Shown: in pieces, positions 1 through 64,000 of the stretch
How positions within the stretch are numbered: position 1 is the stretch's first letter
Layout of the letters: each line of letters opens with the position of its first letter
Source: Spirochaetales bacterium
Lineage (GTDB): Bacteria; Spirochaetota; Spirochaetia; UBA9216
Direction: 5' to 3'
Assembly (NCBI GenBank): GCA_016839055.1
Contig: JAEKNX010000002.1
Location: 377,451-441,450, forward strand
Length of the DNA stretch: 64,000 nucleotides
The notes under the pieces: model-generated
What the model saw: only the letters and a program-made list of their open reading frames with translations
The model's database searches: none
Told to the model about the DNA's origin: nothing
Program-made: the position numbers and the translations under genes

Positions 1-1
1 T

Positions 2-397
2 ATCGATACTCCCTGGGGGAAGGTAGGAGTGGCTATCTGTTTTGATATTAGATTTGCCGAGCTGTTCAGGTTTATGGCACAGGAGGGCGCGCATACGGTG
101 ATTGTCCCTGCAGCCTTTAATATGACCACCGGACCGGCTCACTGGGAGCTGAGCTTCAGGATGAGAGCCGTCGATAATCAGATTTATATGGCCGGGCCTT
201 CTCCGGCGAGAAACAATGAGGCTGGTTATGTCTCATGGGCGAATTCAATCATCGTCGACCCCTGGGGAAGGGTCCTTGAGAAGCTTGATGCCGATGAAGG
301 AATAATAATTCACGAGATAGACCCCGGCTACGCGGAGAGCATCAGGGCGCAGTTGCCGATACTCTCCGGAGTTAAGCAAGAGGGATATTCGTTATAA
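2..397 (+). CDS. Carbon-nitrogen hydrolase family protein (nitrilase/amidase superfamily). The 5' end lies outside the window.
   Basis: The reading frame is open from the window edge (IDTPWGKVGVAICFDIRF...). The GxxICFD motif matches the catalytic-Cys region of C-N hydrolases. The annotated Met at 29 is internal. Confidence 0.65.
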   Translation: MDTPWGKVGVAICFDIRFAELFRFMAQEGAHTVIVPAAFNMTTGPAHWELSFRMRAVDNQIYMAGPSPARNNEAGYVSWANSIIVDPWGRVLEKLDADEGIIIHEIDPGYAESIRAQLPILSGVKQEGYSL

Positions 398-1573
398 GAG
401 TCCGAAGAGCCATCCTGCGAAGGTTGATAATATTACTACCAGAAACACATAGACCGACGTCTTCTTTATGCCCAGCTCACCATTAATGACAAGGATGGAC
501 GGTAGAGACAGTGACGGGCCTGCCAGAAGCAGCGCGAGAGCAGGTCCCCTTGCCATGCCGGCGCCAATGAGTCCCTGGAGGATTGGCACTTCTGTCAGAG
601 TCGCAAAGTACATGAAAGCACCCGATATTGCCGCAAGGAAGTTTGACGCAACCGAATTGGTTCCGACCAGGGATGCAATCCATTCCACCGGAATAAGCGC
701 CTGATGGCCCGGACGACCGAGAAGGAAACCTGCAACAAGGACGCCTCCGAACAGGAAGGGCAGGATTTGAAGGGCGAAATCACGCGTTGCTCCTCCCCAT
801 TGTTTTAGATCATCGCGGCTGAACCATTTTACGAGTGAGACGATGAGTAACACGCCGAAGATCGCGGTTATCAGGTACTTATACCGGAAAATCAGATCCC
901 AGGCTGAACTGCCTCCCTTCGAATTCGCCCAGTTTACAAAGACGAGGATTCCTATCATCGAGAACATATAGAGCATCATCTTCCCAAGAGATTTTCCTTC
1001 TCCATCATCCTGGTATTTAAACATCCTCTCATCGGCAAGCCTCTTCTCATCTTCCTTTCGAAAGATAAACTGCATGAGAAGTCCTATAACAACCGCGAAT
1101 GTTACCGCTCCGGCCATTCTGGCAAGGCCCAGCTGCCATCCGAAGACCTTGTATGACATAACTATAGCAAGAATGTTGATGGCCGGTCCTGAATAAAGGA
1201 AGCTTACAGCTGGTCCAAGTCCTGCACCCTTTTTGTATATTCCCTTGAAAAGGGGAAGTACCGTGCATGAGCAGACCGCGAGGATTGCACCTGATATCGA
1301 GGCCACACCATAGGCGACGGCCTTGGGTGCCTTGGGCCCCAGGTAACGTATAACAGCCTGCTGGTTTAAAAATACCGTTATAGCGCCCGCGATGAACATA
1401 GCAGGCACTAGGCACAACAGAACATGCTCTCTGGCGTACTCGCCAAGCATCATAAAGGCTTCGCCTATGGCACCTGCTATCCTGGGGCTGTCAAACGGAA
1501 TGAAGTAGGCTCCTGCAAACACGGCAGCTATAAACAGGAGAACTTTATTCGGAGAGAGTTCATTTTTTGCCAT
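392..1573 (-). CDS. Multi-pass membrane permease, COG0701/ArsP-like (DUF318-type).
   Basis: 393 aa, highly hydrophobic with repeated TM helices. Starts 6 nt after the stop of the thioredoxin-like gene. Such permeases typically pair with an ArsR and a redox-active disulfide protein. Confidence 0.65.
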   Translation of the reverse strand: MAKNELSPNKVLLFIAAVFAGAYFIPFDSPRIAGAIGEAFMMLGEYAREHVLLCLVPAMFIAGAITVFLNQQAVIRYLGPKAPKAVAYGVASISGAILAVCSCTVLPLFKGIYKKGAGLGPAVSFLYSGPAINILAIVMSYKVFGWQLGLARMAGAVTFAVVIGLLMQFIFRKEDEKRLADERMFKYQDDGEGKSLGKMMLYMFSMIGILVFVNWANSKGGSSAWDLIFRYKYLITAIFGVLLIVSLVKWFSRDDLKQWGGATRDFALQILPFLFGGVLVAGFLLGRPGHQALIPVEWIASLVGTNSVASNFLAAISGAFMYFATLTEVPILQGLIGAGMARGPALALLLAGPSLSLPSILVINGELGIKKTSVYVFLVVILSTFAGWLFGLL

Positions 1574-1579
1574 CTGGTT

Positions 1580-1816
1580 TTATACTTCCTTTAAGATTTT
1601 TTCAATCTGTTCTGGTTTTAACAGTTTGCCGCTTGATTTAACATCGCCGTCTATGGCCAGTGCAGGAGTTATCATTACTCCCATACTCATGATGGTGTCC
1701 ATGTCTGTTATCTTCTCAACTACGGCATCAAGCTGAATATTTGCAACCGCTTTCCTGGCATTGGCCTCGAGGGCCTTGCATTTCGCACATCCTGAGCCTA
1801 AAATCTGTATAGTCAT
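1580..1816 (-). CDS. Small thioredoxin-fold redox-active disulfide protein (CxxC).
   Basis: 78 aa with a GSGCAKCK CxxC motif near the N-terminus. Immediately precedes the permease in the same orientation. Confidence 0.65.
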   Translation of the reverse strand: MTIQILGSGCAKCKALEANARKAVANIQLDAVVEKITDMDTIMSMGVMITPALAIDGDVKSSGKLLKPEQIEKILKEV

Positions 1817-1923
1817 GTGAACTCCTTAAATGTTCTAAGTTTCTAAATAATGAAACAAAGAAACAGAATAGTCAATAGCATGTTGACAAAGTTTCTTAAA
1901 TTTGAAACTATGAGGCAGATATT
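1817..1923. promoter_or_regulatory. Divergent promoter/operator region between the arsR-like gene and the thioredoxin-permease operon.
   Basis: Two copies of the palindrome AGTTTC-N8-GAAAC(T), at 1839-1857 and 1890-1909. The second overlaps a TTGACA -35-like hexamer at 1884-1889, just upstream of the ArsR-family start. Confidence 0.35.
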
Positions 1924-2241
1924 ATGATGAATGAAAACGATAAAAAACGATGTGAGCTAAGGGCTCATATGTTCAAGGCGCTCGCGCATCCGGTAAGGAT
2001 ATTCTTTTTAGAAAAACTAAAAGAGGACTCGTGGTGCGTCTGTAAACTGGCTGAAGAGGCGGGAATTCCGAAATCCGCAGCATCTAAGCATCTGTCACAG
2101 CTAAAGGAAGCTGGACTCGTGGATGACGAGAAAAAGGGCACTATGGTTGAATACTGTTTAACAGCCCCCTGTGTTCTAGAGATGGCATCCTGTGCCGAAG
2201 GCGCGGTTCTTGCTAATAGACGAAAGAATCTCGGTTTATAG
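1924..2241 (+). CDS. ArsR/SmtB-family metalloregulatory transcriptional repressor.
   Basis: 105 aa with a winged-HTH signature (HPVRIFFLEKL...CVCKLAEEAGIPKSAASKHLSQLKEAGLV) and a CVC metal-sensing motif. Confidence 0.8.
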   Translation: MMNENDKKRCELRAHMFKALAHPVRIFFLEKLKEDSWCVCKLAEEAGIPKSAASKHLSQLKEAGLVDDEKKGTMVEYCLTAPCVLEMASCAEGAVLANRRKNLGL

Positions 2242-2306
2242 CGGAAACCATAACCTGTAATCAAGAGTCTGTTTTGAGACAGTCAAATAGAGCAGGGATT
2301 CGTCAA

Positions 2307-2600
2307 TCAGGAATCTTGAATCAGATTTTCAAGCTCCGGGGAACGTTTCTGGATAGCCCTTGAATATACGGAAAGGAGGCGGTTCTTCTCATTGGGGCCA
2401 ACTTTCCGGTAATCTCCTTCAAGGCCGTTCTTTTGTACCAGCCTGTGGATCTTGAGCTCGCCGAGAGAAGGCAAGGGTTCGCGTGTATAGTGAATTACAT
2501 AATCATGCAAATCATCAAATTCCTCGATAAATTCCATATACTCATTATTTCCTAGGTCGTAAACATCACCCTTCTTCGGCATATCATTCTCCTGCTGCAT
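2307..2600 (-). CDS. Hypothetical protein.
   Basis: 97-aa ORF in an otherwise non-coding gap. No recognisable motif. Confidence 0.35.
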   Translation of the reverse strand: MQQENDMPKKGDVYDLGNNEYMEFIEEFDDLHDYVIHYTREPLPSLGELKIHRLVQKNGLEGDYRKVGPNEKNRLLSVYSRAIQKRSPELENLIQDS

Positions 2601-2670
2601 TCTGCTTTAAATAAAATAATCCAAAACTGCCTTTTTAGCAATGAAAAAGAGGCTTTGATCAATTAAACTA

Positions 2671-3144
2671 TTGCTTTATAATCCGGTTATGATTCCAGCA
2701 GATATCAAGAATTTACTTGAACAGAATAATCTCAAAGCAATTGAATTTGAGGACGGCAGTACTCCCACCGCGGTAACCGCGGCTGAAAAACTTGGAGTAG
2801 AAACAGGACAGATAGCAAAATCAATTTTGCTGAAAGGCAAAAACAGTGGTTTTTATCTTGTAGTCTGTGCCGGAGACAAGCGGGTTTCGACAGCAAAACT
2901 GAAAACCTTGATCGGAACAAAGACGCGTATGGCGACGCGGGAAGAACTCTTTCAGGAGCTCAGCTTCAAGCCGGGAGAAGTCTGTCCGTTCAGACCGGAG
3001 AGAGTTGCGGTTTTCATAGATAAAAGTCTTGAAGAATTTGATCTGGTATATCCCGCCGCGGGCACTGATTCTTCAGGTGTCCCTGTAACTTATGAAAAAC
3101 TTATCAAGATGACTGGTGCCGGCGAATGCGACGTAACAGGCTGA
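2671..3144 (+). CDS. YbaK/ProX-type aminoacyl-tRNA deacylase (editing domain protein).
   Basis: 157 aa. The ...SILLKGKNSGFYLVVCAGDKRVSTAKLK... pattern resembles the YbaK/EbsC family. Confidence 0.6.
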   Translation: MLYNPVMIPADIKNLLEQNNLKAIEFEDGSTPTAVTAAEKLGVETGQIAKSILLKGKNSGFYLVVCAGDKRVSTAKLKTLIGTKTRMATREELFQELSFKPGEVCPFRPERVAVFIDKSLEEFDLVYPAAGTDSSGVPVTYEKLIKMTGAGECDVTG

Positions 3145-4436
3145 AATTTATAGGCTGGGTAATCCCTGCAATGGTGCTGATTTCCTGTAACGGAAGGTTC
3201 GGAGCGATGATCCCGGATTATTCGGCTTATAATGCTCTTGCTCCTGGTGGGCTCGAGGTGACTCTGGAACATGATTTCAGCTTTGAAGCTCTGGATGGTT
3301 TTCGGGGGCTTATTCATGATTTTAATAATACAAATGAATATGGAATTAACATAAAGCTGACATCAGGACAGTCCGAAGGCAAGGCTGATCTGAGGTTTGT
3401 GGCGTCCCCGGTTGCCGCATCAATGCTTCGCCGGGGAGAGAGCATCGAGCTCTCACCGCTTGTATATCATCCCGTCTGGGGGTTGGAAAACAGGCGTGAT
3501 GATTTTTACCGGGAGGCAAGAGCCCAGACCGATTACTGGAGCTTCAGCAGGAAAATAACCTCGATTCCAGTTCTAATGAGTGCGGAAGTGCTGCTTGTAA
3601 ACAACGGGATTCTGCAGGAATATGGTTTCTCAAAATTTCCCGGAAGCTGGCCGGTTATGAACTTTCTATTATGGAAAATAAAAAATGAAGGCTTGTACAG
3701 CGGAATGGGGATGGATTTCAGTGCTGACTCGGTTATAGCCATGATAAATGCCCGCGGCGGATCCATCCTGCGGCCTGGCGGTTTTTCATACAGTTTCAAT
3801 AACCCTGTGGTGAACGGGACTCTCCGCTATATTCGCGAACGCTCGGAAGACTTGGTTATCTCCGGCAACAATACCGATTATCTCAACCAGAGTGAGTTTT
3901 CCTTTGGAAAACTTTTATCTGCTTTCACCGGACCTGAGGGAATCAGGTATTATGACAAGCTCATCAGGGCGGTCAATCCTGATCTCAACTGGACAACGGC
4001 TCTCCTTCCGACAAGACGTCTTGGTAGCGGTTTGACCGCGGACTGTCGAAGCAGCGTTGTAATTACTGCATCGGATTCAGAAAAACAACTTGCCGCCTGG
4101 CTTTTTATAAAGTGGCTGACCTCTGTGGATGTTCAGGTACGCCTTGCCGGAATAACGGGTTCATTTCCCGCGAATTTCAGGGCGGCTGAAAAAATCATCG
4201 AGTCGCCGTCTGCTGCTGCTTCTCTGCCTGTCCAATGGGTTTCTGCTCTGGAGAAATTTCATAAGGCTTATAAAGAGTTACTTCCGAATTTCTCTGATTA
4301 TCCTGAAGTTTCGCTTAAGTTTGAAGGTTTAATTGAGGGTTCTCAGAACGGAGATTTGATATGGATTGAAACCTGGAAACTAAACAGGGAAGTTAAAAAG
4401 CAAAGGCGAGATGAACGAAAAAAAAGGCGGGAATAA
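3126..4436 (+). CDS. Lipoprotein of unknown function (putative periplasmic binding-like).
   Basis: N-terminal signal with a lipobox-like LISC followed by Cys. 436 aa with a basic KKQRRDERKKRRE C-terminus. Confidence 0.5.
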   Translation: MRRNRLKFIGWVIPAMVLISCNGRFGAMIPDYSAYNALAPGGLEVTLEHDFSFEALDGFRGLIHDFNNTNEYGINIKLTSGQSEGKADLRFVASPVAASMLRRGESIELSPLVYHPVWGLENRRDDFYREARAQTDYWSFSRKITSIPVLMSAEVLLVNNGILQEYGFSKFPGSWPVMNFLLWKIKNEGLYSGMGMDFSADSVIAMINARGGSILRPGGFSYSFNNPVVNGTLRYIRERSEDLVISGNNTDYLNQSEFSFGKLLSAFTGPEGIRYYDKLIRAVNPDLNWTTALLPTRRLGSGLTADCRSSVVITASDSEKQLAAWLFIKWLTSVDVQVRLAGITGSFPANFRAAEKIIESPSAAASLPVQWVSALEKFHKAYKELLPNFSDYPEVSLKFEGLIEGSQNGDLIWIETWKLNREVKKQRRDERKKRRE

Positions 4437-4437
4437 G

Positions 4438-4797
4438 ATGAAGAAAGTATTAATGGTCTCAAACAGCTGGCGTCCATCGGAAGAAGAACAGATATGCCTA
4501 AAATGCGGAAGCAGTATCGAGTACAGCTGGGGAGATTATTCCTTCAGATATTTTGAAAAAAAAGATAAATCTGATTTGGGGATACTCTGCAAGAGCTGTG
4601 CTGTCGAGCTGAAGAATACGGATAAACAAGTTAAGGTAATAAACAGATCATATATAATGGATTTAATCAGTATGAAGAATTCCGGCTGGAAACCCCAGCC
4701 CAAACAGAAGGCGCGGTGGGGTTCCGGCGGCTCAGACTCCGGTGGAGGAGCGGCGGGTGAAATCAATCCTGATAATAAAGAAGATGCTGATAAATGA
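4438..4797 (+). CDS. Hypothetical zinc-ribbon protein.
   Basis: CLKCGSS...CKSC motif pair. Low-complexity Gly/Ser tail. The 3' end overlaps the convergent transporter gene by 66 nt, so the true extent is uncertain. Confidence 0.3.
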   Translation: MKKVLMVSNSWRPSEEEQICLKCGSSIEYSWGDYSFRYFEKKDKSDLGILCKSCAVELKNTDKQVKVINRSYIMDLISMKNSGWKPQPKQKARWGSGGSDSGGGAAGEINPDNKEDADK

Positions 4798-6009
4798 CAG
4801 CAGGCCCATAATTCCGAAGACTATTCTGTAAGAATCGGCGGTAAGGAATGAGAGAGTATCAAGGAGTTTTCCGCTCAACAGCGAAATACCCATACTCAGC
4901 GGGAGCAGGATTATTGAGGCGGCAGCGAAGATACTAGTTGTATCTGATGCTCCGGAAATAATTTTTACTGCCGGAGCATAGATGAGACTCCTTATCGCTT
5001 TTGAGAAACCGAGAAGAACGCTTGCTCCGAGGAATACCGGAAGACCTGTGCCGGTTACTAGCAGGATGACCGCGCCTATACTGCATATTCTTGAAATAAC
5101 GCATTTGGTTTTCAGCTGAAACAGATTGAATGAGCCGAAAATAATGTTTGTTGTAATCTGTCCGGCATAATTAAATCCTACGAAAAATCCGGCTGCCGCT
5201 GCAGGAGAAATATTGTGATAAACTACGGCATAGTTGGCATAAAATGACATGACGGCGATAACCGCATAGAGTTCAATGTCGCTAAGCAGAAAGAGCATGA
5301 GATTTTTGTCGCCGAGGGTGCTTTTAAAGGCCTGGCGGATGAATGAGCCGAATCCCTGTCTGTCTATTTGGGTATCAGCCTTTGATTCCTCTTCTTTGGT
5401 AAGAAGAAAAGCGAATGACCCGAAAAAGAATAACAGTCCGCAGAAGATAAACAGCAGTGCTGAATTAGATGGAGTAATGCTCCGGCTATGGAAATAATCG
5501 GCGATAAAAAAACTGCATATAAGCCGGCCGGCAGATTGTGCAATCATCATTATCGCAACTGCCGGTAGAAGCTGTGCGGGTTTAAAAAGTTTCACAAAGT
5601 AATTCTGCCAGACCGGGAGAGTCATTCCAATTCCGATGCTGAATACCGAATACAGGATGAAAAAGACAGCGAGAGTCGACGAATGTTCACCATTGCTGAG
5701 CAGCAGGAACAGGCCGAACAGCAGGATGGCTAATGCCGGATAGAGATGGAATTTTATGACCGCGGGTCTCTTCCTGGCCAGGGGTTTTGTCCAGTAGGCG
5801 GAAACCAGGCCGAATAGCGCCTGACTGGCAAAGGCTATACCGGGAACAAAGGCTATCATGAAACTCGTCGCGCCGAGATCCTTCAGGAAGAGTTGAAGGA
5901 AGGTTGATTCTAAAACCAAGGGAAGTCCCATTCCCCAGAAGAACTCGACAATTGAAATTCCAGCTGTATTTTGAAGAAAATTACTGTTTTCTTTGTGCTC
6001 TATCATCAT
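4732..6009 (-). CDS. MFS-type membrane transporter.
   Basis: 425 aa with about 12 predicted hydrophobic helices. Confidence 0.55.
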   Translation of the reverse strand: MMIEHKENSNFLQNTAGISIVEFFWGMGLPLVLESTFLQLFLKDLGATSFMIAFVPGIAFASQALFGLVSAYWTKPLARKRPAVIKFHLYPALAILLFGLFLLLSNGEHSSTLAVFFILYSVFSIGIGMTLPVWQNYFVKLFKPAQLLPAVAIMMIAQSAGRLICSFFIADYFHSRSITPSNSALLFIFCGLLFFFGSFAFLLTKEEESKADTQIDRQGFGSFIRQAFKSTLGDKNLMLFLLSDIELYAVIAVMSFYANYAVVYHNISPAAAAGFFVGFNYAGQITTNIIFGSFNLFQLKTKCVISRICSIGAVILLVTGTGLPVFLGASVLLGFSKAIRSLIYAPAVKIISGASDTTSIFAAASIILLPLSMGISLLSGKLLDTLSFLTADSYRIVFGIMGLLSFISIFFIIRIDFTRRSSTGV

Positions 6010-6051
6010 TCGGGATTTTATACTAAAGTAGTAACACTTTACAATACAGGG

Positions 6052-6741
6052 ATGCCAATGAAATTTAAATTGCTAATCTTTGACCTCGACAACACCTTGT
6101 TAGACTATGAAATGGCTGAGAATTACGCTCTTGATGAGACCTTTAAATATTTTAAATTAGAGTCAACCGAGGAGCTCAAAGAGTCATTCCGGATTATTAA
6201 TGAGGAAAACTGGCAGAAACTCGAGAAGGGAGAAATTACCTCTGTCGAGCTTAGGGTATTGCGGTTCGAACAGTTTGGCAGAACCCAAGGTTTAAAATGG
6301 AATCCGAACGAGGTTAGCAGAATATATCTTGAAAACCTGGGGCGCGGAGGATTCATTATTGAAGGCGCGGATGTTCTGCTTGAGGATCTTAAAAAACACT
6401 TCCGGCTTGCATCTGTGACTAACGGAATTTCTGATGTGCAGAGGGCAAGACTTGAAAATTCTTCCTTTGACGGATATTTTAATCCCTTGGTGATTTCCGA
6501 CGAAGTGGGGGTGGCTAAACCGGATCCCGAAATATTCCGTATCCTGCTTGAGAAGGCTAATATAACCGATAAAGAATCTGTCCTGATGATAGGCGACAGC
6601 CTTACCTCGGATATAATGGGAGCGGCGGCATTCGGCATACCGTCCTGCTGGTATAACCCGAAAAATCTGCCTTCAGATTCTGATATAAGCCCCGATTTTA
6701 CGATTACAAATCTTGAGGAAATTAGAGACATAGTTCTCTGA
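6052..6741 (+). CDS. HAD superfamily hydrolase (subfamily IA, YjjG-like nucleotidase/phosphatase).
   Basis: DLDNTL motif I (LLIFDLDNTLLDY), a motif II Ser/Thr (SVTNG) and a motif IV GDS (MIGDSLTSD). The start is placed at MPMKFK, at 6052. Confidence 0.75.
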   Translation: MPMKFKLLIFDLDNTLLDYEMAENYALDETFKYFKLESTEELKESFRIINEENWQKLEKGEITSVELRVLRFEQFGRTQGLKWNPNEVSRIYLENLGRGGFIIEGADVLLEDLKKHFRLASVTNGISDVQRARLENSSFDGYFNPLVISDEVGVAKPDPEIFRILLEKANITDKESVLMIGDSLTSDIMGAAAFGIPSCWYNPKNLPSDSDISPDFTITNLEEIRDIVL

Positions 6742-6758
6742 TTCAGGTATATTAAACT

Positions 6759-7124
6759 ATGGCATATTCAGACGATTATTTAAGACAGCTCAGCCGACAG
6801 AAGGCAAAGGGCGTAGCGGTGGAGCCTGAAATGGTTCGTACACTTTTTTCCAGGTATGTTTCAGATCTTCCTACCGAACTGTGTTGGGATATTTTAAATT
6901 ATTTCCTCGAAGGCTCGGATGCGGGGCAGGTCCTGGAAATTGCCGAGCGGTTATCGGTGGTGATTGATCTTTTTGAGGGTGAATACGATGAAGATGATCT
7001 CAAGCTGACCGACGAAGAGCTCTCGTTCATAAGTGAAAGCGTAAACGATTTCGCGATTAATTTGACCGATGATATGTTGATGAATGTAATGCGGGCCGCG
7101 GTTTCCCGCAGGCTGATGGGGTAA
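6759..7124 (+). CDS. Hypothetical acidic protein.
   Basis: 121-aa ORF in an operon-like arrangement with the downstream membrane protein. Confidence 0.4.
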   Translation: MAYSDDYLRQLSRQKAKGVAVEPEMVRTLFSRYVSDLPTELCWDILNYFLEGSDAGQVLEIAERLSVVIDLFEGEYDEDDLKLTDEELSFISESVNDFAINLTDDMLMNVMRAAVSRRLMG

Positions 7125-7127
7125 CTT

Positions 7128-7709
7128 ATGTATTTTAATGAAGAACTTAGACCCGGAATACGGGATTATCTTAAAAAATCAATATGGACGGGTCTTCTTC
7201 AGGGGCTCTGCGGAATAATTTTCGGCATCTATACTCTGATATCGCCCATCGGAACTCTGAGTATATTCCTGTCCGTGATTGGACTTTTGCTCCTCCTTCA
7301 TGGCGGCCTTCTTGTTATTTCGGCATTGATGGGCATCAGAAGTGACAGCATGTGGCTCGTACTCTTTGCGGCGGGACTTTTTCAGCTGCTTCTCGGGCTG
7401 TTTATCGTATCAAAATCAGATGGCCTGTCGGAGATTGCGGTAATGCTTTCGACGGTAGGGCTCGGGCTGATAGGAATAATGACAGGAACAATCAGCTTGA
7501 TTTCTGCGATAAGATACCGTGATGCGGCACATAATGTCTGGTCTTATATCTCCCGCGGAGGACTGTTTTTTATTATCGGTGTGGCAATGCTCCTGGCTCC
7601 TTTTGGATTCGGAACGGCAATGGTAAGAACAATTGCCGTTATCGCAGTTTTCCTAGGTGCGCTTCAGAGCTGGGGCGCGGTTAAACTCTATATAGAACTC
7701 AAATCTTGA
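7128..7709 (+). CDS. HdeD/DUF308-like membrane protein.
   Basis: 193 aa with repeated paired TM helices and Gly-rich segments. Confidence 0.45.
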   Translation: MYFNEELRPGIRDYLKKSIWTGLLQGLCGIIFGIYTLISPIGTLSIFLSVIGLLLLLHGGLLVISALMGIRSDSMWLVLFAAGLFQLLLGLFIVSKSDGLSEIAVMLSTVGLGLIGIMTGTISLISAIRYRDAAHNVWSYISRGGLFFIIGVAMLLAPFGFGTAMVRTIAVIAVFLGALQSWGAVKLYIELKS

Positions 7710-7748
7710 CGCCTGCACCAGGGGTTGTAGAATTATCCGGAGGGGAAA

Positions 7749-8384
7749 TTGAGCTTAATTAAAGTGAAAACATTCTGTCTTGGAATGTGGATGACAAATT
7801 CTTATCTCATATCAAAAGAGGGAAGTTCTGCCTGCTGGCTTATAGACGCAGGCTTTGAACCAGGGAGCATGATAGAGGAAATAAAGGCCGCGGGCCTGAG
7901 GCCTGAGCTGCTTATCTATACTCATGCCCACCTTGATCATATTGCCGGAGCCGACGCAGTAATATCGGCCTTTCCTGAGATCAAGACCGCAATATCTTCC
8001 GAGGAAGCAGCCTTTCTCTCTGATCCGGCCCTTAATCTCTCTACATCAACCGGTATGAATATAACGGCACCTCCTGCAGATATGGAACTCTCGGACGGCG
8101 AGGAACTTGATTTTGAAGGCTTTATTTTTAAAGTTCTGCATACTCCCGGACACAGCCCGGGCGGAATATGTCTGTATCAGCGTGAAAGTGATATTCTTTT
8201 TTCCGGTGACACCCTGTTTCAGGGTTCGGTAGGCCGTTATGATTTTCCGACCTCAAACGGAGAGGCTCTGATGGCTTCGATAAAAGAGAAGCTGATTACT
8301 CTTCCTGATACCACTATTATTTATCCGGGACACGGCGGTTCGAGCCGGATAGGCGATGAGAAAAGAACAAATCCTTTTCTATAG
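7749..8384 (+). CDS. MBL-fold metallo-hydrolase (glyoxalase II-like).
   Basis: HAHLDHIAG (HxHxDH) metal-binding motif. Downstream His/Asp residues are typical of the beta-lactamase fold. Confidence 0.75.
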   Translation: MSLIKVKTFCLGMWMTNSYLISKEGSSACWLIDAGFEPGSMIEEIKAAGLRPELLIYTHAHLDHIAGADAVISAFPEIKTAISSEEAAFLSDPALNLSTSTGMNITAPPADMELSDGEELDFEGFIFKVLHTPGHSPGGICLYQRESDILFSGDTLFQGSVGRYDFPTSNGEALMASIKEKLITLPDTTIIYPGHGGSSRIGDEKRTNPFL

Positions 8385-8520
8385 GAATCGAAAGGGTTTT
8401 CTGAGTCAGGCATTCGGAAAAATGTCCGCTGCCGTATATGAGAACTGCGAAAATATCAGTTCTTTATAAGGAGCTTGAGAAGTCATTTGCCAGGAAAATA
8501 AAGAGATTTAAGGTGAAAAA

Positions 8521-9723
8521 ATGAAGAACCTTTACAGCTTATTATCCGGGAAGGCAAAGAGCCTCCTGTTTTTCTCAGTATTACTAGCTGCCGGTTTTCC
8601 GCTTTTAGCAGAGGTGATTTATATCGAGGATATGGGCTTTGTTATAGATCTGCCCATAGGCTGGGAAGTGATGGATGTTACCGAATCACGTTATACTTTC
8701 AATGATTTTACAGGCGACGCTTTTCTTCAATTGAAAATGTGGCCGGGAGACAAATATGACTCAGCTGAGGGTATGTTTGATCTTGTCGGCCAGGATATAG
8801 GCGCCTCGGGTGAGGGCGACAGCTTCGACTTCTATGGCCGGGAGGCTGTTTTTGCCTCCATAGATTTCATATCCGGAGATTTTGATTATTCAGGCTATGG
8901 TCTATTCGCCGATGGTGAGGACTATGATTTAACCATCCTCGCTTTCGCCTCATCCGCCAAGGCGGAGCAGCTTGCCGATTACCTTTTGTCGGCACTCGAT
9001 TCATTTTCACTTTCACCTGGGCTGATGTTTAATCCGGGTCCGGTCAGCCGGTACTATCTTGAGTCATATGAGAGCCCCGAGAGGGTGGATGCCGTAACCG
9101 CTTTTGAAGGTGTTGCCGTGGAATGGCAGATTGATAATCACGCGGTTGAAGCCTCACAGCTTGTAATTGAGCGTGAAGCAGCAGTTCTCTCCGATTATAA
9201 ACCCCAGACCGAGGCAGGGACAGAGGCCTGGAAGCGGTACTACAGGATGGTTTACAGGGATACTTACTCCCGGCTCGATTATCCGGCGGCTCTGCTGAAA
9301 GAGCGGCTTAAGGCTTCCCCCGGCCAAACCTTAAGTACCGAAGCACATGAGCTTGAAACAGCAGAAAGGCTTCTATCATGGGTTCAGCTCTTTAGCTATC
9401 GGCGCACAGGCGGGTCGGACCTGATTAGCCCGTTTTCGGCCGCGGCCTTTCAGGAAGGTGACTGTGACAGCCGAAGCCTCCTTTACATAATCCTGTTAAA
9501 CCATTATGGTATTGATTCCGCTTTAATGGTCTCATCGATCTACAGTCACGCAATGGCTGCCGTGGATGTTGAGGCAAGAGGAGCAAAAATCAGAATAAAT
9601 AACAGAGATTTTACAGTCGCCGAGACTACCGATGATGTTGACATCGGGATGATAGCAGCCGATATGGCTGATCCGGCAAACTGGATTATCATACCGTTAA
9701 TGGAGAAGGAACCATGGAATTAA
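8521..9723 (+). CDS. Secreted protein with a putative transglutaminase-like Cys-His-Asp core.
   Basis: N-terminal signal peptide. The C-terminal region (QEGDCDSRSLLYIILLNHYGIDSALMVS...SHAMAAVDVE) resembles a TGc/cysteine-peptidase core. Confidence 0.4.
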   Translation: MKNLYSLLSGKAKSLLFFSVLLAAGFPLLAEVIYIEDMGFVIDLPIGWEVMDVTESRYTFNDFTGDAFLQLKMWPGDKYDSAEGMFDLVGQDIGASGEGDSFDFYGREAVFASIDFISGDFDYSGYGLFADGEDYDLTILAFASSAKAEQLADYLLSALDSFSLSPGLMFNPGPVSRYYLESYESPERVDAVTAFEGVAVEWQIDNHAVEASQLVIEREAAVLSDYKPQTEAGTEAWKRYYRMVYRDTYSRLDYPAALLKERLKASPGQTLSTEAHELETAERLLSWVQLFSYRRTGGSDLISPFSAAAFQEGDCDSRSLLYIILLNHYGIDSALMVSSIYSHAMAAVDVEARGAKIRINNRDFTVAETTDDVDIGMIAADMADPANWIIIPLMEKEPWN

Positions 9724-10019
9724 AAGGATATCAGAGAAGCTACCTTACAAAGCTGTCTCACGAAATTAATCCTTCGGTTATGCTCGGCACTAAGGGGCTG
9801 ACAGAACCGCTTATCAGACAGACCGAAGAGGTCATCGAACATCATGAACTCATTAAAGTGAGATTTGTTGATTATAAAAAGAGCCGGGAAGAACTATCAC
9901 TCGAGCTTGCGAAGGCCGTCGATGCTCAGCTTGTCAGGGTGATAGGAAATATCGCAATTCTTTACCGGATGGCGAGAATCCCGGAACATCGGAAAATCAG
10001 AATACCCACAAATAAATAA
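9714..10019 (+). CDS. YhbY/CRS1-family RNA-binding protein (ribosome assembly).
   Basis: 101 aa. GYQRSYLTKLSHEINPSVMLGTKGLTEPLIRQTEEVIEHHELIKV is characteristic of the CRM/YhbY domain. Confidence 0.7.
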   Translation: MELKGYQRSYLTKLSHEINPSVMLGTKGLTEPLIRQTEEVIEHHELIKVRFVDYKKSREELSLELAKAVDAQLVRVIGNIAILYRMARIPEHRKIRIPTNK

Positions 10020-10172
10020 TTGAGGCTATTGTGAACAAAGTTCAGGATTTCTAAAAATCAGGGATTGAAATCTACGATTTTTTTGAAGTTTCAACCTTGG
10101 ATTTCGATGAAGTTTTTCGATGACTTATTGTTTTATAAGATTTTAACTTATTATTGTTGAAAATATTTCGAA

Positions 10173-10227
10173 GGCTCTGGTGAAAAACAAACGATTTTTA
10201 CCAGAGCCTCAGGTGCTGTTTTTTATT
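10173..10227. terminator. Putative intrinsic terminator between convergent genes.
   Basis: GGCTCTGGT...ACCAGAGCC stem followed by a T-run (gctgttttttattt). Confidence 0.4.
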
Positions 10228-10289
10228 TACGTTGTATATAAATATTGGCAATCAATTATATGCTTCCTCGGGGAATCGGGGTATTTTAC

Positions 10290-10793
10290 CTACTGATTAT
10301 CGTATTCCAGAATTTTCTCATCGACATATTCCAATATTATTCCGGCCTTTTTGAACATTTTTTCTGATTCCTCACCGGCGTGGTACTTACTCTCGCAGAC
10401 AACTCTTATGATTCCGCAGTTGATTATAAGCATCGCGCATGTGCGGCAGGGCGTCATTCGGCAGTAAAGGGTAGCGCCGTCAATGCTGATTCCGAGCCTT
10501 GCAGCCTGGCAGATCGCATTCTGTTCGGCGTGTACCGTCCGCACGCAGTGCTGGGTTGTTGAGCCGTCCTCATGTGTCATTTTTTTCATCTGGTGGCCTA
10601 TGTCATCACAATGAGGCAGCCCCCTGGGAGAGCCAACGTAGCCGGTAACCAGAATCTGTCTGTCACGCGCTATGACGCAGCCGCTTCGGCCCCGATCACA
10701 GGTTGCCCGTTTGGATATTGCGTTTGCAGTCTCCATGAAATATTCATCCCAACTGGGCCGCTTGTATTTTATTTCAGACATTTTCATCTCCAT
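10290..10793 (-). CDS. dCMP deaminase (ComEB-type cytidine/deoxycytidylate deaminase).
   Basis: HAEQNAI and PCRTCA zinc-binding motifs (HxE ... PCxxC). The start is placed at MEMKMSEI (10793), because the longer ORF overlaps pfp. Confidence 0.8.
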   Translation of the reverse strand: MEMKMSEIKYKRPSWDEYFMETANAISKRATCDRGRSGCVIARDRQILVTGYVGSPRGLPHCDDIGHQMKKMTHEDGSTTQHCVRTVHAEQNAICQAARLGISIDGATLYCRMTPCRTCAMLIINCGIIRVVCESKYHAGEESEKMFKKAGIILEYVDEKILEYDNQ

Positions 10794-10926
10794 ATCGGGC
10801 TTTGCTGTTAATTTATAATATATTAAAAGCATCTGAATAGGAATATTTATTAATAAAAAATCATCATGGAGAAAAAAGAAAGGGCTGCGGTGCGGCAGCC
10901 CTTTCTTATCAGAAGTTCCAAGCGTT

Positions 10927-12582
10927 CTATTCATGCTCGAGTTTAAGAGTAACAGTGGGAGCATTGCAGATCTCATCCGGGCCATAGTACTGGATGGCGC
11001 CGGGGTATCTGAAACTTGTCTTTTCAGCCCATTTTTTTCTCGAAGATGCAAATGTTTTAAAGGGAGTTTTGTCCATTTCTACCAGGGCTTTCTTTATGAC
11101 CGGTTTATTCCTGCCGTGCCTGACTTCAAGGTTCATCATCATCGTAACGGGAATTCCTCCCGCAATCCATTCGGAGGAAGGTTTAGAAAGGTTTTTAACT
11201 GAAGACATATAGCCGGAAAGACCTCCGGAAATCAGTATGAATGCTGTATAACCGAGGCCGTAACAATAATCTGCATCAAAATTGGATGGAAATGCGCACC
11301 GTCCCTCGTATCCGAAAAAATGATGCTGATGGCTGAACAAGCCGGAATATTTTCCTTCACTCTTGAGTTCGGCAAGTTTAGACTCAACCATATCTATTAA
11401 AAGTATTTCGGTCTCAATTCTCGATACCTGGACATTCCCGTGCGGATCCCTGTCCATCAGCAGCTGTCTCTGGATATTGCTCGGGAGAGATGAGAATGCA
11501 TAGGAAGAGTCTTTAGATAAATTCTTGTTTATCCATTCTGCCTGATCTTCGAAGGTGTGGAGGGTATTGTAGTAATCCCCTTTTTCGGCGAGCATATCAT
11601 TCACTTCGCTTATAAGCATTCCCATCTCGGGGATAAACTCAATCAGCCCCTCGGGAACCAGCACAACTCCGAAATTCTCATTATTTGCCGCACGTTTAAC
11701 AACGATATCGGCAATATTATCTACTATTTCTGATAGGCTTGTCCTGTTCTTTTCAACCTCTTCTGAGATAACAGCATAGGTCGGTTGGGTCTGCAGGGCA
11801 CATTCAAGGCAGATATGTGATGCCGAGCGTCCCATAAGCTTGATGAAATGCCAGTATTTCTTTGCTGAATTAGCGTCGCGCTGTATATTGCCGATGAGTT
11901 CGGAATAAGTTTTGGTTGCGGTGTCGAAGCCGAAAGATGTCTCGATATGCTCATTCTTCAAGTCTCCATCGATGGTTTTAGGGCATCCTATTACCTGGAC
12001 GCCGGCATCTTTTGACTTAAAATACTCGGCAAGCATGGCCGCGTTGGTATTGGAGTCGTCTCCGCCTATTATTACAATTGCTGTGATATTATTCTTGCGG
12101 CAAACCTCGAGGCTGGTATTGAACTGCTCTTCGGACTCCAGCTTTGTTCTTCCCGAGCCGATGATGTCGAATCCTCCGGTATTTCGGTATTCTGCGAGAT
12201 ATCCGGAAGTTATTTCAATTTTTTTATCTTCTACGAGGCCTGAGGGGCCGCCTAAAAAGCCGTAAAGTTTGGAATCGGGGTTACCAGCCTTGATTCCGTC
12301 AAATAATCCGGCAATTACGTTATGCCCGCCGGGAGCCTGCCCGCCGGAGAGAACTACTCCAACATTGATTATCTTAGAAGCATCGGCATTCGGGCCTTCA
12401 ACAAGCCTTGTTATCGGCATTCCATATGTACTTGGAAACATTTCCTTAAGGGCTGCCTGATCGGATATTGATTCAGTAGCCGTGCCTTTTTCAATACAAA
12501 TGCTTCCGACATCCTTTTTAAGAATTTCAGGTAGACGCGGCATGTATTTATACCGATCCCTTTGCAGTGGTGATAGATCCAT
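10927..12582 (-). CDS. pfp: Diphosphate--fructose-6-phosphate 1-phosphotransferase (PPi-dependent phosphofructokinase).
   Basis: 551 aa. [10 protein letters not shown] and PKTIDGD motifs. The length and N-terminal extension are typical of long-type PPi-PFK. Confidence 0.8.
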
Positions 12583-12709
12583 AGTTTCTTACTCCTTTTA
12601 TATGTCTGGTCAAAATATATAAAAAAAACGGGAATAGCACAAGATTGCATAGATATAACCAAATTAGAAAAAAGGTGGAAATTTGTGCTTAAATATTATA
12701 GTTTTAATT

Positions 12710-13942
12710 ATGGCTTTATATAAAATTGAAAATAATATTCAGAAATATGCCTGGGGTTCGGTTACATCTATACCGGAACTTCTGGGTATTCCGAATCCGG
12801 ATAAAGAACCTATGGCTGAGCTCTGGATGGGGGCTCATCCGAAGTCTCCATCACTCATAGTAAGCGGCGGGGTAAAGACTCCGCTTAATGATTTCATCGC
12901 CTCGGATCCCGACAGAGTTCTGGGGCAGCAGACAAGCAGGCGCTTTGCCGGAAGGTTTCCCTTTCTTTTTAAAGTCCTTGCCGCGGGCAGTCCGCTTTCC
13001 ATTCAGGCTCATCCCAGTATCGAGCAGGCTGTAGCCGGCTTTGCCAGGGAAAATGCCGACGGGATAGAGCTCGATGCTTTTAACAGGAATTATAAGGATG
13101 ATAACCACAAGCCCGAGATTATCTGTGCACTTACCGACTATAGCGCTATGCGGGGATTTCGTGAGCCGGCGGAAATTGCCAGGAATTTTAGAAAGCTGGG
13201 CGCAGGTGTACTGGAGGTTGTCTCTGACAACTTATATAACAGCAGCCCGGAGAATTCGGAAACCGTTCTCAGGGAGTTCTTTTCTGTTTTGATGAACCTG
13301 AACCGCGGCGACATGGCGGAAATTATTGAAAAGGCAATTGACCATTCCTGCGGCAGATGGTCCGAAAGAGGCAACGGGCTCGAGACTGAGGCATTCTGGA
13401 TAAGGCGGCTTGCAAAGCTTTATCCTGGGGATATTGGGATTATCAGCCCGCTTTTTCTTAATATCATAAACCTGAAGGAGGGGCAGGCTATGTATCTTCC
13501 AGCCGGAGAACTGCACGCCTATCTCGAAGGATTGGGAATCGAGCTGATGGCTAACTCTGATAATGTCCTTCGCGGCGGACTCACCTCCAAGCACATTGAT
13601 CTGCCTGAGCTGCTGTCTACTCTCAAGTTCACCTCAGGCGCGCCTGAGGTCCTCGAGGCTGTAAGGATTACAGATTATGAGTCAGGCTACCTCACGCCGG
13701 CGCCGGAGTTCTTTCTTTCGAAGATTGAAATTACCGGCGGCGAATACAAGCCGCCAACCGGAGCAAACGAACCGGGGCTTCCGGCGATAATGATCTGCAC
13801 CTCGGGGACAGTTGAGTTTGCCGATGAGGATGGGAACCAGCTCTCTATAGGAAGAGGTGAGTCGGTGTTTGCGGAATACGGAAGCAGGATGAAAATAAGT
13901 GGCGACGGAGTACTCTTTCGGGCATCGGTGCCGGGGGCTTGA
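12710..13942 (+). CDS. manA: Mannose-6-phosphate isomerase, class I.
   Basis: YAWGS...ELWMGAHPK N-terminal signature and QAHP motif (LSIQAHPS) of type I PMI. Confidence 0.8.
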   Translation: MALYKIENNIQKYAWGSVTSIPELLGIPNPDKEPMAELWMGAHPKSPSLIVSGGVKTPLNDFIASDPDRVLGQQTSRRFAGRFPFLFKVLAAGSPLSIQAHPSIEQAVAGFARENADGIELDAFNRNYKDDNHKPEIICALTDYSAMRGFREPAEIARNFRKLGAGVLEVVSDNLYNSSPENSETVLREFFSVLMNLNRGDMAEIIEKAIDHSCGRWSERGNGLETEAFWIRRLAKLYPGDIGIISPLFLNIINLKEGQAMYLPAGELHAYLEGLGIELMANSDNVLRGGLTSKHIDLPELLSTLKFTSGAPEVLEAVRITDYESGYLTPAPEFFLSKIEITGGEYKPPTGANEPGLPAIMICTSGTVEFADEDGNQLSIGRGESVFAEYGSRMKISGDGVLFRASVPGA

Positions 13943-14406
13943 TGAGAATATTTGTTGATGCCGACTCATGCCCGCAGATTGTCCGCGGGATAATTTCACG
14001 GGCCGCGGAGAGAGAGGGGCTTGAATGCGTCTTTGCCGCTAATCGGAATATTCCTCTGCCCGAGAATGATTTTCTAAAAATGGTTATAGTCGAAGAGGGC
14101 GAGGGTGTAGCAGATCAGTATATTATCGATAACTCGACAGAGGACGATATTGCTGTTACCCGGGATATTCCTCTGGCGGCCGAACTAGTCGAGAATAAGG
14201 TGGTTGTCTTAAATGATCGCGGTGAGGTTTTTACCCCGGAAAACATCAGGCAGCGGCTGTCAATTCGAAATGTAATGAAGGATTTCCGGGATTCAGGTAT
14301 AATGCCCGATGCTGACAACAGCTTCGGACGAAAGGAAATTCAGCTCTTCGCCAATGCCTTTGACCGGGAACTCAGAAAGTTAATAATAAAGACTAAGGCT
14401 GTTTGA
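13939..14406 (+). CDS. YaiI/UPF0178 (DUF188) family protein.
   Basis: MRIFVDADSCP N-terminus typical of the YaiI family. 4-nt overlap with manA. Confidence 0.6.
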   Translation: MMRIFVDADSCPQIVRGIISRAAEREGLECVFAANRNIPLPENDFLKMVIVEEGEGVADQYIIDNSTEDDIAVTRDIPLAAELVENKVVVLNDRGEVFTPENIRQRLSIRNVMKDFRDSGIMPDADNSFGRKEIQLFANAFDRELRKLIIKTKAV

Positions 14407-14468
14407 ATTGCGGATAATTCTACTATGCCATCGCCTTATATAAATCCAAATTCCCGTGGCCAAGTTAA

Positions 14469-15854
14469 TTAAAATTCCGCGCTGTGAACTGTTCTTGGAA
14501 ACGGAATTACGTCCCTGATGTTCTGCATTCCGGTAAGGTACTGGATGAGGCGTTCGAACCCTAGTCCGAAACCGGCGTGGGGAACCGAGCCGTAACGCCT
14601 GAGATCGAGATACCACCAATAGTCCTTTTTATCAAGGTTCATCTCCTCCAGTCTGGCAGTTAATCTGTCGAGGCTGTCCTCGCGTTGTGAGCCGCCTATA
14701 ATTTCCCCGAGGCGGGGAACCAGGACGTCCATAGCGCGAACTGTTTTTCCGTCATCATTCATCTTCATGTAGAAGGCTTTGATTTCCTTTGGATAATCGG
14801 TGACTATAACCGGTCCGCCGAAGACTTTCTCGGTAAGAAATTTTTCGTGTTCCGACTGAAGATCCGCTCCCCATGACGGCTTGAACTCGAAACTTCCTGT
14901 GTTCTTTTCGAGTTCCCTGACCGCTTCGGTGTAGGTGACTCTGTGGAAATCAGAATCGACTACGGATCTCAGTGATTCGACAATGCCCTTTTCGATAAAT
15001 TTATTGAAAAGATCCATATCTTCGGCACAGTTCTCCAGAACATATTTAATAACATATTTGATGAAGTCTTCGGCAACGTCCATGTCTCCGTCGAGGTTGC
15101 AGAATGCCATCTCCGGTTCAATCATCCAGAACTCGGCAAGATGACGGGCGGTGTTTGAGTTCTCGGCCCTGAAGGTAGGCCCGAAGGTGTAAACATTTGA
15201 ATGAGACATGGCGTATATTTCGGCTTCGAGCTGGCCGCTTACGGTAAGGGAAGCCTGCTTTCCGAAGAAATCCTTGCTGTAATCTACCTTGCCATCTTCC
15301 TTTGGTATATTATTCAGATCGAGGGTTGTTACCTGAAACATCTCTCCGGCGCCTTCACAATCGCTTGCCGAGATTATCGGAGTATGGATGTAGAAAAAGC
15401 CTCTCTCCTGATAGAACTTGTGAACTGCGTAGCTGGCGGCGCTCCTGACCCTTGTTACCGCGCCGAGCGCGTTGGTTCTTGGCCGCAGGTGAGCAATTTC
15501 CCTGAGGAATTCGAAAGAATGACGTTTCTTCTGAAGCGGATAACTGTCCGCCGGCGCTTCTCCCAGAAGTCTGATCTCGGCTGCCTGAAGCTCTACCGGC
15601 TGGTTCTGGCCCGGAGATTCAACGAGGATGCCGTCAACCTCGACACCTGCCCCTGTGGTGAGTTTGGAAAGAAGTGCTTCGGGATTATATTTTTCCTTAT
15701 CAACAATAACCTGAAGGTTTTTCAAGCATGATCCGTCGGAGAGCTCGAAAAAACAGACGTTTTTTGAGTCGCGGCGGGTTCTAACCCAGCCTGAAACTGT
15801 TCGGGATTTCTCCTCTGGTTTCATTGCAAGTATTTCTTTTATAGATGGTCTCAT
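14469..15854 (-). CDS. asnS: Asparagine--tRNA ligase.
   Basis: 461 aa. N-terminal OB-fold. Class II motifs (FRAE, GLGFERL) and the C-terminal PFPRT. Confidence 0.85.
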
Positions 15855-15939
15855 GTTATACTCCTGGAATATTGATATTATAGAATTAGCACAGTTCTGA
15901 TTCTAAGTCAAACTGAACTTATACAATAGGGGAAATATC

Positions 15940-16281
15940 TTGGGAATCCAGATTATCGGAACAAAAAAATGCCGGGAAACTCAAAAAACCGAGCGGTATT
16001 TCAAGGAAAGAAAAATTGCCTATCATTTTGTCGATTTAAGTCAGAGAGAACTAAGTCCGGGAGAACTGAAGAGCCTTATTACGACGCTCGGAGCAGACGA
16101 GTTGATTGATACCGGCTCGAAGTTGTATAAAAAAAGAGGTATGGAGTATATGGACTTTGATGCAATAGAAGAGCTTGCCGAACATCCGGATCTAATGAAA
16201 ATTCCAGTAGTTCGAGACGGCTCGAAGGCTGTAATAGGATGGGATCCGGAAAGCTGGAAAACACTGCTGGGTGTGGAATGA
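15940..16281 (+). CDS. ArsC/Spx/YffB-family thioredoxin-fold protein.
   Basis: 113 aa. N-terminal IQIIGTKKCRETQKTERYF, Cys near the N-terminus in an ArsC-like fold. Confidence 0.6.
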   Translation: MGIQIIGTKKCRETQKTERYFKERKIAYHFVDLSQRELSPGELKSLITTLGADELIDTGSKLYKKRGMEYMDFDAIEELAEHPDLMKIPVVRDGSKAVIGWDPESWKTLLGVE

Positions 16282-17516
16282 ATATGGTTGAAGTTAATTC
16301 AGAAATAGGACGCCTTGAGAAGGTAATCGTCCACTCTCCTGGGAAAGAGATTCAGGACATGACTCCCAAGATGGCTGAAGAGCTATTGTATAACGATATT
16401 ATACCTCTCTCTGTTGTCAGCGATGAACATGCCAGGCTTAAAAATATTCTCGGACGTGTAGCCGAAGTATATGAGTTTACTGATCTGCTTACCCAGTCGC
16501 TTGAGGATAAGGAAGTAAGAACCGCTTTCATAGACAGACTCATAACGGTCGCCAAAATACCGGAGAGAAGGGAAGAGCTTCTTGAGCTTGATCAGCTTGG
16601 CCTCGTGAGGGTAATAGTAACCGGACTGCCGGAGAAGAAATGCAGCCTTGAGAAGTATCTTTCGGGTCGGCAGTATGATATAAATCCTCTTCCCAACCTG
16701 TATTTCACAAGAGACGCGGCTATGGTCTTTGGAGATCAGGTAATTTCGGGTGCAATGGCCAATAGGGTCAGACAGGCTGAGTCGGAAGCCGCCGCCCTCT
16801 TTTTTGAGAATCATCCGGCTCTCGCTAATGACGGATTCATCCTCGAGGGGCACCGTAACGAGAACGGTAATCTGACAATTGAAGGTGGTGATTTTCTTGT
16901 GCTCTCGGAGGTTTGTCTGCTGATAGGTATTTCCGAGAGGACGACTCCGGCCTCGATAGATCATATAGCCCGGACGATAGGGAAAGACAAGCCGCTGACA
17001 ATCTTCGCAGTTGTGCTGCCGAGAGAGAGAGCGACCATTCATCTCGATATGATTCTGACCCAAATAAGCCGGAATGAGCTGATGATATACGAACCCTATA
17101 TAGTTGGAAATCAGAAACTTCGCTTCATAAAACTTGAGGTTAAGCCAGGACGGGAACCTGTAATTTCCGAAGTTCCTGATCTTCTGAAAGCTTTAAGGCA
17201 GGAAGGATTTGATATGAAACCGGTATTCTGCGGGGACGCCGATCCTGTTCAGCAGCAGAGGGAACAATGGCTCAGCGGTAACAACTTTTTCGCGATAGCT
17301 CCGGGGAAGATAATAGGTTATGCCTGCAATAATTACACTATGGATGCTCTAAGCCGGGCCGGATATGATATCAAGACAGATGATGATTTTCTCCTTCGAG
17401 GAGACTCGATAGACCGATATGAAAAGCTTGTAATAGGGATAAAAGGTGTCGAACTTGCCCGCGGCGGCGGCGGAGCCAGGTGTATGACCTGCCCTGTAAA
17501 GAGGCAGCCGCTTTAA
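16278..17516 (+). CDS. arcA: Arginine deiminase.
   Basis: N-terminal VNSEIGRLEKVIVHSPG and C-terminal GGGGARCMTCPV match ArcA hallmarks, with the catalytic Cys in the terminal RCM motif. Confidence 0.75.
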   Translation: MNMVEVNSEIGRLEKVIVHSPGKEIQDMTPKMAEELLYNDIIPLSVVSDEHARLKNILGRVAEVYEFTDLLTQSLEDKEVRTAFIDRLITVAKIPERREELLELDQLGLVRVIVTGLPEKKCSLEKYLSGRQYDINPLPNLYFTRDAAMVFGDQVISGAMANRVRQAESEAAALFFENHPALANDGFILEGHRNENGNLTIEGGDFLVLSEVCLLIGISERTTPASIDHIARTIGKDKPLTIFAVVLPRERATIHLDMILTQISRNELMIYEPYIVGNQKLRFIKLEVKPGREPVISEVPDLLKALRQEGFDMKPVFCGDADPVQQQREQWLSGNNFFAIAPGKIIGYACNNYTMDALSRAGYDIKTDDDFLLRGDSIDRYEKLVIGIKGVELARGGGGARCMTCPVKRQPL

Positions 17517-18292
17517 TGACAATAGACGGATTAAGGTATGCTGTCATAGGCAGCGGCTCCTCGGCGAACTCATATATCTTTGACTACAAAGGATATTCGT
17601 TCATTGTTGACAACGGTTTCTCATGCAAGCAGGCAATCGAGCGGGCACAGCAGCTCGGTTTCGATCCGGATAACGTGAAATATATATTTCTGACGCATTC
17701 ACATGATGATCATTTCAGGGGAATAGAGGTCTTGTCACGTAAGCTTAAGGCCCCGGTAGTACTTCACGCGGAGCTGAACCTGAACCGGAAGATCAAGAAG
17801 CACTTCTATAGGCGGAAGGACATAATGCCGGGCTGTTTCTACACCGAAGGCGATTTCCGCTTTAGGGCCTTTCAGACGTCTCATGATGCCGATTTTTCAT
17901 TAAGCTACCATTTTCAGCTCGGGCCGGCAGTCTTCACGATCATTACTGATACCGGAGTCGTTAGTATTGAGATGCTTGAGTTAGCCTCTCAATCCGATGT
18001 GCTTTTTTTGGAGGCTAATTATAATCAGAGAATGCTCGATGACGGGCCCTATCCGTATTTTCTAAAACAGCGTATTCTGTCTGACCATGGCCACCTGTCA
18101 AATACGGCCGCCCTCAGTTTTTTAAATGAAGTCGGGCAACGGGAGGACGCGAGGCTTAAGGAAGTATATTTCTGCCATCTCTCGGATACTAATAATTCAC
18201 CGGAAGTTCTCGCCGAGGATATCGGTCGTGAGCTCAAATGGAAGGGAAGTTGGGTAATCTGCCGGAAGGGACAGATGCAGCCTCAACTGTGA
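17516..18292 (+). CDS. MBL-fold metallo-hydrolase (YycJ-like).
   Basis: LTHSHDDH motif. The start overlaps the arcA stop as TAATG. Confidence 0.65.
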   Translation: MTIDGLRYAVIGSGSSANSYIFDYKGYSFIVDNGFSCKQAIERAQQLGFDPDNVKYIFLTHSHDDHFRGIEVLSRKLKAPVVLHAELNLNRKIKKHFYRRKDIMPGCFYTEGDFRFRAFQTSHDADFSLSYHFQLGPAVFTIITDTGVVSIEMLELASQSDVLFLEANYNQRMLDDGPYPYFLKQRILSDHGHLSNTAALSFLNEVGQREDARLKEVYFCHLSDTNNSPEVLAEDIGRELKWKGSWVICRKGQMQPQL

Positions 18293-18358
18293 GATTAGCG
18301 ACTGTGCGGTCGGTGGCGTATTGCAAAAAAGGGCCATAAAATATAAGCTTAGAACCTT

Positions 18359-19399
18359 ATGAAAAAGACAAACAACCTGCGCATCCTCACAGAGGAGCGC
18401 GCGATATCACCCAACGAACTGAAAAAAGAGTTCCCGATAACTGAAAACGGCAGCCTTACCGTTTTTAACAGCAGAAATATTGTTGAAGATATTCTTGAAG
18501 GACGTGACAACAGGTTCCTTGCAATTACAGGCCCATGTTCCATTCATGATGAGCATGCGGCGCTTGAATATGCACAGAAACTAAACGAGCTAAGGCTGAA
18601 GTATGAAGACAGAGTATATATAATAATGAGGGTTTATTTTGAGAAACCCCGAACAACTATAGGCTGGCGCGGCCTTATTATTGATCCTGAACTCGACGGC
18701 TCATACAATATAAATGAAGGGCTCCGTAAGGCGCGCAGGCTGCTTGTCAAGATTACAGACATGGGGCTTCCTACCGCAACCGAGGTTCTCGACCCGATTA
18801 TTCCTCAGTATATTGCTGATCTGATGAGCTGGTCGGCCGTAGGCGCGCGGACAACCGAGAGCCAGACTCACCGTAATATGGTAAGCGGGCTTTCGATGCC
18901 GGTAGGTTTTAAAAACGGTACGGACGGCAGTGTTGAAAAGGCTATTAACGCTATCGAATCAGCAAGAAATCCCCATAGCTTTCTCGGAATTGATGATGAC
19001 GGGCAGACCTGCATCCTGAGTACCAGCGGGAATGAGGCAACTCATCTGATACTGCGCGGCGGCATTGTCGGCCCGAATTATTATGAAGAAACAGTTGAAG
19101 AAGCTGAGGATCTATTTAATAATAATAATATTCATCCGGCTATGATTGTCGACTGCAGTCACGCAAATTCCGGCAAGAAGCATCAGAAGCAATTCAGGGT
19201 GCTCAGGTCTATTATTGAGCAGAAAAAACGGCATCCGGCAATTAAGGGCGTGATGATTGAGAGCAATCTTTTTGAAGGAAGTCAGCCGATCCTGAAGGAT
19301 ATTTCGAAACTGACATACGGTGTTTCGATTACCGATGAATGTGTGGGCTGGGATGTTACAGAAGAGATGATAGAGTACATCTGGTCTGAGCTCGGATAA
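18359..19399 (+). CDS. 3-deoxy-7-phosphoheptulonate (DAHP) synthase, class I.
   Basis: ITGPCSIHD and KPRT signatures. 346 aa, typical of AroF/G/H-type DAHP synthases. Confidence 0.85.
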   Translation: MKKTNNLRILTEERAISPNELKKEFPITENGSLTVFNSRNIVEDILEGRDNRFLAITGPCSIHDEHAALEYAQKLNELRLKYEDRVYIIMRVYFEKPRTTIGWRGLIIDPELDGSYNINEGLRKARRLLVKITDMGLPTATEVLDPIIPQYIADLMSWSAVGARTTESQTHRNMVSGLSMPVGFKNGTDGSVEKAINAIESARNPHSFLGIDDDGQTCILSTSGNEATHLILRGGIVGPNYYEETVEEAEDLFNNNNIHPAMIVDCSHANSGKKHQKQFRVLRSIIEQKKRHPAIKGVMIESNLFEGSQPILKDISKLTYGVSITDECVGWDVTEEMIEYIWSELG

Positions 19400-19416
19400 A
19401 CGGGAGGAGTTTGCGG

Positions 19417-19980
19417 ATGAAGAGAGTATTAGTATTTCTTGCGGACGGATTTGAGGAAGTAGAGGCGGTAACCCCGGTTGATTTTCTAAGAAGAGGCGGA
19501 ATTGAGGTTGTGATTGTCGGAATCGGCGGCGGGAGAATTACCGGCGGACATGGTATTGAGATTACCGCCGATATCAAACTTTCCGATCTCGGCCCCTCGG
19601 AAGCCGGGAGTGCCGATGCCCTGGTCTTTCCCGGCGGAATGCCCGGAGCGTCGAATCTTGCCGCCGAAGAGAGGGTTAATGTCCTTATTACCGATTTCAA
19701 CCGGCAGGGAAAGCTGATAGCCGCAATATGCGCCTCTCCTGCCGTTATTCTTGCCCCGACAGGGGTTCTTGACGGTCGCAGAGCAACCTGCTATCCGGGG
19801 ATGGAGAAAATGTTCGGAGACGGAACTTCTTTCAGTTCCGACAGAGTGGTCATTGACGGTAATATAATAACCAGCCGGGGTCCCGGAACGGCCATAGAAT
19901 TTTCCGCCGCCATTATAGGTTACTTTAACGGACCGGAGGCCAAAGCAGATGTTTTTGCTAAATCTCTGCAGAAGGAATAG
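19417..19980 (+). CDS. DJ-1/PfpI family protein.
   Basis: MKRVLVFLADGFEEVE N-terminus. Conserved nucleophile-elbow Cys (AICASP). Confidence 0.75.
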   Translation: MKRVLVFLADGFEEVEAVTPVDFLRRGGIEVVIVGIGGGRITGGHGIEITADIKLSDLGPSEAGSADALVFPGGMPGASNLAAEERVNVLITDFNRQGKLIAAICASPAVILAPTGVLDGRRATCYPGMEKMFGDGTSFSSDRVVIDGNIITSRGPGTAIEFSAAIIGYFNGPEAKADVFAKSLQKE

Positions 19981-20066
19981 CTGGAGTAATAGGTTTCTTG
20001 ACAAGCAATAGGTTTCTTCTTGAAAAAAAATCTGCTTTGAAGTATGATTAATACAGAGGTAAAAAA

Positions 20067-20200
20067 ATGTTAAAGAGGATTCTGACCGCATCAATCATTA
20101 TTCTTTTCGCGGGTATTCTTGTTACAATTTCGGCAAGAGAGTTGCCGGCAGTTTCGGTGGAGAACCCTCCCGTAAAAACAACAATCTTCCTGGGAAAATA
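20067..20200 (+). CDS. Possible 44-aa small membrane/secreted peptide.
   Basis: GAGGT Shine-Dalgarno 7 nt upstream of the ATG. Hydrophobic core (IIILFAGILVTISA). Followed by a GC-rich hairpin plus A/T run. Confidence 0.2.
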
Positions 20201-20275
20201 ATCATCAGCTAAATAAAAAAACGGCCGCCCCGAAATCAGGGCAGCCTTATCTATGTTAAATAATATTGTGAAAAC

Positions 20276-21658
20276 TTAGCAGTTTCCGCAGCAGTTTCCA
20301 CAGCCACAGCCTTCTTTGGCTGCAGGCGGGGTAACTATAATCTTATCAAGACCCTTCCATTTCTTAAGATCTTTCGGAAGACCAGCTTCACGTTCCTTGT
20401 TTACATAATCACATGATTCAAAATGATACTCATATTTTGTATGAACATCGTAAGTTCCCTCGAGAAGGGCATAGGTGTCTTCCGTCATTACGAGTTCTTC
20501 GTTTGTCGGGATGACAAAGACCTTGACCGTTGAATCATCAGTACTGATGCAGGTTTCAGCATTACGGGTCATCGACGCTTTATTCTTTTCATCATCAATC
20601 TTTATACCCATGTATTCGAGGCCTTCGAGGGCGAGTTTTCTTGTGATAGGTCCGCGTTCGCCGACTCCTGCTGTGAATACGATGGCATCGGGTCCGCCGA
20701 TGGCGGCCGAATAGGCGCCGATATACTTCTTGATTCGGTAAGATTCGATCATCTGGCAGACGATTGCTCTCTCGTTACCTTCTTCGGCTGCAATCTCGAT
20801 ATCCCTGCGGTCAACCCATTTTTCGGTAATTCCGAGAACACCGCTTTCCTTGTTAAGAGCCGTTTCAACCTCGGCCGCACTCATGCCGGTCTTGTCCATG
20901 ATGAAGAAGGGTATTGCGGGATCAATATCGCCGCTCCTTGTTCCCATTACAAGCCCTTCGAGGGGGGTAAGGCCCATTGATGTGTCGAATGAACAGCCGT
21001 TCTTAACGGCATTGATGCTTGCGCCGTTGCCGATGTGAGCGATAACAAGGTTGGTTTCAAAAGGATCTTTGCCCAGGAGGGCGGCAGCACGCTTGGCTGT
21101 ATACAGAAAAGAAGTGCCGTGGAATCCGTATCTTCTTACGCCGAAATTTTCGTACCATTTATAGGGTAGAGCATAGATGTAGGCCTGTTCGGGCATCGTC
21201 TGGTGCCAGGCCGTGTCCATTATCGCGCAATGCTTTACATCCGGTAGTACTGCCTTCGCGCATTCAATACCAATCAGATTGGCAGGAATGTGGAGTGGCG
21301 CAAGCTGTTCGAGCTCACGAAAAGTCTTCATGGCCTCATCATCGATGATTACCGACTTGGCAAACTTTTCGGCTCCGTGGACAACTCTGTGTCCGACAGC
21401 CTTGATTTCAGTAATGTCTTTAATAGCACCATACTCATCATTCAGGATAGATTCAATGAGAAGATCCATTGCTTCTTTGTGAGTAGGGCATTCTCTTTCA
21501 ATTTTAACTTCGTCGTGGCCACTAGCTTCATGTTTGATAAAGCTTCCGTCAAGGCCTACTCGTTCTACAATACCTGCAGCCAGTGTCTCCATTTTGTCCC
21601 AGTTATAAAGCTGGTATTTAAGTGATGAACTGCCGCAATTAAGGGTTAATATAACCAA
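20276..21658 (-). CDS. ackA: Acetate kinase with a C-terminal Cys-rich extension.
   Basis: LTLNCGSSSLKYQLY N-terminus and acetate/propionate kinase motifs throughout. About 60 extra C-terminal residues end in CGCGNCCGNC. Confidence 0.8.
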   Translation of the reverse strand: MVILTLNCGSSSLKYQLYNWDKMETLAAGIVERVGLDGSFIKHEASGHDEVKIERECPTHKEAMDLLIESILNDEYGAIKDITEIKAVGHRVVHGAEKFAKSVIIDDEAMKTFRELEQLAPLHIPANLIGIECAKAVLPDVKHCAIMDTAWHQTMPEQAYIYALPYKWYENFGVRRYGFHGTSFLYTAKRAAALLGKDPFETNLVIAHIGNGASINAVKNGCSFDTSMGLTPLEGLVMGTRSGDIDPAIPFFIMDKTGMSAAEVETALNKESGVLGITEKWVDRRDIEIAAEEGNERAIVCQMIESYRIKKYIGAYSAAIGGPDAIVFTAGVGERGPITRKLALEGLEYMGIKIDDEKNKASMTRNAETCISTDDSTVKVFVIPTNEELVMTEDTYALLEGTYDVHTKYEYHFESCDYVNKEREAGLPKDLKKWKGLDKIIVTPPAAKEGCGCGNCCGNC

Positions 21659-21770
21659 TTACTTCCTCCTAAAAATTATACACCTGATCATACATAAAAA
21701 CACGAGATTTTCAAGCAGGTGATTTGGGGCAAATTGAATCAGAATGTAAAAAATAGATTTATATAAGGGT

Positions 21771-23279
21771 ATGGATCAAAGAAAAACGCTAAGTTTGGTT
21801 TTCATCCTCCTGTGCTTGTTGATACAGCAAGATTATGCAGGCCCTCAGGACGCAGATGCGGGCAGGTCTGGGCTCACGGTCTCGGTGAAAAGTTCGCTCA
21901 ATAACATCGGAGATTTTACAAACAGGCTTCGTCTTGTCAATGAATATATCCGGCTGAGTGTCCTGTCAAATATAACCGGCGGCGAGCTTGATTTTATCGA
22001 ACCTTCCTTAATGTCAAAACCCTTTTCGGCCGGAAGACTGAAACTTAAAGGAGCCGTCCGGGAATTCTATACTTCTGGATCTTTCTCGGCCGGCTCGACT
22101 GTTTTTACAGAAAGCTCGGGATTGACTATTACCGATTCATTCAGCGGTTCTTCGCGCTATGGCGCCTTCCTCAGTACTGGAAGGACGTGGGCTTTCGTTC
22201 CGGATTCCGCGCTATGGGCGTTCAGGACCAATAGCGGAACCATGTCGGCAGGCCTGCTCTTGAAGAACATGGAGATGCTGCGGACGGATTCTCTCCTGGT
22301 CGAGACAAACTTCATTGCCTCAGCCGGTACTGTCCCGGCCCTGTCCTCCTCTGCCTGGTTCGCTGAAAGTCCTCTGCTGCCGGAACAGTATGCGGCCAAC
22401 TTGGCAGCCGAGCTAAGGTTTGTATTTCGGCTCCCGGCTAGCTCGTATGGAATAGATCGCCTGATGAAGATAGGAACCGGAAGAAAGGCAATGAGACCAT
22501 TAGGCGAAGGATTCTCAACGGCAGTGTCGGCCGTTGGTGAGCTTTCTCTTCCTACTTACACCGAGCGGGGAGGAGCCTTCCGGGGATTTCTCTGGCTTGG
22601 AACCGAAGCCGTTTCTTTTAAAGGATTTCTTGAATTTAACACCGACGGTTATATCTCTCCGTCAGGCAGCAGGAGACCCTCGGCGGGAAGCGGCGGCGGC
22701 CGTCTTTTTTTCGGAACTGGTGAAATATGGAAGCTTGATCTAAGCGCTGAGTATAACCAGTGGCAGGCTTACCCGGAAGTTCTTCTTGGCCGGGTTATTG
22801 AGAAGAAGGAAGAGTTCTCTGTAATAGCAGCCCTGAGTTCCGACAGTTTTTGGTTTAGGTTGAACGGAGCGTACAACTGGTGCTTTGATCGAAACGGGGT
22901 ATTCTTTGACAAAGGTGACGCTTCCGCAGGTTTCAGGACCGAATCATATGATCTTATCACGGCCGCGGAGGTGAGAGTATCAGGATTAAACATCTTTAAG
23001 GTACCCGAAGATCAGCGCCTGGAAACTGATGTTGAATTCCGTTGGAATCCTGACGGGTTTTCGGCCGGAACAAACTTTGGCTTGAAAGCAATGCTGTCGC
23101 CTGGAAGCTGTCTCGCTGACGAGGCAAAAATAAAACTGAATTTGAAGGCCTCGGTAGACGCCTATTCTGTAAGTGGAAGGTTCTCGGTAAATATCTATTA
23201 CAATAAAGACGGAGATGTTTTAAGTGATTTTATTGAGAAATATACACCTGAATTCTCTATTGGTTTTGAAAGTTCTTAA
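21771..23279 (+). CDS. Hypothetical secreted/outer-membrane protein.
   Basis: Signal peptide. 502 aa, rich in Ser/Gly/aromatics with alternating-pattern segments suggestive of beta-strands. Confidence 0.4.
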   Translation: MDQRKTLSLVFILLCLLIQQDYAGPQDADAGRSGLTVSVKSSLNNIGDFTNRLRLVNEYIRLSVLSNITGGELDFIEPSLMSKPFSAGRLKLKGAVREFYTSGSFSAGSTVFTESSGLTITDSFSGSSRYGAFLSTGRTWAFVPDSALWAFRTNSGTMSAGLLLKNMEMLRTDSLLVETNFIASAGTVPALSSSAWFAESPLLPEQYAANLAAELRFVFRLPASSYGIDRLMKIGTGRKAMRPLGEGFSTAVSAVGELSLPTYTERGGAFRGFLWLGTEAVSFKGFLEFNTDGYISPSGSRRPSAGSGGGRLFFGTGEIWKLDLSAEYNQWQAYPEVLLGRVIEKKEEFSVIAALSSDSFWFRLNGAYNWCFDRNGVFFDKGDASAGFRTESYDLITAAEVRVSGLNIFKVPEDQRLETDVEFRWNPDGFSAGTNFGLKAMLSPGSCLADEAKIKLNLKASVDAYSVSGRFSVNIYYNKDGDVLSDFIEKYTPEFSIGFESS

Positions 23280-23417
23280 TCCCTGAGGCAGAAATGGACA
23301 ATCTACCAAAAGTCGGAAAAAAGTCAAATTAAAACATTGATAAATACGGAAATTAGGTTTACAATCATCAATAATTTAGAAAAGTATTGTAGAGTTTACG
23401 CAAACAGGAGCGAAGAA

Positions 23418-24656
23418 ATGGAAAAACTGCTGGTAATCAACTGTGGCAGCTCATCGCTTAAATATGAAGTATATGCGATGCCTGAACGAATGAGCCTTGG
23501 TAAAGGACTTGTAGAGAGAATCGGAGCTTCGGTGGGTAATATTACTCAAAAATCAGGAAACGGAGTTTTTGAGACAGAAGAGCCACTGCCGGATCACGAT
23601 GCGGCAATGGCTCTTGTGAAGAGAGCGCTCACCGACGCAGGAAATGGAATATTAAAATCGATTGATGAGATTACGGGAGTAGGACATCGAACCGTGCATG
23701 GCGGTGAAGATTATGCCTCTTCAGTGATAATTGACGACGATGTTATCGATGCGATAATAAGAAACAGTGATCTTGCCCCCCTTCATAATCCCGCGAATCT
23801 GACGGGAATTAAGGCCGCGATTGAAATGCTGCCGGGGGTAACCCAGGTAGCTGTGTTTGACACCGCCTTCCACCAGACCCTGTCTCCGGCATCTTATTTA
23901 TATGGACTTCCTCGGGAACTTTATACAAAGTACAAAATTCGAAGATACGGATTTCACGGAACAAGTCACCGCTATGTATCAAGTGAAGCTGTGAAGCTCA
24001 TGAAAAGATCACCTGAGAATACCAACGTTATCTCCTGCCATCTTGGAAACGGGGCATCTATTACGGCAATTAAACAGGGGAAGTCGGTAGAGACCTCCAT
24101 GGGTTTTACCCCCCTGGAAGGTCTGGTTATGGGAACCCGAAGCGGCGACCTTGATCCGGCAATTATATTATTCCTTCTTGATAAGGGATACAGCAAAGAA
24201 GATATTAATCGGATGATTAACAAAGAAGGCGGACTGCTTGGCCTTTCGGGCATATCCAATGACATGAGGGATATTCATAAGGCTGCAGATCAGGGAAATG
24301 TAGATGCTCAGGAAACCCTGGAAGTCTTCGCCCACAAGATAAGACAGTATATCGGAGCCTATTCGGCAAATATGATCAAGGTTGATGCACTTATATTCAC
24401 CGGCGGAATAGGTGAAAACGATACGAGAATGAGGCAGAGGATTTGCCGCCGACTTCAGAACATCGGAATTGTCATGGATGACGAGAAGAATCAGTCTAAC
24501 GGTTCCAGGCCGGGTATTGTCTCAAGGGATTATTCTCCGGTAACTATAATCGTCATGCCGACAAATGAAGAGCTGCAGATAGCCATAGATACTTATGAGC
24601 TGATATCTCAGGAGCAGCAAGTAAACAAGGGGTTTATGGCAGAAGCCATTTTATGA
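23418..24656 (+). CDS. ackA: Acetate kinase (second paralog).
   Basis: MEKLLVINCGSSSLKYEVY. AGGAG RBS 8 nt upstream of the chosen start at 23418. Confidence 0.8.
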   Translation: MEKLLVINCGSSSLKYEVYAMPERMSLGKGLVERIGASVGNITQKSGNGVFETEEPLPDHDAAMALVKRALTDAGNGILKSIDEITGVGHRTVHGGEDYASSVIIDDDVIDAIIRNSDLAPLHNPANLTGIKAAIEMLPGVTQVAVFDTAFHQTLSPASYLYGLPRELYTKYKIRRYGFHGTSHRYVSSEAVKLMKRSPENTNVISCHLGNGASITAIKQGKSVETSMGFTPLEGLVMGTRSGDLDPAIILFLLDKGYSKEDINRMINKEGGLLGLSGISNDMRDIHKAADQGNVDAQETLEVFAHKIRQYIGAYSANMIKVDALIFTGGIGENDTRMRQRICRRLQNIGIVMDDEKNQSNGSRPGIVSRDYSPVTIIVMPTNEELQIAIDTYELISQEQQVNKGFMAEAIL

Positions 24657-24706
24657 CATTAGTCATTGTGTAGGTGTTTGGAAAAGGCTATGTAGGCCTT
24701 CCTATT

Positions 24707-24744
24707 GAGGCTGTCCTTGTGTTGCTTGGACAGCCTCTTTTTAT
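24707..24744. terminator. Bidirectional intrinsic terminator between convergent ack and mgtE.
   Basis: GAGGCTGTCC-N11-GGACAGCCTC 10-bp stem followed by TTTTTATT. Confidence 0.5.
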
Positions 24745-26081
24745 TACAGCATTATTTTCGCAATCTCAAAATAGATTGTAAGACCCGCTACATCTATGAC
24801 TGTTGCCATGAGCGGGGCGGACATCACGGTTGGATCAAATCCAAGCCTGTTAATTAAAAGCGGCGCCAGGGTTCCTACAAGTGTCGAAAACACGACGACA
24901 AAGACCAGTGATACTCCAATTGTTATCGATTGTGAGAATAATGCGCCCGGCGGAAAGAAATAACTTCTTAACACAATAACCACCCCGGTTATCAGTCCCA
25001 TCGTTATTCCCACAATAGTTTCTTTTAACAGTATTATTCCAGCGTCTCTCGAGTGAATCTCTCCGGTTGCAAGTCCTCTTATCATTAGGGTCGATGACTG
25101 ACTGCCGGAGTTGCCCCCCGTCTGGGTAATTACCGGCATGAATATGAAGAGAAATGCTGCTGTGGTGATTAGCTCAGAGTAATGGTCAATTACATTTGAG
25201 GTAACGGTTCCGAGAATAAGGAGTACAACAAGCCATGGGACTCTTTTTTTTACGAGACTCCAGATTGAGCTGTCAAGATAACGATCGATGTTACCTGTCA
25301 TAGCTCCCATCTTGTATGTATCCTCGGTGTGCTCCTCGCGGATGACGTCGATGATATCATCGAAGGTTACTATTCCCAGAAGTTGGTTCCTGCTGTCCAC
25401 GACCGGAACAGCAATCAGGTTATAAGTTTCAAGGGTTTTTGCAACCTCTTCCTGGTCAGTTTCTTCGCGAACCGAAACATAATTTCTTTGCATTATATCG
25501 TTTATGAGCATGTGGTCATCAGATTTAAGTAGATCACGTAGCGAAAGGACTCCGAGAAGGCGCTGGAATTCATCTAATACATAGATGTAATAGACTGTTT
25601 CAACCTCGACGGCTCCCTTTCTTACAAAGTTTATTGCCTGAGAGACGCTTATGTCCGCCCTGACGGCAAGATACCTGGGCGTCATCAGACCGGCCGCATC
25701 GTCCTCATCAAATCTCAGTAGAAAGAGGGTTTCTTTCTTTGCTTTCTCACTGAGGCTGTTCCATGCTTCTTTCCGGACTTCGGGAGAAACGGACTGAATA
25801 AAGTCGGTAAGGTCGTCCGGATCCATTTCAGATAGTATCTGGTTTATACTCTGCGCTGACAGTGATTCTATCAGTTTTTCCTGTTCCGTATTTGACAGTG
25901 AGTTGAGAAGATCGACCTTTGCCTCGAGGGGGAGGTTTAGCATGATCTTTAGAGCATCCTCAGTATTGAAAGTGCCCCATTCCCCTATTATCTCCGCGAG
26001 AGGGATTTCTCGGAGGATTCTCTTTAGTTCCTCCGGAGGAGTCTCGACTATGTTCAATTTATCTTTAAGTTCCATGGACAC
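24744..26081 (-). CDS. mgtE: Magnesium transporter MgtE.
   Basis: N-terminal domain, tandem CBS domains and a C-terminal 5-TM domain typical of MgtE. Confidence 0.85.
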   Translation of the reverse strand: MSMELKDKLNIVETPPEELKRILREIPLAEIIGEWGTFNTEDALKIMLNLPLEAKVDLLNSLSNTEQEKLIESLSAQSINQILSEMDPDDLTDFIQSVSPEVRKEAWNSLSEKAKKETLFLLRFDEDDAAGLMTPRYLAVRADISVSQAINFVRKGAVEVETVYYIYVLDEFQRLLGVLSLRDLLKSDDHMLINDIMQRNYVSVREETDQEEVAKTLETYNLIAVPVVDSRNQLLGIVTFDDIIDVIREEHTEDTYKMGAMTGNIDRYLDSSIWSLVKKRVPWLVVLLILGTVTSNVIDHYSELITTAAFLFIFMPVITQTGGNSGSQSSTLMIRGLATGEIHSRDAGIILLKETIVGITMGLITGVVIVLRSYFFPPGALFSQSITIGVSLVFVVVFSTLVGTLAPLLINRLGFDPTVMSAPLMATVIDVAGLTIYFEIAKIML

Positions 26082-26183
26082 CTCCGGTAATTGATTTAAG
26101 TAAAGGATACTCCGTTTAAGGTATTATTTAAAGTAAATTATGCAACTAAAATATAATGCACCTATTATGGAGAGCGTCTTATA

Positions 26184-27107
26184 TTAACTAAAATTTCCTA
26201 TCAGCTGAATCTCGGGTTCAAGTTCAAAACCATATGCCTGTTTCACTTCTTCTCTTGTGAAATTAATCAGCCTGAGTATGTCCTTCGACGTGGCGCTTCC
26301 GGTATTTATTATTATGTTTGCATGTTTATCCGAGATCTTCGCGCCGCCGATAGTTTTTCCTCGTAGGCCCAGCGAATCGATTATCGCACCGGAGGGCTCT
26401 CCGAAACTGCGGTTATTCTTAAATATTGAACCCGCGCAGGGCGCCGCGTAATGTCCTTTCTTCTCGCGGTCACTGCGGTTGCTGTTCATGTTTTTCCGGA
26501 TTATTGCAGGATTCCCGGGATTCAGATGAAATGACGCTTCTATAATTACTGATTTAATGTTCTGAAACGGAGATTGTTTGTAGTTGAAAATCCCGTCTGA
26601 GTTTTCCATTGTCAATACGATTTTTTTCTCATCAATATAAGTTACGGTCTTGAGGATATCGGAAAAAGAGGTTCCGTAGCATCTCGCGTTCATCCAGATG
26701 CCTCCGCCAATTGTCCCGGGCATCCCGTAGAATGAGTCGAAACCGCTTAATCCGGCCGAGTATGCGGCCTCTGCCGCTTCATCTACCCTTGTTCCTGCTC
26801 CGCAGATGAGGGTTCCGTCGGAGTCGACTTTGATCGCGTTCAGATTAGTCATATCAATCACAAGTCCACTTATGCCTTCATCGGACACAAGAAGATTCGC
26901 TCCGCCTCCCAGGATAAAAATCGGGAAATCGAGGCCGAAGGCGCCTATCTGTTCTATAATTGATTTCAGCTCTGTCGTATCGGCGGGCTTGATGAAAATC
27001 TCAGCTGGGCCGCCCGTCTGGAAGGTTGTATGGTCAGACATCGGCTCATTGAAATGTAATTCGCCGTTGATGTTGATTCTTTTGAGTATATTCCGTAAAT
27101 TATCCAC
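26184..27107 (-). CDS. murB: UDP-N-acetylenolpyruvoylglucosamine reductase.
   Basis: FAD-binding N-terminus (TFQTGGPAEIF...ILGGGANLL). 307 aa. Confidence 0.8.
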   Translation of the reverse strand: MDNLRNILKRININGELHFNEPMSDHTTFQTGGPAEIFIKPADTTELKSIIEQIGAFGLDFPIFILGGGANLLVSDEGISGLVIDMTNLNAIKVDSDGTLICGAGTRVDEAAEAAYSAGLSGFDSFYGMPGTIGGGIWMNARCYGTSFSDILKTVTYIDEKKIVLTMENSDGIFNYKQSPFQNIKSVIIEASFHLNPGNPAIIRKNMNSNRSDREKKGHYAAPCAGSIFKNNRSFGEPSGAIIDSLGLRGKTIGGAKISDKHANIIINTGSATSKDILRLINFTREEVKQAYGFELEPEIQLIGNFS

Positions 27108-27159
27108 AGACGGATTTTACTTTATAATCCGATGTTATTCTATACACAGGAGGTTCGCA

Positions 27160-28569
27160 ATGGAAGTTAGACTGCATAATACTCTCGGCCGCGAAATACA
27201 GGTTTTTAATCCTATCAATAAATCAGAGGTCGGACTCTACTGCTGCGGACCTACAGTATATAATTATGCTCATATCGGAAATCTGCGAACCTATGTATTT
27301 GAAGACCTTCTGCGGCGGAGCCTCGAGTATGCTGGCTATAGTGTCAATCATGTAATGAACGTTACCGATGTCGGACATTTGACAGGTGATGAGGATGACG
27401 GCGAAGACAAGATGGAAAAAAGCGCCCGTGAAACCGGCAAGACTCCTGAAGAAGTAGCGGCCTTCTATACCGAAGCTTTTTTTACTGATATCGACCGTCT
27501 GAATATAGTAAGACCAAAGACTGCCTGTGTAGCTACTAAGCATATCGGAGAGATGATCGCTCTTATAAAGAAGCTTGAAGAAAGGGGATTCACCTATACT
27601 TCCGGCGGAAATGTTTATTTTGATGCCTCGAAGTTTGAAAGATACGGAGAGATGGCCCTTCTTGACCGGCAGAAACTTCGAAACGGCGCGAGGATTGAAA
27701 TAGACACGAACAAAAAGAACCCGCGTGATTTCGTACTTTGGTTTACTAAATCCAAGTTTGAGAATCACATAATGCAGTGGGATTCTCCCTGGGGGAAGGG
27801 GTATCCGGGCTGGCATATCGAATGCTCGGCTATGAGTATTAAGTACCTTGGGGATCAGTTTGATATCCACTGCGGCGGAATTGATCATATCCCGGTTCAC
27901 CATACCAACGAGATTGCACAGTCAGAGGCCGCAAGCGGTAAGAAATGGGTTAACTACTGGGTTCACGGAGAATTCCTGTTGATGGACAAACAGAAGATGG
28001 CAAAATCGGCAGGTAACTTTCTTACCCTCCAGACTCTGATTGATAAGGGTTATGAAGCTCTCGATTACAGGTTTTTCTGTCTCGGCGGGCATTACCGGTC
28101 ACAGCTTGTTTTTAATTTTGATTCACTCGATGCTGCAAGAAATGCTCGTCTTAGTCTTAATCAGCGGGTTTCCGAGCTTAAATCTGAAGCTGAACCGGTT
28201 GCAGCCGGGAACCTGACAGGTAGAGCGCTGGAGATTATGGATAAGTTCAGCAAAGATATTCTTAATGACTTGAATGCTCCAAAGGCTCTTGCCTCTATGT
28301 GGGCCCTGCTGAAAGATCAGGATATTGCCGCTTCGGAAAAACTCGGCGCCGTTCTTGAGATGGACCGGGTGCTGGGGCTACAGCTTGATAAGGTCGAGAG
28401 TGATAGTCCTGAACTGACCAAAGAGGAAATGGCGCTGATAAACCAGAGGGAAGCAGCGCGTGCTTCTAAAGATTGGGCCAAGGCGGATGAGGCACGTGAT
28501 AAGCTGCTGTCAATGGGGATTATCGTTAAAGATACGGCAAATGGTTCCCAATGGAAGAAAAGATTGTAA
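27160..28569 (+). CDS. cysS: Cysteine--tRNA ligase.
   Basis: HIGH motif (CGPTVYNYAHIGNLRTY) and KMSKS (KMAKSAGN). AGGAGG RBS 7 nt upstream of the ATG at 27160. Confidence 0.85.
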   Translation: MEVRLHNTLGREIQVFNPINKSEVGLYCCGPTVYNYAHIGNLRTYVFEDLLRRSLEYAGYSVNHVMNVTDVGHLTGDEDDGEDKMEKSARETGKTPEEVAAFYTEAFFTDIDRLNIVRPKTACVATKHIGEMIALIKKLEERGFTYTSGGNVYFDASKFERYGEMALLDRQKLRNGARIEIDTNKKNPRDFVLWFTKSKFENHIMQWDSPWGKGYPGWHIECSAMSIKYLGDQFDIHCGGIDHIPVHHTNEIAQSEAASGKKWVNYWVHGEFLLMDKQKMAKSAGNFLTLQTLIDKGYEALDYRFFCLGGHYRSQLVFNFDSLDAARNARLSLNQRVSELKSEAEPVAAGNLTGRALEIMDKFSKDILNDLNAPKALASMWALLKDQDIAASEKLGAVLEMDRVLGLQLDKVESDSPELTKEEMALINQREAARASKDWAKADEARDKLLSMGIIVKDTANGSQWKKRL

Positions 28570-28582
28570 CTTTAAGTAAGGT

Positions 28583-29122
28583 TTGTTGTTTATTATGATG
28601 GATGATGAGAGGATTGTCGAATCTTTCGAACAGGTTTATGAAGAGGTATTCTCAGTTCTCATCAAAATTGCGTACTATATTACCGGTGATACGGATGTCG
28701 CGGAAGAGCTTTCTCAAGAGGCTTTTTTAAGGTATATCAGCCGATCCGTGAGTATTTCGACTGTTGAACAATCAAGATACTGGCTGATCAGGGTGGTTAA
28801 AAACCTATGTTATAATTATGTAAAACGGAAAGGCCGAGAAGGCCGTGCTGTTGACAGAATAAAAGAACTGCCGATGTTTGAGTTGTCAAATGGAGAGCAG
28901 GAGCTTGTCAGAAAAGAGAAGATAGAAACCGTTCAGCGGGCGTTGATGCAGCTTCCGTTAAAACTTCGAACGGTTTTAATCCTGAAAGAATACGGTCAGC
29001 TCACTTATAAAGAGATTGCCGTCATTCTTAAAATAACAGAAGGGAACGTGAAGGTAAGAGTGTATAGAGCTAGAGCCGGTTTGGAAGAGATTCTTGACGG
29101 GGAGGGCTTCGATGTGTCCTGA
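28583..29122 (+). CDS. ECF-subfamily RNA polymerase sigma-70 factor.
   Basis: Sigma-70 region 2 (EELSQEAFLRY) and a region 4 HTH (LTYKEIAVILKITEGNVKVRVYRARAGL). Confidence 0.75.
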   Translation: MLFIMMDDERIVESFEQVYEEVFSVLIKIAYYITGDTDVAEELSQEAFLRYISRSVSISTVEQSRYWLIRVVKNLCYNYVKRKGREGRAVDRIKELPMFELSNGEQELVRKEKIETVQRALMQLPLKLRTVLILKEYGQLTYKEIAVILKITEGNVKVRVYRARAGLEEILDGEGFDVS

Positions 29123-29657
29123 CAGTCAATTAGTATCAACATATTATGATAAAGAGCTGGATCAAAGATGGTCTGGAGAAATTAAAAGCCATATAGCCGG
29201 CTGCGATAAATGCGGGATTCAGGTGTCCAAGTATCAGGAAATGAGCAAGCTGCTTGGCAGCTGCAGGGTGCCGGGCGAACAGGAAATGAAGCTCAGGGTG
29301 CTTGGAGTAATCGAGCGCAGGCGCAAGGTTGAATATCATGAAGTTTTCTGGAAAAAACACCTGGCTGTCTCTGTTCCTGTCTTAATGGGAGCCGCAGCCC
29401 TGATGATAATATTTTTTGCCGGAATACTGATGGGATTTTTTCCTTCTCAGACGCGGGATTCTCAGGTTGTTGAAGAAATCAGGACTCACAGCATAGGTAT
29501 TAATGTCCAGGTAATAAATCTTGAAGATGCGGCAGCATATATTCTGGCAGACGATTCAGGTTTTGATCTGCTGATAACTATTCCGTCAAATGAGACTCTG
29601 TCGGTAAACGGTGAGCCCCAATTGATAAGAGAAGCTGATTACAAACGGGGTCAATAG
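29112..29657 (+). CDS. Putative zinc-finger anti-sigma factor, single-pass membrane protein.
   Basis: N-terminal CPD...HxxxCxxC anti-sigma zinc motif (HIAGCDKC) and a central TM helix. GGAGGG RBS precedes the start. Overlaps the sigma gene. Confidence 0.55.
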   Translation: MCPDSQLVSTYYDKELDQRWSGEIKSHIAGCDKCGIQVSKYQEMSKLLGSCRVPGEQEMKLRVLGVIERRRKVEYHEVFWKKHLAVSVPVLMGAAALMIIFFAGILMGFFPSQTRDSQVVEEIRTHSIGINVQVINLEDAAAYILADDSGFDLLITIPSNETLSVNGEPQLIREADYKRGQ

Positions 29658-30151
29658 TGAAACATCTTCTGTCGGGTATTTCTCTTTTATTTTTTGTAAC
29701 TTTTTGCATTGCGGCTCAGTCAGACGATTTTGATATAAAAGATATCGAAGGTAAAAAACTCTCGGTAAATTTGAATACCAGGCTCCTTGGTACCGAGAAT
29801 GAAACTGTCTGGCATATGGAGAGTACGAATCTTACTATATCCGGGGAAGCGGTCAAGGTTAAACTAAAAGGGGAGAATCTCGTTCTTATAGCAAATATTA
29901 CGCCTTATCTTAATCCTGATAATACAATTTTTCTTGTCGCGAAAGGAGAGATTTTTCTCTCGGATAGTGATGACAGCGAAGAAGTTAAATACTATACTAC
30001 GCTGCAGAGTCTGCCTGTCGAAGACGGCGAGAAGGTTATATTTTTTCCACTGGGCATGGCTTATGATTCCAACAGCAATTTTTACAGCATAGAAATGGAG
30101 ATTCAGGTCTTGTCTGCTGAATACGGGGACGGCCAGGCAAACAAAGAATGA
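29657..30151 (+). CDS. Secreted hypothetical protein.
   Basis: GTG start with a signal peptide. Coupled by overlap to its flanking genes. Confidence 0.4.
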   Translation: MKHLLSGISLLFFVTFCIAAQSDDFDIKDIEGKKLSVNLNTRLLGTENETVWHMESTNLTISGEAVKVKLKGENLVLIANITPYLNPDNTIFLVAKGEIFLSDSDDSEEVKYYTTLQSLPVEDGEKVIFFPLGMAYDSNSNFYSIEMEIQVLSAEYGDGQANKE

Positions 30152-31803
30152 TAAAAAAGATTTTAAAAAGCAGACTCTTTATTCCGCTGCTGCTTCTGGC
30201 AGCCGTCGGAGGCTTCTTCGGTGTAAACGCTTATAATTATTACAGATTTCCCGCCATTACCGGTATTGAACCCAGCGTTGCCTATCCTGGTGAGCTTATA
30301 TCAATATATGGCTCATTTTTCGGCAATTCAAGAAACGGTGCCGAGGTTAGAATCGCGGGTGGCAGGCCTCTGTCGCATTCCTATCAAAACTGGAGCGATA
30401 ATCTGATAATAGTTCAGGTTCCTTCTGACGTAGGATCAGGAATGGTCACCGTTGAGACCCGCAGAGGCCTGAGCAACGGAGTTCTTTTTACAAATCGTGA
30501 ACATATACCGATAATACTCTCAGGCCCCCAGAAACCCGGATATCCTTATCTTGAAGCCGCTGAGCCCGAGAGCGGTTCCGTCGGAGCTATGGTGACTATA
30601 AGCGGCCTTAATTTCAGCCACGAGAGGGGGAATGCCGCAGTTTTCTTTACAGCGGCAGGGGTTAGTGATGATAATTTAATAGGAGATGATGCACTCTCCG
30701 GGATGATAGAGTGTTCCGAGATTGATTACGATTATGAGAGCTGGGATGAACAGCAGATACAGGTTTTTATCCCGGACGGCGCGTCTTCCGGTAATATCAG
30801 AATACAGACTGACCGAGGAATCAGTAACGCTCTTTACTTCGAGGTGACAGGCAGCGCCGGAACCAAGACTTTCTTTGATAAAATGGGTTTTCAGGTGGAG
30901 TACGGAATAGATATATCCGGAGTCGACGGAGATGTTTCTAATGGTCTTGATTTATGGGTACCGGCCGTCCGTTTCGGACTGGAGCAGAGGAATGTTGAAA
31001 CTGTCACTGAGCCTGTTCCGTTGTGGAATGACTATATGGGAATAATGCGCTACCATCTGGATAACCTGAACCGGGATCAGACATATTCTGTCTCAATCAA
31101 ATCATGGCTCGAGCGCTACAATGTTGAGACGAGGATAGTTATTCCCAAGGTTAAGAGCTGGTATAATGAAGATCGCAGACTATATAAGGTCTATACAGCA
31201 CCTGAAGAGCAGATACCTTCGGATGATCAGGTGATAATTGATAACGCCGCTGCGGCCGTTAGGCGTGAGAGTAATCCCTATCTTAAGGCCTCCGCAATTT
31301 ATAAATATTTGCTGAAGAAAATGAAATATATGAATAGAGTCTCCTCATCGTCAGTGGTGAAAAGCCTTGAGGCAGGCGAAGGTGACTCTTATACCTACAG
31401 TATTCTGTTTACTGCGCTCTGTAGGGCCTCAGGCATTCCTGCGAGGCCGGCGACAGGTGTTCTTGTATATAATAATAAACAGGCCACTAATCATTATTGG
31501 GCTGAGTTTTATATAGACGCTTTTGGATGGATTCCTGTCGATCCCGCTCTCGGCGACGGGGCGAGGTTCGGAAATTTTCCCATAGATGAAGATCTTGATC
31601 CCGTCGAGTATTACTTCGGCAACCTCGATAATCATCATATCAATCTCACGAGGGGTATTGTTCCCGTGAAACAGATAGCTCCCGACGGACGCATCTCCGG
31701 CAGGAAGGGAAATTACTCACTTCAGACAATTTATGAAGAATCAATCGGAATAAAGAGCTATTCATCTTACTGGAGAGCTGTTAGAATTGTTGATTGGTGG
31801 TAG
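30148..31803 (+). CDS. Transglutaminase-like (TGc) domain protein with N-terminal IPT/TIG-like beta domains.
   Basis: TM/signal at the N-terminus. TGc core GDSYTYSILFTALCRASGIPARPATGV ... HYWAEFY ... GWIPVDPA (Cys-His-Asp). Confidence 0.65.
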   Translation: MIKKILKSRLFIPLLLLAAVGGFFGVNAYNYYRFPAITGIEPSVAYPGELISIYGSFFGNSRNGAEVRIAGGRPLSHSYQNWSDNLIIVQVPSDVGSGMVTVETRRGLSNGVLFTNREHIPIILSGPQKPGYPYLEAAEPESGSVGAMVTISGLNFSHERGNAAVFFTAAGVSDDNLIGDDALSGMIECSEIDYDYESWDEQQIQVFIPDGASSGNIRIQTDRGISNALYFEVTGSAGTKTFFDKMGFQVEYGIDISGVDGDVSNGLDLWVPAVRFGLEQRNVETVTEPVPLWNDYMGIMRYHLDNLNRDQTYSVSIKSWLERYNVETRIVIPKVKSWYNEDRRLYKVYTAPEEQIPSDDQVIIDNAAAAVRRESNPYLKASAIYKYLLKKMKYMNRVSSSSVVKSLEAGEGDSYTYSILFTALCRASGIPARPATGVLVYNNKQATNHYWAEFYIDAFGWIPVDPALGDGARFGNFPIDEDLDPVEYYFGNLDNHHINLTRGIVPVKQIAPDGRISGRKGNYSLQTIYEESIGIKSYSSYWRAVRIVDWW

Positions 31804-31919
31804 AGGTCTTTTTGTATTGTAAAAATTGCATCTTGATTTCCTTTCGATTGTGTTTATGATTAAGGGTGTCAAAGCCGATATTATAGAAGACGTAAAAAAT
31901 ATTTCTGGTTAGGTGGGGT

Positions 31920-33152
31920 ATGGATAATCCTTTACAACTCTCTTTACAGACTTTCCGCAAGGGCTCGTACATCATAGTTGAGGGCAAACAGAAAGCTGAT
32001 TATTTTTACATTATCCGGAACGGTAAAGTTAGGGTAAGTAAAGAAGTTGAAATTGTCGAGGAAGTTGGCGGAAATGTTCTTTCCCCCGGTGATTTCTTTG
32101 GAGTTGTTTCAACAATGTCTTCACATAGTCATATCGAAACTGCACAGGCGCTCACGGACTGCGCTCTTATAACGGTTCACCGGGAACAGTATGGGCTTCT
32201 TATTGAACGAAATGCTCCGGTTGCCATGAAGATTATTCAGCAGTTTTCTCAGAAGATGCGTTATCTTGATGAAGCATTAACAAGGATCACATTTAAAACC
32301 ACAGCAGTGGATGATCTGTCTCATCTTTTCAAGGTTGCCGAGTATTACGCAAGGCAGAGCCAGTATAATCAGGCTTATTACGCATACCATCAGTATATTA
32401 AGTATTGTCCTGATGGTGTTAACCTGAATGTCGCCAAGGAGCGGATGGCAAAGATACAACCTTATTCAAAGGTCGTCTATCTTGACGATGATGAAAAGAA
32501 CTTCAGCAGAACCTATCCCAAAGATACAATGATTTTCAGCGAAAGCCAGCCTGGTCAGGAGCTATATATTATTCAGAAGGGTAGTGTTAAAATTTCGAAG
32601 ATTGTTAACGATAATGAGCAGCTGCTTGCACTGCTGAAGCCCGGTGATATTTTCGGCGAGATGTCGCTGCTTGAAAATAAACCGAGATCGGCTTCAGCGA
32701 TTGCCCATGATGAGACAGTGCTGATGGCTGTAAATAACGCTAATTTCAATAGAATGGTTGCGTCCCAGCCTCAGATAATCTCTAAACTGACTCAGCTTCT
32801 GTCCGAGCGTATCTGGTTTATCTATAAACAGCTTGCGAATACTCAGTTAAGTGACTCTCTCGGGCGAATGTATGACACGCTTCTTATTCAGCTTGAAAAA
32901 CTCAGAATTCCGATGGGCCCGCAGGCATACACCTTTGATTTCGGGCCTCAGGAGCTTATTAACCTTGTCGGACTGCCGAAGGATGAGGGTAACGTCCTTA
33001 TCCGGAAGATGTTTGAAAATACTAAAATCAAGATTGTAAATAACAAAATTCATCTGACAAGCACAGAAGAAGTAGAAAAACAGGCTAAATACTACAGGAA
33101 GATGGAAAGAATAGATAAATCACGGAAGAAAGGATCAATTTCCAATCTTTAA
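31920..33152 (+). CDS. Protein with two cyclic nucleotide-binding (CAP-ED) domains and no recognisable output domain.
   Basis: Two cNMP-binding signatures (GDFFGVVS... and GDIFGEMSLLENKPRSASAIA) separated by a helical linker. Confidence 0.6.
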   Translation: MDNPLQLSLQTFRKGSYIIVEGKQKADYFYIIRNGKVRVSKEVEIVEEVGGNVLSPGDFFGVVSTMSSHSHIETAQALTDCALITVHREQYGLLIERNAPVAMKIIQQFSQKMRYLDEALTRITFKTTAVDDLSHLFKVAEYYARQSQYNQAYYAYHQYIKYCPDGVNLNVAKERMAKIQPYSKVVYLDDDEKNFSRTYPKDTMIFSESQPGQELYIIQKGSVKISKIVNDNEQLLALLKPGDIFGEMSLLENKPRSASAIAHDETVLMAVNNANFNRMVASQPQIISKLTQLLSERIWFIYKQLANTQLSDSLGRMYDTLLIQLEKLRIPMGPQAYTFDFGPQELINLVGLPKDEGNVLIRKMFENTKIKIVNNKIHLTSTEEVEKQAKYYRKMERIDKSRKKGSISNL

Positions 33153-33872
33153 TCTGTGATTTTTCGGAAAATAACAGTTGCCGGCACTTATTATACTGTC
33201 CCCCAGGAGTGATCTTCGGAGGGATATAAGCTGCTGGAAACTTCCCTCCAGAGCGATGATGAAGGTTATATTCCCCTGTATCGCAAGCCGTTCAGTAACC
33301 CGCTCCGAGAGTTCAGAGGCGGCAGCGTGAATGAATATTTTATCAAAGGCGATTATCTCTCCGAAAGCCCTCATGTCCGCGTTCTCCGCGATGTGGATAT
33401 TTTCAATTCCAAGTTCGGTATAAAGCTCCCTGTAAATTGAGACTCCTGAAGTCTCCTCTATCAGGTAAACCTCCGCGCATAGTCTGGAAAGAAGGGCGGC
33501 GGCATAGCCCGCATTATTACCCGCAATTAGAATAGTGTCATCAGAATCAGGAGAGAGAAGGCTTACCGCGGTAACCAGATCGCCGGGTGACGGGACTATA
33601 GCGCTGTCAAAACCCGGCAGAGCAATATCAGCATAGGCAATAGATCTGTAGGCAGCATCAATAAAGCGATGCCTGGGAATAAACTTTACAGTATCGATGA
33701 CGGTAGAGTTCAGTCCGCGGCCTGAGCGGCTGAGGACTCCGGCCAACTCACTGCTTTCGGCTGCGAAACTATCGGTTGTCGGGAGTTTGGTGCTCTGTGC
33801 CGCTGCGGAGGCTGTGATGATGAAGAAAATAAGTGCTGACGAAAAAATTCTGTTAAAACTATTATTTCTCAT
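33135..33872 (-). CDS. Secreted protein-L-isoaspartate O-methyltransferase-like protein.
   Basis: Signal peptide. SAM-MTase glycine-rich loop (ILIAGNNAGYAAALLSRL) and PCMT-like downstream motifs. Confidence 0.5.
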   Translation of the reverse strand: MRNNSFNRIFSSALIFFIITASAAAQSTKLPTTDSFAAESSELAGVLSRSGRGLNSTVIDTVKFIPRHRFIDAAYRSIAYADIALPGFDSAIVPSPGDLVTAVSLLSPDSDDTILIAGNNAGYAAALLSRLCAEVYLIEETSGVSIYRELYTELGIENIHIAENADMRAFGEIIAFDKIFIHAAASELSERVTERLAIQGNITFIIALEGSFQQLISLRRSLLGDSIISAGNCYFPKNHRLKIGN

Positions 33873-34009
33873 GTATAAAATCTATCACAGCAAGAGCACT
33901 TTCACAAGCTGAAGCCGAATAGCCGTTTGTCAAGACTGCCCTTAATATTGATGCTTTACCTCTTATCTGATAGTATCGGATTTTAATGTTAATGTACCGG
34001 AGTGTGAGA

Positions 34010-36655
34010 ATGAGTTCCAGTGAAATGCCTAAAGCGTTTAATCCAAAGGATTTTGAAGATAGAATTTATGCCTACTGGATGGAAAGCGGCAGTTTTAAAC
34101 CATCAGAGAGCGAAAAAGATCCCTTTGTTATTGTTATCCCGCCGCCAAATGTTACCGGCGTTCTTCATATGGGGCATGGACTCAATAATATTCTTCAGGA
34201 TGTCCTGATACGTTATCACCGAATGAAGGGCAGACCCACACTCTGGGTTCCCGGAACTGATCATGCGGGAATAGCAACTCAGAATATAGTCGAGAAGAAA
34301 CTCCGAGCCCGCGGAATCGATCGGCATGAACTGGGCCGGGAGAAATTTGTAGAAGAAACCTGGAAGGTGAAGGAAGAGCACCATACCATAATAAAGAAAC
34401 AGCTTCAGAAGATAGGCTCCTCCTGTGACTGGAGCCGCGAGCGCTTCACCCTCGATGATGGCTGCTCCAAGGCTGTCCGCGAGGTTTTTGTAGGCCTGTA
34501 TGAGAGAGGTCTCGTTTATAAGGGCAATTATCTGGTAAACTGGTGTCCGTCCTGCGGAACTGCCCTCGCCGATGATGAGGTCGAGCACCATGAGGTAAAC
34601 GGCAAAATGTATCATTATCATTATCTTCTTGAGGATGGTAGCGGGAAAATCGAGATTGCCACAACAAGGCCTGAGACTATGCTAGGCGACAGCGCTGTAG
34701 CGGTTAATCCTGAAGACGACCGATACAAGGCCCTCGTAGGCAAGAATGTCAGGCTTCCTCTGACTGACAGGATTATCCCGATAATTGCCGATTCCTATGT
34801 CTCCATGGAGTTTGGAACAGGTGCCGTAAAGATTACTCCGGCCCATGATCCTAATGACTGGGATATTGGCAACCGTCATAATCTAGAAAGAATAAATATA
34901 TTAAACGAAAACGCAACACTCAATAATAATGTCCCCGAAAAATATCGCGGAATGGATGTTAAAACCGCCCGTAAGGCCGTTGTAGAGGATCTGAAGGCCG
35001 AAGGGCTCTATCTTAGTGACAAAGACCATCTGCACCAGGTCGGACACTGCTACCGCTGTAATACGATAGTCGAACCCTATCTTTCGAAGCAGTGGTTCGT
35101 AGCCATGAAGCAGATGGCAGGTAAGGCGATTTCAGCCTGGGAAAAGGAAGAGGTTATATTCTATCCCAGGAAGTGGGAAAATACATACAAGCACTGGATG
35201 ACAACAATCCGCGACTGGTGTATTTCACGCCAGCTCTGGTGGGGGCATAGAATCCCTGTCTGGTACTGCGACGACTGCGGCGAGATGATTGTAGCAAGGG
35301 AAGAACCGAAGGTCTGCCCAAAGTGCGGAAGTAATGCTTTAACCCAGGACAGCGACGTCCTTGATACCTGGTTTTCGTCCTGGCTTTGGCCTTTTTCAAC
35401 TATGGGCTGGCCCGATAAGACAGATGACCTGTCTAGATATTTCCCGACAAGTACTCTTGTAACCGGATATGACATTATTTTCTTCTGGGTTGCAAGGATG
35501 ATAATGGCCTCACTCGAGTTTCAGGGGAAGGTGCCATTCAGGGATATCTATATAACAGGACTTGTACGTGACAAGACAGGACGAAAGATGTCAAAATCTC
35601 TGGGTAACGGCCTTGACCCGCTGGAGATTGTGGATGAGTATGGAGCCGACGCGCTAAAATTTACCATGACCTTTCTTTCTGCTCAGGGACAGGATATCCT
35701 CATAGATACCGAATCATTTAAGCTCGGCTCGAAGTTTGCAAACAAGGTTTGGAACGCATCCCGCTACATCATGATGAATGTCGAGGGGCGCAACATCATT
35801 GCGTTCGAGCAGATTGAATTAAAAGAAATTGATAAATGGATTCTTCACAGGCTCAATGAGAGCATAAAGGCTGGTGATGAGGCTCTTGCGGTCTACCGCT
35901 TCAATGATTTTGCCCAGGTTGGTTATGAGTTCTTCTGGAACGATTTCTGTGACTGGTACATTGAAGCCTCAAAGCTGTCGCTCTACAGCAAGGATGAGGG
36001 AGAGAAAGACCGAGCTATCTCGATACTCGTCTATGTTCTTGAGCAGTCGCTTAAGATGCTTCACCCCTATCTGTCATTTATTACAGAAGAGATATATCAG
36101 AAGCTTCCGCAGACCGATGGAGCACTTATAACAGCCGAATATCCAGAAGTAAAGGACGCTTGGAGTTTTCCCGAAACTGCGGATTGTTTCAGTCTGCTCC
36201 AGGATCTTATAAGGGGAATCAGGACCCTCAGGTCCGAGTTCACAATCCCGCCTGAGAAGAAAATTCCGGTTACTGTCTTCATGGCAGAGGGGTTCAGGGC
36301 GGAATCATTCTTTACCTCGCACGAGGCTCTTATAGCCCAGCTTGTAAATACTGATGAGCTTTTACTCACTACCGTTAAGCCTGATCCGAGTGGAAGTGTT
36401 GCCGCAGCTGGTACCGGATTCGAGGCCTTTGTCTATATCCGAGAGGTTATCGACATAGAGAAGGAAATTGTAAAGCTCCGGAAGGAGAAGGACAAGATGG
36501 AGAAGATGGCGGGGCAGACTTCCGGGAAGCTTGGAAATGAAAAATTCTTATCCAATGCTCCGGAAGATGTTATTGAAAAAGAAAAAAGCAAACTCGCCGA
36601 GTTCAAAGAAAGAGCTGAGAAGATCAGCTTCTACATTGCCGAGCTTGAGAAATAG
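34010..36655 (+). CDS. valS: Valine--tRNA ligase.
   Basis: HIGH (PPNVTGVLHMGH) and KMSKS (KMSKSLGN) motifs. C-terminal coiled-coil. About 880 aa. Confidence 0.9.
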   Translation: MSSSEMPKAFNPKDFEDRIYAYWMESGSFKPSESEKDPFVIVIPPPNVTGVLHMGHGLNNILQDVLIRYHRMKGRPTLWVPGTDHAGIATQNIVEKKLRARGIDRHELGREKFVEETWKVKEEHHTIIKKQLQKIGSSCDWSRERFTLDDGCSKAVREVFVGLYERGLVYKGNYLVNWCPSCGTALADDEVEHHEVNGKMYHYHYLLEDGSGKIEIATTRPETMLGDSAVAVNPEDDRYKALVGKNVRLPLTDRIIPIIADSYVSMEFGTGAVKITPAHDPNDWDIGNRHNLERINILNENATLNNNVPEKYRGMDVKTARKAVVEDLKAEGLYLSDKDHLHQVGHCYRCNTIVEPYLSKQWFVAMKQMAGKAISAWEKEEVIFYPRKWENTYKHWMTTIRDWCISRQLWWGHRIPVWYCDDCGEMIVAREEPKVCPKCGSNALTQDSDVLDTWFSSWLWPFSTMGWPDKTDDLSRYFPTSTLVTGYDIIFFWVARMIMASLEFQGKVPFRDIYITGLVRDKTGRKMSKSLGNGLDPLEIVDEYGADALKFTMTFLSAQGQDILIDTESFKLGSKFANKVWNASRYIMMNVEGRNIIAFEQIELKEIDKWILHRLNESIKAGDEALAVYRFNDFAQVGYEFFWNDFCDWYIEASKLSLYSKDEGEKDRAISILVYVLEQSLKMLHPYLSFITEEIYQKLPQTDGALITAEYPEVKDAWSFPETADCFSLLQDLIRGIRTLRSEFTIPPEKKIPVTVFMAEGFRAESFFTSHEALIAQLVNTDELLLTTVKPDPSGSVAAAGTGFEAFVYIREVIDIEKEIVKLRKEKDKMEKMAGQTSGKLGNEKFLSNAPEDVIEKEKSKLAEFKERAEKISFYIAELEK

Positions 36656-36699
36656 TATATTCATTAGGCGAATTTCCAAAATCATATAATTCAATAAAA

Positions 36700-36740
36700 A
36701 AGGCTGTCTCCGAACCGGGCGGCCTTTTTTATTGAGAAAG
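36700..36740. terminator. Putative intrinsic terminator after valS.
   Basis: GC-rich imperfect stem (GGCTGTCTCCG...GGGCGGCC) followed by TTTTTTATT. Confidence 0.35.
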
Positions 36741-36849
36741 ATTTATAAGGAAGCTGCTCCTGTTTTCGGGGAACTAATAACTTAGTGTTTGCCGCATGTT
36801 ATTTCAATAATGAATAGGCAAAAAGCAAATATACTATGGCGAGGCTTTG

Positions 36850-37362
36850 TTAATCTTGAACTTCGGTGACCAAGGCATCAAAGAGGGTCATCATGTCCTC
36901 ATTGGTCTTGCGGAGGCGTCCGGCAAGAATTTTGGAAATTACCCTGGTAACGGATAAACCTATGTGAGGATCGGAATCTCCTAGGCTGAGAAAGTTCTCC
37001 TTCCCTATGACTAGGGTTTCAGAGTTTTCTTTAGCTACAACAGAAGCCGAACGTTTGTCGTCATCGATCAGAGCCAGTTCTCCTATGAAGATGTTATACT
37101 CAGCCTTCAGGCTGGTTACTACGTAGTCGTCGCCGGCCATTGTTTTCTTTAGAATATCTACACTGCCTTCAAGAAGGATGAAGAGCTCATCACCCATTTC
37201 CCCTTCCTTGATAATGTAATCACCCTTGTGAAACTTTCTGAGCGAACTAACTTCAATGACTCTTTTCATCGCAACTTCATTGTCCTTGATGGCTTCAAAG
37301 AGGGCTATGTTTTTTAATTTTTCCAGGTACAGTCCGGATACTGCTTGATTAAATATTCCCAT
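36850..37362 (-). CDS. Stand-alone cyclic nucleotide-binding (CAP-ED) domain protein.
   Basis: 170 aa with a FIGELALIDDDKRSASVVA cNMP-binding signature. Starts 10 nt after the K+ channel stop. Confidence 0.65.
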   Translation of the reverse strand: MGIFNQAVSGLYLEKLKNIALFEAIKDNEVAMKRVIEVSSLRKFHKGDYIIKEGEMGDELFILLEGSVDILKKTMAGDDYVVTSLKAEYNIFIGELALIDDDKRSASVVAKENSETLVIGKENFLSLGDSDPHIGLSVTRVISKILAGRLRKTNEDMMTLFDALVTEVQD

Positions 37363-37371
37363 AATGTCCCC

Positions 37372-38595
37372 TTAAATCGCCGCTTCAGCGACAGACATCT
37401 CGGCTTTAATGTATGCGCAGCGTTCTATTACAATGGCTTTTGAGTGTTTGGCGATGATGTAATCGTCGGACGGAATAAAAATTGGTTTGTTTATAGCAAG
37501 GCCTTTTACCTGTTGAAGATTTGTAACAAGTTTTGATATATCGGGTGTTTTCTGAGCCTCTCTTACAGCTTCCATCTTTACCTTGTTAGGAGAACCGGTG
37601 TTTTCCAGAATTCCGATTATTATTGTACTATTAATGTTGGTTGCTGTTCGGCGGTAATTTGCAAAACTGGATCCTATATACTCTTCTGGTATATCTAATG
37701 TGTTTATTCTTGTATTCGATTCGACATTCGAGATGAGGTGGTTGAGAATGTTGGAAAGTCCGTTAGTGATTGTGGTTCCGGCAAGCATCTGACGGTTTAA
37801 ATCTCTAGGAAATAGAATTTCATCGCAGAGAGCGTTCTTGAGGTAGGGCTCGTACTTATTATCAACAAGTTCGGCGCAGACATAGAGGTCTCTTGCCAGG
37901 GCTTTTATGGTGATGACTGTCATAACAGTCTTCGAGTCGGCCTCCGAGGAGCCTCTGCTTTCATATGTGTCGGCAAGAATAATAGCCTTGACGGCTTTTT
38001 GAATGTTAGCTCTTTTCAGCGTGTCTTCGGAGAAATAATCACCCCTAATATATTTAACCTTCTTTAGCTCGGGGGTTTCCTTAAGCGCTTCAATCTTGTC
38101 GGTTTCAATATTGGATATTATCACTATCTTGTCTGGCTGGGTATCCTCCGACAACATGAGAATATCTTTGAGTATGTCGCTCATATTATTTTTCCAGCCG
38201 CAAATTACTATATGATTGTTGAGTTTGGGAAAATCCATCAAACCCCTCCTTTTTCGGGTATTGCGTTCGACAAATACTGAAGCGAATGTACCTGAGAGCA
38301 AGCTGACAAGGGCCATGCCGCCGAAGATGGCTATCATGGTTATTGTCTGGCCTGGAACGGTAACGGGTGACTTGTCACCATAGCCTACTGTGCTGAAAGT
38401 TACGACAGCCCACCAGATGCCGTCAAAAAATGTCGTAAACTGGTCGTTTTGGCCTACTTCAATGAACGTAATAATTGCAGCGGTGCCGCCGAACAGAAGA
38501 ACGAAAAGTATAGTCAGTTTATAAAACGGAGACTCTGTGAAAGTGTCGAAAATGTGTTTTATTTTTTTTCTTGTTTGTTTTAATTTCATCTTCAT
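37372..38595 (-). CDS. Two-TM potassium channel with a C-terminal RCK/TrkA-N domain (MthK-like).
   Basis: TVGYGD selectivity filter. Rossmann-like IVICGW motif in the cytoplasmic domain. Confidence 0.7.
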   Translation of the reverse strand: MKMKLKQTRKKIKHIFDTFTESPFYKLTILFVLLFGGTAAIITFIEVGQNDQFTTFFDGIWWAVVTFSTVGYGDKSPVTVPGQTITMIAIFGGMALVSLLSGTFASVFVERNTRKRRGLMDFPKLNNHIVICGWKNNMSDILKDILMLSEDTQPDKIVIISNIETDKIEALKETPELKKVKYIRGDYFSEDTLKRANIQKAVKAIILADTYESRGSSEADSKTVMTVITIKALARDLYVCAELVDNKYEPYLKNALCDEILFPRDLNRQMLAGTTITNGLSNILNHLISNVESNTRINTLDIPEEYIGSSFANYRRTATNINSTIIIGILENTGSPNKVKMEAVREAQKTPDISKLVTNLQQVKGLAINKPIFIPSDDYIIAKHSKAIVIERCAYIKAEMSVAEAAI

Positions 38596-38796
38596 TTCTT
38601 AATAGGATATTAAACAAAGTGAGCAGAATTGGCAAGAGTAATTATCAATTGTCGTAAAAATGGAATTGGTGAAGAAAAAAAATGACAGATGTAAATAATG
38701 CGTATATACAGGAGGGTTTATGTCTGAATCCAAACCCACCGAGAGAACAGCTTTTATGGATTGGAATAAGCCTCCGATTGATTTTTAAATAAAGTA

Positions 38797-38832
38797 GAAA
38801 AAGGCCAGAGATTGACTCTCCGGCCTTTTTTT
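38797..38832. terminator. Intrinsic terminator.
   Basis: AAAAAGGCCAGAG-ATTGAC-TCTCCGGCCTTTTTT hairpin with flanking A and T runs, so it can act bidirectionally. Confidence 0.5.
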
Positions 38833-38863
38833 ACTTTGCCCAGCGAAGCTGGCAACCTCCGTT

Positions 38864-40132
38864 CTACTCGTTTTCGTTGCTTAGACCAGTCTTGTCAATG
38901 AGCAAGAAAAAGAGACTCAGAACAATGGCTGCAACAGTTGCAAGACCCATTCCTTCGAGCTCGACAGGCCCTATTGCTATTTTAGCTTCACCTACGCCGA
39001 GTATGAGGATTACCGCCGTATATATCAGGTTGCGGGTATTTCCGTAGTCAACCTTTGATTCAATGAGCATCCTGAGTCCGGAGGCTGCTATCATTCCGAA
39101 CAACAGTATTGAAACGCCACCCATTACAGCGGTAGGCATTGCAATGATGATTGCACTGACCTTCCCGCTGAATGAAAGGACTATGGAGAAGATTGCGGCT
39201 CCGCCTATTACCCAGACAGAGTAAACCTTGGTAAGTGCCATCACTCCAACGTTTTCACCATAGGTCGTAACAGGCATTCCTCCAAAGGCTGATGAGAGAA
39301 TTGTTCCAACACCATTTCCGATATAGGATCTCGAGAGGCCCTTGTCTTTTCTGATGAGCGATCTGCCAACTATTTTCTCGGTAACAGTCAGATCTCCAAC
39401 ATGTTCTGCAAGAACGACGAGGGCTGCAGGAGCAATAACCATAATCGCCCTGAAGCTGAACTTCGGTGTTACGAAGGTCGGAACCTGAAACCACGGCGCG
39501 GCTGTTATACTGCTTGTGTCAACCATTCCCTGAGTCATGGAGAATAGATAGCCCGCAACAACCGCTATGAGTATCGGGACTACTCTCATGAATCCTCTGA
39601 AGACCACGCTGACGACTATAGCAACTGTTAGCGTAAACACGGACACTAAAATTGTTTTACCGGCCATCTCCGGAGCAACTGAACCCGGAACAAGACCCGC
39701 GAGCCCTGCAGCAAATCTTGCCAGACTAAGGCCTATTACCGCCACAACCGAACCCATTGCCGCGGGCGGCAATATGAAATCTATCCAGCCCATGCCTACT
39801 TTGTCGACAATAATACCGGCAGCGATAAACACTATCCCTATTACGATACAGCCGCTCATGGCCGCTGCCTGTCCTTCTATCGCCGTTATTGCGGCTATTC
39901 CAGCAATAAATGCGGCACTTGGTCCGAGAAAAGCCGGAATTTTGCCTCTCGTTATTACTATGTACAGTAGGGTACCAATTCCATTGAAAAGCAGCTGAAG
40001 CGCAGGGCTTATTCCTACGATCATCGGAACAAGGACTGAAGCTCCGAACATTGCAAATAGATGTTGAAAAGACAGCGGAATGGTCTGGATTATCGATAAT
40101 CTTTCATCTACCTGTATCTCTCTTCTTGCCAT
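38864..40132 (-). CDS. Nucleobase:cation symporter-2 (NCS2) family uracil/xanthine permease.
   Basis: 422 aa, about 12-14 TM. The profile is typical of uraA/pbuX-type permeases. AGGGAG RBS. Confidence 0.75.
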   Translation of the reverse strand: MARREIQVDERLSIIQTIPLSFQHLFAMFGASVLVPMIVGISPALQLLFNGIGTLLYIVITRGKIPAFLGPSAAFIAGIAAITAIEGQAAAMSGCIVIGIVFIAAGIIVDKVGMGWIDFILPPAAMGSVVAVIGLSLARFAAGLAGLVPGSVAPEMAGKTILVSVFTLTVAIVVSVVFRGFMRVVPILIAVVAGYLFSMTQGMVDTSSITAAPWFQVPTFVTPKFSFRAIMVIAPAALVVLAEHVGDLTVTEKIVGRSLIRKDKGLSRSYIGNGVGTILSSAFGGMPVTTYGENVGVMALTKVYSVWVIGGAAIFSIVLSFSGKVSAIIIAMPTAVMGGVSILLFGMIAASGLRMLIESKVDYGNTRNLIYTAVILILGVGEAKIAIGPVELEGMGLATVAAIVLSLFFLLIDKTGLSNENE

Positions 40133-40489
40133 TTTAATCTCCCTTTTTTATAGATTTTCCTCTTGATTTTCAAATGAGGTCTATTTGAACTATCAGGATT
40201 GTTTCTAATTTTGCGCAAACATAATTTGCTTATTGTCTTTTGCGGAGACTATTACAAGTTGTCGATAGGGTCAATAGTTAAGTTGGGAATACGGTAAAAA
40301 TTTAACGAATTAAGTCGATTTGCTTAACGCAAGAAATATTATGTCTGAAGGGCATAGGTTAACGCAAAGTCCACAGCCTTAACAATTATTTAATTTGAGG
40401 CAAGACTGGTGACGTCTGAGGGTGAGCTTTAACCATGCTCTCACCATCTTGTCCTCTAGTCAGTCTATAATCAAACTTATATTCATGAG

Positions 40490-41110
40490 TCATGATTGAG
40501 GATCCAACCTGGCTCTGGACAGGATCCCGACGAGGTAACCGCCGAGAAAGGCTGCGTCTTCGGCAGGCAGGAAATTCGTTATATTATCAGAATAAAGAAT
40601 ATTGGCTTCTAAAGGGAACTCGTCATCGGCCTTAAAGATTTGAACAACCATATCAATCTTCGGAAAAACAGGGATAACCACTGAATAGTCTCCGGTGATC
40701 CACTTTTTCCCGCCAAGTGATGCACCAGCCTCGAGCAGCTCTTCGGGTCTTTTTATGAAATTGCTGATAAGTTTATCCAGAGCCCTCTGTTGAAACGACT
40801 TGAAATAAAACATGCCGCCCGGAATTCCTCTGAAACTGATGAATTCTCCCCTCACCGGGTTCTCGTCCATGGAGGTTAGGTAATGCAGAATAAGCACCTG
40901 CACAATGATTGGAACACCCTTGGTGATAAAACGAACTTCGGGCATGCTTATCTCATAAATCCCACTGAGAAAAGCAATTTTATAGGTTCCGTTTTCAAAT
41001 ATTGCTCCGGTTTTCCGGCATATTTCACCCGATTTTGCATTCTCAAGGATACAAGCCGCTTTATCATAGGCAACGAGCAGACTGTTCTCTATCTGCCTTG
41101 TGTTCGACAT
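40490..41110 (-). CDS. DUF3786 domain protein.
   Basis: 206 aa. Shares distributed sequence similarity with the paralog at 56628..57266. This family is recurrently found near corrinoid/acetyl-CoA pathway genes. Confidence 0.5.
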   Translation of the reverse strand: MSNTRQIENSLLVAYDKAACILENAKSGEICRKTGAIFENGTYKIAFLSGIYEISMPEVRFITKGVPIIVQVLILHYLTSMDENPVRGEFISFRGIPGGMFYFKSFQQRALDKLISNFIKRPEELLEAGASLGGKKWITGDYSVVIPVFPKIDMVVQIFKADDEFPLEANILYSDNITNFLPAEDAAFLGGYLVGILSRARLDPQS

Positions 41111-41265
41111 ATTCCCTCCATGAATACAAAGAATCTTCAGTATTTAAGGTTAGGGTGGGGTAAGTGAATTGTCAATTTATATTTTTAGAAGTTTTGCTTC
41201 TCAAAGTAAAGTATAGTATAATACAACGATATTGATTGTGTTTTTCCATTTTATGAGGAGTAAAT

Positions 41266-41952
41266 ATGAAAGATATTAAGAATGATCCCGCATTTGTAGA
41301 GGGGATGGAAGCTTTCTTGATGGGTGATTGGTCAGCTGCAAAAGATTCTTTTATGCAGCTGGAAAAACATTTCCCCGAGAATGATCATGTCATTTTCATT
41401 CTGGGTAATATCTATTATTCTCTAGGAGTACTGGATAAATCTATCGAATACTATAAAAAAACCATCGAGATTAGCGATGGCGATGTCTGCGGAAATGCCT
41501 ACTATAAAATAGGGGTAAGTTATTTTAAAATGGGGAAATTCACCGAAGCCCTGCAGGCATTCAAGCAGTCAATTCAGGCCGAGAAATCACAGCATGTCAT
41601 GGTTTATTATTATCTTGGGTTAATTTCCACTCACCTGGGCAATGATGAGCAGGCTATCAAATACTTTGATAAACTGCGTCTTGCGTCTCCCCAGACGAAA
41701 ATGGCTATATTTATTGAAGCTCAGTTAAAGGTGAAAAGACACGAGTTTGAAACGGCAATTGAATTGCTGCTGCAATTTCTGGAAGTTTCGCCTGAATTTG
41801 CCGAAGCCCATCACCTGCTCGGTGCAGCATATATGGGTCTGTATCAAAATATGAAAGCGCTCCGCTGCTTCAGAAAGGCTGTGGAATTGAATCCGGCTGA
41901 TAAAAGAAGTGCTATGGAAATTTCCAGACTATCTACTACCGACTGGCCTTAA
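41266..41952 (+). CDS. Tetratricopeptide repeat protein.
   Basis: Repeated 34-residue TPR-like units (e.g. AYYKIGVSYFKMGKFTEALQAFKQ). Confidence 0.6.
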   Translation: MKDIKNDPAFVEGMEAFLMGDWSAAKDSFMQLEKHFPENDHVIFILGNIYYSLGVLDKSIEYYKKTIEISDGDVCGNAYYKIGVSYFKMGKFTEALQAFKQSIQAEKSQHVMVYYYLGLISTHLGNDEQAIKYFDKLRLASPQTKMAIFIEAQLKVKRHEFETAIELLLQFLEVSPEFAEAHHLLGAAYMGLYQNMKALRCFRKAVELNPADKRSAMEISRLSTTDWP

Positions 41953-41962
41953 TTTGTAGTTT

Positions 41963-42745
41963 CTATCTTCTGAAAGCCTCCAGATAGGAATCAGCGTAGA
42001 TAGTCCGGTTCATAATGAGATCAGCCGTCAGAATTGCATTGACAAGTTCGGTATCGTTGACATTCAGTATCACTGCGTCCAGGCCGTGGGCAATTAACAT
42101 TGATACAAATATACGGTTTATTAGTCCTTTTTGAGTTGTGCCGTTAGAAATATTGCTCAATCCGCATACAATATGACAGGGCGGATCAGTAAAAAGTCCG
42201 AACTGGGAAGCTGCATTTAATATTTCAACCGACTGATCCTGCATGAACTTCAGGGGCATGATAATTGGATCAAGAAACAATCTGTCCGGGGGAATATCGT
42301 ATTCCATGAATTTGGCCACTATGGTTCCGGCATGCTCAATCCGTTTGTCGGCAGTGGTCGGACTTCCGCTTTCATCCATTACGAGGCCTATTATCGAAGC
42401 TTTATATTCTGCCACTATCGGCAGTAGCTCATCCAGCTTTTTCTCATCTGCTATTACCGAGTTAACCAGGGGCGGTTTTCTGCAGATGGGTATAGCCTCT
42501 TTAAGCATAACAAATTTGTTGTTGTCGATGGATATCGGCAGATCGACTTCTTCCTGCACCTGTTCAATCATCCAGCAGAGATCTTCGGGTTTATTCGAAA
42601 CCGCCCCCAGATTGACATCCAGATAATCGGCTTTCGCGTCGGCCTGCTGTCTTGCACATTCTTTTATTACATCACCGTCCTTATTCAGTACGGCCTCCTT
42701 GATTTTTTTAAAGCCTGTATTGATTCGCTCTCCTATCAGTATCAT
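41963..42745 (-). CDS. acsE: Methyltetrahydrofolate:corrinoid/iron-sulfur protein Co-methyltransferase.
   Basis: 260 aa. Pterin-binding TIM-barrel profile (MILIGERINTG...DYLDVN...). Position in the acs operon. Confidence 0.8.
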   Translation of the reverse strand: MILIGERINTGFKKIKEAVLNKDGDVIKECARQQADAKADYLDVNLGAVSNKPEDLCWMIEQVQEEVDLPISIDNNKFVMLKEAIPICRKPPLVNSVIADEKKLDELLPIVAEYKASIIGLVMDESGSPTTADKRIEHAGTIVAKFMEYDIPPDRLFLDPIIMPLKFMQDQSVEILNAASQFGLFTDPPCHIVCGLSNISNGTTQKGLINRIFVSMLIAHGLDAVILNVNDTELVNAILTADLIMNRTIYADSYLEAFRR

Positions 42746-42758
42746 TTTTATCCTCCTG

Positions 42759-43706
42759 TTATTGAATGATCTCGCGGATTGTCCGAATTGCTTCCGGATG
42801 CGCCATTATCAGGATGTCAGCCCCTGCCTGAAGGTAGCCTTCGGCACAGACCGCTTCCCACATGGGCCCCCGCTTTCGGGCCTCTCCCCATCCTTCAAGA
42901 ATGTCCTCGCCGACGGTTGCCTCTTTAGTGCGCCACACTTCTTCTCCTACATCGCATAACTGAGGTCGGGCCATTAGTTTATCTCCCTGCAGGCCTGCGC
43001 TGCGTGCCCGTTCCATTATTGTATAAACATAATCAAAGCCGTAACCGAGGGCCGCGGTTGTCTGGAACATGACAATATCATCAAGGCTGAAACCATTGTC
43101 ATCCAGGAGGATATTTACCTGTTTACCGATATTGATATCGACCGGGGCTTCTGATATGAGTTTATGTTTATCAGCCTTGCATATGGCCGCCATGGTTAAA
43201 TAATTTGACTCTGTTGCCGAACCCATCAGACAATTTTCACCCCGGGCAGCCTGTGAGCACTCCTGCAATATCAATCTGTCTTTTTCTTCATTTCCGCTGC
43301 CCCAGATTATAAGAGGAACATCGACGGTCTTAAGAAGATCCTCAATAAGTCCGGCACATTCTTCGGGTGATTTGTCTTTGGTTTCTGCGAGTCCTCCCCT
43401 CAATTTAATACTGATAAGGTTGACTCCGAATTCTTCCACAGCCTTCTGTGCCCACTCGAGGGGAGAATTTATTTCACTGCCAATTGCTTCTTTCAGGAAA
43501 TCCGGCCAATCAGGGACGATGTCGGATATATAACCGGCAATCACAGGAGGGTGAGGTGATTCTCCGTCAAATGACAGATGAGGCATAGCGCTCTGGCCGC
43601 CTATTGTAATGGTACTGCCCCTTGTTCCACCGTCGGCCTTAAGTGCGCCGATGGTAACAGTGCTGATGCGTGATTTGCTGGTTGTTCTTATTTCAGGTAT
43701 TTTCAT
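42759..43706 (-). CDS. acsD: Corrinoid iron-sulfur protein small subunit (CdhD-like).
   Basis: 315 aa TIM-barrel CFeSP small-subunit profile. Overlaps cooC by 14 nt. Confidence 0.8.
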   Translation of the reverse strand: MKIPEIRTTSKSRISTVTIGALKADGGTRGSTITIGGQSAMPHLSFDGESPHPPVIAGYISDIVPDWPDFLKEAIGSEINSPLEWAQKAVEEFGVNLISIKLRGGLAETKDKSPEECAGLIEDLLKTVDVPLIIWGSGNEEKDRLILQECSQAARGENCLMGSATESNYLTMAAICKADKHKLISEAPVDINIGKQVNILLDDNGFSLDDIVMFQTTAALGYGFDYVYTIMERARSAGLQGDKLMARPQLCDVGEEVWRTKEATVGEDILEGWGEARKRGPMWEAVCAEGYLQAGADILIMAHPEAIRTIREIIQ

Positions 43707-44460
43707 TATTGCCTCCTATTTTTTCTATAATCCGGTCAATTGCCGAGAGCACGGCTTTGCTCTTTAAACTGCTGATCGGCAGACTATTAAACACCAGGTC
43801 TTCAATTTCTTCCTCTTTTGGAATATCTGTAAGGAAATCCATACCCAGTTCATCGATTCTTTTATGAACCTCATCGAGTCTGTTTTTATTTACCATGGAG
43901 CTGACAACAAAGGTATTGGTTATTCGGCCATTCATTTCGGATACAATATCCTTTATTTTTGCCGCGCAGCTGAAGGATAGGGGGCTCTCGCTGACCACAA
44001 CAATCAAGGCATCGATGTTTGTCGTGGTACGCCGGCTAAGATGTTCAAGCCCCGCCTCATTATCAATTACTACCCAGCGGTAAGAGGGGGTCAGATCATC
44101 ACAGAACTTCCTTATCAGGCTGTTAATATAGCAATAGCAGCTCGCGCCCTCACCCTTGCCCATGGTAACAAGATCCCATCCTTCACGCTCTTCAATAATC
44201 TGATGCAGCCCGGATTCGATGTAATTCGCCTTGGTCATGCCTGCGGGGAATTCCTTTATGGTCTTAAGAAGATCCTCCCGTAGATCTCCGATTGTCTGTT
44301 CCGGTTCTATTCCAAGCAGAGTTCCCAGATTACAGTCCGGATCGGCGTCTACGGCGAGAACGGGGTTCATTCCTTTGTGGACGAGGCGGCTTATTAAAAG
44401 GGCTGCAATTGTAGATTTACCTGTGCCTCCTTTTCCGGCTACAGCAATGCTTTTTGTCAT
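43693..44460 (-). CDS. cooC: CooC/AcsF-type Ni-insertion ATPase (MinD/ParA fold).
   Basis: Deviant Walker A (AGKGGTGKST). 255 aa. Embedded between the RACo-like gene and acsD. Confidence 0.8.
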   Translation of the reverse strand: MTKSIAVAGKGGTGKSTIAALLISRLVHKGMNPVLAVDADPDCNLGTLLGIEPEQTIGDLREDLLKTIKEFPAGMTKANYIESGLHQIIEEREGWDLVTMGKGEGASCYCYINSLIRKFCDDLTPSYRWVVIDNEAGLEHLSRRTTTNIDALIVVVSESPLSFSCAAKIKDIVSEMNGRITNTFVVSSMVNKNRLDEVHKRIDELGMDFLTDIPKEEEIEDLVFNSLPISSLKSKAVLSAIDRIIEKIGGNNENT

Positions 44461-46328
44461 GAAATTGCCCTCCAGTAATCAATATCAGTATGAGGCAGAA
44501 ACATGGCTTTTTTGAATTCCTCGACGTAATCATCGGCTCCGAGCAAATCATAATAGGTTGTTGCGCTGCGTATTCTTGTAAGTTCATTGAAGGCTTCCTG
44601 ATAGAAGGCTGCCAATTTTGCTCCCTTGATGGATGTGTTACCGGAAAATTTAAATTTATCCAGAGGCAGAGGCGGCAGAAGCCCGATATTTATTGCATTT
44701 TCAATATTGAGATAATAGCCGAAGGCTCCTGCAATGTAGAAAGTATCGAGATCACTGAATTTTAGTGATAAACGCTGCATTATGATGGTGATGGCCGCAA
44801 AAATAGCAGCCTTGGCGGTTATAATATTTTCAATGTCCTTTTCTGTAAGATAAATACTGTTATCCTCTTGGTTAGTTTCTTCAACCAAAACAAAACGCCT
44901 TTTATTGGCTTCACCTGTTTCTGAGGTTCGGTTCTCATCGATGAACCGGCCGGAGCGATCAATAATCTTTTCATTAAGAAGGACACTCAAGAGATCTATG
45001 ATACCGGAGCCGCAAATTCCGATTGGTGGCTGCTTATTTATTGTCGAATACTTAATAATACCGGATTCGACAAAAACCTTATCCACGGCACCCGGTTCAG
45101 CACGCATGCCGCATTCGACACTTGCTCCTTCCAGCGCCGGTCCTGCGGAAGCCGAGGTGGCTACCAGCCAATCTCTGTTTCCGAGAATCACTTCCCCATT
45201 TGTCCCTATGTCTATGAGGAGCCCAAGCTCTTTCTTTTTGTACATTTGAACTGCCAGAATTCCGGCGGTCAGATCACTTCCTACCCAGCCGCTGATGCCG
45301 GGAAGTGAATAAAGCAGGCCGCGCTTGTTGACCTTCAATCCTACTTCGGAAGCCCGGAGTGGGGGCGGTTCGACGGTTACGGGGATAAATGGCTTACGTC
45401 GGATATTATTGGTCGAAAGATCAAGCAGGAAATGCTCCATAGCGGTATTCCCGGCACAGACAACAGCGTTAATATTCTTAATGTCCACATTGTTTCTTTC
45501 GCACAGCATAACGATTAGTCTGTTGATATCATCCACAAGTAATTTCTGCAGCACTTTTACACTTTTTCGTTCCGCGTGGATCATTCGGCCTGTGACCTCA
45601 CTCCCGTGAATCGATTGACTGTTGTAACATGATGCTGAATCGACAGTGGTTCTGGGATGTGCATTGACCAGATGGGCAACCACTGTGGTGGTTCCCATAT
45701 CTACAATAACCATATAGTTCGATGATTCTGTGTCGCCGCCTTCGATATTCATGATCTCGGCGATGTCTCTGCGCAGCCCCACTGTAATGGTTACTTTGTA
45801 ATTATTGTTACGGAGAACCTTCGGCAGTATTTTTATTATTTTCAGTCCCATCTGCATGGTAGGTATATTAAGACGTTTTTTTACGCCGTTTGAAACCAGT
45901 TGATGATCAGCCTGGCCCGAAAAGATAGTAGGCGGTTCAAATTCAATATAAATTTTAGTAACAACCGGGAGGGTTTTATAATGCAGCTCATTGATGTGAG
46001 GTTTATCTTCTTCGCCGAAATTTTCCGAGACTGGAGTGCTGTTGCCTTCTCCCCGGTGTTTTTTTGGTATCTCTACTGTCAGATCTTTATACACAAGGCT
46101 CAAACAGGCCAGCACCCATCCTTTTTTAATCTGAGCTTCATTAAAAGGCCATGAAACCTTGTCCGGAATATCTCCTTCTAAAATGATCATTTTGCATTTA
46201 CCGCATATTCCCTCACCGCCGCAGTTAGTATTCACCTCCAGGCCGGCTTTGCGGGCGGCTTCCAAAAGGGAAGTGCCGCTGCGTACGCTGACTGACTTGT
46301 TCGAAGGATAGAATTTAACTGAATGCAT
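44457..46328 (-). CDS. Reductive activator of corrinoid protein (RACo/AcsV-like). N-terminal plant-type [2Fe-2S] ferredoxin domain plus an ASKHA ATPase domain (DUF4445).
   Basis: N-terminal ...NCGGEGICGKCK... [2Fe-2S] ferredoxin motif. About 620 aa. The start ATG at 46328 overlaps the acsC stop (TAATG) and has a GGGGGA RBS. Confidence 0.7.
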   Translation of the reverse strand: MHSVKFYPSNKSVSVRSGTSLLEAARKAGLEVNTNCGGEGICGKCKMIILEGDIPDKVSWPFNEAQIKKGWVLACLSLVYKDLTVEIPKKHRGEGNSTPVSENFGEEDKPHINELHYKTLPVVTKIYIEFEPPTIFSGQADHQLVSNGVKKRLNIPTMQMGLKIIKILPKVLRNNNYKVTITVGLRRDIAEIMNIEGGDTESSNYMVIVDMGTTTVVAHLVNAHPRTTVDSASCYNSQSIHGSEVTGRMIHAERKSVKVLQKLLVDDINRLIVMLCERNNVDIKNINAVVCAGNTAMEHFLLDLSTNNIRRKPFIPVTVEPPPLRASEVGLKVNKRGLLYSLPGISGWVGSDLTAGILAVQMYKKKELGLLIDIGTNGEVILGNRDWLVATSASAGPALEGASVECGMRAEPGAVDKVFVESGIIKYSTINKQPPIGICGSGIIDLLSVLLNEKIIDRSGRFIDENRTSETGEANKRRFVLVEETNQEDNSIYLTEKDIENIITAKAAIFAAITIIMQRLSLKFSDLDTFYIAGAFGYYLNIENAINIGLLPPLPLDKFKFSGNTSIKGAKLAAFYQEAFNELTRIRSATTYYDLLGADDYVEEFKKAMFLPHTDIDYWRAIS

Positions 46329-47665
46329 TATTTCCCCCAAATTCTATTCAGAAATCCCGGAATCTCTTTTGCCGTTTCAGGACCTATTATTACCTCCTTC
46401 CATTCAGAGAGGTCTTCAATTTCCGCCTTGAAAACCGGCAGAAGCCCCGGAATGATCAGTTTTCGGTGTTTTACTTTTTCAGCAACCTTCTGGTCTTTGA
46501 GAGCCTTTAATATCTTTTCGACTGATATTTTGTCACCCGCCCAGGAGTTGAGCACTCCGAGACCCTCGGTTTCAACAACACAGATATAGGATGGTATTTT
46601 ACTTCTTTCCACTTCACCGGCTACACTGAAGTAGGTGAGGGAAAAGTTCGTTGTATACATTACCGGAGAGTTTTCATTGGGACTGCCGATTTCGTATAAT
46701 TTTGCTTCCACAGTATTGGGTACCTGTGGGTCGGTATATATGTCCTGAATAATAGTCAGATTGGGTGTCACCTGCCAGGCTTCCCGGCCCTTGATTAGTA
46801 CAATTCCGGAATATTTTGCCGCTGCCGCCGCAATTAAGACAGTCTCTATTTCTTCCGAATCACTTTCGAATTCACTGATTATCGGATAGCCGAAGGGACG
46901 GAATTTATTAATCAGGGCCGACCGTCTTACATGGGTTGAAAATCTGACAGCCTCTCCGATGTTCCCGCCCTTGAAGGAAAGAAGCATGTCTTCAACCCCG
47001 GCATCCTTTGCCTTGAGCGTGAAGTCGGCCAATTCTTCTAAGGTTCCGGCCGAGACTGCAAGGGGAAGTTTATTATCAGCCGCTATTTTAATAAAGTCAT
47101 CAATATTAGCGGCGGTCGCCCGGTATATAAGCGGCCTCTTGTCTTTAATGGCCGCTGCCGCCGTACTCATGGGAAGAGGATCTTCACCGGAGAGAATAAT
47201 CGGCAGACGGCTTTTATCTGCGGCGGTTTGTGCTCTTTCGGCCGGATTGCTGCAACCGTCCAGATCTATGGCACAGAACTCAACTTTTATTTCCTTGCCG
47301 ACCCTCGTGAAATTCCGGCTGTTTATCTCGTCTATACCACTTTCTAGTTCAGCAATAGAAAGATTGGCGGCAAGCTTGACGGCAAGGCCGCATTTTCGGT
47401 GAAACTTTTCTTCATGGCGATACATTACAGTTTCCTGGCCTGTTTCGAAGACTGTATCTCCGGATCCTATCTTCACCAGTTTCATGGGAGGTGAGGATTG
47501 CTCAGAAAGAGCCACTGTGGCTTCTTCAGAAATATCCGGGCAATCTGAGATTGCCTTCTGCTTCGCGGCAACCTGCATTGCAAAGGCCATACAGGTGGGA
47601 AAACCACATTTCTTACAGTTTGTCCTTGGAAGCTGTTTGTAGATTTGCATTCCTGTCAGTGCCAT
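46328..47665 (-). CDS. acsC: Corrinoid iron-sulfur protein large subunit.
   Basis: N-terminal [4Fe-4S] motif (CKKCGFPTCMAF...C). TIM-barrel plus C-terminal B12-binding region. 445 aa. Confidence 0.85.
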   Translation of the reverse strand: MALTGMQIYKQLPRTNCKKCGFPTCMAFAMQVAAKQKAISDCPDISEEATVALSEQSSPPMKLVKIGSGDTVFETGQETVMYRHEEKFHRKCGLAVKLAANLSIAELESGIDEINSRNFTRVGKEIKVEFCAIDLDGCSNPAERAQTAADKSRLPIILSGEDPLPMSTAAAAIKDKRPLIYRATAANIDDFIKIAADNKLPLAVSAGTLEELADFTLKAKDAGVEDMLLSFKGGNIGEAVRFSTHVRRSALINKFRPFGYPIISEFESDSEEIETVLIAAAAAKYSGIVLIKGREAWQVTPNLTIIQDIYTDPQVPNTVEAKLYEIGSPNENSPVMYTTNFSLTYFSVAGEVERSKIPSYICVVETEGLGVLNSWAGDKISVEKILKALKDQKVAEKVKHRKLIIPGLLPVFKAEIEDLSEWKEVIIGPETAKEIPGFLNRIWGK

Positions 47666-47695
47666 TTAAAAATCCTCCATAAATTAAGAATAGAA

Positions 47696-49912
47696 TTAGA
47701 ACATTTCATCCATTTCAAGAGCCGGGTGAGAAACCTTTTCAAGGAAGGTGACGAGCTCATCCGGTTCTTCGGCATCTTCCTCGGTGGCTATTTTCTCAAA
47801 TAAGTCCGTCAGGCCGTTGCTTTTGAGTCTTTCTTCCAGACGCGGGCCGATTTCATCTTTAAGCTGCTTGCTCATCCAGACGATACGCTGGTGTCCCCCT
47901 TCCGCAGAAATGAATTTATTACTGCTTATGTAGAGTTTACCTATGCCGATAAATCCTGGCACCTGAAGCCCTCCGCCTACCTGACCTGCCAGGGTTGAGA
48001 AGGTCATTCCAATTGGAGTCATACCTGTAAAATCCCGGTCAACAATCATAATCCCGTTTGCTTCCGGGACAATGGCCGCGATGCACTCGAAACAGCCGCA
48101 GGAGGTCATGGGATCTTCCATTATTGAATAAGCATTGAATTTGGCCAGTGTATTATTTGATTTTACTTTGATATAACTGTTGATGCCATCCCACTGTCCC
48201 TTAATCGGATCGATACTATTGCCTTTATTAACCGGCTCGTTTGGCCCATGTTTGTTTATCTGATAGGAAGCTTTGCTGTCCAGCCATGTATAGGCACCGC
48301 AGAGCCCGAGTCTTTCCGGAGTAATTATGCAGACATGATTGGGGGCATAGGACTGACACAGGGTACAGGAGTAAAACTGGTCCACATCTTCATCGGTCAT
48401 TCCGCCTATGCGGTCATCCCTGTCGGCATAGACCTCCCTGGCAATTTTATGAAGCTCTTCCACCTTGGCAGCATCGGTATAGAATTTTATCTGGACCCTG
48501 TCAACGATGGTTGAAAACTCATTATGCATGCGGGCCAGGATGATCTCGCCGAAATCCCTGACGGTGAATCCTTTTGATTGTGCATCCTTACTGATTCTGA
48601 GCCAGATAATGGCCCGCTGACCCATGTGGAATATTCCATTGGCACAGGAGATGAATTCATGCATTCTACGCTCAAGAACAGTCTCAAAGTCTTCCTGGAA
48701 CTCACGGCCGGCAACTTCCACCATCATTGCCAGCGGGTAGGCTTCTCCTTCCTTCATCTCATCTATTTCAGGTCCGATAATTTCTATCTTTCCGTCTTCC
48801 ACCTCAGAGAGAGGTTTCATCCGCAGCAGTTCGAAAGCCTCGGAGAATTTGCCGCCGAACTGTACATACATGTCTTCTTTTCGCACCCGCTCACCCTCAA
48901 AGCCGGCACCGTAAGGTACTGGTATTGGGATGTTTTCCACCTTGACTGTCAGGTCGCGCAGTTCTATTGCCCGGCCGATTATTTCATCGAGTTTAATTCC
49001 GGATATTACATGCTCAAAGTTGCATATTCCCGTGGGCAGTATTTCCGGAATATTTACATCGGAAATGACCGGGAACCCGAAGTTTATAGCTCCGGCGGCG
49101 GTGGCATATTTTTCATCGGTGATCAGCTGATCCTTTCCGGCGTCCTTGTCCGAACCTAAGGCCATGACAAAGGCGTGCACCCGGTCGTTGTTGTACATCA
49201 GAATTTCTCTGGTCGCTTTGGCGCTTCCTGCCTCAATGCCTCCGAAGGTCATGGCAGAGCGGGCGGCGAAATTGAGAGCATGTATTGCGGCTGTTATATC
49301 TTTGCCGAAGGGGACGAGAAAGGTGTCCCAGTTCATTTCAATTCTTTCTTCGGCCAGTTGTTCAGCAATTGATCGTCCATTGGTATTACCGGCAATAAAA
49401 ACGAGAATGTTTTTTTCCTGCAGTTCCCTGACAAGCTTTACCGCCTGAGCATTTGTTTCGGTGCAGCCTACTATCGCTGCAAATCCGGGCATTCTGCCGT
49501 CAACAAGTTTAATACCCTGAGAACGAAGAATATTGTCGCCTGAAAATCCCAGCCAGATGTCGTCGACGGAAGCTGCGCCGTTTAAATATTTAAGTGATTC
49601 GATAATTTCCTCTGCAATCAGGGTTGCGACACCCGAATCCAGGGTTTCACCGAGGTAGGGCAGCCATGTTTTTTCAGCAGGAATGGTTCCAAGCAGGCTG
49701 CGGGCCTCCTGGAGGGAAGACTCAAGATCCCCGAGCTGTTTTACCTTCTGCCCCAGAAACAGATACATAATGGGCAGGAAGTAAGCAGTATTGGGATAGG
49801 CTACAATGGATTCTTTCCCGTATTTTTTGACTGCTGTTTCCAGAGCTTCCGAGGCTCTGTCTACCATTTGGTGAGCTCCTCTTATAGCTGCCGTCGCAAT
49901 TATTTTAGACAT
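47696..49912 (-). CDS. acsB: Acetyl-CoA synthase catalytic subunit (A-cluster).
   Basis: 738 aa. Cys-Gly-Cys bridging motif (SCGCFEC) and upstream Cys residues for the [4Fe-4S] cluster. Typical length. Confidence 0.9.
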   Translation of the reverse strand: MSKIIATAAIRGAHQMVDRASEALETAVKKYGKESIVAYPNTAYFLPIMYLFLGQKVKQLGDLESSLQEARSLLGTIPAEKTWLPYLGETLDSGVATLIAEEIIESLKYLNGAASVDDIWLGFSGDNILRSQGIKLVDGRMPGFAAIVGCTETNAQAVKLVRELQEKNILVFIAGNTNGRSIAEQLAEERIEMNWDTFLVPFGKDITAAIHALNFAARSAMTFGGIEAGSAKATREILMYNNDRVHAFVMALGSDKDAGKDQLITDEKYATAAGAINFGFPVISDVNIPEILPTGICNFEHVISGIKLDEIIGRAIELRDLTVKVENIPIPVPYGAGFEGERVRKEDMYVQFGGKFSEAFELLRMKPLSEVEDGKIEIIGPEIDEMKEGEAYPLAMMVEVAGREFQEDFETVLERRMHEFISCANGIFHMGQRAIIWLRISKDAQSKGFTVRDFGEIILARMHNEFSTIVDRVQIKFYTDAAKVEELHKIAREVYADRDDRIGGMTDEDVDQFYSCTLCQSYAPNHVCIITPERLGLCGAYTWLDSKASYQINKHGPNEPVNKGNSIDPIKGQWDGINSYIKVKSNNTLAKFNAYSIMEDPMTSCGCFECIAAIVPEANGIMIVDRDFTGMTPIGMTFSTLAGQVGGGLQVPGFIGIGKLYISSNKFISAEGGHQRIVWMSKQLKDEIGPRLEERLKSNGLTDLFEKIATEEDAEEPDELVTFLEKVSHPALEMDEMF

Positions 49913-49969
49913 AATTCATACCCCCTGAATTATTGTATACTCCAAAGCTTCGAGATTGACCGGGAACAT

Positions 49970-50821
49970 TTATCCTGTCTCCTTGCTGGTCAATCGATTA
50001 TAATCGGAAACATCGGACAGCCCCTTTGCTGTCCGATGTAAAACGGTTCTGACTGAATAATTTTTCTTTCTTCTACAGGCCGGACAACAGGAGAGAAGTT
50101 CATCTGTTATAGTAATTTTTTCCTTAAGCTGTTCCATCTGGACGGATGTTCCGACCGGCTGCCCGCAATCGGGGCAAAATATCATCTCCAGGGCAACGCC
50201 CCAGTCTTGCTTCCTGAGTTTTTTATTTTCAATCTTGAAATTTATCACGCCTGTAGGACACACCGCCTCACAGGCCTTGCAGCCTATGCAGAGATCTCCT
50301 GCGATTTTAAAGGGGGAGACCACCTCCTTTTTTATGCCGCGTCCTGAGAACCCTATGGCCTCGGCCTTTATCAGTTCATTGCAGACTCTCATGCATAACC
50401 CGCATAGAATACAGTTCGATTTTCCCTCATCAGCAGCAGTGAAACGGGGCTTGGTTATTCCGTTTTCAAGTGCCAGTTTCATTATCTGCTGAGAATCCGG
50501 AGCCCTGGATAGCAGCAGTTCTATTATCAGTTTTCTCTCTTTGAGAACTCTCGGAGAATGTGTTTTTATATTCAGCCCCTCGGATGCGGGGCAGACACAG
50601 GCCGAATCTATCCAGCTGCGGTCAGGGTTTTGAGAGGGGTTGCTGATTTCCACTATACACAGCCTGCAGGAGCCGCTAGGGCTAAGCTCTTCATGGTGGC
50701 AGAGTGTTGGTATCCTTATCTCCAGCATGGCGGCCGCTTTTAAGATTGTAGTTCCTTGCGGAACACGGATTTTCCTGCCGTCAATTATTATTTCAACCTG
50801 CTTTGTGACCGTCATTTTCAA
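49970..50821 (-). CDS. [2Fe-2S]/[4Fe-4S] electron-transfer protein resembling the N-terminal domain of NuoG/HydA. No catalytic domain.
   Basis: N-terminal plant-type 2Fe-2S (CHHEELSPSGSCRLC). Two CxxCxxCxxxCP ferredoxin motifs. An extra C-terminal CPDC...CCPAC Cys4 motif. Confidence 0.7.
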   Translation of the reverse strand: MKMTVTKQVEIIIDGRKIRVPQGTTILKAAAMLEIRIPTLCHHEELSPSGSCRLCIVEISNPSQNPDRSWIDSACVCPASEGLNIKTHSPRVLKERKLIIELLLSRAPDSQQIMKLALENGITKPRFTAADEGKSNCILCGLCMRVCNELIKAEAIGFSGRGIKKEVVSPFKIAGDLCIGCKACEAVCPTGVINFKIENKKLRKQDWGVALEMIFCPDCGQPVGTSVQMEQLKEKITITDELLSCCPACRRKKNYSVRTVLHRTAKGLSDVSDYNRLTSKETG

Positions 50822-52659
50822 ACCTTCTTCACTGCGTCAAACCTGCAGACTTCAAAACATATGCCGCATTTCACACATTTCGCTGTATCTATGGTGTGAA
50901 CCTCTTTTTTCCGCCCTTCGATGGCTTGATATGGACATTTCACCTGGCAGAGCATGCAGCCGGTACATTTTTCATTGTCAATTTTATATTGAAAAAGGCT
51001 GCGGCAGACACCGGGGCTGCACTTTTTATCGACAATATGCTCCATATACTCATCCTTGAAGTAACGCAGGGTACTTAAGACCGGATTAGGTGCTGTTTTT
51101 CCTAGGGCACAGAGAGAGCTGTCCTTCACCATTTCTCCTATCTCCTCGAGGGCCGCCAAATCTTCTTCTTTTCCTTTGCCCTCAGTTATCCGGGTGAGAA
51201 TGGAAAGAAGCTGCCACAGGCCTTCCCTGCAGGGAGTGCATTTACCGCAGGATTCTTCGACGAGGAAGGACAGATAGAATCTCGCTACTTCCACCATGCA
51301 GGTGTCCTCGTCCATCACGATAAGACCTCCGGATCCCATCATCGAGCCGAGGCTTGTGAGTTCATCGAAATCTACCGACCTGTCAAGATACTGCCCGGGG
51401 ATGCAGCCGCCCGAAGGTCCTCCTGTCTGGATTGCCTTGAACTCCCGGCCGCCTGGAATCCCGCCTCCGATATCGAATACAATCTCACGGAGAGACATTC
51501 CCATCGGAACCTCAATGAGTCCGGTGTTCCTGACTTTGCCGACGAGCGAGAAGATCTTTGTGCCCTTGCTGCCCGGGGTTCCGATCTTATTGAACCAGGC
51601 GGCGCCCCGGTTAATGATGATTGGAATATTAGCCCAGGTTTCGACATTGTTCAGGTTGGTCGGCAGGTTGTAAAGGCCGCTTTCGGTGGTGTGAATGTGC
51701 TTTGTGCGGGGCTCGCCGCTGTAACCCTGCAGAGACTGCATCAGCGCGGTTGACTCACCGCAGACGAAGGCTCCGCCTCCTTTTGTTACTTCAATGTCGA
51801 AGGATAACTCCGATCCGAGAATTTTCTCACCGAGCAGGCCCCATTTTCTGGCATCGGCTATCGCCTTGATAATGTTTTCAACTGCAAGCGGATATTCGGC
51901 ACGGACATAGATTCGGCCTTCCCTGGCGCCGATCGCAAAGGCTCCGATTAGCATTCCTTCAATAACCGAGTGAGGGTTGCCCTCCAGCAGGGATCTATCC
52001 ATATAGGCTCCGGGATCTCCTTCATCCGCGTTGCAGACAACGTATTTCGAGCTGCCTGGGGCAATGCGGCAGGACTTCCATTTCTTGCCTGTCGGGAAAC
52101 CTCCGCCGCCCCGTCCGCGGAGGCCGGATTTTTCCACCTCTCCGATCACTTCTTCCGGGCTCAGATCCGATAGAACCCTTGTCAAAGCGGAATAGCCGCC
52201 CGTGATTATATAATCCTCTATGCTTTTTGGATCGATATGACCGTTCTGGGCGAATACCAGCCTTTGCTGTTTCTCATAAAAAGGAATATCGTTTTCTTTT
52301 ATCAGTTTACGGCCGGTTTCTGGATCTTCATACAGGAGGCGTTCGATCACTTCTCCGTTTTTAAGGGATTTCTCTACTATTTCATCAATATCAGACGGCT
52401 GGATGCGCTGGTAAAAAATATTTTCAGGCCTGATAACCATTAAGGGCCCGTTTTCACACAGGCCGTGGCAGCCGGTTTCCTTGATTGTGATATCGATATT
52501 TTTTTCAGTAACGGTCTTCCGGAGCAGGACCAGCAGTTTTTCCGATTCGCTGGCCCGGCAGCCGGTTCCGCCGCAGAGGGATACTGTCCGGAGAGTAGAT
52601 TTTTTCTCAGTAAGATGAGTCCTTACCGAAACAAGCTGTTCGTTTCCTGTCAGTTTCAT
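50818..52659 (-). CDS. NuoF/HydB-like NAD(P)H-binding FMN flavoprotein subunit with an N-terminal thioredoxin-like [2Fe-2S] domain and C-terminal 2x[4Fe-4S].
   Basis: GGGGFPTGKKW FMN-site motif. 51-kDa-subunit profile. C-terminal CTGCMLCQVKCP and CVKCGICFEVC clusters. ATGA overlaps with both neighbours. Confidence 0.8.
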   Translation of the reverse strand: MKLTGNEQLVSVRTHLTEKKSTLRTVSLCGGTGCRASESEKLLVLLRKTVTEKNIDITIKETGCHGLCENGPLMVIRPENIFYQRIQPSDIDEIVEKSLKNGEVIERLLYEDPETGRKLIKENDIPFYEKQQRLVFAQNGHIDPKSIEDYIITGGYSALTRVLSDLSPEEVIGEVEKSGLRGRGGGGFPTGKKWKSCRIAPGSSKYVVCNADEGDPGAYMDRSLLEGNPHSVIEGMLIGAFAIGAREGRIYVRAEYPLAVENIIKAIADARKWGLLGEKILGSELSFDIEVTKGGGAFVCGESTALMQSLQGYSGEPRTKHIHTTESGLYNLPTNLNNVETWANIPIIINRGAAWFNKIGTPGSKGTKIFSLVGKVRNTGLIEVPMGMSLREIVFDIGGGIPGGREFKAIQTGGPSGGCIPGQYLDRSVDFDELTSLGSMMGSGGLIVMDEDTCMVEVARFYLSFLVEESCGKCTPCREGLWQLLSILTRITEGKGKEEDLAALEEIGEMVKDSSLCALGKTAPNPVLSTLRYFKDEYMEHIVDKKCSPGVCRSLFQYKIDNEKCTGCMLCQVKCPYQAIEGRKKEVHTIDTAKCVKCGICFEVCRFDAVKKV

Positions 52660-53108
52660 TGCGAGGTGAACTCCTGAAAGATTTTCTCTACCTTGGCCGG
52701 GGTTATATGTCCGTTGTATTTTTTATTAATAACCATTATTGGACCCAGGGCGCAGGCTCCCAGACAATTAACTGTCTCGAGGGAAAAACTGCCGTCTGCG
52801 CTGGTTTCTCCATTTTTAATACCCAGGCTGCGTTCAATTTCCTCCAGTATCCGCCCTGCACCGCGGACGTGACAGGCAGAACCCATGCAGACTTTGACGA
52901 TATTGCGTCCCTTGGGTTTGAGTGAGAAAACATTATAGAAGGTGGCCACCGAATAGACATGATGAAGGGGCAGACTTAAGCCTGCTGCTACTTTTTTGAT
53001 ACTGTCTTCGGAAAGAAAATTGAACTCTTCCTGTATTTCCTGTAGAATCGGAATCAATGATTCCGGCGTCAGGGGGAAATCAGCTATAATCTTTCCTACT
53101 TTTTTCAC
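52656..53108 (-). CDS. NuoE/HydC-like thioredoxin-fold [2Fe-2S] subunit.
   Basis: 150 aa. CMGSACHVRG ... CLGACALGP cysteine pattern of the 24-kDa subunit family. Confidence 0.75.
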   Translation of the reverse strand: MKKVGKIIADFPLTPESLIPILQEIQEEFNFLSEDSIKKVAAGLSLPLHHVYSVATFYNVFSLKPKGRNIVKVCMGSACHVRGAGRILEEIERSLGIKNGETSADGSFSLETVNCLGACALGPIMVINKKYNGHITPAKVEKIFQEFTSQ

Positions 53109-53111
53109 TCT

Positions 53112-53642
53112 TTATTTCTCCAATGCCTCGCTCTGCACCATGGATACTCTGAATTTGCTTATAACTTCCTTTCTTCTGTCCGCCGTGATATCTTCAACAC
53201 TGGTGAAGCGGATGGCTTTAGTGGGGCAGGCGGCGGCACAGGCGGGTATTTTCCCTTCTTCCAGTCTGTCTATACATAGATCACATTTTGATAATGATAT
53301 TGCCTGCGGAACTGCCTTTATTATTCCGAAGGGACAGACCATCACGCAGGCATTGCATCCGATGCATTTATCCATGTTTAATACAACCGGTTCGTCCGGC
53401 CCGCTTCTATCCATGGCAGCTGTTGGACAGACTGTAATGCAGGGGGCGTCGGTGCAGTGACGGCAGTGCATCGGGATAACATCATCGCCGTCTGTTTCGA
53501 GAATAATCCTGGGGTAGAGACGTTCGCTGCTGTAGAGCGCTTCTACAAGAGTATTGCTTTTTGAGTGAGCCAGGGCGCATTCGAGTTCACATGTGTGACA
53601 ACCCTGACATCTGCTGATAACTACCTCAATTATACTGTTCAT
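53112..53642 (-). CDS. cooF: CooF-type iron-sulfur electron-transfer protein (4x[4Fe-4S]).
   Basis: 176 aa with four CxxCxxCxxxCP-type motifs. Lies immediately downstream of cooS. Confidence 0.75.
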   Translation of the reverse strand: MNSIIEVVISRCQGCHTCELECALAHSKSNTLVEALYSSERLYPRIILETDGDDVIPMHCRHCTDAPCITVCPTAAMDRSGPDEPVVLNMDKCIGCNACVMVCPFGIIKAVPQAISLSKCDLCIDRLEEGKIPACAAACPTKAIRFTSVEDITADRRKEVISKFRVSMVQSEALEK

Positions 53643-53646
53643 ACTA

Positions 53647-55572
53647 TCACTCCTGGTCCAGCACCTTTAGTGCCTGCTCATAGACCATGGGTTTGAGCTT
53701 AAGGAGTTTTCTTTTTTTATCGATGTGTCTGATCATTTTATGAGCGGCTTTGACGGGATCCTCTTCAAAGGCCCATTTGCCGCCGACTTCTGCTTCGATT
53801 TCATCGGTAAGGTAATTAAACATTTTTTTGCTGCCCATCATCGGAAGAGGCTTGCCTATCATGGTATATACACCCGAGGCTACAAAATAGAAACCGATTG
53901 AAACGGCTTTTTCACTCATCCATTCCGGCGCGGCGCCGGCCGCCGGCAGATCGGAGATGTCATTTCCAAGACCGCCTTCGGCTACGATATTGGACAGAAC
54001 CCGCAGGATGCGGCTGTTATCCACACATGAACCCATGTGCAGCACCGGAGGAATGCCAACTGTACGGCAGATTTCCTGCAGACCCTTTCCCGCGTATTTA
54101 AAAGCTGATTCTGGCTGCAGCAGTCCGTGCTTCGCACAGGATATGGCATTGCAGCCGGTGACAACCACCAGTACATCGTTTTTAATCAGTTCCTTGACCA
54201 TCTGGATATGGCCGCTTTCGTAAGGCACATTCGGATTTGAGCAGCCGATAACGCCCGCGGCTCCCCTCAGGCGGCCTTCTTTGATAGCGTTGTTCAGCGG
54301 CCGGTAGGTGGCCCTGTATTTTCCGCCGAGAAAATCAAATACCGATTCGGCGGTAAAACCCGCTACCATCGGCTCTTTCTCCGACGGCAGATAGACAGAT
54401 TCTTTATTTCGTCTGGAATAATTGTCTATAGCAATCTCTATTATCTCTTTGGAGGTCTTAATCGCGTCTGTCTCATGGAATTCTATATGCTTCACTCCGG
54501 GAATCTTTGCCTTATCCGAAGTTGTCACGAGTTCGGTATGAAAACAATCCGCTACTGCCTTAAGGCCGGGCATTATACACTGCACATCGACAATCATCAT
54601 GTCGACGACTCCTGTCATGATCGCGAGTTCCTGCTGCAGAAAACTACCGGCAACCGGAATTCCTCGTCTCATCAGAATTTCATTGGCTGTACAGCATATT
54701 CCAGCTATGTTTATCCCTGTAGCTCCTGCATCCTTTGCCTTTTTATCCATCTCATCAGAGGTGGCTATCTCGGCTATGATGTCGGAGAGGGCAGGTTCAT
54801 GACCGTGTACAATAACGTTTATTTTAGCTTCATCCATAACACCGAGGTTGGCGCTTGATTTCAGGGGGTTAGGTGTACCGTACAGAATGTCTTGAAGTTC
54901 AGTGGCCACCATTGACCCGCCCCAGCCGTCGGCGAGGGACGTCCTCATTCCATGATTTATCAGATGACGGTATTCGGCATCCACTCCCATATGGGTACGG
55001 TGCATGGTTTCGACAACTTCTCTGTCGATGCTGCGGGGCATAATGTTTAGTTCTTTCCATAGTTTTATTCTGGTTTCCGGAGCGGTTCCTGCTGTCTTTA
55101 GAAATCCATCCTGCCGGCCGAATTCATTTTTTGCTTCGCTTACCAGGTCGAGTGCTATCTCTTTTGCGCTTCGATCTTTTGTTTTTAAGCCGTAGATCTC
55201 GGCGACTGCCCTTAGTTTTGCTTCATCTTTGATTTTGTATGCTGAATCTCCTTCGGCTGCCATCTGAAGAGTATGAACAACGGTTCGGCCGTGATCCGAG
55301 TGGGCGGCAGCACCGGCGGCGATCATACGGCAGAGATGCCGGGCCGCAATGGTATCTGCGTCGGCTCCGCAAACTCCCACCTGGGGCCCATCCCCGAATG
55401 GATCAATTCGGCAGGGCCCCATGGAGCAGTGCCGGCAGCATAAACCAAGCTGCCCGAACCCGCACTGGGGCTGCATGGCCTCGAACCTGTCCCAGACTGT
55501 CTGCATATTCTCTTTTGCGGCAAATTTAATCATTTTTTGAGTGGCTTCATCGGAAAACGAATGGTCCATCAT
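53647..55572 (-). CDS. cooS: Ni,Fe carbon monoxide dehydrogenase catalytic subunit.
   Basis: 641 aa. N-terminal CGFGQLGLCCRHCSMGPCRI D/B-cluster motif. CODH/prismane-fold profile. Confidence 0.9.
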   Translation of the reverse strand: MMDHSFSDEATQKMIKFAAKENMQTVWDRFEAMQPQCGFGQLGLCCRHCSMGPCRIDPFGDGPQVGVCGADADTIAARHLCRMIAAGAAAHSDHGRTVVHTLQMAAEGDSAYKIKDEAKLRAVAEIYGLKTKDRSAKEIALDLVSEAKNEFGRQDGFLKTAGTAPETRIKLWKELNIMPRSIDREVVETMHRTHMGVDAEYRHLINHGMRTSLADGWGGSMVATELQDILYGTPNPLKSSANLGVMDEAKINVIVHGHEPALSDIIAEIATSDEMDKKAKDAGATGINIAGICCTANEILMRRGIPVAGSFLQQELAIMTGVVDMMIVDVQCIMPGLKAVADCFHTELVTTSDKAKIPGVKHIEFHETDAIKTSKEIIEIAIDNYSRRNKESVYLPSEKEPMVAGFTAESVFDFLGGKYRATYRPLNNAIKEGRLRGAAGVIGCSNPNVPYESGHIQMVKELIKNDVLVVVTGCNAISCAKHGLLQPESAFKYAGKGLQEICRTVGIPPVLHMGSCVDNSRILRVLSNIVAEGGLGNDISDLPAAGAAPEWMSEKAVSIGFYFVASGVYTMIGKPLPMMGSKKMFNYLTDEIEAEVGGKWAFEEDPVKAAHKMIRHIDKKRKLLKLKPMVYEQALKVLDQE

Positions 55573-55766
55573 TTTTCTCCCTTTTTTTATATAAGCTTAA
55601 GGTGAAAAATACATCCGAAATGGACTTAATGCTCAGGCCTGATAACCCGGATTCATAATAATCGTAAACCGAATTATCAAATAATGCAACTTTAAGATTA
55701 ATATTTTGATATTTAACCCGACATGATTAGATGTTTGGTTAAAAGTTTTCATTTATTTCTTATATT

Positions 55767-56552
55767 TCAGTTTTTAGAGGTTATTTTGCTGATTTCTGTT
55801 AAAATCTGATTGAACTCCTCAAGGGAACCTTCTGTCAGTGCATCCAGAATTGAGACCCCTGGTCTGTCGGCCTTCCGGAACTCCTCCCTGAAGGAGATAA
55901 ATCCGAGTATTTTCGCATCGGGCAGGGCTTTTTTTATGAATTCCCGGTCATCCTGCTCCTTTATTTTATTGCCGACAACATAAACTCTCAATAGACCGAT
56001 TTCTCCAGATAGCTCAAATATTTTTCGGGCACATTCAATCGACATCTGTCCCGGTTCGACGACGACCAGCATTATATCGACTCCGCCTGCCGTTGCTCTG
56101 CCGAGATGTTCGATCCCCGCCTCCATGTCCAGGAGTAATGTCTCATCCTTATGCAGAATAAGGTCCCGGACCAAAGCCCGGAGCAGAACGTTTTCAGGAC
56201 AGGCGCAGCCGCCCCCGCCTCTGCGGATTGCTCCGAGGACCAGAAGGGAGATTCCCCTGTAGAGGGTTGCGTAGGTATCACTGATATCCGATACTTCGGG
56301 GTTCAGTTTAAACATCTGGCCGTATTGATTGACCTTAGCCCCTGTACGCTCTTCAATCAGTTCTGTCTGTTTCGATATGGGAATGATCTTATCCTGCATT
56401 TCACGGGGCATCCCCAGAGCTGCGGCCAGGTTAGCGTCGGGATCGGCATCAATGGCAAGCACCTTGTTTCCCTTTTCAGTTAAAAGAAGGGCCAGGGCGG
56501 AGGAGATAGTCGACTTTCCGACGCCGCCTTTTCCAGTGATCGCTATTTTCAT
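55767..56552 (-). CDS. cooC: CooC-type CODH nickel-insertion ATPase (second paralog).
   Basis: Walker A (GKGGVGKST). 261 aa. Directly upstream of cooS. Confidence 0.8.
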   Translation of the reverse strand: MKIAITGKGGVGKSTISSALALLLTEKGNKVLAIDADPDANLAAALGMPREMQDKIIPISKQTELIEERTGAKVNQYGQMFKLNPEVSDISDTYATLYRGISLLVLGAIRRGGGGCACPENVLLRALVRDLILHKDETLLLDMEAGIEHLGRATAGGVDIMLVVVEPGQMSIECARKIFELSGEIGLLRVYVVGNKIKEQDDREFIKKALPDAKILGFISFREEFRKADRPGVSILDALTEGSLEEFNQILTEISKITSKN

Positions 56553-56627
56553 TTTCTCCTCCTTTTTGCTCTTGTTTCATTATAAGTCACTGATTAAATA
56601 TTTCTCAAGGAAAATCGTTTTTAATAA

Positions 56628-57266
56628 ATGACAATTCAATTTCTCTCTTATACAATTACAGGTATGGAAGAGCAAAAAAAAGCATATTGGGAACCTAAGC
56701 TGTGGGAAGAATTAAGGTCACAGGATCCGGCGAGGATCTGTGAGCGATCCGGGGCTGATTATGATCCCGGCGGATTCTATGAGATCAGCTCTCTGGACAG
56801 AAGGGTAAGGATCTATCCAGAGGAAGAACGGCTGGAGTCCGACGATTTGGAACTTGCTTCCAGCATGGAATATCAGCTGCTCTTGGTTTCTTATCTCCTC
56901 TATGCCCAGAATATTGATCCGACAGGGGAATGGGTGTCGGAAAAGGATCTAAAGGGCGGCAGTCTCTTCTTTCGCGGTCCCCACGCGGTTCCCTCTGCTC
57001 CTCTGGAAAGACAGTTCGGTAGTGATGCCAAGGGATTCCGGGAGAAAGCACTCACCCTCGGCGGCCGCCCCGCAGAATTCGGGGACCTGTCGATGGTTTT
57101 TCAAATCCTGCCCCGTATTTCATTTGCCGTTGTTCTGTGGGTTAAAGATGAGGAATTTCCGGCCCGCGTCACATTCATGTTCGATTCATCGATTGATGCC
57201 CATCTGCCCCTGGATGTGATATTTGCCATGACGCAGGCGGCTGCTCAAAAACTGCTGGGCGAATAG
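56628..57266 (+). CDS. DUF3786 domain protein (second paralog).
   Basis: 212 aa. The only plus-strand gene inside the cluster. An alternative start is possible at 56664 (MEEQKK). Confidence 0.5.
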   Translation: MTIQFLSYTITGMEEQKKAYWEPKLWEELRSQDPARICERSGADYDPGGFYEISSLDRRVRIYPEEERLESDDLELASSMEYQLLLVSYLLYAQNIDPTGEWVSEKDLKGGSLFFRGPHAVPSAPLERQFGSDAKGFREKALTLGGRPAEFGDLSMVFQILPRISFAVVLWVKDEEFPARVTFMFDSSIDAHLPLDVIFAMTQAAAQKLLGE

Positions 57267-57672
57267 TCTCGGCGGCATCCCGGCCGTCAATCCGGCTCTG
57301 AAAAATGGTCTCTGAACATGTAATAATTACTCCATCTTGATGTGCCCAAGAGGGCGCTGTCCTTGATAATACGTTCTCAGAGCAAGGAGGGGGTGAATCT
57401 GAGGTTGCCTCCGGCGTTGTCGGTGATTGAATTCCAGTCTACTCTTTCATCTCTGCAAAGATCGTCAAGGAACTCTATTGCCTTGTTGTGGGATTCAGGC
57501 ACAGCTATACCGCGGGATGGAACGATTTATGAACCGATAAGGAAATCATCGGTTTCTTTAAACAAGTTCTTCAGTTTAGTCAAAGACCTTCCTCCTTTCA
57601 GACGTTAGAGGAGTTTTCAGCGCATTACTATAATAAAGATAAAAAACTGATAAGAGAAAGCAAGGCTCTTTA

Positions 57673-58248
57673 TTAATAAATTGTATTAATAATGCGCTGA
57701 AAATCCTTTTGAGAGTTAATATTGACAAATGAGCTGTAATCAGGGTCCAGGCTGCGGATAATATCATCTTCAGCGTACTTTACCCGGACATACTCATAGA
57801 ATGAAATTATCCGCCGTTTCGGAAGAGTTTTTTCGATGAAAGGAATACAGCTTTTACGGTAGGCCGCGAACAGGGGTTCGGTATAGCCTCCGTGGTGAGG
57901 AACGTGCGCATCGTAATCTCCGATTTTCTTCACAAGCCAGGCCACGAGGGCGGGACTCATGAAAGGCGAATCTACAGTCGTTACAAAATTTATATTCGAA
58001 CTGCTTTCCCTCAGCCCGCTGTAGAGACCCATGAGCGGACCCTGTCCCGGTTTTTCATCGGTGATGATGCGGGCGGGGATGTTTCGGTAGGCTTCGGTTT
58101 TATTTACTACTACTATTATCTCTTTGAACATTGGGGATAGCTGTCTAATTTTGCGCTCAATAAAGGGTTCGCCTTCAATTGTCAAAAAGGCTTTATCAAG
58201 GCCGCCTATTCTCTCTCCATTGCCGCCTGACAGGATGATACAGGTCAT
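57673..58248 (-). CDS. mobA: Molybdenum cofactor guanylyltransferase.
   Basis: N-terminal ILSGGNGERIGGLDKAF nucleotide-binding motif. 191 aa. Start/stop junction with fdhA. Confidence 0.7.
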   Translation of the reverse strand: MTCIILSGGNGERIGGLDKAFLTIEGEPFIERKIRQLSPMFKEIIVVVNKTEAYRNIPARIITDEKPGQGPLMGLYSGLRESSSNINFVTTVDSPFMSPALVAWLVKKIGDYDAHVPHHGGYTEPLFAAYRKSCIPFIEKTLPKRRIISFYEYVRVKYAEDDIIRSLDPDYSSFVNINSQKDFQRIINTIY

Positions 58249-60965
58249 TACCGGCCTGATTTCTCCACTTTAACGGCACAGACCTTGAGCTCGGGGATCT
58301 TCGCAATTGGATCGAGGGCGGCGATGGTCAGGGCGTTAGCCGGGTGTTCATGAAAATGAAAAGCCATGAATACTGTACCTTCTGGTACCCTATTTGTGAT
58401 GTTGGCCTTCACTTCAATTTTACCCCGGCGTGATGATACGATGAGCAAATCTCCGCTTTTAACACCGAGGCGGCCTGCGTCGGACTCGCTGATTTCCAGT
58501 GCCCCCTGAGGAACGAGATCGTCGAGTACTCTGCATTTTCGGGTCATTGTGCCGGTATGCCAATGCTCGAGCATTCTGCCGGTAGTGAGGATAATGGGAT
58601 ACTCGCTGTCGGGCATCTCCCGGGGCGGAAGAAACTCAACCAGATGGAATTTACCAAGGCCCCTGGCAAAGCTGTCTTTATGCAGGTATTGGGTTCCCCC
58701 GTGGCTAACATCCGGACAGGGCCACTGCAGTCCTGTCTTCTCGAGGCGCGGATAGGTAATTCCGGCATAGCTCGGTGTGAGCCGGCATATTTCCTCCTGA
58801 ATCTCCTCTGCACTTCGGTAATTCATTGAATAACCCATTTTTTCAGCAAGATTACCTATGATTCTCCAGTCTTCCAGGGCCTCACCCGGAGGCTCTACGG
58901 CCTTGCGTACACGCTGAACCCGCCGCTCGGTATTTGTAAAGGTTCCGTTCTTCTCGGCAAAGCAGCAGGCGGGCAGGACTATATCGGCCAGACGGGCTGT
59001 CTCTGAGAGAAAGATATCCTGCACAAGGAGGAAATCGAGGTTTTCAAGTCCCTTTTGTACATGGTTAATATCGGGATCGCTTAGCATCGGGTTCTCGCCC
59101 ATGATGTAGAGTCCCCGAATTTCCCCAACGGCCGCGGCGTTCATTATTTCGACTACAGTCAGTCCGGGAACCGCTGGGAGCGCACAACCCCAGGCCGCCT
59201 CAAACTTGCCTCTTGCCGCCGGATCATCCACCTTCTGGTAGCCTGAATAAACATTCGGCAGCGCCCCGAGGTCACAGGCACCCTGAACGTTGTTCTGCCC
59301 GCGCAGGGGATTCACTCCGGAGGCTTCTTTACCTACATTGCCGCTCATCATGGCAAGGTTGGCAAGGGCCATAACATTGTCGGTTCCACTTGTGTGCTGG
59401 GTTATTCCCATAGAGTAGATGATTGAAGCCGATTCAGCCCCGGCATAAACTCTGGCTGCCCGGCGTATAGCCTCAGCGGGAACACCGGTGATTTTCTCAG
59501 CAAACTCGGGGGTGTTTTTCATTATCGAGTCATGGATTTCCTCGAATCCTTCAGTGCGTTCGGCTATGAAGCGGCTGTCTTCAAGCCCCTCACTAAGGAT
59601 GACGTTCATAAGGGCATTGATCAGCGCTACATCGGTTCCCGGTCTCTGGCGCAGATGGATATCGGCAATTCCTGCCAGAGAGATTCGGCGGGGATCGGCT
59701 ACTATAAGCTTTGTTTTGTCCCCGGCGACAGCCTTTCGGATATTTATGCCGATTATTGGATGACATTCGGTTGTGTTGGAACCGATGACGAAGATGACCG
59801 GAGCCCTTCCAATTTCAGCTATGCTGTTTGTCATGGCGCCGCTGCCGAAGGCCCGCGCCAGCCCCGCAACTGTGGAGGCATGACACAGCCGGGCGCAGTG
59901 GTCGACATTATTAGTGCCAAGCACCGCTCGGACGAATTTCTGCATTACGAAATTTTCTTCGTTCGTGGTCCGGGCAGATGAGAGTCCGGCTAGGGCCTGC
60001 GGCCCGTATTTATCTTTGAGCCCGGTAAGCCGCCTGGCTGCCAGGGAAAGGGCTTCGTCCCAGGAGGCTTCCCGGAAAATGCCCTCTTCCTTGATGAGGG
60101 GAACCCGGAGGCGTTCTTCGCTGCTAATGAAATCGAAACCGAATCGTCCCTTGACGCAGGTGTTGCCGTCGTTCGGAATGACCCCTGTTTCACTCGTTAC
60201 CCTGACGATTTTGCCCGTCCTGCGGTGGACGTTCAAATCGAGCTGACAGCCGACTCCGCAGTAGTTACAGGTGGTACGGACTTTCCGGAGGTCTTTGGCC
60301 CGTGCCAGCCTGCGGGCGGGATATTCATACAGGGCTCCGGTTGGACAGGTGCTGACGCACTGGCCGCAGGTTTCGCATGGAGATTCCTTAAGCGGTAAAT
60401 CCAGGCCTGTGCTGATTATCACATCCGCTGTGCGGCCCCTGATAGTGAGGGCTTCGGCTCCCTGTACTTCGCGGCAGATTTTAACACAACGCTGGCAGCT
60501 GATGCATTTTGACGGATCGTATTTAATCGCGAGATTATAGCTGGTATAGTTAAAATCCCTGATCTTTCGATGCAGGAAGGGGTAGCGGTTTTCATTTACC
60601 TGGTACTGGTAGGCGTAATCCTGTAGCAGGCAGTCTCCATCACTGTCACAGGTTGTGCAGGAAAGGCGGTGTTCGCTGATCAGCAGTTCCAGGGTCGCTC
60701 TGCGCATGGACATAATTTCCTTTGTCGCTGTACGGATAACCATCCCGTCTTCGGCTTCCCTTGTGCAGGCTGTCTGAAGGCCCCTCTGGCCTTCAATTTC
60801 CACGAGACAGAGGCGGCAGGCGCCTGTTGGGGTGAGCCTGTCATCATGGCAGAGGTGAGGGATGTCTACACCATTCTCCCCGGCTATTTCCAGAATGGTT
60901 CGGCCGGACCGGCAATTAACCTTTCGTCCGTCCAATGTAATTTTAACTTCTGCCATAAGCGACAT
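58248..60965 (-). CDS. fdhA: Formate dehydrogenase catalytic subunit, Mo/W-bisPGD, with an N-terminal NuoG-like [2Fe-2S] and [4Fe-4S] domain. Cysteine-type.
   Basis: 905 aa. N-terminal CxxC...C ferredoxin motifs, then a molybdopterin oxidoreductase body. Active-site region CARLCHASTVAGL, with Cys where FdhF has Sec. Confidence 0.85.
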   Translation of the reverse strand: MSLMAEVKITLDGRKVNCRSGRTILEIAGENGVDIPHLCHDDRLTPTGACRLCLVEIEGQRGLQTACTREAEDGMVIRTATKEIMSMRRATLELLISEHRLSCTTCDSDGDCLLQDYAYQYQVNENRYPFLHRKIRDFNYTSYNLAIKYDPSKCISCQRCVKICREVQGAEALTIRGRTADVIISTGLDLPLKESPCETCGQCVSTCPTGALYEYPARRLARAKDLRKVRTTCNYCGVGCQLDLNVHRRTGKIVRVTSETGVIPNDGNTCVKGRFGFDFISSEERLRVPLIKEEGIFREASWDEALSLAARRLTGLKDKYGPQALAGLSSARTTNEENFVMQKFVRAVLGTNNVDHCARLCHASTVAGLARAFGSGAMTNSIAEIGRAPVIFVIGSNTTECHPIIGINIRKAVAGDKTKLIVADPRRISLAGIADIHLRQRPGTDVALINALMNVILSEGLEDSRFIAERTEGFEEIHDSIMKNTPEFAEKITGVPAEAIRRAARVYAGAESASIIYSMGITQHTSGTDNVMALANLAMMSGNVGKEASGVNPLRGQNNVQGACDLGALPNVYSGYQKVDDPAARGKFEAAWGCALPAVPGLTVVEIMNAAAVGEIRGLYIMGENPMLSDPDINHVQKGLENLDFLLVQDIFLSETARLADIVLPACCFAEKNGTFTNTERRVQRVRKAVEPPGEALEDWRIIGNLAEKMGYSMNYRSAEEIQEEICRLTPSYAGITYPRLEKTGLQWPCPDVSHGGTQYLHKDSFARGLGKFHLVEFLPPREMPDSEYPIILTTGRMLEHWHTGTMTRKCRVLDDLVPQGALEISESDAGRLGVKSGDLLIVSSRRGKIEVKANITNRVPEGTVFMAFHFHEHPANALTIAALDPIAKIPELKVCAVKVEKSGR

Positions 60966-60979
60966 CCTTAAACAAAAAT

Positions 60980-62845
60980 CTATTTGACGGCCACTGCGTC
61001 AAAGGGGCAGACATCCATGCATTCGCCGCAGCGGATGCAAAGGGCCGGATTGATAATATGAGGTGTTTTTTTCTCCCCCCTGATTGCGTCAACGCTACAG
61101 ACCTTGATGCATTTCCCACAGGCCCGGCAGGCCTCGGCGATAATGGAATACTCGATCAGATTTTTGCAGACACCGGCGGGGCATCGGCCGTCGTTGATAT
61201 GGGCTTCATACTCTTTTCTAAAATATCTGATTGTAGTAAGAACCGGGTTGGGGGCGGTTTGACCGAGTCCGCAGAGCGATCCTTTTTTTACTACCCCGGA
61301 TAGATCCTCAAGCTTTTTAATATCTCCCGGCCGGCCCCGGCCGCTGCAGATATCCGTCAAGAGGTTTACCATATGTTGAGTGCCAACCCTGCAGGGAACA
61401 CATTTGCCGCAGGACTCCTTCTGCACGAAATCGAGGAAAAACCGCGCCATATCGACCATGCAGGTGCGATCATCCATGACTATCAGTCCTCCGGAGCCTA
61501 TGATAGCTCCGAGTTCCTTCACAGACTCGTAGTCGAGAGGCAGATCGAGAAATTCATCAGGAATACAGCCTCCTGAGGGGCCGCCTATTTGGGCTGCCTT
61601 GAACGTCCTTCCGCCTGGAATACCGCCGCCGATGTCAAAGACTATTCGGCGCAGCGTAGCTCCAAGCGGAACTTCCACCAGTCCGGTATTGATAACCTTT
61701 CCGGCCAGTGCGAAGATCTTGGTTCCTCTGCCGTCCGGGGTTCCTATGGCGGAAAACCAGGTCTTTCCCTTTTCGATTATGAGGGGCACGTTAGCAAGGG
61801 TTTCCACATTGTTGATATTGGTGGGCATTCCCTTGAATCCCTTTACTGCTGGAAACGGGGGCCGGGGACTGGGCATTCCCCGTTCACCCTCGAGGGAAGC
61901 TATCAGCGCTGTCTCTTCCCCGCAGACAAAGGCGCCGGCTCCCATGCGGATCTCAATGTCGAAACTGAAACCGGAACCGAAAATATTTTTCCCAAGAAGG
62001 CCGCAGGCGCGGGCCTGCTCGGATGCAATTGTTATATGTTCTACGGCGATAGGGTATTCCGCTCTGACATAGATGAAGCCCCGGGAAGCACCAATGGCAA
62101 ATGCCGCGATGATCATGCCTTCGATAATTTGATGAGGGTTTCCCTCAAGCAGGGCCCTGTCCATAAAAGCACCCGGGTCGCCTTCATCAGCGTTACAGAT
62201 TAAATATTTCTGCTCACCTTCTGCCCGGCGGCAGAATCGCCATTTCTGCCCTGTCAGAAATCCGGCTCCGCCCCGGCCCCTGAGTCCGGAATTTAAGACC
62301 TCATCAATTATTTCCTCCGGGGACATCTTCGTCAGTGCCCGGGCCGCGGCCTGATAAGCACCGGCAGCCACTGCCGATTCCAGCTTCCTGGGATCAACCC
62401 TTCCGCAGTTTTTGAGAACTTCTTTGCTCTGATGCTGGAAAAAAGGAAGCTCATCCGGATCGGCTGTGGTATTTCCATCCGCGTCGGCGCAGAGTCTTGC
62501 CACCGGGAGGCCCCCTTTGAGGGTTTTCTCGATGATTTCATCCACGTCATCGGGGCTGACGCCACCATAGAGAAAATGTTCCGGCTCGATAAGAAGGACA
62601 GGGGCACGGGAACATTGGCCGTGACAGCCTGTTTCGATGATCTCAAATTCCTCTTCGAGCCCGGCCATGCGGAGTTTTTCATGAAATGCCTTTCCTACTT
62701 CTTCTGCTCCGAGGGCCCGGCATCCTGTCATGCAGAGCAGAATCTGCTTCCGGGAAACTTTTTCTGCCGTAATTCGTTTTCTGAAAATCTCCAGATCATC
62801 AGGATAGGCAATAACAGGATAGGTCATCGTTTCTTCCTTATTCAT
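60980..62845 (-). CDS. NuoF/HydB-like NAD(P)H-binding FMN flavoprotein subunit (second paralog).
   Basis: 621 aa. Domain order matches 50818..52659. GAGFLTGQKW FMN motif. C-terminal CRACGKCIKVC and CIRCGECMDVC clusters. Confidence 0.8.
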   Translation of the reverse strand: MNKEETMTYPVIAYPDDLEIFRKRITAEKVSRKQILLCMTGCRALGAEEVGKAFHEKLRMAGLEEEFEIIETGCHGQCSRAPVLLIEPEHFLYGGVSPDDVDEIIEKTLKGGLPVARLCADADGNTTADPDELPFFQHQSKEVLKNCGRVDPRKLESAVAAGAYQAAARALTKMSPEEIIDEVLNSGLRGRGGAGFLTGQKWRFCRRAEGEQKYLICNADEGDPGAFMDRALLEGNPHQIIEGMIIAAFAIGASRGFIYVRAEYPIAVEHITIASEQARACGLLGKNIFGSGFSFDIEIRMGAGAFVCGEETALIASLEGERGMPSPRPPFPAVKGFKGMPTNINNVETLANVPLIIEKGKTWFSAIGTPDGRGTKIFALAGKVINTGLVEVPLGATLRRIVFDIGGGIPGGRTFKAAQIGGPSGGCIPDEFLDLPLDYESVKELGAIIGSGGLIVMDDRTCMVDMARFFLDFVQKESCGKCVPCRVGTQHMVNLLTDICSGRGRPGDIKKLEDLSGVVKKGSLCGLGQTAPNPVLTTIRYFRKEYEAHINDGRCPAGVCKNLIEYSIIAEACRACGKCIKVCSVDAIRGEKKTPHIINPALCIRCGECMDVCPFDAVAVK

Positions 62846-63317
62846 ATTTTTCCAGAATAGATTTGATTTTGTCCGGCTTAAGCTGTCCGTAATAGTCCTC
62901 GTCCACCATCATGACAGGGGCAAGAAAACAAGTACCCATGCAGGCGACAATTTCGAAGGTAAAGCGCATATCCTTCGTCGTCGCCCCCGGTTCTATCTCC
63001 AGTTCTTTGCTTATACGTTCGCTGATGCGTGGACTTCCTTTGACATGGCAGGCCGTTCCTTCGCAGATGCGGACAGTATGCCGGCCATGGGGTTTTGTGT
63101 GAAATTGGGTATAGAAGGTAATAACACCATGCATGCGGCTTGTGGGAATTCCTGTTTGCCCGCTGACCCATTTCAGGACGGGAACTGGAAGGTAGCCGTA
63201 AGCTTCCTGGAGTTTTTGCAGAATAGGGATCAGGCTGTCAGGTTCTGTGTTTTTCATTTCGGATAAGATTTTTTCAGCTGGCCCGAGATCAATCGCGGGC
63301 GATTGGGTTTTCGGCAT
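62838..63317 (-). CDS. NuoE/HydC-like [2Fe-2S] subunit (second paralog).
   Basis: 159 aa. CEGTACHVKG ... CMGTCFLAP cysteine pattern. Overlaps the downstream flavoprotein gene. Confidence 0.75.
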   Translation of the reverse strand: MPKTQSPAIDLGPAEKILSEMKNTEPDSLIPILQKLQEAYGYLPVPVLKWVSGQTGIPTSRMHGVITFYTQFHTKPHGRHTVRICEGTACHVKGSPRISERISKELEIEPGATTKDMRFTFEIVACMGTCFLAPVMMVDEDYYGQLKPDKIKSILEKYE

Positions 63318-63416
63318 AAGAGTAATTACTCCTTATCGATAATAATAATCGAAGTTGGCCGGGAAGTGTTGGAAAAAAAATAGAAAATTGAGAAAATTTG
63401 AAATAGAAGTAAGTTA

Positions 63417-63460
63417 TAGCTGTTTCACTTGTTTGCAGTGAGAAACAAGTGAAACAGCTA
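63417..63460. terminator. Perfect 18-bp-stem hairpin, likely the intrinsic terminator of the MCP gene.
   Basis: TAGCTGTTTCACTTGTTT-GCAGTGAG-AAACAAGTGAAACAGCTA. T-rich tract on the minus strand after the stem. Confidence 0.6.
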
Positions 63461-63494
63461 TGATTTTTATCGATCCTTCAGGTGCAGAATGTTA

Positions 63495-64000
63495 CTAAAG
63501 TATAAATTTTTGAGTATGTCCTACAACGATCTCGATGTGATCCTGGTTTTTATGAACCAATTCGTTGACATTCTCCACCGCCTGATTGATCTCTCTGGTG
63601 CCTGAGCGAATCTCTTCGATGGCATTTTTAACTTCCGCGGATATCTGATTGAGGGCGCTTACGGCACCGATAACCTTATGGCTGCCTTCAGACATCTCTT
63701 TTGAGCTTCGTTCAACCGTTCCGGTAACCTCGTTCATGTTTTGGAGAGCTGTTAATATTTCCCGTCCGCCGCTGTTCTGTTCAATCATCGCGGAACTTAT
63801 TTCAAGGATTATCCTGTTCACCTCTACTACCCTGTCGGTAATCTTATCGAAAGAGGTCAGGGTGATTCCTGAGTGGGTGACCATCTCGTGAATGAGGCCG
63901 GTAATCTCCTTGAGATCGAGTTTAACCTGCTTGGACTGAAGGCTTGACTGCTCCGCCAGTTTTCGAATTTCATCGGAAACTACGGCAAAGCCCTTTCCCG
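63495..64000 (-). CDS. Methyl-accepting chemotaxis protein. C-terminal signalling domain only; the 5' part lies beyond the window end.
   Basis: MCP signalling-domain heptad pattern. The frame stays open to the window edge. Confidence 0.65.
   Translation of the reverse strand, partial: GKGFAVVSDEIRKLAEQSSLQSKQVKLDLKEITGLIHEMVTHSGITLTSFDKITDRVVEVNRIILEISSAMIEQNSGGREILTALQNMNEVTGTVERSSKEMSEGSHKVIGAVSALNQISAEVKNAIEEIRSGTREINQAVENVNELVHKNQDHIEIVVGHTQKFIL

Follow-up and report, generated by a model that had tools for sequence, protein, structure and literature searches.

Two anciently diverged DUF3786 proteins flank the CODH/ACS genes of a spirochaete and point to a clade-specific association of the family with the Wood-Ljungdahl pathway

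Introduction

The Wood-Ljungdahl pathway has a central place in acetogenesis, syntrophy and gas fermentation. Obtaining its enzymes in functional form from foreign hosts is difficult, and how acs operons are regulated is understood only poorly. Several proteins encoded in CODH/ACS clusters are small or non-catalytic for carbon chemistry, as DUF3786 proteins appear to be: CooC/AcsF are P-loop ATPases that insert Ni, CooT and CooJ are Ni chaperones, and RACo reductively activates the corrinoid protein at the expense of ATP. DUF3786 (PF12654) is an uncharacterised protein family that occurs in both bacteria and archaea and comprises ~3,800 clusters at 50% identity. In the literature that we searched, a connection between DUF3786 and the Wood-Ljungdahl pathway was absent; DUF3786 was mentioned incidentally at most, and PF12654 nowhere. 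Here, we describe two members, A and B, encoded around the acs/cooS genes in a window of 64,000 nt from a Spirochaetales contig, both of which NCBI already names 'DUF3786 domain-containing protein', and compare their locus with those of relatives.

Results

Layout of the locus

Both ORFs were recovered by an ORF check of the window at the coordinates given by a first-pass annotation, which had placed A ~850 bp beyond acsE, with a convergent TPR gene in between, and B alone on the plus strand (Table 1). This layout was borne out: the start of A is 852 bp from the stop of acsE, the TPR gene lies on the plus strand between them, and B is the sole plus-strand gene from acsE to the end of the window. 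The genes at 57673-63317 are a formate dehydrogenase module belonging to the same pathway as CODH/ACS. An Rfam scan of the whole window found neither a riboswitch nor any other RNA family.

Table 1. Features of the acs/cooS region, numbered from the first nucleotide of the window
Feature	Position	Strand	Remarks
DUF3786 copy A (206 aa)	40490-41110	-	PF12654 match; strong Shine-Dalgarno GGAGG before ATG 41110
A/TPR divergent intergenic region	41111-41265		
TPR-repeat protein (228 aa)	41266-41952	+	Pfam TPR families; convergent on acsE, divergent from A
acsE	41963-42745	-	Pfam Pterin_bind
acsD	42759-43706	-	Pfam CdhD
cooC/acsF	43693-44460	-	Pfam CbiA
RACo	44457-46340	-	Pfam RACo domains
acsC	46328-47665	-	Pfam FeS+CdhD
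acsB	47696-49912	-	Pfam CdhC/ACS_CODH_B_C
2Fe2S/4Fe4S protein	49970-50821	-	Pfam
NuoF-like	50818-52659	-	Pfam
NuoE-like	52656-53108	-	Pfam
cooF	53112-53642	-	Pfam
cooS	53647-55572	-	Pfam
cooC	55767-56552	-	Pfam
cooC/B back-to-back divergent promoter region	56553-56663	both	
DUF3786 copy B (200 aa; 212 aa from 56628)	56664-57266	+	PF12654 match
mobA	57673-58248	-	Pfam
fdhA-like molybdopterin oxidoreductase	58248-60965	-	Pfam
NuoF-like (fdhA side)	60980-62845	-	Pfam
NuoE-like (fdhA side)	62838-63317	-	Pfam

A and B are diverged members of one family

A Pfam scan confirmed the assignment of both ORFs to DUF3786. They match the 176-position PF12654 model end to end and far above its gathering cutoff of 27 bits (A: E = 1.8e-46, 158.3 bits, model positions 4-174; B: E = 7.7e-43, 146.5 bits, positions 1-173). 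PF12654 was their only Pfam match, with none of CbiA/ParA/NifH type, and neither was matched in an NCBIfam scan. Since the two proteins align with 25% identity over 166 residues (E = 6e-16), they are homologous yet strongly diverged, as the scattered similarity reported earlier had implied, and are anciently diverged members of the family.

We defined a B-type subfamily by the invariant motifs FFRGPH[AQG][LV]P, W..D[DE]EFPAR and HLPLDV, all three of which occur in B (as FFRGPHAVP, DEEFPAR and HLPLDV), whereas A has FYFKSF and ADDEFPLEAN instead. The acs-linked clades on the A side were defined by the motif [GA]D[DE]EFP[PA]x[AG][QN]..L[YF]S together with AED, and by a gene position immediately after acsE, metF or RACo. 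Besides FYFKSF, A contains ADDEFPLEANILYSDN and PAED and groups with acsE-adjacent loci in the tree; its own adjacency to acsE is broken by the TPR gene, as it is in two relatives (L093, L175).

Both proteins are small, acidic (pI 4.7-5.3), soluble and of alpha+beta character. Acidic residues D141, D162 and E164 are conserved family-wide; R104 and H107 are invariant in the B-type, and the invariance of H107 is confined to it. A contains 2 Cys and 1 His, B 1 Cys and 2 His, and no Cys is conserved in the family-wide alignment. Neither protein has the hallmarks of a metallochaperone or P-loop ATPase, and no enzyme, redox-cofactor, nucleotide-binding or B12-binding motif was seen in their sequences. 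Unlike CooC/AcsF and RACo, to which they show no sequence similarity, A and B lack a P-loop, an ASKHA or 2Fe-2S domain and a Cys/His-rich metal site; for CooT and CooJ, the comparison is with their described features.

AlphaFold2 models of A (pLDDT 94.6) and B (pLDDT 94.8) confidently predict one common fold. A structure search with both models returned no significant match to solved structures (all E > 0.2, TM < 0.3), and an hmmsearch of a 65-sequence profile against PDB sequences found none at E <= 1. The weak, non-significant top matches were mostly small-molecule-binding alpha+beta domains, and at these values the likeness to the IclR ligand-binding domain/GAF and SRPBCC/Bet v 1 folds is one of kind alone. 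An N-terminal helix-turn-helix (HTH) was considered and rejected: in both models the second helix leads directly into a beta strand, so that no recognition helix, and hence no HTH, is present.

The bracket recurs in related spirochaetes

The arrangement of B divergent from cooC and A after acsE recurs in contigs of related spirochaetes at 57-78% protein identity. Since it does so despite differing outer flanks, the placement is not accidental. Orthologues of A (57-76% identity) retain the position after acsE (including L088 and L175), and orthologues of B (63-78%) are divergent from cooC (L081, L084). The mobA-fdhA flank is present in L081; in L084 unrelated genes take its place, and the adjacency of cooC and B is intact. 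The order cooC-cooS-cooF-NuoE-NuoF-FeS is common to L081, L084 and L173. The TPR gene is present in L093 and L175, where A is 66-76% identical, and absent from L088 (57%). In at least three other assemblies both paralogues lie on one contig, and a relative of B at 52% identity is located inside a metV-metF-hdrA-like-mvhD-...-DUF3786-folD operon. A and B are genuine members of the Wood-Ljungdahl gene cluster in this spirochaete lineage.

Starts, promoters and intergenic DNA

The B reading frame stood as annotated, but not its start at ATG 56628, which falls within the conserved -35-like hexamer of B's predicted promoter. The sequence context makes ATG 56664 the most likely start, giving 200 aa; this is the start chosen by NCBI and found in most homologues, and in four relatives a -10-like box lies 7 nt upstream of the equivalent ATG. 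The predicted B promoter on the plus strand (ATGACA-17-TACAAT, 56628-56656) is back-to-back with that predicted for the cooC operon on the minus strand (TTGAGA-18-TATAAT, 56608-56579), which agrees with the earlier suggestion that B is independently transcribed. Because its -10 box ends 7 nt before ATG 56664, a leaderless B mRNA is implied. The promoter pair is kept in L081, and the 7-nt spacing also occurs in L084 and L002. A 13-nt imperfect inverted repeat in the cooC-B gap (56586-56598/56620-56632) was rejected as an operator, not being kept in relatives.

A's own promoter must lie within 41111-41265, where weak sigma-70-like matches, no better than shuffled expectation, were the most that was found. 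Relatives without the TPR gene have an intrinsic terminator after acsE and then a spacer of 250-300 bp before DUF3786; apart from the terminator, the spacer in A's clade yielded no conserved RNA or DNA element, and the remainder was not alignable.

Pathway linkage across the family

A first tblastn panel, containing only the acs/cooS proteins of the window, had indicated near-absent linkage at 80 B-type loci. Since it lacked methyl-branch genes, this result was discarded and the panel widened, which added cases with metF, folD and GcvT-SHMT and left most B-type loci blank. On the A side, acsE (11), metF (6) or metV (1) was immediately upstream and co-directional at 18 of 58 assessable loci, versus 0 of 74 B-type loci (Fisher p = 6.6e-8). 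The enrichment near acs genes that the annotation had anticipated holds for the A side and not for the B-type as a whole. The linked A-side proteins make up whole clades in the tree, have a median pairwise identity of 34% and come from loci with a GC content of 0.38-0.63.

Context differs among these clades. The order in gut Firmicutes is acsD, acsC::acsE, acsB, RACo, DUF3786; Glyoxalase/VOC genes, of a metal-binding superfamily, sit between RACo and DUF3786. Another clade has DUF3786 between metF or acsE and nuoE-nuoF-hdrA/nfnB-like-fdhA (L113, L124, L131, L149, L168), with translational coupling: the gap from metF is 0 bp at one locus; metF is followed after 9 bp, and acsE after 40 bp, by DUF3786 genes that overlap nuoE by 23 and 4 bp, respectively. 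DUF3786 also adjoins cooC in L136, L145, L153 and L165. The genes that recur most closely beside DUF3786 encode methyl-branch or folate enzymes (AcsE, MetF/V, FolD, GcvT-SHMT), RACo or CooC, and not CooS itself.

No adjacent pathway gene was found at 69-71 of 72-74 B-type loci or at about two thirds to 70% of A-side loci, and the neighbours of unlinked genes are heterogeneous. The unlinked majority of B-type relatives belongs to Desulfobacterota and other spirochaetes; PilZ, histidine kinase and response regulator genes recur beside them. The small spirochaete clade of B is the sole linked B-type group, either divergent from cooC or in the metF-hdrA-folD operon. One listed family member comes from Helicobacter pylori, a species not known to have the Wood-Ljungdahl pathway. 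The link between DUF3786 and the pathway is real but clade-specific. A dedicated CODH/ACS role, as first proposed, is consistent with the linkage seen in certain A-side clades and in B's spirochaete clade, but does not extend to the whole family.

A fusion with a LacI-type regulator

P0137, a protein of one MAG, has a complete LacI-type regulator (LacI HTH and Peripla_BP_3) with an A-like and a B-like DUF3786 domain fused C-terminally. HTH and Peripla_BP_3 were found solely in this fusion; A and B have neither. Its gene is immediately upstream of cooC-cooS-cooF-nuoE-nuoF-FeS-acsB. The co-occurrence of A-like and B-like domains in one chain suggests that both types act together. P0137 is the sole direct functional hint, and it points to regulation; no transcription factor recurred beside DUF3786 in the other loci surveyed. 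Of the accessory, chaperone or regulatory roles initially envisaged, P0137 favours regulation, and no result here shows chaperone activity or corrinoid handling.

P0137 is a single protein cluster, and an identical Logan assembly may derive from the same reads. An in-frame SD-ATG remnant persists where its LacI part joins the A-like domain.

Discussion

It is quite possible, and our tentative preference, that A and B together form a non-enzymatic sensor/adaptor module of the Wood-Ljungdahl pathway. The two would work jointly, probably as a heteromer that binds a partner or ligand without catalysis; such a module may report on, or adapt, the methyl-branch/corrinoid-protein side of the pathway and modulate CODH/ACS expression or activity. 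The conserved bracket, the A-side linkage, P0137 and the lack of enzyme or cofactor motifs favor this reading, as do the signalling genes beside unlinked B-type members and weak N-terminal extensions resembling DUF2007 (PII-like) in four family members, below the Pfam gathering score. Two points speak against a regulator: a DNA-binding domain is missing from A and B as free-standing proteins, and tight translational coupling in operons is seen more often with subunits or assembly factors. Against a dedicated sensor, most of the B-type loci and about two thirds of those on the A side lie away from pathway genes. Since no significant fold match was obtained, ligand binding by A or B is a prediction only. 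A more specific version, which we consider unlikely, is that an A-type/B-type heteromer constitutes a new sensor fold for a pathway signal (CO, methyl- or methylene-folate species, corrinoid state or redox are candidates) and controls the CODH/ACS operon at the level of transcription or activity. The invariant His of FFRGPH could then serve as a ligand in the sensor, and control could be exerted through protein contacts in this spirochaete or, as P0137 suggests, by serving a LacI-type repressor as its effector module. If true, DUF3786 would be the first dedicated acs operon regulator besides the CO sensors CooA and RcoM.

Gene position alone would also suit a maturation or assembly chaperone, not itself a regulator, that might protect or help load one of the cofactors at the carbonyl/methyl junction, for instance acting with RACo in loading cobamide into CFeSP or with CooC in Ni handling, since DUF3786 directly follows RACo in Firmicutes, follows acsE at many loci and adjoins cooC in the B clade and the four further loci named above. 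The intervening VOC genes and the one VOC-DUF3786 fusion on record (P0330), the conserved acidic residues and B-type R104/H107, and the translational coupling add to this case. However, A and B have no Cys/His-rich metal, nucleotide-binding or B12 motif and no NCBIfam or further Pfam match, many DUF3786 loci lack a neighbouring corrinoid or Ni enzyme, and P0137 is difficult to fit with a pure chaperone; we regard a chaperone as somewhat unlikely. The coupled clade, with DUF3786 exactly between metF or acsE and redox genes at gaps of 0-40 bp or overlaps, instead recalls a small subunit that connects MetF/MetV (or AcsE) with NuoE/NuoF-, HdrA- and FdhA-like modules, and the 52% relative of B is similarly placed between an HdrA-like/MvhD/FeS/NAD-binding module and folD. 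Such a role is very unlikely, given the terminator and spacer before DUF3786 in A's own clade, the opposite-strand gene that parts A from acsE and the divergent orientation of B, all a poor fit to a stoichiometric subunit; furthermore, no redox cofactor motif was found in A or B, and Firmicute loci have no adjacent redox module.

DUF3786 might, finally, have no dedicated role in the pathway, being a general small protein of anaerobes whose adjacency reflects inherited synteny or chance. The size of the family, its H. pylori member, and the many unlinked loci with heterogeneous neighbours are in line with this. It is nevertheless quite unlikely: linkage recurs in several separate clades with differing partners (acsE, metF, RACo, cooC) and spacing, spans a wide range of GC content among proteins of low identity, persists through the outer-flank rearrangement of L084 and differs highly significantly between the A side and the B-type, and P0137 heads an equivalent operon.

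What is new for DUF3786 is its division into subfamilies with distinct motifs and genomic contexts, some clades of which are tied to Wood-Ljungdahl genes. Because it lies beside acsE, metF, RACo or cooC in many lineages that are unrelated, and has a confidently predicted fold without a solved relative, DUF3786 is a concrete candidate for an accessory or regulatory factor still missing from the pathway. The subfamily split singles out the relevant genes, those of the A-side clades and of the spirochaete clade of B; the others are probably unrelated to the pathway.

Apparent N-terminal fusions of DUF2007 or DUF3795 to family members all scored below the Pfam gathering threshold and are weak hints at most. 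Long DUF3786 ORFs (L098, L034, L037, L051, L006) carry extensions without a domain, probably upstream in-frame sequence, and the DUF3786 gene of L095 contains an in-frame stop.

Two diverged DUF3786 genes bracket the CODH/ACS cluster

Both A and B, proposed in the first-pass annotation to be DUF3786 paralogs, matched Pfam PF12654 over nearly the whole model (E=1.8e-46 and 7.7e-43, respectively; gathering score 27 bits), and their mutual alignment (25% identity over 166 residues, E=6e-16) bore out their description as diverged copies. Annotation of the neighboring genes likewise agreed with the neighborhood first described. The minus-strand order is acsE, acsD, cooC/acsF, RACo, acsC, acsB, a 2Fe-2S/4Fe-4S protein, NuoF-like, NuoE-like, cooF, cooS, and cooC; beyond cooC lie B, then minus-strand mobA, an fdhA-like molybdopterin enzyme, and a second NuoF/NuoE pair, and the remainder of the window consists of housekeeping genes. 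Both proteins are identical to those of a 509-kb Spirochaetales MAG contig, where they are named "DUF3786 domain-containing protein." The TPR gene between acsE and A converges with acsE and diverges from A. B and mobA, which also converge, are separated by ~400 bp in which neither a terminator-like site nor an Rfam family was found, only a GTG-initiated ORF.

Positions of features in the window and in fetched loci (L-numbers) carrying DUF3786 relatives
Feature	Locus	Position	Strand	Size or sequence
A (DUF3786)	window	40490-41110	minus	206 aa
TPR gene	window	41266-41952	plus	
NuoE/NuoF-like module	window	49970-53108		
cooC-B intergenic region	window	56553-56664		
cooC-facing promoter-like site	window		minus	TTGAGA-18-TATAAT (11/12 matches)
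B-facing promoter-like site	window		plus	ATGACA-17-TACAAT (10/12 matches)
B (DUF3786), as first proposed	window	56628-57266	plus	212 aa
B-mobA gap	window	57267-57672		
GTG ORF in gap	window	57342-57608	plus	88 aa
NuoE/NuoF-like module	window	60980-63317		
TPR gene	L093	129-818		
TPR gene	L175	5161-5850		
acsC::acsE fusion	L090	572-2836		~750 aa
acsC::acsE fusion	L092	675-2930		~750 aa
Two glyoxalase/VOC genes	L092	7146-7917		
DUF3786 homolog with in-frame stop	L095	1943-3619		
GcvT-SHMT fusion	L016	8940-11603		~887 aa
B-type DUF3786 of tandem pair	L079	73-666		
Divergent DUF3786 of tandem pair	L079	975-1562		
acsB, runs off locus	L173	17096-18292		1713 aa

A and B are thus two real, diverged DUF3786 genes, and AlphaFold2 modeled their products confidently (A: pLDDT 94.6, pTM 0.90; B: pLDDT 94.8, pTM 0.90) with one shared alpha+beta fold, for which no solved relative was found. 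In both models, two N-terminal helices and a small beta-meander are followed by a central helical segment, then by a four-stranded antiparallel sheet with a long C-terminal helix packed on it. The clearest difference lies at residues 99-118, which form a helix-loop-helix in B, the loop bearing the invariant B-type motif FFRGPH, whereas A has one unbroken helix. Few polar residues are conserved family-wide, namely R/K104, D141, D162, and E164 (D[DE]EFP loop); R104, H107, W159, and D174 are additionally invariant in B-type proteins. Both proteins are acidic (pI 4.7 and 5.3) with few Cys, and the absence of any apolar run longer than 9 residues speaks against a membrane segment.

The start first proposed for B is probably not the true one, since ATG 56628 falls within the -35 hexamer of the plus-strand member of two back-to-back promoter-like sites, and NCBI and most homologs start at ATG 56664 (200 aa). 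The accompanying suggestion that B is independently transcribed did prove likely, as B has its own promoter, distinct from that of cooC. Its -10 box ends 7 nt before ATG 56664; the intergenic region can be aligned with that of L081, and a -10-like box also stands 7 nt before the equivalent ATG in L081, L084, and L002. No Shine-Dalgarno sequence was found upstream of ATG 56664, whereas cooC opposite has a strong one; A has a strong GGAGG. Considering the position of the -10 box and the start usage of NCBI and homologs, B is most likely expressed as a leaderless mRNA, on its own transcript from 56664. A's own promoter must lie within the 155 bp that separate it from the divergent TPR gene.

Among close relatives, L081 (B 74% identical) has the window order of cooS, cooC, divergent B, and mobA-fdhA, and L084 (B 63% identical) keeps the cooC-B pair with unrelated genes in place of the mobA-fdh flank. 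On the same 103-kb contig as L084, an A ortholog (57% identical; L088) directly follows acsE on the same strand without the TPR gene, which is in place as in the window in L175 and L093 (A 66% and 76% identical). TPR proteins also adjoin a few unlinked A-side DUF3786 genes (4/120 neighbors). A and B paralogs occur together on at least three other contigs.

Linkage to the Wood-Ljungdahl pathway is clade-specific

When 1.84 billion representative proteins were searched with a family profile, ~3,800 DUF3786 clusters at 50% identity were found. A and B belong to different subfamilies: each resembles proteins from other phyla more closely than it resembles its paralog in the window, and the duplication is therefore ancient. 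Neighborhoods were compared between 80 metagenome loci carrying the A-type motif and 80 loci with B-type motifs from species-representative genomes, mostly Desulfobacterota and Spirochaetota. On the A side, acsE (11), metF (6), or metV (1) lay immediately upstream on the same strand in 18/58 assessable loci, a lower bound since detection used the proteins of the window as its panel (E<=1e-6), vs. a core pathway gene in 0/74 B-type loci (Fisher p=6.6e-8). In three A-side loci, cooC was immediately downstream; the remaining loci showed no second dominant gene context. Enrichment near acs genes, the absence of which would have refuted the first-pass reading, was present in some A-side clades but absent from most of the B side.

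In a neighbor-joining tree, linkage tracked clades. A's clade consistently adjoined acsE, a second clade acsE or metF, and in a firmicute clade DUF3786 followed RACo. No linkage was seen in the remaining A-side clades or in most of the B side. Linked proteins were diverse (median pairwise identity 34%, locus GC 0.38-0.63), and their spacing varied by clade. The second clade, frequently ordered cooC-folD-acsD-cooS-acsB-acsC-acsE-(metF)-DUF3786-nuoE-nuoF-hdrA/nfnB-like-fdhA, showed 0-40 bp gaps or overlaps (metF<0>DUF; metF<9>DUF<-23>nuoE; acsE<40>DUF<-4>nuoE). In A's clade, an intrinsic terminator after acsE precedes a 250-300 bp non-conserved spacer, so that DUF3786 is a separate transcription unit whose position is still kept. 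In Ruminococcaceae/Oscillospiraceae MAGs, a DUF3786 gene (product ~28% identical to A) closes a co-directional series of acsD, an acsC::acsE fusion (FeS + CdhD + Pterin_bind), acsB, and RACo, in one case with two glyoxalase/VOC genes between RACo and DUF3786; a separate protein, P0330, is a 300-aa VOC-DUF3786 fusion. The homolog in L095 has a stop codon inside the aligned region, which may reflect a pseudogene, sequencing error, or recoding.

Against the deep and statistically strong linkage on the A side, that on the B side was narrow. A core pathway gene lay immediately downstream in 3/72 B-type loci (metV, folD, metF), and cooS/cooF were 4-8 kb distant in three. An exception was a spirochete relative (52% identical to B) embedded in a co-directional operon of metV, metF, FeS protein, HdrA-like, MvhD, FeS, FeS, NAD-binding protein, DUF3786, and folD. 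Seven Desulfobacula-like loci (L016, L031, L050, L059, L064, L068, L075) carried a convergent fusion of GcvT (aminomethyltransferase) and serine hydroxymethyltransferase (SHMT) beside DUF3786; other neighbors were mixed (PilZ, 9/125; D-aminopeptidase, 7; also histidine kinases and response regulators).

A LacI fusion carries both domain types

P0137 (763 aa; NCBI MGQ9629262.1, "MAG: ... [bacterium]"), which scored best against the family profile, comprises a LacI-type HTH, a Peripla_BP_3 effector domain, an A-like DUF3786 (34% identity to A, 31% to B), and a B-type DUF3786 (50% identity to B; FFQGPHKLP, DEEFPAR). Its gene directly precedes cooC, cooS, cooF, nuoE, nuoF, an FeS protein, and acsB, all in the same orientation (L173). 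The operon is built like that of the window, and at its head, where the window has B, stands a fusion of both domains to a DNA-binding regulator. The ORF is unbroken, with an identical copy in an independent Logan assembly, although P0137 is one cluster only and its two assemblies may share reads. The L173 acsB product contains intein-splicing and LAGLIDADG endonuclease domains and is therefore an intein-containing acetyl-CoA synthase subunit. Two unlike DUF3786 types also adjoin each other in L079, where a B-type gene is followed in tandem by a very divergent one without the D[DE]EFP motif.

Possible function of A and B

A and B would cooperate in the service of the pathway, as a binding module without catalytic activity. 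We tentatively favor a sensor or adaptor because of the LacI fusion, B's divergent placement, which resembles that of a regulator, the absence of any catalytic or cofactor motif in A and B, and the signaling-type neighbors of unlinked family members. The main rival, a maturation chaperone for the corrinoid protein or Ni centers, suits both the translational coupling and the positions beside RACo, acsE, and cooC, and we consider it rather doubtful. The dedicated CODH/ACS accessory role suggested at first pass agrees with the linked A-side clades but not with most B-type loci or the other A-side clades. That DUF3786 has no dedicated role at all is unlikely, and a small subunit of MetF/NuoEF/Hdr-type complexes seems less probable still. 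The immediate partners are mostly folate-dependent (AcsE, MetF/V, FolD, GcvT-SHMT), a possible ligand clue worth testing.

The family and both proteins were already annotated as DUF3786, and the family is uncharacterized. In the literature searched, no paper tied DUF3786 to the Wood-Ljungdahl pathway; the name occurred just once, in passing, in a table that lists Helicobacter pylori HP0386. What is new here is the linkage of particular subfamilies and the LacI fusion, which yield a concrete, testable hypothesis without establishing mechanism.

The cluster contains two NuoE/NuoF-like modules, one of them next to fdhA and the other, together with the 2Fe-2S/4Fe-4S HydG/NuoG-like protein, between cooF and acsB. 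Their presence suggests that the CODH and formate dehydrogenase complexes are NAD(P)H-linked or bifurcating. The same layout occurs in L081, L084, and L173.

What the first reader, a model, noticed from the sequence alone, without database searches (positions are those of the whole stretch)
49970..55572. A NuoE/NuoF/NuoG-N-like flavoprotein module sits between cooS-cooF and acsB: a candidate NAD(P)H-linked or electron-bifurcating CO dehydrogenase
Three subunits of the 24-kDa/51-kDa/NuoG-N-terminal type are translationally coupled directly after cooS-cooF and before acsB. The same trio forms the NAD(H)/ferredoxin-bifurcating core of HydABC hydrogenases and Hyt/Fdh formate dehydrogenases. No hydrogenase H-cluster domain is present: the NuoG-like ORF stops after its FeS domain at 283 aa.

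The simplest reading is that the CODH donates to or accepts from this flavin module via CooF. That would give a CO:NAD(P)+ (plus ferredoxin) oxidoreductase physically integrated with ACS. CODH/ACS is classically ferredoxin-linked, so a dedicated bifurcating/confurcating partner inside the operon would be an unusual wiring.
Basis: inference. Interest (0 to 1): 0.8.

Follow-up and report, generated by a model that had tools for sequence, protein, structure and literature searches.

The report
Bifurcating-type flavoprotein module wired into CODH/ACS
A spirochaete's acetyl-CoA synthase operon carries, between its CO dehydrogenase and the synthase gene, a three-subunit flavin/iron-sulfur module of the type that splits electrons between NAD and ferredoxin; this enzyme type has been proposed in the literature but never purified, and here it sits inside the carbon-fixation machinery itself.

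Summary
On the minus strand, cooS, cooF and three NuoE/F/G-N-like genes are translationally coupled (gaps -4 to +4 nt). They lie 57 nt upstream of acsB in a 12-gene acs operon.

The trio is not a complex I N-module. It meets every sequence criterion of the Bfu (HydABC-type) electron-bifurcating family. The small subunit is a "Type 2" BfuA: it lacks the His-ligated cluster and has a C-terminal zinc finger plus helix. Its closest solved structure is WorA of the bifurcating aldehyde oxidoreductase WorABCSL (PDB 9MQX). CooF is the homologue of WorS, the polyferredoxin that WorA docks.

The most likely function is a CooS-CooF-BfuABC complex that couples CO2/CO to NAD(H) plus ferredoxin.

The idea is not new. 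"Codh-Bfu"/"CodhABCSF" was proposed from genomes in 2022 and 2025, but for stand-alone CODHs in Firmicutes, and it has never been purified.

What I did not find discussed is the ACS-integrated form. It recurs here, with varying gene order, in Spirochaetota, Fibrobacterota, Firestonebacteria, Planctomycetota and, as a divergent form, Bathyarchaeia. A second Bfu core with a formate dehydrogenase lies 3 kb upstream.

Function is inferred; no biochemistry exists.

The parts
56579..56608 (-). Best sigma-70-like promoter match (TTGAGA-18-TATAAT, 11/12) upstream of cooC1; candidate operon promoter
   Evidence: This is a consensus match only; the region's promoter-like count is only about 2 sd above shuffles (33 found, 24.2 +/- 4.2 expected).
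55767..56552 (-). cooC1, Ni-insertion ATPase (CbiA/ParA family, 261 aa)
   Evidence: The same position is conserved in L081-L084.
53647..55572 (-). cooS, Ni,Fe-CO dehydrogenase catalytic subunit (641 aa); the only CODH gene in the operon
   Evidence: TIGR01702 686 bits. Best PDB matches: 6T7J (Thermococcus AM4 CODH2) 734 bits, C. autoethanogenum ACS-bound CODH 637 bits, Moorella AcsA 507 bits. The Cys positions match, from my memory of C. hydrogenoformans CODH-II numbering, the D-, B- and C-cluster ligands.
53112..53642 (-). cooF, polyferredoxin with 16 Cys in four [4Fe-4S] motifs (176 aa); WorS/HycB homologue and proposed wire between CooS and BfuA
   Evidence: Fer4_11. Matches 9mqx_E (WorS) at E 8e-20 over residues 4-164. 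K158/V160/F164 align with WorS K143/F145/F149 of the C-terminal docking helix.
52656..53108 (-). bfuC (NuoE/HydC-like, 150 aa), C1 [2Fe-2S] with Cys 74, 79, 115, 119
   Evidence: PF01257 173 bits. Best PDB matches are HydC of T. kivui (E 1e-42) and of the NiFe-HydABCSL complex. Cys positions.
50818..52659 (-). bfuB (HydB-type NuoF, 613 aa), with these cofactor sites:
- FMN/NAD site (GLRGRGG 179, ADEGDPG 211)
- B5 [2Fe-2S]: C29/34/64/68
- B1 [4Fe-4S]: C471/474/477/517
- B2 site: C454/T492/H541/C547/C552
- B3/B4 2x[4Fe-4S]: C565-C605
   Evidence: Matches 771 bits to 9mqx_B (WorB), 764 bits to 7t2r_B and 757 bits to 8a6t_B, all full length.
49970..50815 (-). bfuA, Type 2 (WorA-like, 281 aa):
- A1 [2Fe-2S]: C39/50/53/73
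- A2 and A4 [4Fe-4S]: C135-145 and C176-186
- no His-ligated A3 cluster
- C-terminal 4-Cys zinc finger: C214/217/244/247
- C-terminal helix
   Evidence: 9mqx_A, E 5e-47, full length; AF2 mean pLDDT 82.7; helix 245-280, low confidence beyond about residue 250; Foldseek top hit 9mqx_A, target-normalised TM-score 0.85.
47696..49912 (-). acsB, acetyl-CoA synthase (738 aa), with the N-terminal CODH-contact domain
   Evidence: NF040764 1007 bits; PF18537, PF03598, PF19436.
46328..47665 (-). acsC, corrinoid Fe-S protein large subunit
   Evidence: NF003195 489 bits.
44457..46340 (-). acsV/RACo, corrinoid reductive activase
   Evidence: RACo domains; NF040756 554 bits, below its cutoff of 800.
43693..44460 (-). 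cooC2/acsF-type P-loop maturation ATPase
   Evidence: CbiA family.
42759..43706 (-). acsD, corrinoid Fe-S protein small subunit
   Evidence: NF003376 333 bits.
41963..42745 (-). acsE, methyltransferase (pterin-binding)
   Evidence: PF00809.
58248..63317 (-). Paralogous second Bfu set, a Type 1 Fdh-Bfu. It is not part of the CODH module but is the internal control for it.
- fdhC: 62838-63317
- fdhB: 60980-62845
- fdhA: 58248-60965, with the full A1-A4 N-terminus including PF10588, plus the molybdopterin domain
   Evidence: Identities: BfuB/FdhB 52%, BfuC/FdhC 40%, BfuA/FdhA N-terminus 29%.

Best explanation
The five genes most likely encode one complex, CooS2-CooF-BfuA-BfuB-BfuC. This is a 'Codh-Bfu'/'CodhABCSF' enzyme built like the solved aldehyde oxidoreductase WorABC(SL)3.

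The proposed electron path is:
1. CO2/CO turnover at the CooS C-cluster, then the CooS B- and D-clusters.
2. The four [4Fe-4S] clusters of CooF.
3. Cluster A4 of BfuA. CooF is held there by BfuA's C-terminal zinc finger and helix.
4. A2, then A1, then B1 and the FMN of BfuB.

At the BfuBC core the electron pairs are split or merged between NAD(H) at the FMN and ferredoxin at the C-terminal B3/B4 domain. The stoichiometry is 2 CO + 2 H2O + NAD+ + Fd(ox) <-> 2 CO2 + NADH + Fd(red)2- + 3 H+.

The module sits inside the acs operon, and CooS is the only CODH encoded there. The same CooS therefore probably also feeds CO to AcsB. In the acetogenic direction the carbonyl branch would then take half of its electrons from NADH (confurcation) rather than all from reduced ferredoxin.

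Shown: gene content, coupling, cofactor motifs, homology to solved bifurcating complexes, and conserved synteny.
Inferred: complex formation, bifurcation, direction of flux, and the link to ACS.
For: 1. Domain assignments and tight coupling; no terminator-like site before acsB.

2. BfuB carries every feature that PMC9304861 uses to separate bifurcating BfuB from non-bifurcating NuoF homologues. These are the N-terminal 2Fe-2S, the C-terminal 2x[4Fe-4S], and the B2-site ligands including the conserved His (C454, T492, H541, C547, C552). It aligns full length at 757-771 bits with WorB and with two HydB subunits of biochemically proven bifurcating enzymes.

3. BfuA has the Type 2 cluster set (A1, A2, A4, no A3). 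Its four C-terminal Cys are invariant in 14 homologues. Its best sequence and fold match is WorA, 9mqx_A, and a helix is predicted after the zinc finger.

4. CooF aligns end to end with WorS, including the docking-helix positions. In 9MQX the WorA helix recruits WorS and puts clusters S4 and A4 10.7 A apart.

5. Partner specificity:
- In 36 loci with this BfuA type, the neighbour is CODH and/or ACS (13 loci), POR or WOR.
- BfuA sequences largely separate by partner type in a neighbour-joining tree; the CODH/ACS-linked ones fall in more than one group.
- The post-zinc-finger tail is 10-34 aa where a CooF/WorS homologue is present and 1-6 aa in most POR-linked loci. This is what PMC12318220 reports.

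6. The window holds a separate BfuBC pair for its FDH, so each CO2 reductase has its own core.

7. The bfuCBA adjacency to cooS and/or acsB persists with different gene orders:
- Spirochaetota: L001, L068, L081-L083
- Fibrobacterota: L084
- Firestonebacteria: L002, L034
- Phycisphaerae/Pirellulales: L014, L030, L048, L050
- Bathyarchaeia: L016, a divergent case; its BfuA-like ORF is 473 aa with a non-zinc-finger C-terminus

8. AcsB keeps the N-terminal CODH-contact domain PF18537.
Against: - No Codh-Bfu has been purified or assayed (PMC12318220).
- CO (E0' -520 mV) can reduce both NAD+ and ferredoxin without any coupling. A bifurcating mechanism is therefore not obviously needed, a point PMC9304861 itself raises.
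- In the reductive direction, NADH plus Fd (mean about -390 mV) cannot drive CO2 to free CO unless CO activity is held about 10^4-fold below that of CO2 (my Nernst estimate).
- CooS is most similar to a stand-alone CODH (6T7J) rather than to Moorella AcsA.
- Four genes separate cooS from acsB.
- Whether the genome holds another ACS-dedicated CODH cannot be seen from a 64-kb window.
- The SLBB match is below Pfam's gathering score (23.9 against 27).
- The C-terminal helix of the model has low confidence beyond about residue 250.
- Stand-alone Codh-Bfu loci without acsB also exist (L019, L029), so ACS is not an obligatory partner of the module.
Confidence: 0.6

Rival explanations
1. A real CooS-CooF-BfuABC complex that is independent of ACS. 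It would be a stand-alone CO-oxidising or CO-scavenging enzyme, as proposed for Firmicutes Codh-Bfu, that merely shares the operon. AcsB would be served by another CODH or by this CooS only loosely.
For: - Stand-alone loci exist with no acsB within the fetched flanks (L019, L029).
- CooS is closest to the stand-alone Thermococcus CODH2.
- PMC9304861 proposes CO scavenging at very low CO as the rationale.
Against: - CooS is the only CODH in a 12-gene acs operon that otherwise contains every CODH/ACS component.
- AcsB retains the CODH-contact N-terminal domain.
- In Phycisphaerae the order is bfuB-bfuA-cooS-acsB, with cooS directly before acsB (L014, L048).
- The integrated order is conserved down to 44% BfuA identity.
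Confidence: 0.15
2. A non-bifurcating NAD(P)H-linked CODH. All electrons would pass between CO2/CO and the pyridine nucleotide, and the extra clusters of BfuB would play no energetic role. This would be functionally like the CooS-CooF-FAD/NAD oxidoreductase clusters of clostridia.
For: - CO oxidation is exergonic with NAD+ alone (potentials).
- The NAD/FMN motifs are intact.
Against: - Characterised non-bifurcating homologues lack the B2-B5 clusters (PMC9304861). This protein has them all, including the His that is missing in non-bifurcating homologues.
- The closest solved relatives are all bifurcating enzymes.
Confidence: 0.1
3. BfuABC, with CooF, is a separate soluble redox-balancing module: a ferredoxin:NAD(H) oxidoreductase or transhydrogenase-like enzyme. 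It would be co-transcribed with the Wood-Ljungdahl genes without binding the CODH.
For: - An orphan CooF-fusion + bfuCBA locus with no catalytic partner within 9 kb exists (L085).
- MAG papers have read such genes simply as an 'NADH dehydrogenase module' (PMC6305446).
Against: - Bfu enzymes as described need a third substrate delivered through BfuA.
- The BfuA docking helix co-varies with the presence of a CooF/WorS homologue.
- Translational coupling of cooS-cooF-bfuC (3-4 nt gaps) suggests co-translated, stoichiometric partners.
Confidence: 0.1
4. The module supplies low-potential electrons for reductive activation of ACS or of the corrinoid protein rather than for catalytic CO2/CO turnover.
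For: It sits in the same operon as acsV/RACo, acsC and acsD.
Against: - RACo carries its own 2Fe-2S domain.
- The same BfuA type with the same CooF-like partner occurs with CODH alone, with no ACS or corrinoid genes (L019, L029).
- Activation is sub-stoichiometric, which fits poorly with a tightly coupled five-gene block.
Confidence: 0.05

Closest known systems
WorABC(SL)3, the electron-bifurcating tungsten aldehyde oxidoreductase of Acetomicrobium mobile (PDB 9MQX; PMC12318220)
   Same: - Same five-part layout: catalytic subunit, HycB/CooF-type polyferredoxin, short Type 2 BfuA with zinc finger and C-terminal helix, BfuB, BfuC.
- It is the best sequence match for BfuA (E 5e-47) and BfuB (771 bits); for BfuC (E 5e-38) and CooF (E 8e-20) it is a clear but not top match (4th and 5th).
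- It is the best fold match for BfuA (target-normalised TM-score 0.85).
   Different: - The catalytic subunit is a Ni,Fe-CODH instead of a tungstopterin enzyme.
- The third substrate is CO2/CO.
- The module is embedded in an acetyl-CoA synthase operon.
- BfuA has a longer tail (34 aa after the zinc finger).
- Stoichiometry is unknown.
Hypothetical Codh-Bfu / CodhABCSF (PMC9304861, 2022; PMC12318220, 2025): Acetohalobium arabaticum, Clostridium cellulovorans, Sporomusa silvacetica
   Same: - bfuABC is clustered with cooS and cooF, and BfuA is Type 2.
- The same proposed reaction.
- L029 (Clostridium polyendosporum) shows the published 'CODH genes between bfuB and bfuA' order, and its BfuA groups with the window's in the tree.
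   Different: - Described from only 4 sequences, 'only in Firmicutes', as a stand-alone CO oxidiser.
- Here the order is cooS-cooF-bfuC-bfuB-bfuA, the host is a spirochaete, and the block is inserted between the CODH and acsB.
- Membership of BfuB clade 49 was not tested.
HydABC electron-bifurcating [FeFe]- and [NiFe]-hydrogenases (PDB 7T2R, 8A6T, 7Q4V, 7P5H)
   Same: BfuB and BfuC are full-length homologues with the same cofactor motifs.
   Different: BfuA has no H-cluster or A5 domain and no His-ligated A3 cluster, and there are no hydrogenase subunits.
Canonical bacterial CODH/ACS (Moorella thermoacetica AcsAB; C. autoethanogenum CODH/ACS)
   Same: acsB, acsC, acsD, acsE, acsV and cooC are all present. 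CooS scores 637 bits to the C. autoethanogenum ACS-bound CODH.
   Different: The classical enzymes use free ferredoxin and have no CooF or flavoprotein genes between the CODH and ACS genes.
Respiratory complex I N-module (NuoEFG)
   Same: Shared ancestry of all three subunits.
   Different: - NuoF-family NCBIfam scores are below their cutoffs (TIGR01959 454 against 559).
- BfuB has extra clusters.
- BfuA lacks the N5 cluster and the NuoG C-terminal domain.
- No nuoA-N genes were found among the ORFs I scanned in the window.

Membership tests
Bfu (BfuABC/HydABC-type electron-bifurcating) family, as defined in PMC9304861 | BfuB contains the Nuo51 FMN-binding domain (IPR011538) and the NuoF 4Fe-4S domain (IPR019575) | tested here: met
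   PF01512 144 bits and PF10589 115 bits. FMN/NAD motifs are at residues 179, 211 and 294.
Bfu (BfuABC/HydABC-type electron-bifurcating) family, as defined in PMC9304861 | BfuB contains the SLBB domain (IPR019554) | tested here: inconclusive
   PF10531 scores 23.9 bits (E 3.7e-5), below the gathering score of 27. The region does align without a break to solved BfuB chains.
Bfu (BfuABC/HydABC-type electron-bifurcating) family, as defined in PMC9304861 | BfuB carries the C-terminal 2x[4Fe-4S] ferredoxin domain (B3, B4; IPR017896) and the N-terminal [2Fe-2S] (B5), which non-bifurcating homologues lack | tested here: met
   Fer4 and Fer4_21 at residues 558-611 with 8 Cys; PF01257 partial match at 19-97 with C29/34/64/68.
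Bfu (BfuABC/HydABC-type electron-bifurcating) family, as defined in PMC9304861 | B2-site ligands, including the His conserved in 1550 of 1558 BfuB sequences and absent from non-bifurcating homologues | tested here: met
   C454, T492 (Thr, as in about two thirds of BfuB sequences), H541, C547 and C552 align with C438/C476/H525/C531/C536 of 7t2r_B.
Bfu (BfuABC/HydABC-type electron-bifurcating) family, as defined in PMC9304861 | BfuC is a NuoE-type [2Fe-2S] protein (IPR002023) encoded next to BfuB | tested here: met
   PF01257 173 bits; Cys 74/79/115/119; 4-nt overlap with bfuB.
Bfu (BfuABC/HydABC-type electron-bifurcating) family, as defined in PMC9304861 | Mutually dependent reduction of NAD+ and ferredoxin by the third substrate | not testable with these tools
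   This needs an enzyme assay. No Codh-Bfu has been purified.
Type 2 BfuA (WorA-like adaptor subunit) | Has clusters A1, A2 and A4 but lacks the His-ligated A3 cluster and the A5/H-cluster domain | tested here: met
   There is no PF10588 match. A 9-residue deletion replaces the HxxxCxxCxxxxxC motif relative to FdhA in the same window. The protein ends at 281 aa.
Type 2 BfuA (WorA-like adaptor subunit) | C-terminal four-Cys zinc finger followed by an alpha-helix that recruits a WorS-type polyferredoxin | tested here: met
   - C214/C217/C244/C247 are invariant in 14 homologues.
- The protein aligns to 9mqx_A through residue 254.
- AF2 predicts a helix from residue 245, with low pLDDT after about 250.
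- Foldseek target-normalised TM-score is 0.85.
- A tail is present in CODH- and WOR-linked homologues but not in most POR-linked ones.
- Metal identity and docking are not testable here.
Codh-Bfu / CodhABCSF (hypothetical enzyme of PMC9304861 and PMC12318220) | cooS and a cooF (WorS homologue) encoded in one cluster with bfuA, bfuB and bfuC | tested here: met
Codh-Bfu / CodhABCSF (hypothetical enzyme of PMC9304861 and PMC12318220) | BfuB belongs to clade 49 of the published BfuB tree | not tested
Respiratory complex I N-module (NuoE/F/G) | NuoG with the His-ligated N5 cluster and the molybdopterin-like C-terminal domain; nuoA-N genes adjacent; NuoF without extra clusters | tested here: not met
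   - No PF10588 match and no C-terminal domain.
- TIGR01959, TIGR01973 and most NuoE models score below their cutoffs; one NuoE equivalog, NF005722, just reaches its cutoff at 141.3 against 141.
- No membrane-arm genes were found among the scanned ORFs of the window.
HydABC [FeFe]-hydrogenase | H-cluster domain in the A subunit | tested here: not met
   NF040763 matches only model positions 1-214 of 571, at 128 bits against a cutoff of 765.
Bacterial CODH/ACS complex (CODH bound to AcsB) | AcsB with the N-terminal CODH-contact domain, plus a CODH encoded in the same operon | tested here: met
   PF18537 93.5 bits in AcsB. cooS is the only CODH gene in the operon.
Bacterial CODH/ACS complex (CODH bound to AcsB) | This particular CooS is the subunit that binds AcsB and channels CO to it | tested here: inconclusive
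   CooS scores 734 bits to a stand-alone CODH, 637 bits to an ACS-bound CODH and 507 bits to Moorella AcsA. The rest of the genome was not visible.

The most novel reading that the evidence does not exclude
The CODH that feeds acetyl-CoA synthase is hard-wired to a Bfu core. The carbonyl branch of the Wood-Ljungdahl pathway would then run as a confurcation, NADH + reduced ferredoxin -> 2 enzyme-bound CO, instead of being purely ferredoxin-driven.

With the Bfu-type formate dehydrogenase next door, both CO2-reducing steps of the pathway in this spirochaete would draw half their electrons from NADH. The same would hold for ACS-integrated loci in Fibrobacterota, Firestonebacteria, Planctomycetota and perhaps Bathyarchaeia.

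This would change the ferredoxin and ATP bookkeeping of acetogenesis, or of reverse acetyl-CoA oxidation, in these lineages.
Probability: 0.3. Interest if true: 0.8.

Novelty: new variant of a known kind. Interest (0 to 1): 0.55.

Why it matters
Acetogens and syntrophic acetate oxidisers live close to the thermodynamic limit, and models of their energy budgets assume that CODH/ACS consumes (or yields) only low-potential ferredoxin.

From memory of Thauer's tables (not checked here), the couple CO2 + methyl-pterin / acetyl-CoA lies near -200 mV. Ferredoxin at -500 mV would then be a large over-investment. A CODH/ACS that takes half its electrons from NADH would save reduced ferredoxin for Rnf- or Ech-type energy conservation.

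The operon found here gives a concrete, widely distributed gene set on which to test the proposed but never purified Codh-Bfu enzyme. It also allows testing of the idea from PMC9304861 that bifurcation lets low-potential substrates be handled at very low activity, which is the situation of tunnel-bound CO.

If the complex proves to be non-bifurcating or unconnected to ACS, the finding reduces to one more uncharacterised member of a catalogued family.

Tried and rejected
- Complex I N-module: rejected. There is no N5 cluster, no NuoG C-terminal domain and no nuo membrane genes, and nearly all Nuo-family NCBIfam scores are below cutoff.
- Truncated hydrogenase or pseudogene of HydA: rejected. 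The ~250-aa architecture with its invariant C-terminal CxxC...CxxC is conserved among the listed top hits of a 2030-hit search and matches a solved full-length subunit.
- Recent foreign insertion: no support. GC and GC3 of bfuCBA (0.46-0.51 and 0.48-0.57) lie within the range of the neighbouring acs genes, and the gene order is conserved in relatives.
- BfuCBA serving the upstream FDH: rejected. The FDH has its own BfuBC pair and a full-length A-type N-terminus.
- Looking up the window's own contig through P0001 failed; it is not on record. Habitat and the rest of the genome therefore stay unknown.
- Literature searches for an explicit description of a Bfu-coupled CODH/ACS found only passing notes:
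  - 'Codh-Bfu'.
  - cooS/acsB/NuoF/bifurcating.
  - Spirochaete WLP + NuoE.
  - CooS/CooF/NuoEFG.
  - Treponema primitia.
  - The passing notes are in PMC6344411 and PMC6305446.
  - The 2026 eLife CODH context survey does not mention NADH, Nuo or bifurcation.
- I did not build the BfuB tree (one search was an empty run). The BfuA neighbour-joining tree is from short sequences and should be read only coarsely.

Full report
**What is there**

The finding lies on the minus strand of the window. ORF listing and HMM scans give one 12-gene block:

| Gene | Coordinates | Size / key feature |
|---|---|---|
| cooC1 | 55767-56552 | |
| cooS | 53647-55572 | 641 aa; TIGR01702 686 bits |
| cooF | 53112-53642 | 176 aa; 16 Cys in four [4Fe-4S] motifs |
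| NuoE-like | 52656-53108 | 150 aa |
| NuoF-like | 50818-52659 | 613 aa |
| short NuoG-N-like | 49970-50815 | 281 aa |
| acsB | 47696-49912 | |
| acsC | 46328-47665 | |
| acsV/RACo | 44457-46340 | |
| cooC2 | 43693-44460 | |
| acsD | 42759-43706 | |
| acsE | 41963-42745 | |

- The gaps from cooS to the NuoG-like gene are 4, 3, -4 and 2 nt, and the gap to acsB is 57 nt.
- No terminator-like site falls in that 57-nt spacer. The best promoter-like match lies upstream of cooC1.
- GC and GC3 of the three flavoprotein-module genes lie within the range of their neighbours.
  1. The small subunit most likely starts at the ATG at 50815.

**What the three subunits are**

They are not a complex I N-module. 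The 613-aa subunit has the following sites:

- the FMN/NAD fold
- the NuoF [4Fe-4S] cluster: C471/474/477/517
- an N-terminal thioredoxin-like [2Fe-2S]: C29/34/64/68
- a C-terminal 2x[4Fe-4S] ferredoxin domain: C565-C605

Schut et al. (PMC9304861) define the Bfu (HydABC-type) electron-bifurcating family by these additions. They state that characterised non-bifurcating homologues lack them.

They also single out a B2 site whose His is present in all but 8 of 1558 BfuB sequences and absent from non-bifurcating homologues. Reading the HMMER alignment to 7t2r_B, the window protein has all five equivalent residues: C454, T492, H541, C547 and C552.

Its best PDB matches are full length:

| PDB chain | Protein | Bits |
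|---|---|---|
| 9mqx_B | WorB | 771 |
| 7t2r_B | NiFe-HydB | 764 |
| 8a6t_B | T. kivui HydB | 757 |
| 2fug_1 | Thermus Nqo1 (complex I) | 364, core only |

The NuoE-like protein has the four Cys of the C1 cluster, and its best matches are the HydC subunits of the same enzymes.

**The small subunit is the informative one**

I aligned it with the N-terminus of the formate dehydrogenase encoded 8 kb upstream in the same window.

- It has lost exactly the HxxxCxxCxxxxxC motif of the His-ligated cluster.
- It keeps the [2Fe-2S] cluster and both [4Fe-4S] clusters.
- It adds a C-terminal CxxC...CxxC. All of these Cys are invariant in 14 homologues at 40-69% identity.

This is the 'Type 2' BfuA cluster set (A1, A2, A4; no A3 or A5) of PMC9304861.

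- Its best PDB sequence hit, over its whole length, is 9mqx_A at E 5e-47.
- 9MQX is the 2025 cryo-EM structure of the electron-bifurcating tungsten aldehyde oxidoreductase WorABC(SL)3 of Acetomicrobium mobile (PMC12318220).
- An AlphaFold2 model (mean pLDDT 82.7) predicts a long helix after the four-Cys motif, with low confidence beyond about residue 250.
- Foldseek puts 9mqx_A first: target-normalised TM-score 0.85, rmsd 2.6 A.
- In 9MQX the four Cys bind zinc. The following helix recruits WorS, a HycB/CooF-type polyferredoxin, and brings cluster S4 within 10.7 A of A4.
- The window's CooF aligns end to end with WorS (9mqx_E, E 8e-20). K158/V160/F164 fall on WorS K143/F145/F149 of its own docking helix.

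**Related loci**

A pattern scan of one genome per GTDB species returned 587 confirmed relatives of the small subunit, of which the best 80 loci were kept. tblastn with the window's proteins, Pfam scans of unexplained neighbours and a neighbour-joining tree show the following.

- 36 loci have the zinc-finger type of BfuA, nearly always directly after bfuC-bfuB.
- Their partners fall into three classes:
  - CODH and/or ACS: 13 loci.
  - Pyruvate/2-oxoacid oxidoreductase: mainly Dehalococcoidia and Desulfobacterota-like MAGs.
  - Tungsten aldehyde oxidoreductase plus a WorS homologue: L047, L079.
- BfuA sequences largely separate by partner type; the CODH/ACS-linked ones fall in more than one group. 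The window's protein sits with CODH/ACS-linked ones: L001, L002, L027, L029, L034.
- The stretch after the last CxxC is 10-34 residues in CODH/ACS- and WOR-linked proteins but 1-6 residues in most POR-linked ones. Feng et al. report the same: Por-Bfu has the zinc finger but no helix and no WorS homologue.

The ACS-integrated form recurs with different gene orders:

| Lineage | Loci | Gene order |
|---|---|---|
| Three spirochaete-like relatives (51-69% BfuA identity) | L081-L083 | the window's order |
| Fibrobacterota MAG (44% BfuA identity) | L084 | the window's order |
| Phycisphaerae | L014, L048 | bfuB-bfuA-cooS-acsB-acsC-... |
| Firestonebacteria | L034 | cooS...acsB-cooF-bfuCBA-acsC |
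| Bathyarchaeia | L016 | bfuA-like...bfuC-bfuB-cdhC-cdhD-cdhE |

The Bathyarchaeia case is divergent: its BfuA-like ORF is 473 aa and has a different C-terminus.

Stand-alone cooS-cooF-bfuCBA loci without acsB also exist. They are L019 (Syntrophomonadaceae) and L029 (Clostridium polyendosporum). L029 has the 'CODH genes between bfuB and bfuA' order published for Firmicutes.

**Internal control**

Three kb upstream of cooC1 the window encodes a second, paralogous set:

- fdhC: 62838-63317
- fdhB: 60980-62845
- fdhA: 58248-60965, 905 aa, with the complete A1-A4 N-terminus (including PF10588) fused to a molybdopterin domain

This is a Type 1 Fdh-Bfu. BfuB and FdhB are 52% identical. [quoted passage not shown] That argues against the CODH-adjacent set serving the FDH or acting as a generic housekeeping module.

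**Most likely mechanism (inference)**

By homology with 9MQX, CooS2-CooF-BfuABC forms one complex. Electrons run C-cluster -> B/D clusters -> CooF (4 clusters) -> A4 -> A2 -> A1 -> B1/FMN. At the BfuBC core they are distributed between NAD(H) and ferredoxin.

The potentials tabulated in PMC9304861 are:

| Couple | E0' | E' (physiological) |
|---|---|---|
| CO2/CO | -520 mV | |
| NAD | | about -280 mV |
| Fd | | about -500 mV |

- The mean acceptor potential is about -390 mV.
- By the Nernst equation (my calculation, 29.6 mV per decade for two electrons), CO2/CO reaches -390 mV when CO activity is about 4x10^-5 that of CO2.
- Free CO at high pressure needs no bifurcation, as the authors themselves admit.
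- A very low CO activity is what is expected (my inference) for CO held in the tunnel of a CODH/ACS and drawn off, or supplied, by the A-cluster.
- The ACS-integrated arrangement is therefore the context in which a bifurcating or confurcating CODH makes the most thermodynamic sense.
- In the acetogenic direction it would halve the ferredoxin cost of the carbonyl branch.
- From memory of Thauer's tables (not checked here), the overall couple CO2 + methyl-pterin / acetyl-CoA lies near -200 mV. NADH + Fd would still leave ample driving force.

**Weaknesses**

- No Codh-Bfu has been purified.
- CooS is closer to the stand-alone Thermococcus CODH2 (6T7J, 734 bits) than to the ACS-bound CODHs of C. 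autoethanogenum (637 bits) or Moorella (507 bits).
- The rest of the genome is invisible, so another CODH could serve AcsB.
- The SLBB match is sub-threshold.
- The modelled C-terminal helix is low-confidence at its end.
- An orphan locus, a response-regulator-CooF fusion plus bfuCBA with no catalytic partner within 9 kb (L085), shows that the module is not always next to a catalytic partner.

**Comparison with the literature**

- The enzyme type was proposed as 'Codh-Bfu' from four Firmicutes sequences in 2022. It was proposed again as 'CodhABCSF' (Sporomusa silvacetica) in 2025, explicitly by analogy with WorABCSL and explicitly as unpurified.
- Inoue et al. 2019 noted COG1034/1894/1905 among the neighbours of WLP-type Ni-CODHs.
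- Suzuki et al. 2018 noted nuoEF next to CODH/ACS and FDH in an NPL-UPA2 MAG and read it as an NADH dehydrogenase module.
- A 2026 CODH context survey does not mention NADH, Nuo or bifurcation.
- In the searchable library I found no paper that describes the Bfu module as part of the acs operon or that discusses a confurcating CODH/ACS. The library misses most subscription journals, so this is absence in what I could search, not proof of absence.

**Verdict**

- Interest is 0.55. A specialist would recognise the family. The operon-level fusion with ACS across several phyla, together with a Bfu-type FDH next door, gives a testable hypothesis about the energetics of the Wood-Ljungdahl pathway.

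Noticed in passing
window 57673-63317 (-): A second, paralogous Bfu set lies just upstream of the acs operon. It comprises fdhC (159 aa), fdhB (621 aa, with the same extra clusters as BfuB) and fdhA (905 aa, full NuoG-type N-terminus including PF10588, plus a molybdopterin domain), followed by a mobA-like gene (57673-58248). Both CO2-reducing steps of the Wood-Ljungdahl pathway thus appear to be Bfu-linked in this organism.
   Followed up: partly
window 56628-57266 (+) and 40490-41110 (-): Two DUF3786 paralogues (212 and 206 aa) flank the acs operon on either side. DUF3786 genes sit at the equivalent positions in relatives L081 and L082. This suggests an uncharacterised accessory role tied to CODH/ACS.
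   Followed up: partly
window 20276-24656: Two full-length acetate kinase paralogues on opposite strands (20276-21658 on the minus strand, 23337-24656 on the plus strand) bracket a 502-aa ORF (21771-23279) with no Pfam match at E <= 1e-6.
   Followed up: no
window 8521-9723 (+): A 400-aa ORF with no Pfam match at E <= 1e-6.
   Followed up: no
L085 5563-9798: An 'orphan' module on a 1.07-Mb contig. A 335-aa fusion of a response-regulator receiver domain with a CooF-type polyferredoxin is followed by bfuC-bfuB-bfuA (zinc-finger type). There is no CODH, POR, WOR or ACS gene within 9 kb. It could be a redox-sensing or free-standing use of the module.
   Followed up: no
L016 5104-15888 (Bathyarchaeia MAG): An archaeal cdh cluster contains, in order: a 784-aa ORF (probably CdhA, not scanned), a 473-aa BfuA-like ORF with a different C-terminus, bfuC, bfuB, and then cdhC/cdhD/cdhE homologues. 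The Bfu-ACS link may extend to archaea.
   Followed up: partly
L005, L006, L008, L011, L021, L022, L023, L044, L073 (mostly about 5000-10750 in each locus): The same zinc-finger BfuA family follows POR alpha/beta-like genes (POR_N/PFOR_II and TPP_enzyme_C, scanned in L005 and L073) plus bfuC-bfuB in Dehalococcoidia and other MAGs. These BfuA proteins mostly end 1-6 residues after the zinc finger, so they lack the docking helix.
   Followed up: partly
L081 1-3408 (-); L082 2135-3697; L084 1477-3257: In relatives the acs/bfu operon is preceded by methylene-THF reductase genes (MTHFR, DUF5981/MetV). In L081 it is also preceded by an HdrA-like 810-aa protein plus FlpD. In the window that position is taken by the Bfu-type FDH instead.
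   Followed up: no

What the first reader, a model, noticed from the sequence alone, without database searches (positions are those of the whole stretch)
57673..63317. A paralogous NuoE/NuoF module on a cysteine-type Mo/W formate dehydrogenase with mobA
A second NuoE-like (159 aa) and NuoF-like (621 aa) pair has the same domain order as the CODH-associated pair. It precedes a 905-aa FdhA that carries its own NuoG-like N-terminal FeS domain. The order 24-kDa, 51-kDa, catalytic subunit, then mobA mirrors NAD-dependent or bifurcating formate dehydrogenases.

The active-site position aligns as CARLCH with no in-frame TGA, so this is a Cys-enzyme, not a selenoprotein.

Both CO2 reductases of the pathway therefore appear to use duplicated copies of one flavoprotein module. 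That looks like evolutionary re-use of a single redox plug on two different catalytic heads.
Basis: partly seen in the sequence, partly recalled or inferred. Interest (0 to 1): 0.6.

Follow-up and report, generated by a model that had tools for sequence, protein, structure and literature searches.

The report
Bifurcating-type formate dehydrogenase operon, Cys form
A four-gene operon in an uncultured spirochete encodes a cysteine-type formate dehydrogenase wired to a HydBC/Bfu-type flavoprotein module, and although it is a well-formed example it belongs to an enzyme family already described, and it is not a recent copy of the similar module on the neighbouring CO dehydrogenase.

Summary
Four co-directional minus-strand genes encode NuoE-like (159 aa), NuoF-like (621 aa), FdhA (905 aa) and MobA-like (191 aa) proteins.

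- **Cys enzyme:** FdhA has Cys361-His362 and Arg555 at the positions of the R. capsulatus FdsA active site. There is no in-frame stop. Nine of 16 related FDH loci carry TGA at that codon.
- **Flavoprotein type:** the NuoF-like subunit is HydB/BfuB-type. It has an N-terminal [2Fe-2S] domain, a C-terminal 2x[4Fe-4S] domain and the Cys/His signature site. The operon therefore fits the predicted "Type 1 Fdh-Bfu", coupling formate/CO2 to NAD(H) and ferredoxin.
- **Second module:** a second BfuCBA set really does sit inside the CODH/ACS operon.

The evolutionary reading is only partly right. The two NuoF copies are 52% identical and the NuoE copies 40%. Each has at least 120 foreign relatives at 60-85% identity. 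Those whose gene neighbourhood I checked keep the same catalytic partner. NuoF2 is closer to the BfuB subunit of the bifurcating NiFe hydrogenase of Acetomicrobium mobile. NuoF1 is closer to WorB of that organism's tungsten aldehyde oxidoreductase. A sister relationship had 0/50 bootstrap support.

The idea of one redox plug on many heads is published (Schut 2022; Feng 2025). This is a new member of a known kind.

The parts
62838..63317 (-). bfuC/nuoE-like gene (NuoE2, 159 aa): [2Fe-2S] subunit of the FDH flavoprotein module
   Evidence: PF01257 at 1e-50 over the full length. The Cys85-x4-Cys90-x35-Cys126-x3-Cys130 motif is present. An AGGAG ribosome-binding site lies 11 nt (10 intervening bases) before the ATG. 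It is 40% identical to NuoE1, against 76/66/55/52% to the NuoE of FDH-linked loci L001, L006, L007 and L086.
60980..62845 (-). bfuB/nuoF-like gene (NuoF2, 621 aa; NCBI start at Met7 gives 615 aa): FMN/NAD(H) subunit of HydB type
   Evidence: Pfam domain order is 2Fe-2S_thioredx, Complex1_51K, NADH_4Fe-4S, then 2xFer4. The best solved relatives are B subunits of bifurcating enzymes (7t2r_B 1e-236, 7q4v_B, 9n5u_B, 8a6t_B), against 1e-108 to 1e-118 for FdsB. Cys462, Cys500, His549, Cys555 and Cys560 align to A. mobile BfuB Cys438, Cys476, His525, Cys531 and Cys536. It overlaps nuoE2 by 8 nt. It scores below the NuoF equivalog cut-offs.
58248..60965 (-). fdhA/bfuA gene (905 aa): NuoG-like FeS N-terminus fused to a Cys-type Mo/W-bis-MGD formate dehydrogenase
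   Evidence: TIGR01591 scores 875 bits against a cut-off of 666. 6tg9_A (R. capsulatus FdsA) matches at 3e-233 over residues 5-903. Cys361, His362 and Arg555 sit at the FdsA Cys386, His387 and Arg587 positions. Cluster motifs: Cys39/50/53/67; His99-Cys103/106/112; Cys154/157/160/164; Cys197/200/203/207; Cys233/236/240/270.
57673..58248 (-). mobA-like gene (191 aa): probable molybdopterin guanylyltransferase making the MGD cofactor
   Evidence: PF12804 at 4e-33. NCBIfam MobA models match but all fall below their cut-offs. Its start overlaps the fdhA stop by 1 nt. A MobA-like gene follows fdhA in L001 and lies near it in L007, L029, L032, L055 and L063.
63415..63462 (.). 20-bp perfect inverted repeat with an 8-nt loop, just after the upstream MCP-like ORF and followed by T-rich DNA; probable terminator that marks the 5' limit of the FDH operon
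49970..53642 (-). Comparison set, not part of the FDH operon: CooF-like (53112-53642), NuoE1 (52656-53108), NuoF1 (50818-52659) and short BfuA (49970-50821, 283 aa) between cooS and acsB
   Evidence: The short BfuA's best solved match is WorA 9mqx_A at 5e-47. It lacks the His-ligated cluster region and has a C-terminal four-Cys motif, Cys216/219/245(246)/249. NuoF1's best solved match is WorB 9mqx_B at 1e-230.

Best explanation
The operon nuoE2-nuoF2-fdhA-mobA encodes a cytoplasmic three-subunit formate dehydrogenase/CO2 reductase of the HydABC/Bfu family. It matches the "Type 1 Fdh-Bfu" of Schut et al. 2022, in which the pterin active site is part of BfuA.

**Proposed mechanism.** Formate is oxidised, or CO2 reduced, at a Cys361-ligated Mo- or W-bis-MGD centre in FdhA. 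Electrons pass through the proximal [4Fe-4S] cluster and the NuoG-like FeS chain of the FdhA N-terminus to the FMN of the NuoF-like subunit. That subunit, together with the NuoE-like [2Fe-2S] subunit, couples the reaction to both NAD(P)(H) and ferredoxin:

2 formate + NAD+ + 2 Fd(ox) <-> 2 CO2 + NADH + 2 Fd(red) + H+

Next to a complete CODH/ACS cluster, the likely physiological direction is confurcation. Reduced ferredoxin would pull NADH electrons onto CO2 to supply formate to the methyl branch of the Wood-Ljungdahl pathway. The MobA-like protein would supply the guanine dinucleotide form of the cofactor.

**Shown here:** gene order and coupling, domain and cluster content, active-site residues, and family placement.

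**Inferred:** ferredoxin dependence, the direction of the reaction, the nucleotide (NAD or NADP) and the metal (Mo or W).

**Evolution.** The module is an old, FDH-specific lineage of the BfuBC core. It is not a copy of the CODH-linked module in the same locus.
For: - **Operon:** four overlapping or closely spaced co-directional genes, a ribosome-binding site before nuoE2, and a hairpin upstream.
- **FdhA:** passes the TIGR01591 equivalog cut-off and aligns end to end with FdsA of R. capsulatus, with Cys, His and Arg conserved. Homologues carry TGA at the Cys361 codon.
- **NuoF2:** has every feature that PMC9304861 lists for bifurcating BfuB and reports as lacking in non-bifurcating homologues. 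These are the N-terminal [2Fe-2S] Cys38/42/74/78, the C-terminal Cys573/576/579/583 and Cys603/606/609/613, and the Cys/His site with His549.
- **Solved relatives:** its closest solved relatives are B subunits of experimentally bifurcating enzymes.
- **Conservation:** the NuoE-NuoF-FdhA arrangement is kept in relatives at 81, 71 and 68% identity. The FDH-linked clade has 50/50 bootstrap support.
- **Context:** the operon lies next to a full CODH/ACS cluster, and two acetate kinase genes are in the window.
Against: - Per PMC9304861, no Type 1 Fdh-Bfu had been characterised as of 2022, so bifurcation is a family-level prediction.
- The signature site is read as a [2Fe-2S] cluster by one group. 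From my own knowledge, not checked here, others read it as a Zn site, and its role is unsettled.
- Nucleotide specificity and metal cannot be read from the sequence.
- The tree is neighbour-joining with few characterised references.
- The direction of the reaction in vivo is unknown. The organism is a MAG and could use the pathway oxidatively.
Confidence: 0.7

Rival explanations
1. It is a simple, non-bifurcating NAD(P)+-dependent formate dehydrogenase of the FdsGBA type (R. capsulatus, C. necator). In this reading the extra FeS domains of the NuoF-like subunit play no coupling role.
For: The gene order (gamma-like, beta-like, alpha) is the same, and the best solved match of FdhA is FdsA (9wxb_B, 6tg9_A). 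No Type 1 Fdh-Bfu had been assayed as of 2022.
Against: FdsB matches NuoF2 far less well than bifurcating B subunits do (1e-108 to 1e-118 against 1e-236), and only over residues 38-548, without the C-terminal ferredoxin domain. The FdsG model NF004638 scores 125 bits against a cut-off of 198. His549 and the flanking Cys residues of the bifurcation signature are present. PMC7311640 reports that the number of FeS centres separates the two groups.
Confidence: 0.2
2. One reading: the FDH-linked and CODH-linked NuoE/NuoF pairs arose by duplication of one module within this lineage and were then attached to two heads.
For: The domain order is the same, both lie within 13 kb on the same strand, and identity is 52% and 40%.
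Against: At least 120 foreign proteins are closer to each copy than the copies are to each other. Partner-specific synteny holds at 64-81% identity in other lineages, including a Victivallales MAG. The split NuoF2+NiFe-BfuB versus NuoF1+WorB has 100/100 support, and a sister grouping has 0/50. The third subunits differ in architecture: a long BfuA with the His-ligated cluster against a short WorA-like BfuA with a four-Cys C-terminus.
Confidence: 0.03
3. The 905-aa protein is a molybdopterin oxidoreductase for another substrate (for example nitrate, or an unknown one) rather than formate.
For: Weaker matches to NasC and NapA models exist. Some neighbouring clades pair BfuB with molybdopterin proteins only 26-34% identical to FdhA.
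Against: Only TIGR01591 passes its cut-off; NasC scores 542 bits against 1100. The FDH-specific Cys/Sec-His pair and the Arg are conserved, and homologues carry Sec at that site. The locus is a Wood-Ljungdahl context.
Confidence: 0.03

Closest known systems
Type 1 Fdh-Bfu of the BfuABC (HydABC) family, exemplified by the predicted Carboxydothermus hydrogenoformans enzyme (Schut et al. 2022, PMC9304861)
   Same: It has three subunits: a BfuC (NuoE-like), a BfuB with N-terminal [2Fe-2S], FMN and [4Fe-4S], the Cys/His site and C-terminal 2x[4Fe-4S], and a BfuA whose C-terminal half is the pterin formate dehydrogenase.
   Different: The host is a Spirochaetales MAG. A MobA-like gene is in the operon, and the operon abuts a CODH/ACS cluster.
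NAD+-dependent FdsGBA formate dehydrogenase of Rhodobacter capsulatus (6tg9) and Cupriavidus necator (6vw7)
   Same: It is the best solved match for the catalytic subunit. It shares the gamma-beta-alpha gene order, the Cys-His active site and the NuoG-like N-terminus.
   Different: FdsB lacks the C-terminal ferredoxin domain and, according to PMC9304861, the additional clusters. The FdsG model is below its cut-off. FdsGBA does not use ferredoxin.
Characterised bifurcating FDHs: Gottschalkia acidurici HylCBA-FdhF2 and the Clostridium autoethanogenum FdhA-HytA-E complex
   Same: They catalyse the same proposed overall reaction with the same BfuBC-type core.
   Different: In those enzymes the pterin sits on a separate FdhF-type subunit (Types 2 and 3). 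G. acidurici's is a W/Se enzyme. Here it is fused to BfuA and has Cys.
A. mobile NiFe-HydABCSL (7t2r) and WorABCSL (9mqx), the structurally solved Bfu "plugs"
   Same: NuoF2 is 57.8% identical to the NiFe-Bfu B subunit with all five signature ligands. NuoF1 and the short BfuA match WorB and WorA best.
   Different: The catalytic heads differ: hydrogenase and aldehyde oxidoreductase, against FDH and CODH.

Membership tests
Bfu (HydABC-type bifurcating) family | BfuB has an FMN/NAD(H) domain plus the NuoF-type [4Fe-4S] cluster | tested here: met
   PF01512 at 7e-45 and PF10589 at 1e-33. Cys479/482/485/525 are invariant in alignment A1.
Bfu (HydABC-type bifurcating) family | BfuB has an N-terminal thioredoxin-like [2Fe-2S] domain and a C-terminal 2x[4Fe-4S] ferredoxin domain, which PMC9304861 reports as lacking in non-bifurcating homologues | tested here: met
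   PF01257 covers residues 24-107 and Fer4 domains cover 568-618. Cys38/42/74/78, Cys573/576/579/583 and Cys603/606/609/613 are present.
Bfu (HydABC-type bifurcating) family | The conserved His plus Cys ligands of the B2 site (A. mobile Cys438, Cys/Thr476, His525, Cys531, Cys536) | tested here: met
   NuoF2 has Cys462, Cys500, His549, Cys555 and Cys560 in an ungapped alignment to 7t2r_B. NuoF1 has Cys454, Thr492, His541, Cys547 and Cys552.
Bfu (HydABC-type bifurcating) family | BfuC with a [2Fe-2S] cluster, encoded next to BfuB | tested here: met
   PF01257 at 1e-50 and the four-Cys motif. The gene overlaps nuoF2.
Bfu (HydABC-type bifurcating) family | Simultaneous, coupled reduction of NAD(P)+ and ferredoxin by the third substrate | not testable with these tools
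   This needs a purified enzyme. PMC9304861 states that among Type 1 enzymes only Nfn-Bfu had been characterised.
Metal-dependent formate dehydrogenase alpha subunit (TIGR01591) | Score above the curated equivalog cut-off | tested here: met
   875.1 bits against a cut-off of 666.25.
Metal-dependent formate dehydrogenase alpha subunit (TIGR01591) | A Sec/Cys metal ligand followed by His, and the conserved active-site Arg | tested here: met
   Cys361, His362 and Arg555 align to FdsA Cys386, His387 and Arg587. The same column is TGA in 9 of 16 homologous loci.
Selenocysteine-containing FDH | An in-frame TGA at the active-site codon | tested here: not met
   The ORF is uninterrupted over 905 codons and the codon encodes Cys.
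FdsGBA-type NAD+-dependent FDH | A gamma subunit of FdsG type and a beta subunit without a ferredoxin domain | tested here: not met
   NF004638 scores 125 bits against a cut-off of 198. FdsB aligns only to residues 38-548 of NuoF2.
Respiratory complex I NuoF | Score above the NuoF equivalog cut-offs | tested here: not met
   TIGR01959 scores 485.8 against 558.65, NF010120 386.3 against 389, and NF008436 394.8 against 749.
MobA molybdenum cofactor guanylyltransferase | Score above the MobA equivalog cut-offs | tested here: inconclusive
   PF12804 passes at 115 bits against 27. All NCBIfam MobA models fall below their cut-offs; the best is 123.3 bits against 164. The position after fdhA supports the role.

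The most novel reading that the evidence does not exclude
In this spirochete lineage and its relatives, both CO2-reducing steps of the Wood-Ljungdahl pathway may run on NADH plus ferredoxin through two different Bfu modules.

The less expected one is the CooS-CooF-BfuC-BfuB-short BfuA set encoded inside the acs operon, directly before acsB. It is conserved in three other loci (L001, L003, L004) and a Victivallales MAG (L005).

If CODH/ACS is physically wired to a confurcating module, part of the reducing power for the carbonyl branch would come from NADH rather than ferredoxin alone. That would change the energy budget assumed for such acetogens.

The evidence shows conserved synteny and the right architecture. 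The literature has only a bioinformatic prediction of a free-standing CodhABCSF, reported in Firmicutes, and a COG-level note that NuoEFG-like genes co-occur with Wood-Ljungdahl CODHs.
Probability: 0.3. Interest if true: 0.6.

Novelty: new member of a known kind. Interest (0 to 1): 0.3.

Why it matters
It gives a clean Cys-type example of the fused "Type 1" FDH-Bfu architecture. According to PMC9304861, no enzyme of that architecture had been assayed as of 2022. A Cys enzyme is easier to express heterologously than the Sec forms found in many relatives.

It also shows, within one locus, that the FDH and CODH partners use different and anciently separated lineages of the BfuBC core. This corrects the idea of a local duplication.

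For understanding uncultured spirochete acetogens, it suggests that CO2 reduction to formate is driven by NADH plus ferredoxin rather than by H2 directly. None of this changes current concepts; it fills in a predicted case.

Tried and rejected
- **Genome-contig scan with a NuoF2 alignment.** The source genome and close species were not recovered. I reused the 80 loci as a broad HydB/BfuB reference set with partner annotation.
- **Literature searches for a described CODH/ACS operon with embedded NuoEF genes.** They gave nothing specific. Only the COG-level note in PMC6344411 and the CodhABCSF prediction turned up.
- **The M. thermoacetica NADP-FDH as a close analogue.** Rejected: its beta subunit is SfrB-type, not NuoF-type.
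- **Recent duplication, complex I NuoF identity, FdsGBA membership and a misread Sec codon.** All rejected on the tests listed in the membership table.
- **Promoter scan.** It gave no more hits than shuffled sequence, so no promoter is claimed.
- **Not attempted.** Metal (Mo or W) and NAD versus NADP specificity cannot be read from the sequence. No tungstate or molybdate transporter was seen among the window ORFs I annotated.


Full report
**What is there**

The minus strand of 57673-63317 carries four tightly packed ORFs.
- nuoE2: 62838-63317, 159 aa.
- nuoF2: 60980-62845, 621 aa, overlapping nuoE2 by 8 nt.
- fdhA: 58248-60965, 905 aa, starting 14 nt after nuoF2.
- A mobA-like gene: 57673-58248, 191 aa, overlapping the fdhA stop by 1 nt.

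An AGGAG ribosome-binding site lies 11 nt (10 intervening bases) before the nuoE2 ATG. A perfect 20-bp hairpin at 63415-63462, followed by T-rich DNA, separates the operon from an upstream MCP-like ORF. Pfam assignments are unambiguous. Exact protein matches place the window on a 509-kb contig of a "Spirochaetales bacterium" MAG, with NCBI proteins MBI9105995 to MBI9106003.

**The wider locus**

Downstream on the same strand lie cooC, cooS, a cooF-like gene, nuoE1, nuoF1, a 283-aa NuoG-N-terminal-like gene, acsB, acsC, a RACo gene, acsF/cooC, acsD and acsE. A DUF3786 gene on the + strand sits between this set and the FDH operon. It is in fact a triple, because it has its own short BfuA-like third subunit.

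**The catalytic subunit**

FdhA passes the curated formate dehydrogenase alpha equivalog TIGR01591, at 875 bits against a cut-off of 666. It aligns over residues 5-903 with FdsA of R. capsulatus at 3e-233.

In ungapped blocks of that alignment, Cys361-His362 correspond to FdsA Cys386-His387, and Arg555 corresponds to Arg587.

I also examined the same column in 16 FDH-linked loci from other genomes.
- Nine have an in-frame TGA (CARL*H).
- Five have Cys.
- In two the motif was not found.

The window's closest relatives, L001 and L006, have Cys. The Cys call is therefore secure, and the column is a true Sec/Cys site.

The N-terminal 225 residues hold one [2Fe-2S] motif, a His-ligated [4Fe-4S] motif (His99, Cys103, Cys106, Cys112) and two ferredoxin-type motifs. 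The pterin-proximal [4Fe-4S] motif (Cys233/236/240/270) follows just beyond them.

**The flavoprotein**

NuoF2 is not a complex I NuoF, since it falls below all NuoF equivalog cut-offs. It is also not an FdsB. The FdsB structures match at 1e-108 to 1e-118 and only over residues 38-548. B subunits of experimentally bifurcating enzymes match at 1e-196 to 1e-236 over the full length.

NuoF2 has the N-terminal [2Fe-2S] domain and the C-terminal 2x[4Fe-4S] domain. It also has the five ligands of the site that Schut et al. describe as the hallmark of bifurcating BfuB: Cys462, Cys500, His549, Cys555 and Cys560. These equal A. mobile Cys438, Cys476, His525, Cys531 and Cys536. According to that paper, non-bifurcating homologues such as R. 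capsulatus FDH lack these extra clusters. PMC7311640 makes the same distinction.

The operon thus fits the predicted Type 1 Fdh-Bfu. The paper states that this type had not been characterised biochemically.

**Are the two modules duplicates?**

They are homologous but distant.
- NuoF2 and NuoF1 share 52% identity.
- NuoE2 and NuoE1 share 40%.
- The FdhA N-terminus and the 283-aa protein share 29%, and the latter has a deletion of the His-cluster region.

Each NuoF has at least 120 non-self relatives at 60-85% identity. In a joint alignment, all 120 hits of one search are closer to their own query than to the other copy.

Genomic context follows the same split.
- NuoF2 relatives at 81, 71 and 68% identity (L001, L006, L007) lie in NuoE-NuoF-FdhA operons.
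- NuoF1 relatives at 79, 67 and 64% identity (L003, L004 and L005, the last carried by a Victivallales MAG) lie in CooC-CooS-CooF-NuoE-NuoF-short BfuA-AcsB-AcsC-RACo clusters.

The NuoE subunits and the third subunits co-vary in the same way.

NuoF2 is more similar to the B subunit of the A. mobile NiFe-Bfu (57.8%) than to NuoF1 (51.4%). NuoF1 is more similar to A. mobile WorB (57.2%).

Neighbour-joining bootstraps give the following support.
- The split (NuoF2 clade + NiFe-BfuB) versus (NuoF1 clade + WorB): 100/100.
- The FDH-linked clade: 50/50.
- The CODH/ACS-linked clade: 41/50.
- The two clades as sisters: 0/50.

The two sets are ancient paralogues, each inherited together with its catalytic head.

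**Comparison with the literature**

The idea that one BfuBC core is re-used on many catalytic heads, including Fdh and Codh, is the central thesis of Schut et al. 2022 (PMC9304861). Feng et al. 2025 (PMC12318220) even use the word "plug". They also predict a CodhABCSF complex in which CooF plays the role of WorS.

The 283-aa protein here matches WorA best (5e-47). It has the C-terminal four-Cys motif described for WorA and for the hypothetical Codh enzyme.

Inoue et al. 2019 already noted that NuoEFG-like COGs co-occur with Wood-Ljungdahl CODHs.

**Verdict**

The functional reading (a Cys-type, NAD-linked or bifurcating FDH) is supported and sharpened to a Type 1 Fdh-Bfu. The duplication story is not supported. 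The general concept is already known.

What remains mildly new:
- the host, a Spirochaetales MAG;
- the side-by-side occurrence of two different Bfu lineages on the two CO2 reductases;
- the embedding of a Bfu module inside the acs operon across several lineages.

These observations are worth a note but do not amount to a new kind of system.

Noticed in passing
window 49970-55572 (-); also L001, L003, L004, L005: A complete Bfu set (NuoE1, NuoF1 and a short WorA-like BfuA with a C-terminal four-Cys motif) sits between cooS-cooF and acsB inside the CODH/ACS operon. The arrangement is conserved in relatives down to 64% NuoF identity, including a Victivallales MAG. Published Codh-Bfu predictions are free-standing and reported only from Firmicutes.
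   Followed up: partly
L014, L029, L037, L039, L058, L063, L072, L073 and others (fdhA homologues next to BfuB): Nine of 16 FDH-linked Bfu loci have an in-frame TGA at the codon matching Cys361 (CARL*H). Sec and Cys forms of this fused FDH are therefore interleaved across genomes.
   Followed up: partly
window 20276-21658 (-), 21771-23279 (+), 23337-24656 (+): Two full-length acetate kinase paralogues (PF00871, about 1e-146 each) flank a 502-aa ORF that has no Pfam match.
   Followed up: no
window 56628-57266 (+) and 40490-41110 (-): Two DUF3786 genes bracket the CODH/ACS cluster. A DUF3786 gene also sits next to cooC in L001 and L003, and near it in L004. Its role in the pathway is unknown.
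   Followed up: no
L058 (Chloroflexi bacterium RBG_16_60_22, MGNX01000051.1): A 22-kb stretch carries cooS, acsB, a Sec-type FDH-Bfu operon and a second NuoF1-like BfuB with a short BfuA. A similar double-Bfu Wood-Ljungdahl locus therefore exists in another phylum.
   Followed up: partly
P0076, P0077 (1032 aa); L044, L051, L053 (about 1040 aa): These are BfuB proteins fused at the C-terminus to a GltD/Pyr_redox_2-like domain. P0076 and P0077 are 70% identical to NuoF2 over 92% of its length. In L044 and L053 the fusion lies next to a molybdopterin protein only about 34% identical to FdhA.
   Followed up: no
window 63415-63462: A perfect 20-bp inverted repeat with an 8-nt loop lies between the MCP-like ORF and nuoE2. 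It is probably the terminator of the upstream gene, but an operator role was not excluded.
   Followed up: partly
L003 1-5252 and L001 1-3848: In relatives, an HdrA-like/MvhD(FlpD)/DUF5981/MTHFR gene set lies beside the cluster: next to the CODH/ACS cluster in L003, and upstream of the FDH operon in L001. In L003 it takes the place that the FDH operon occupies in the window, so the FDH operon is a movable neighbour of the acs cluster.
   Followed up: no
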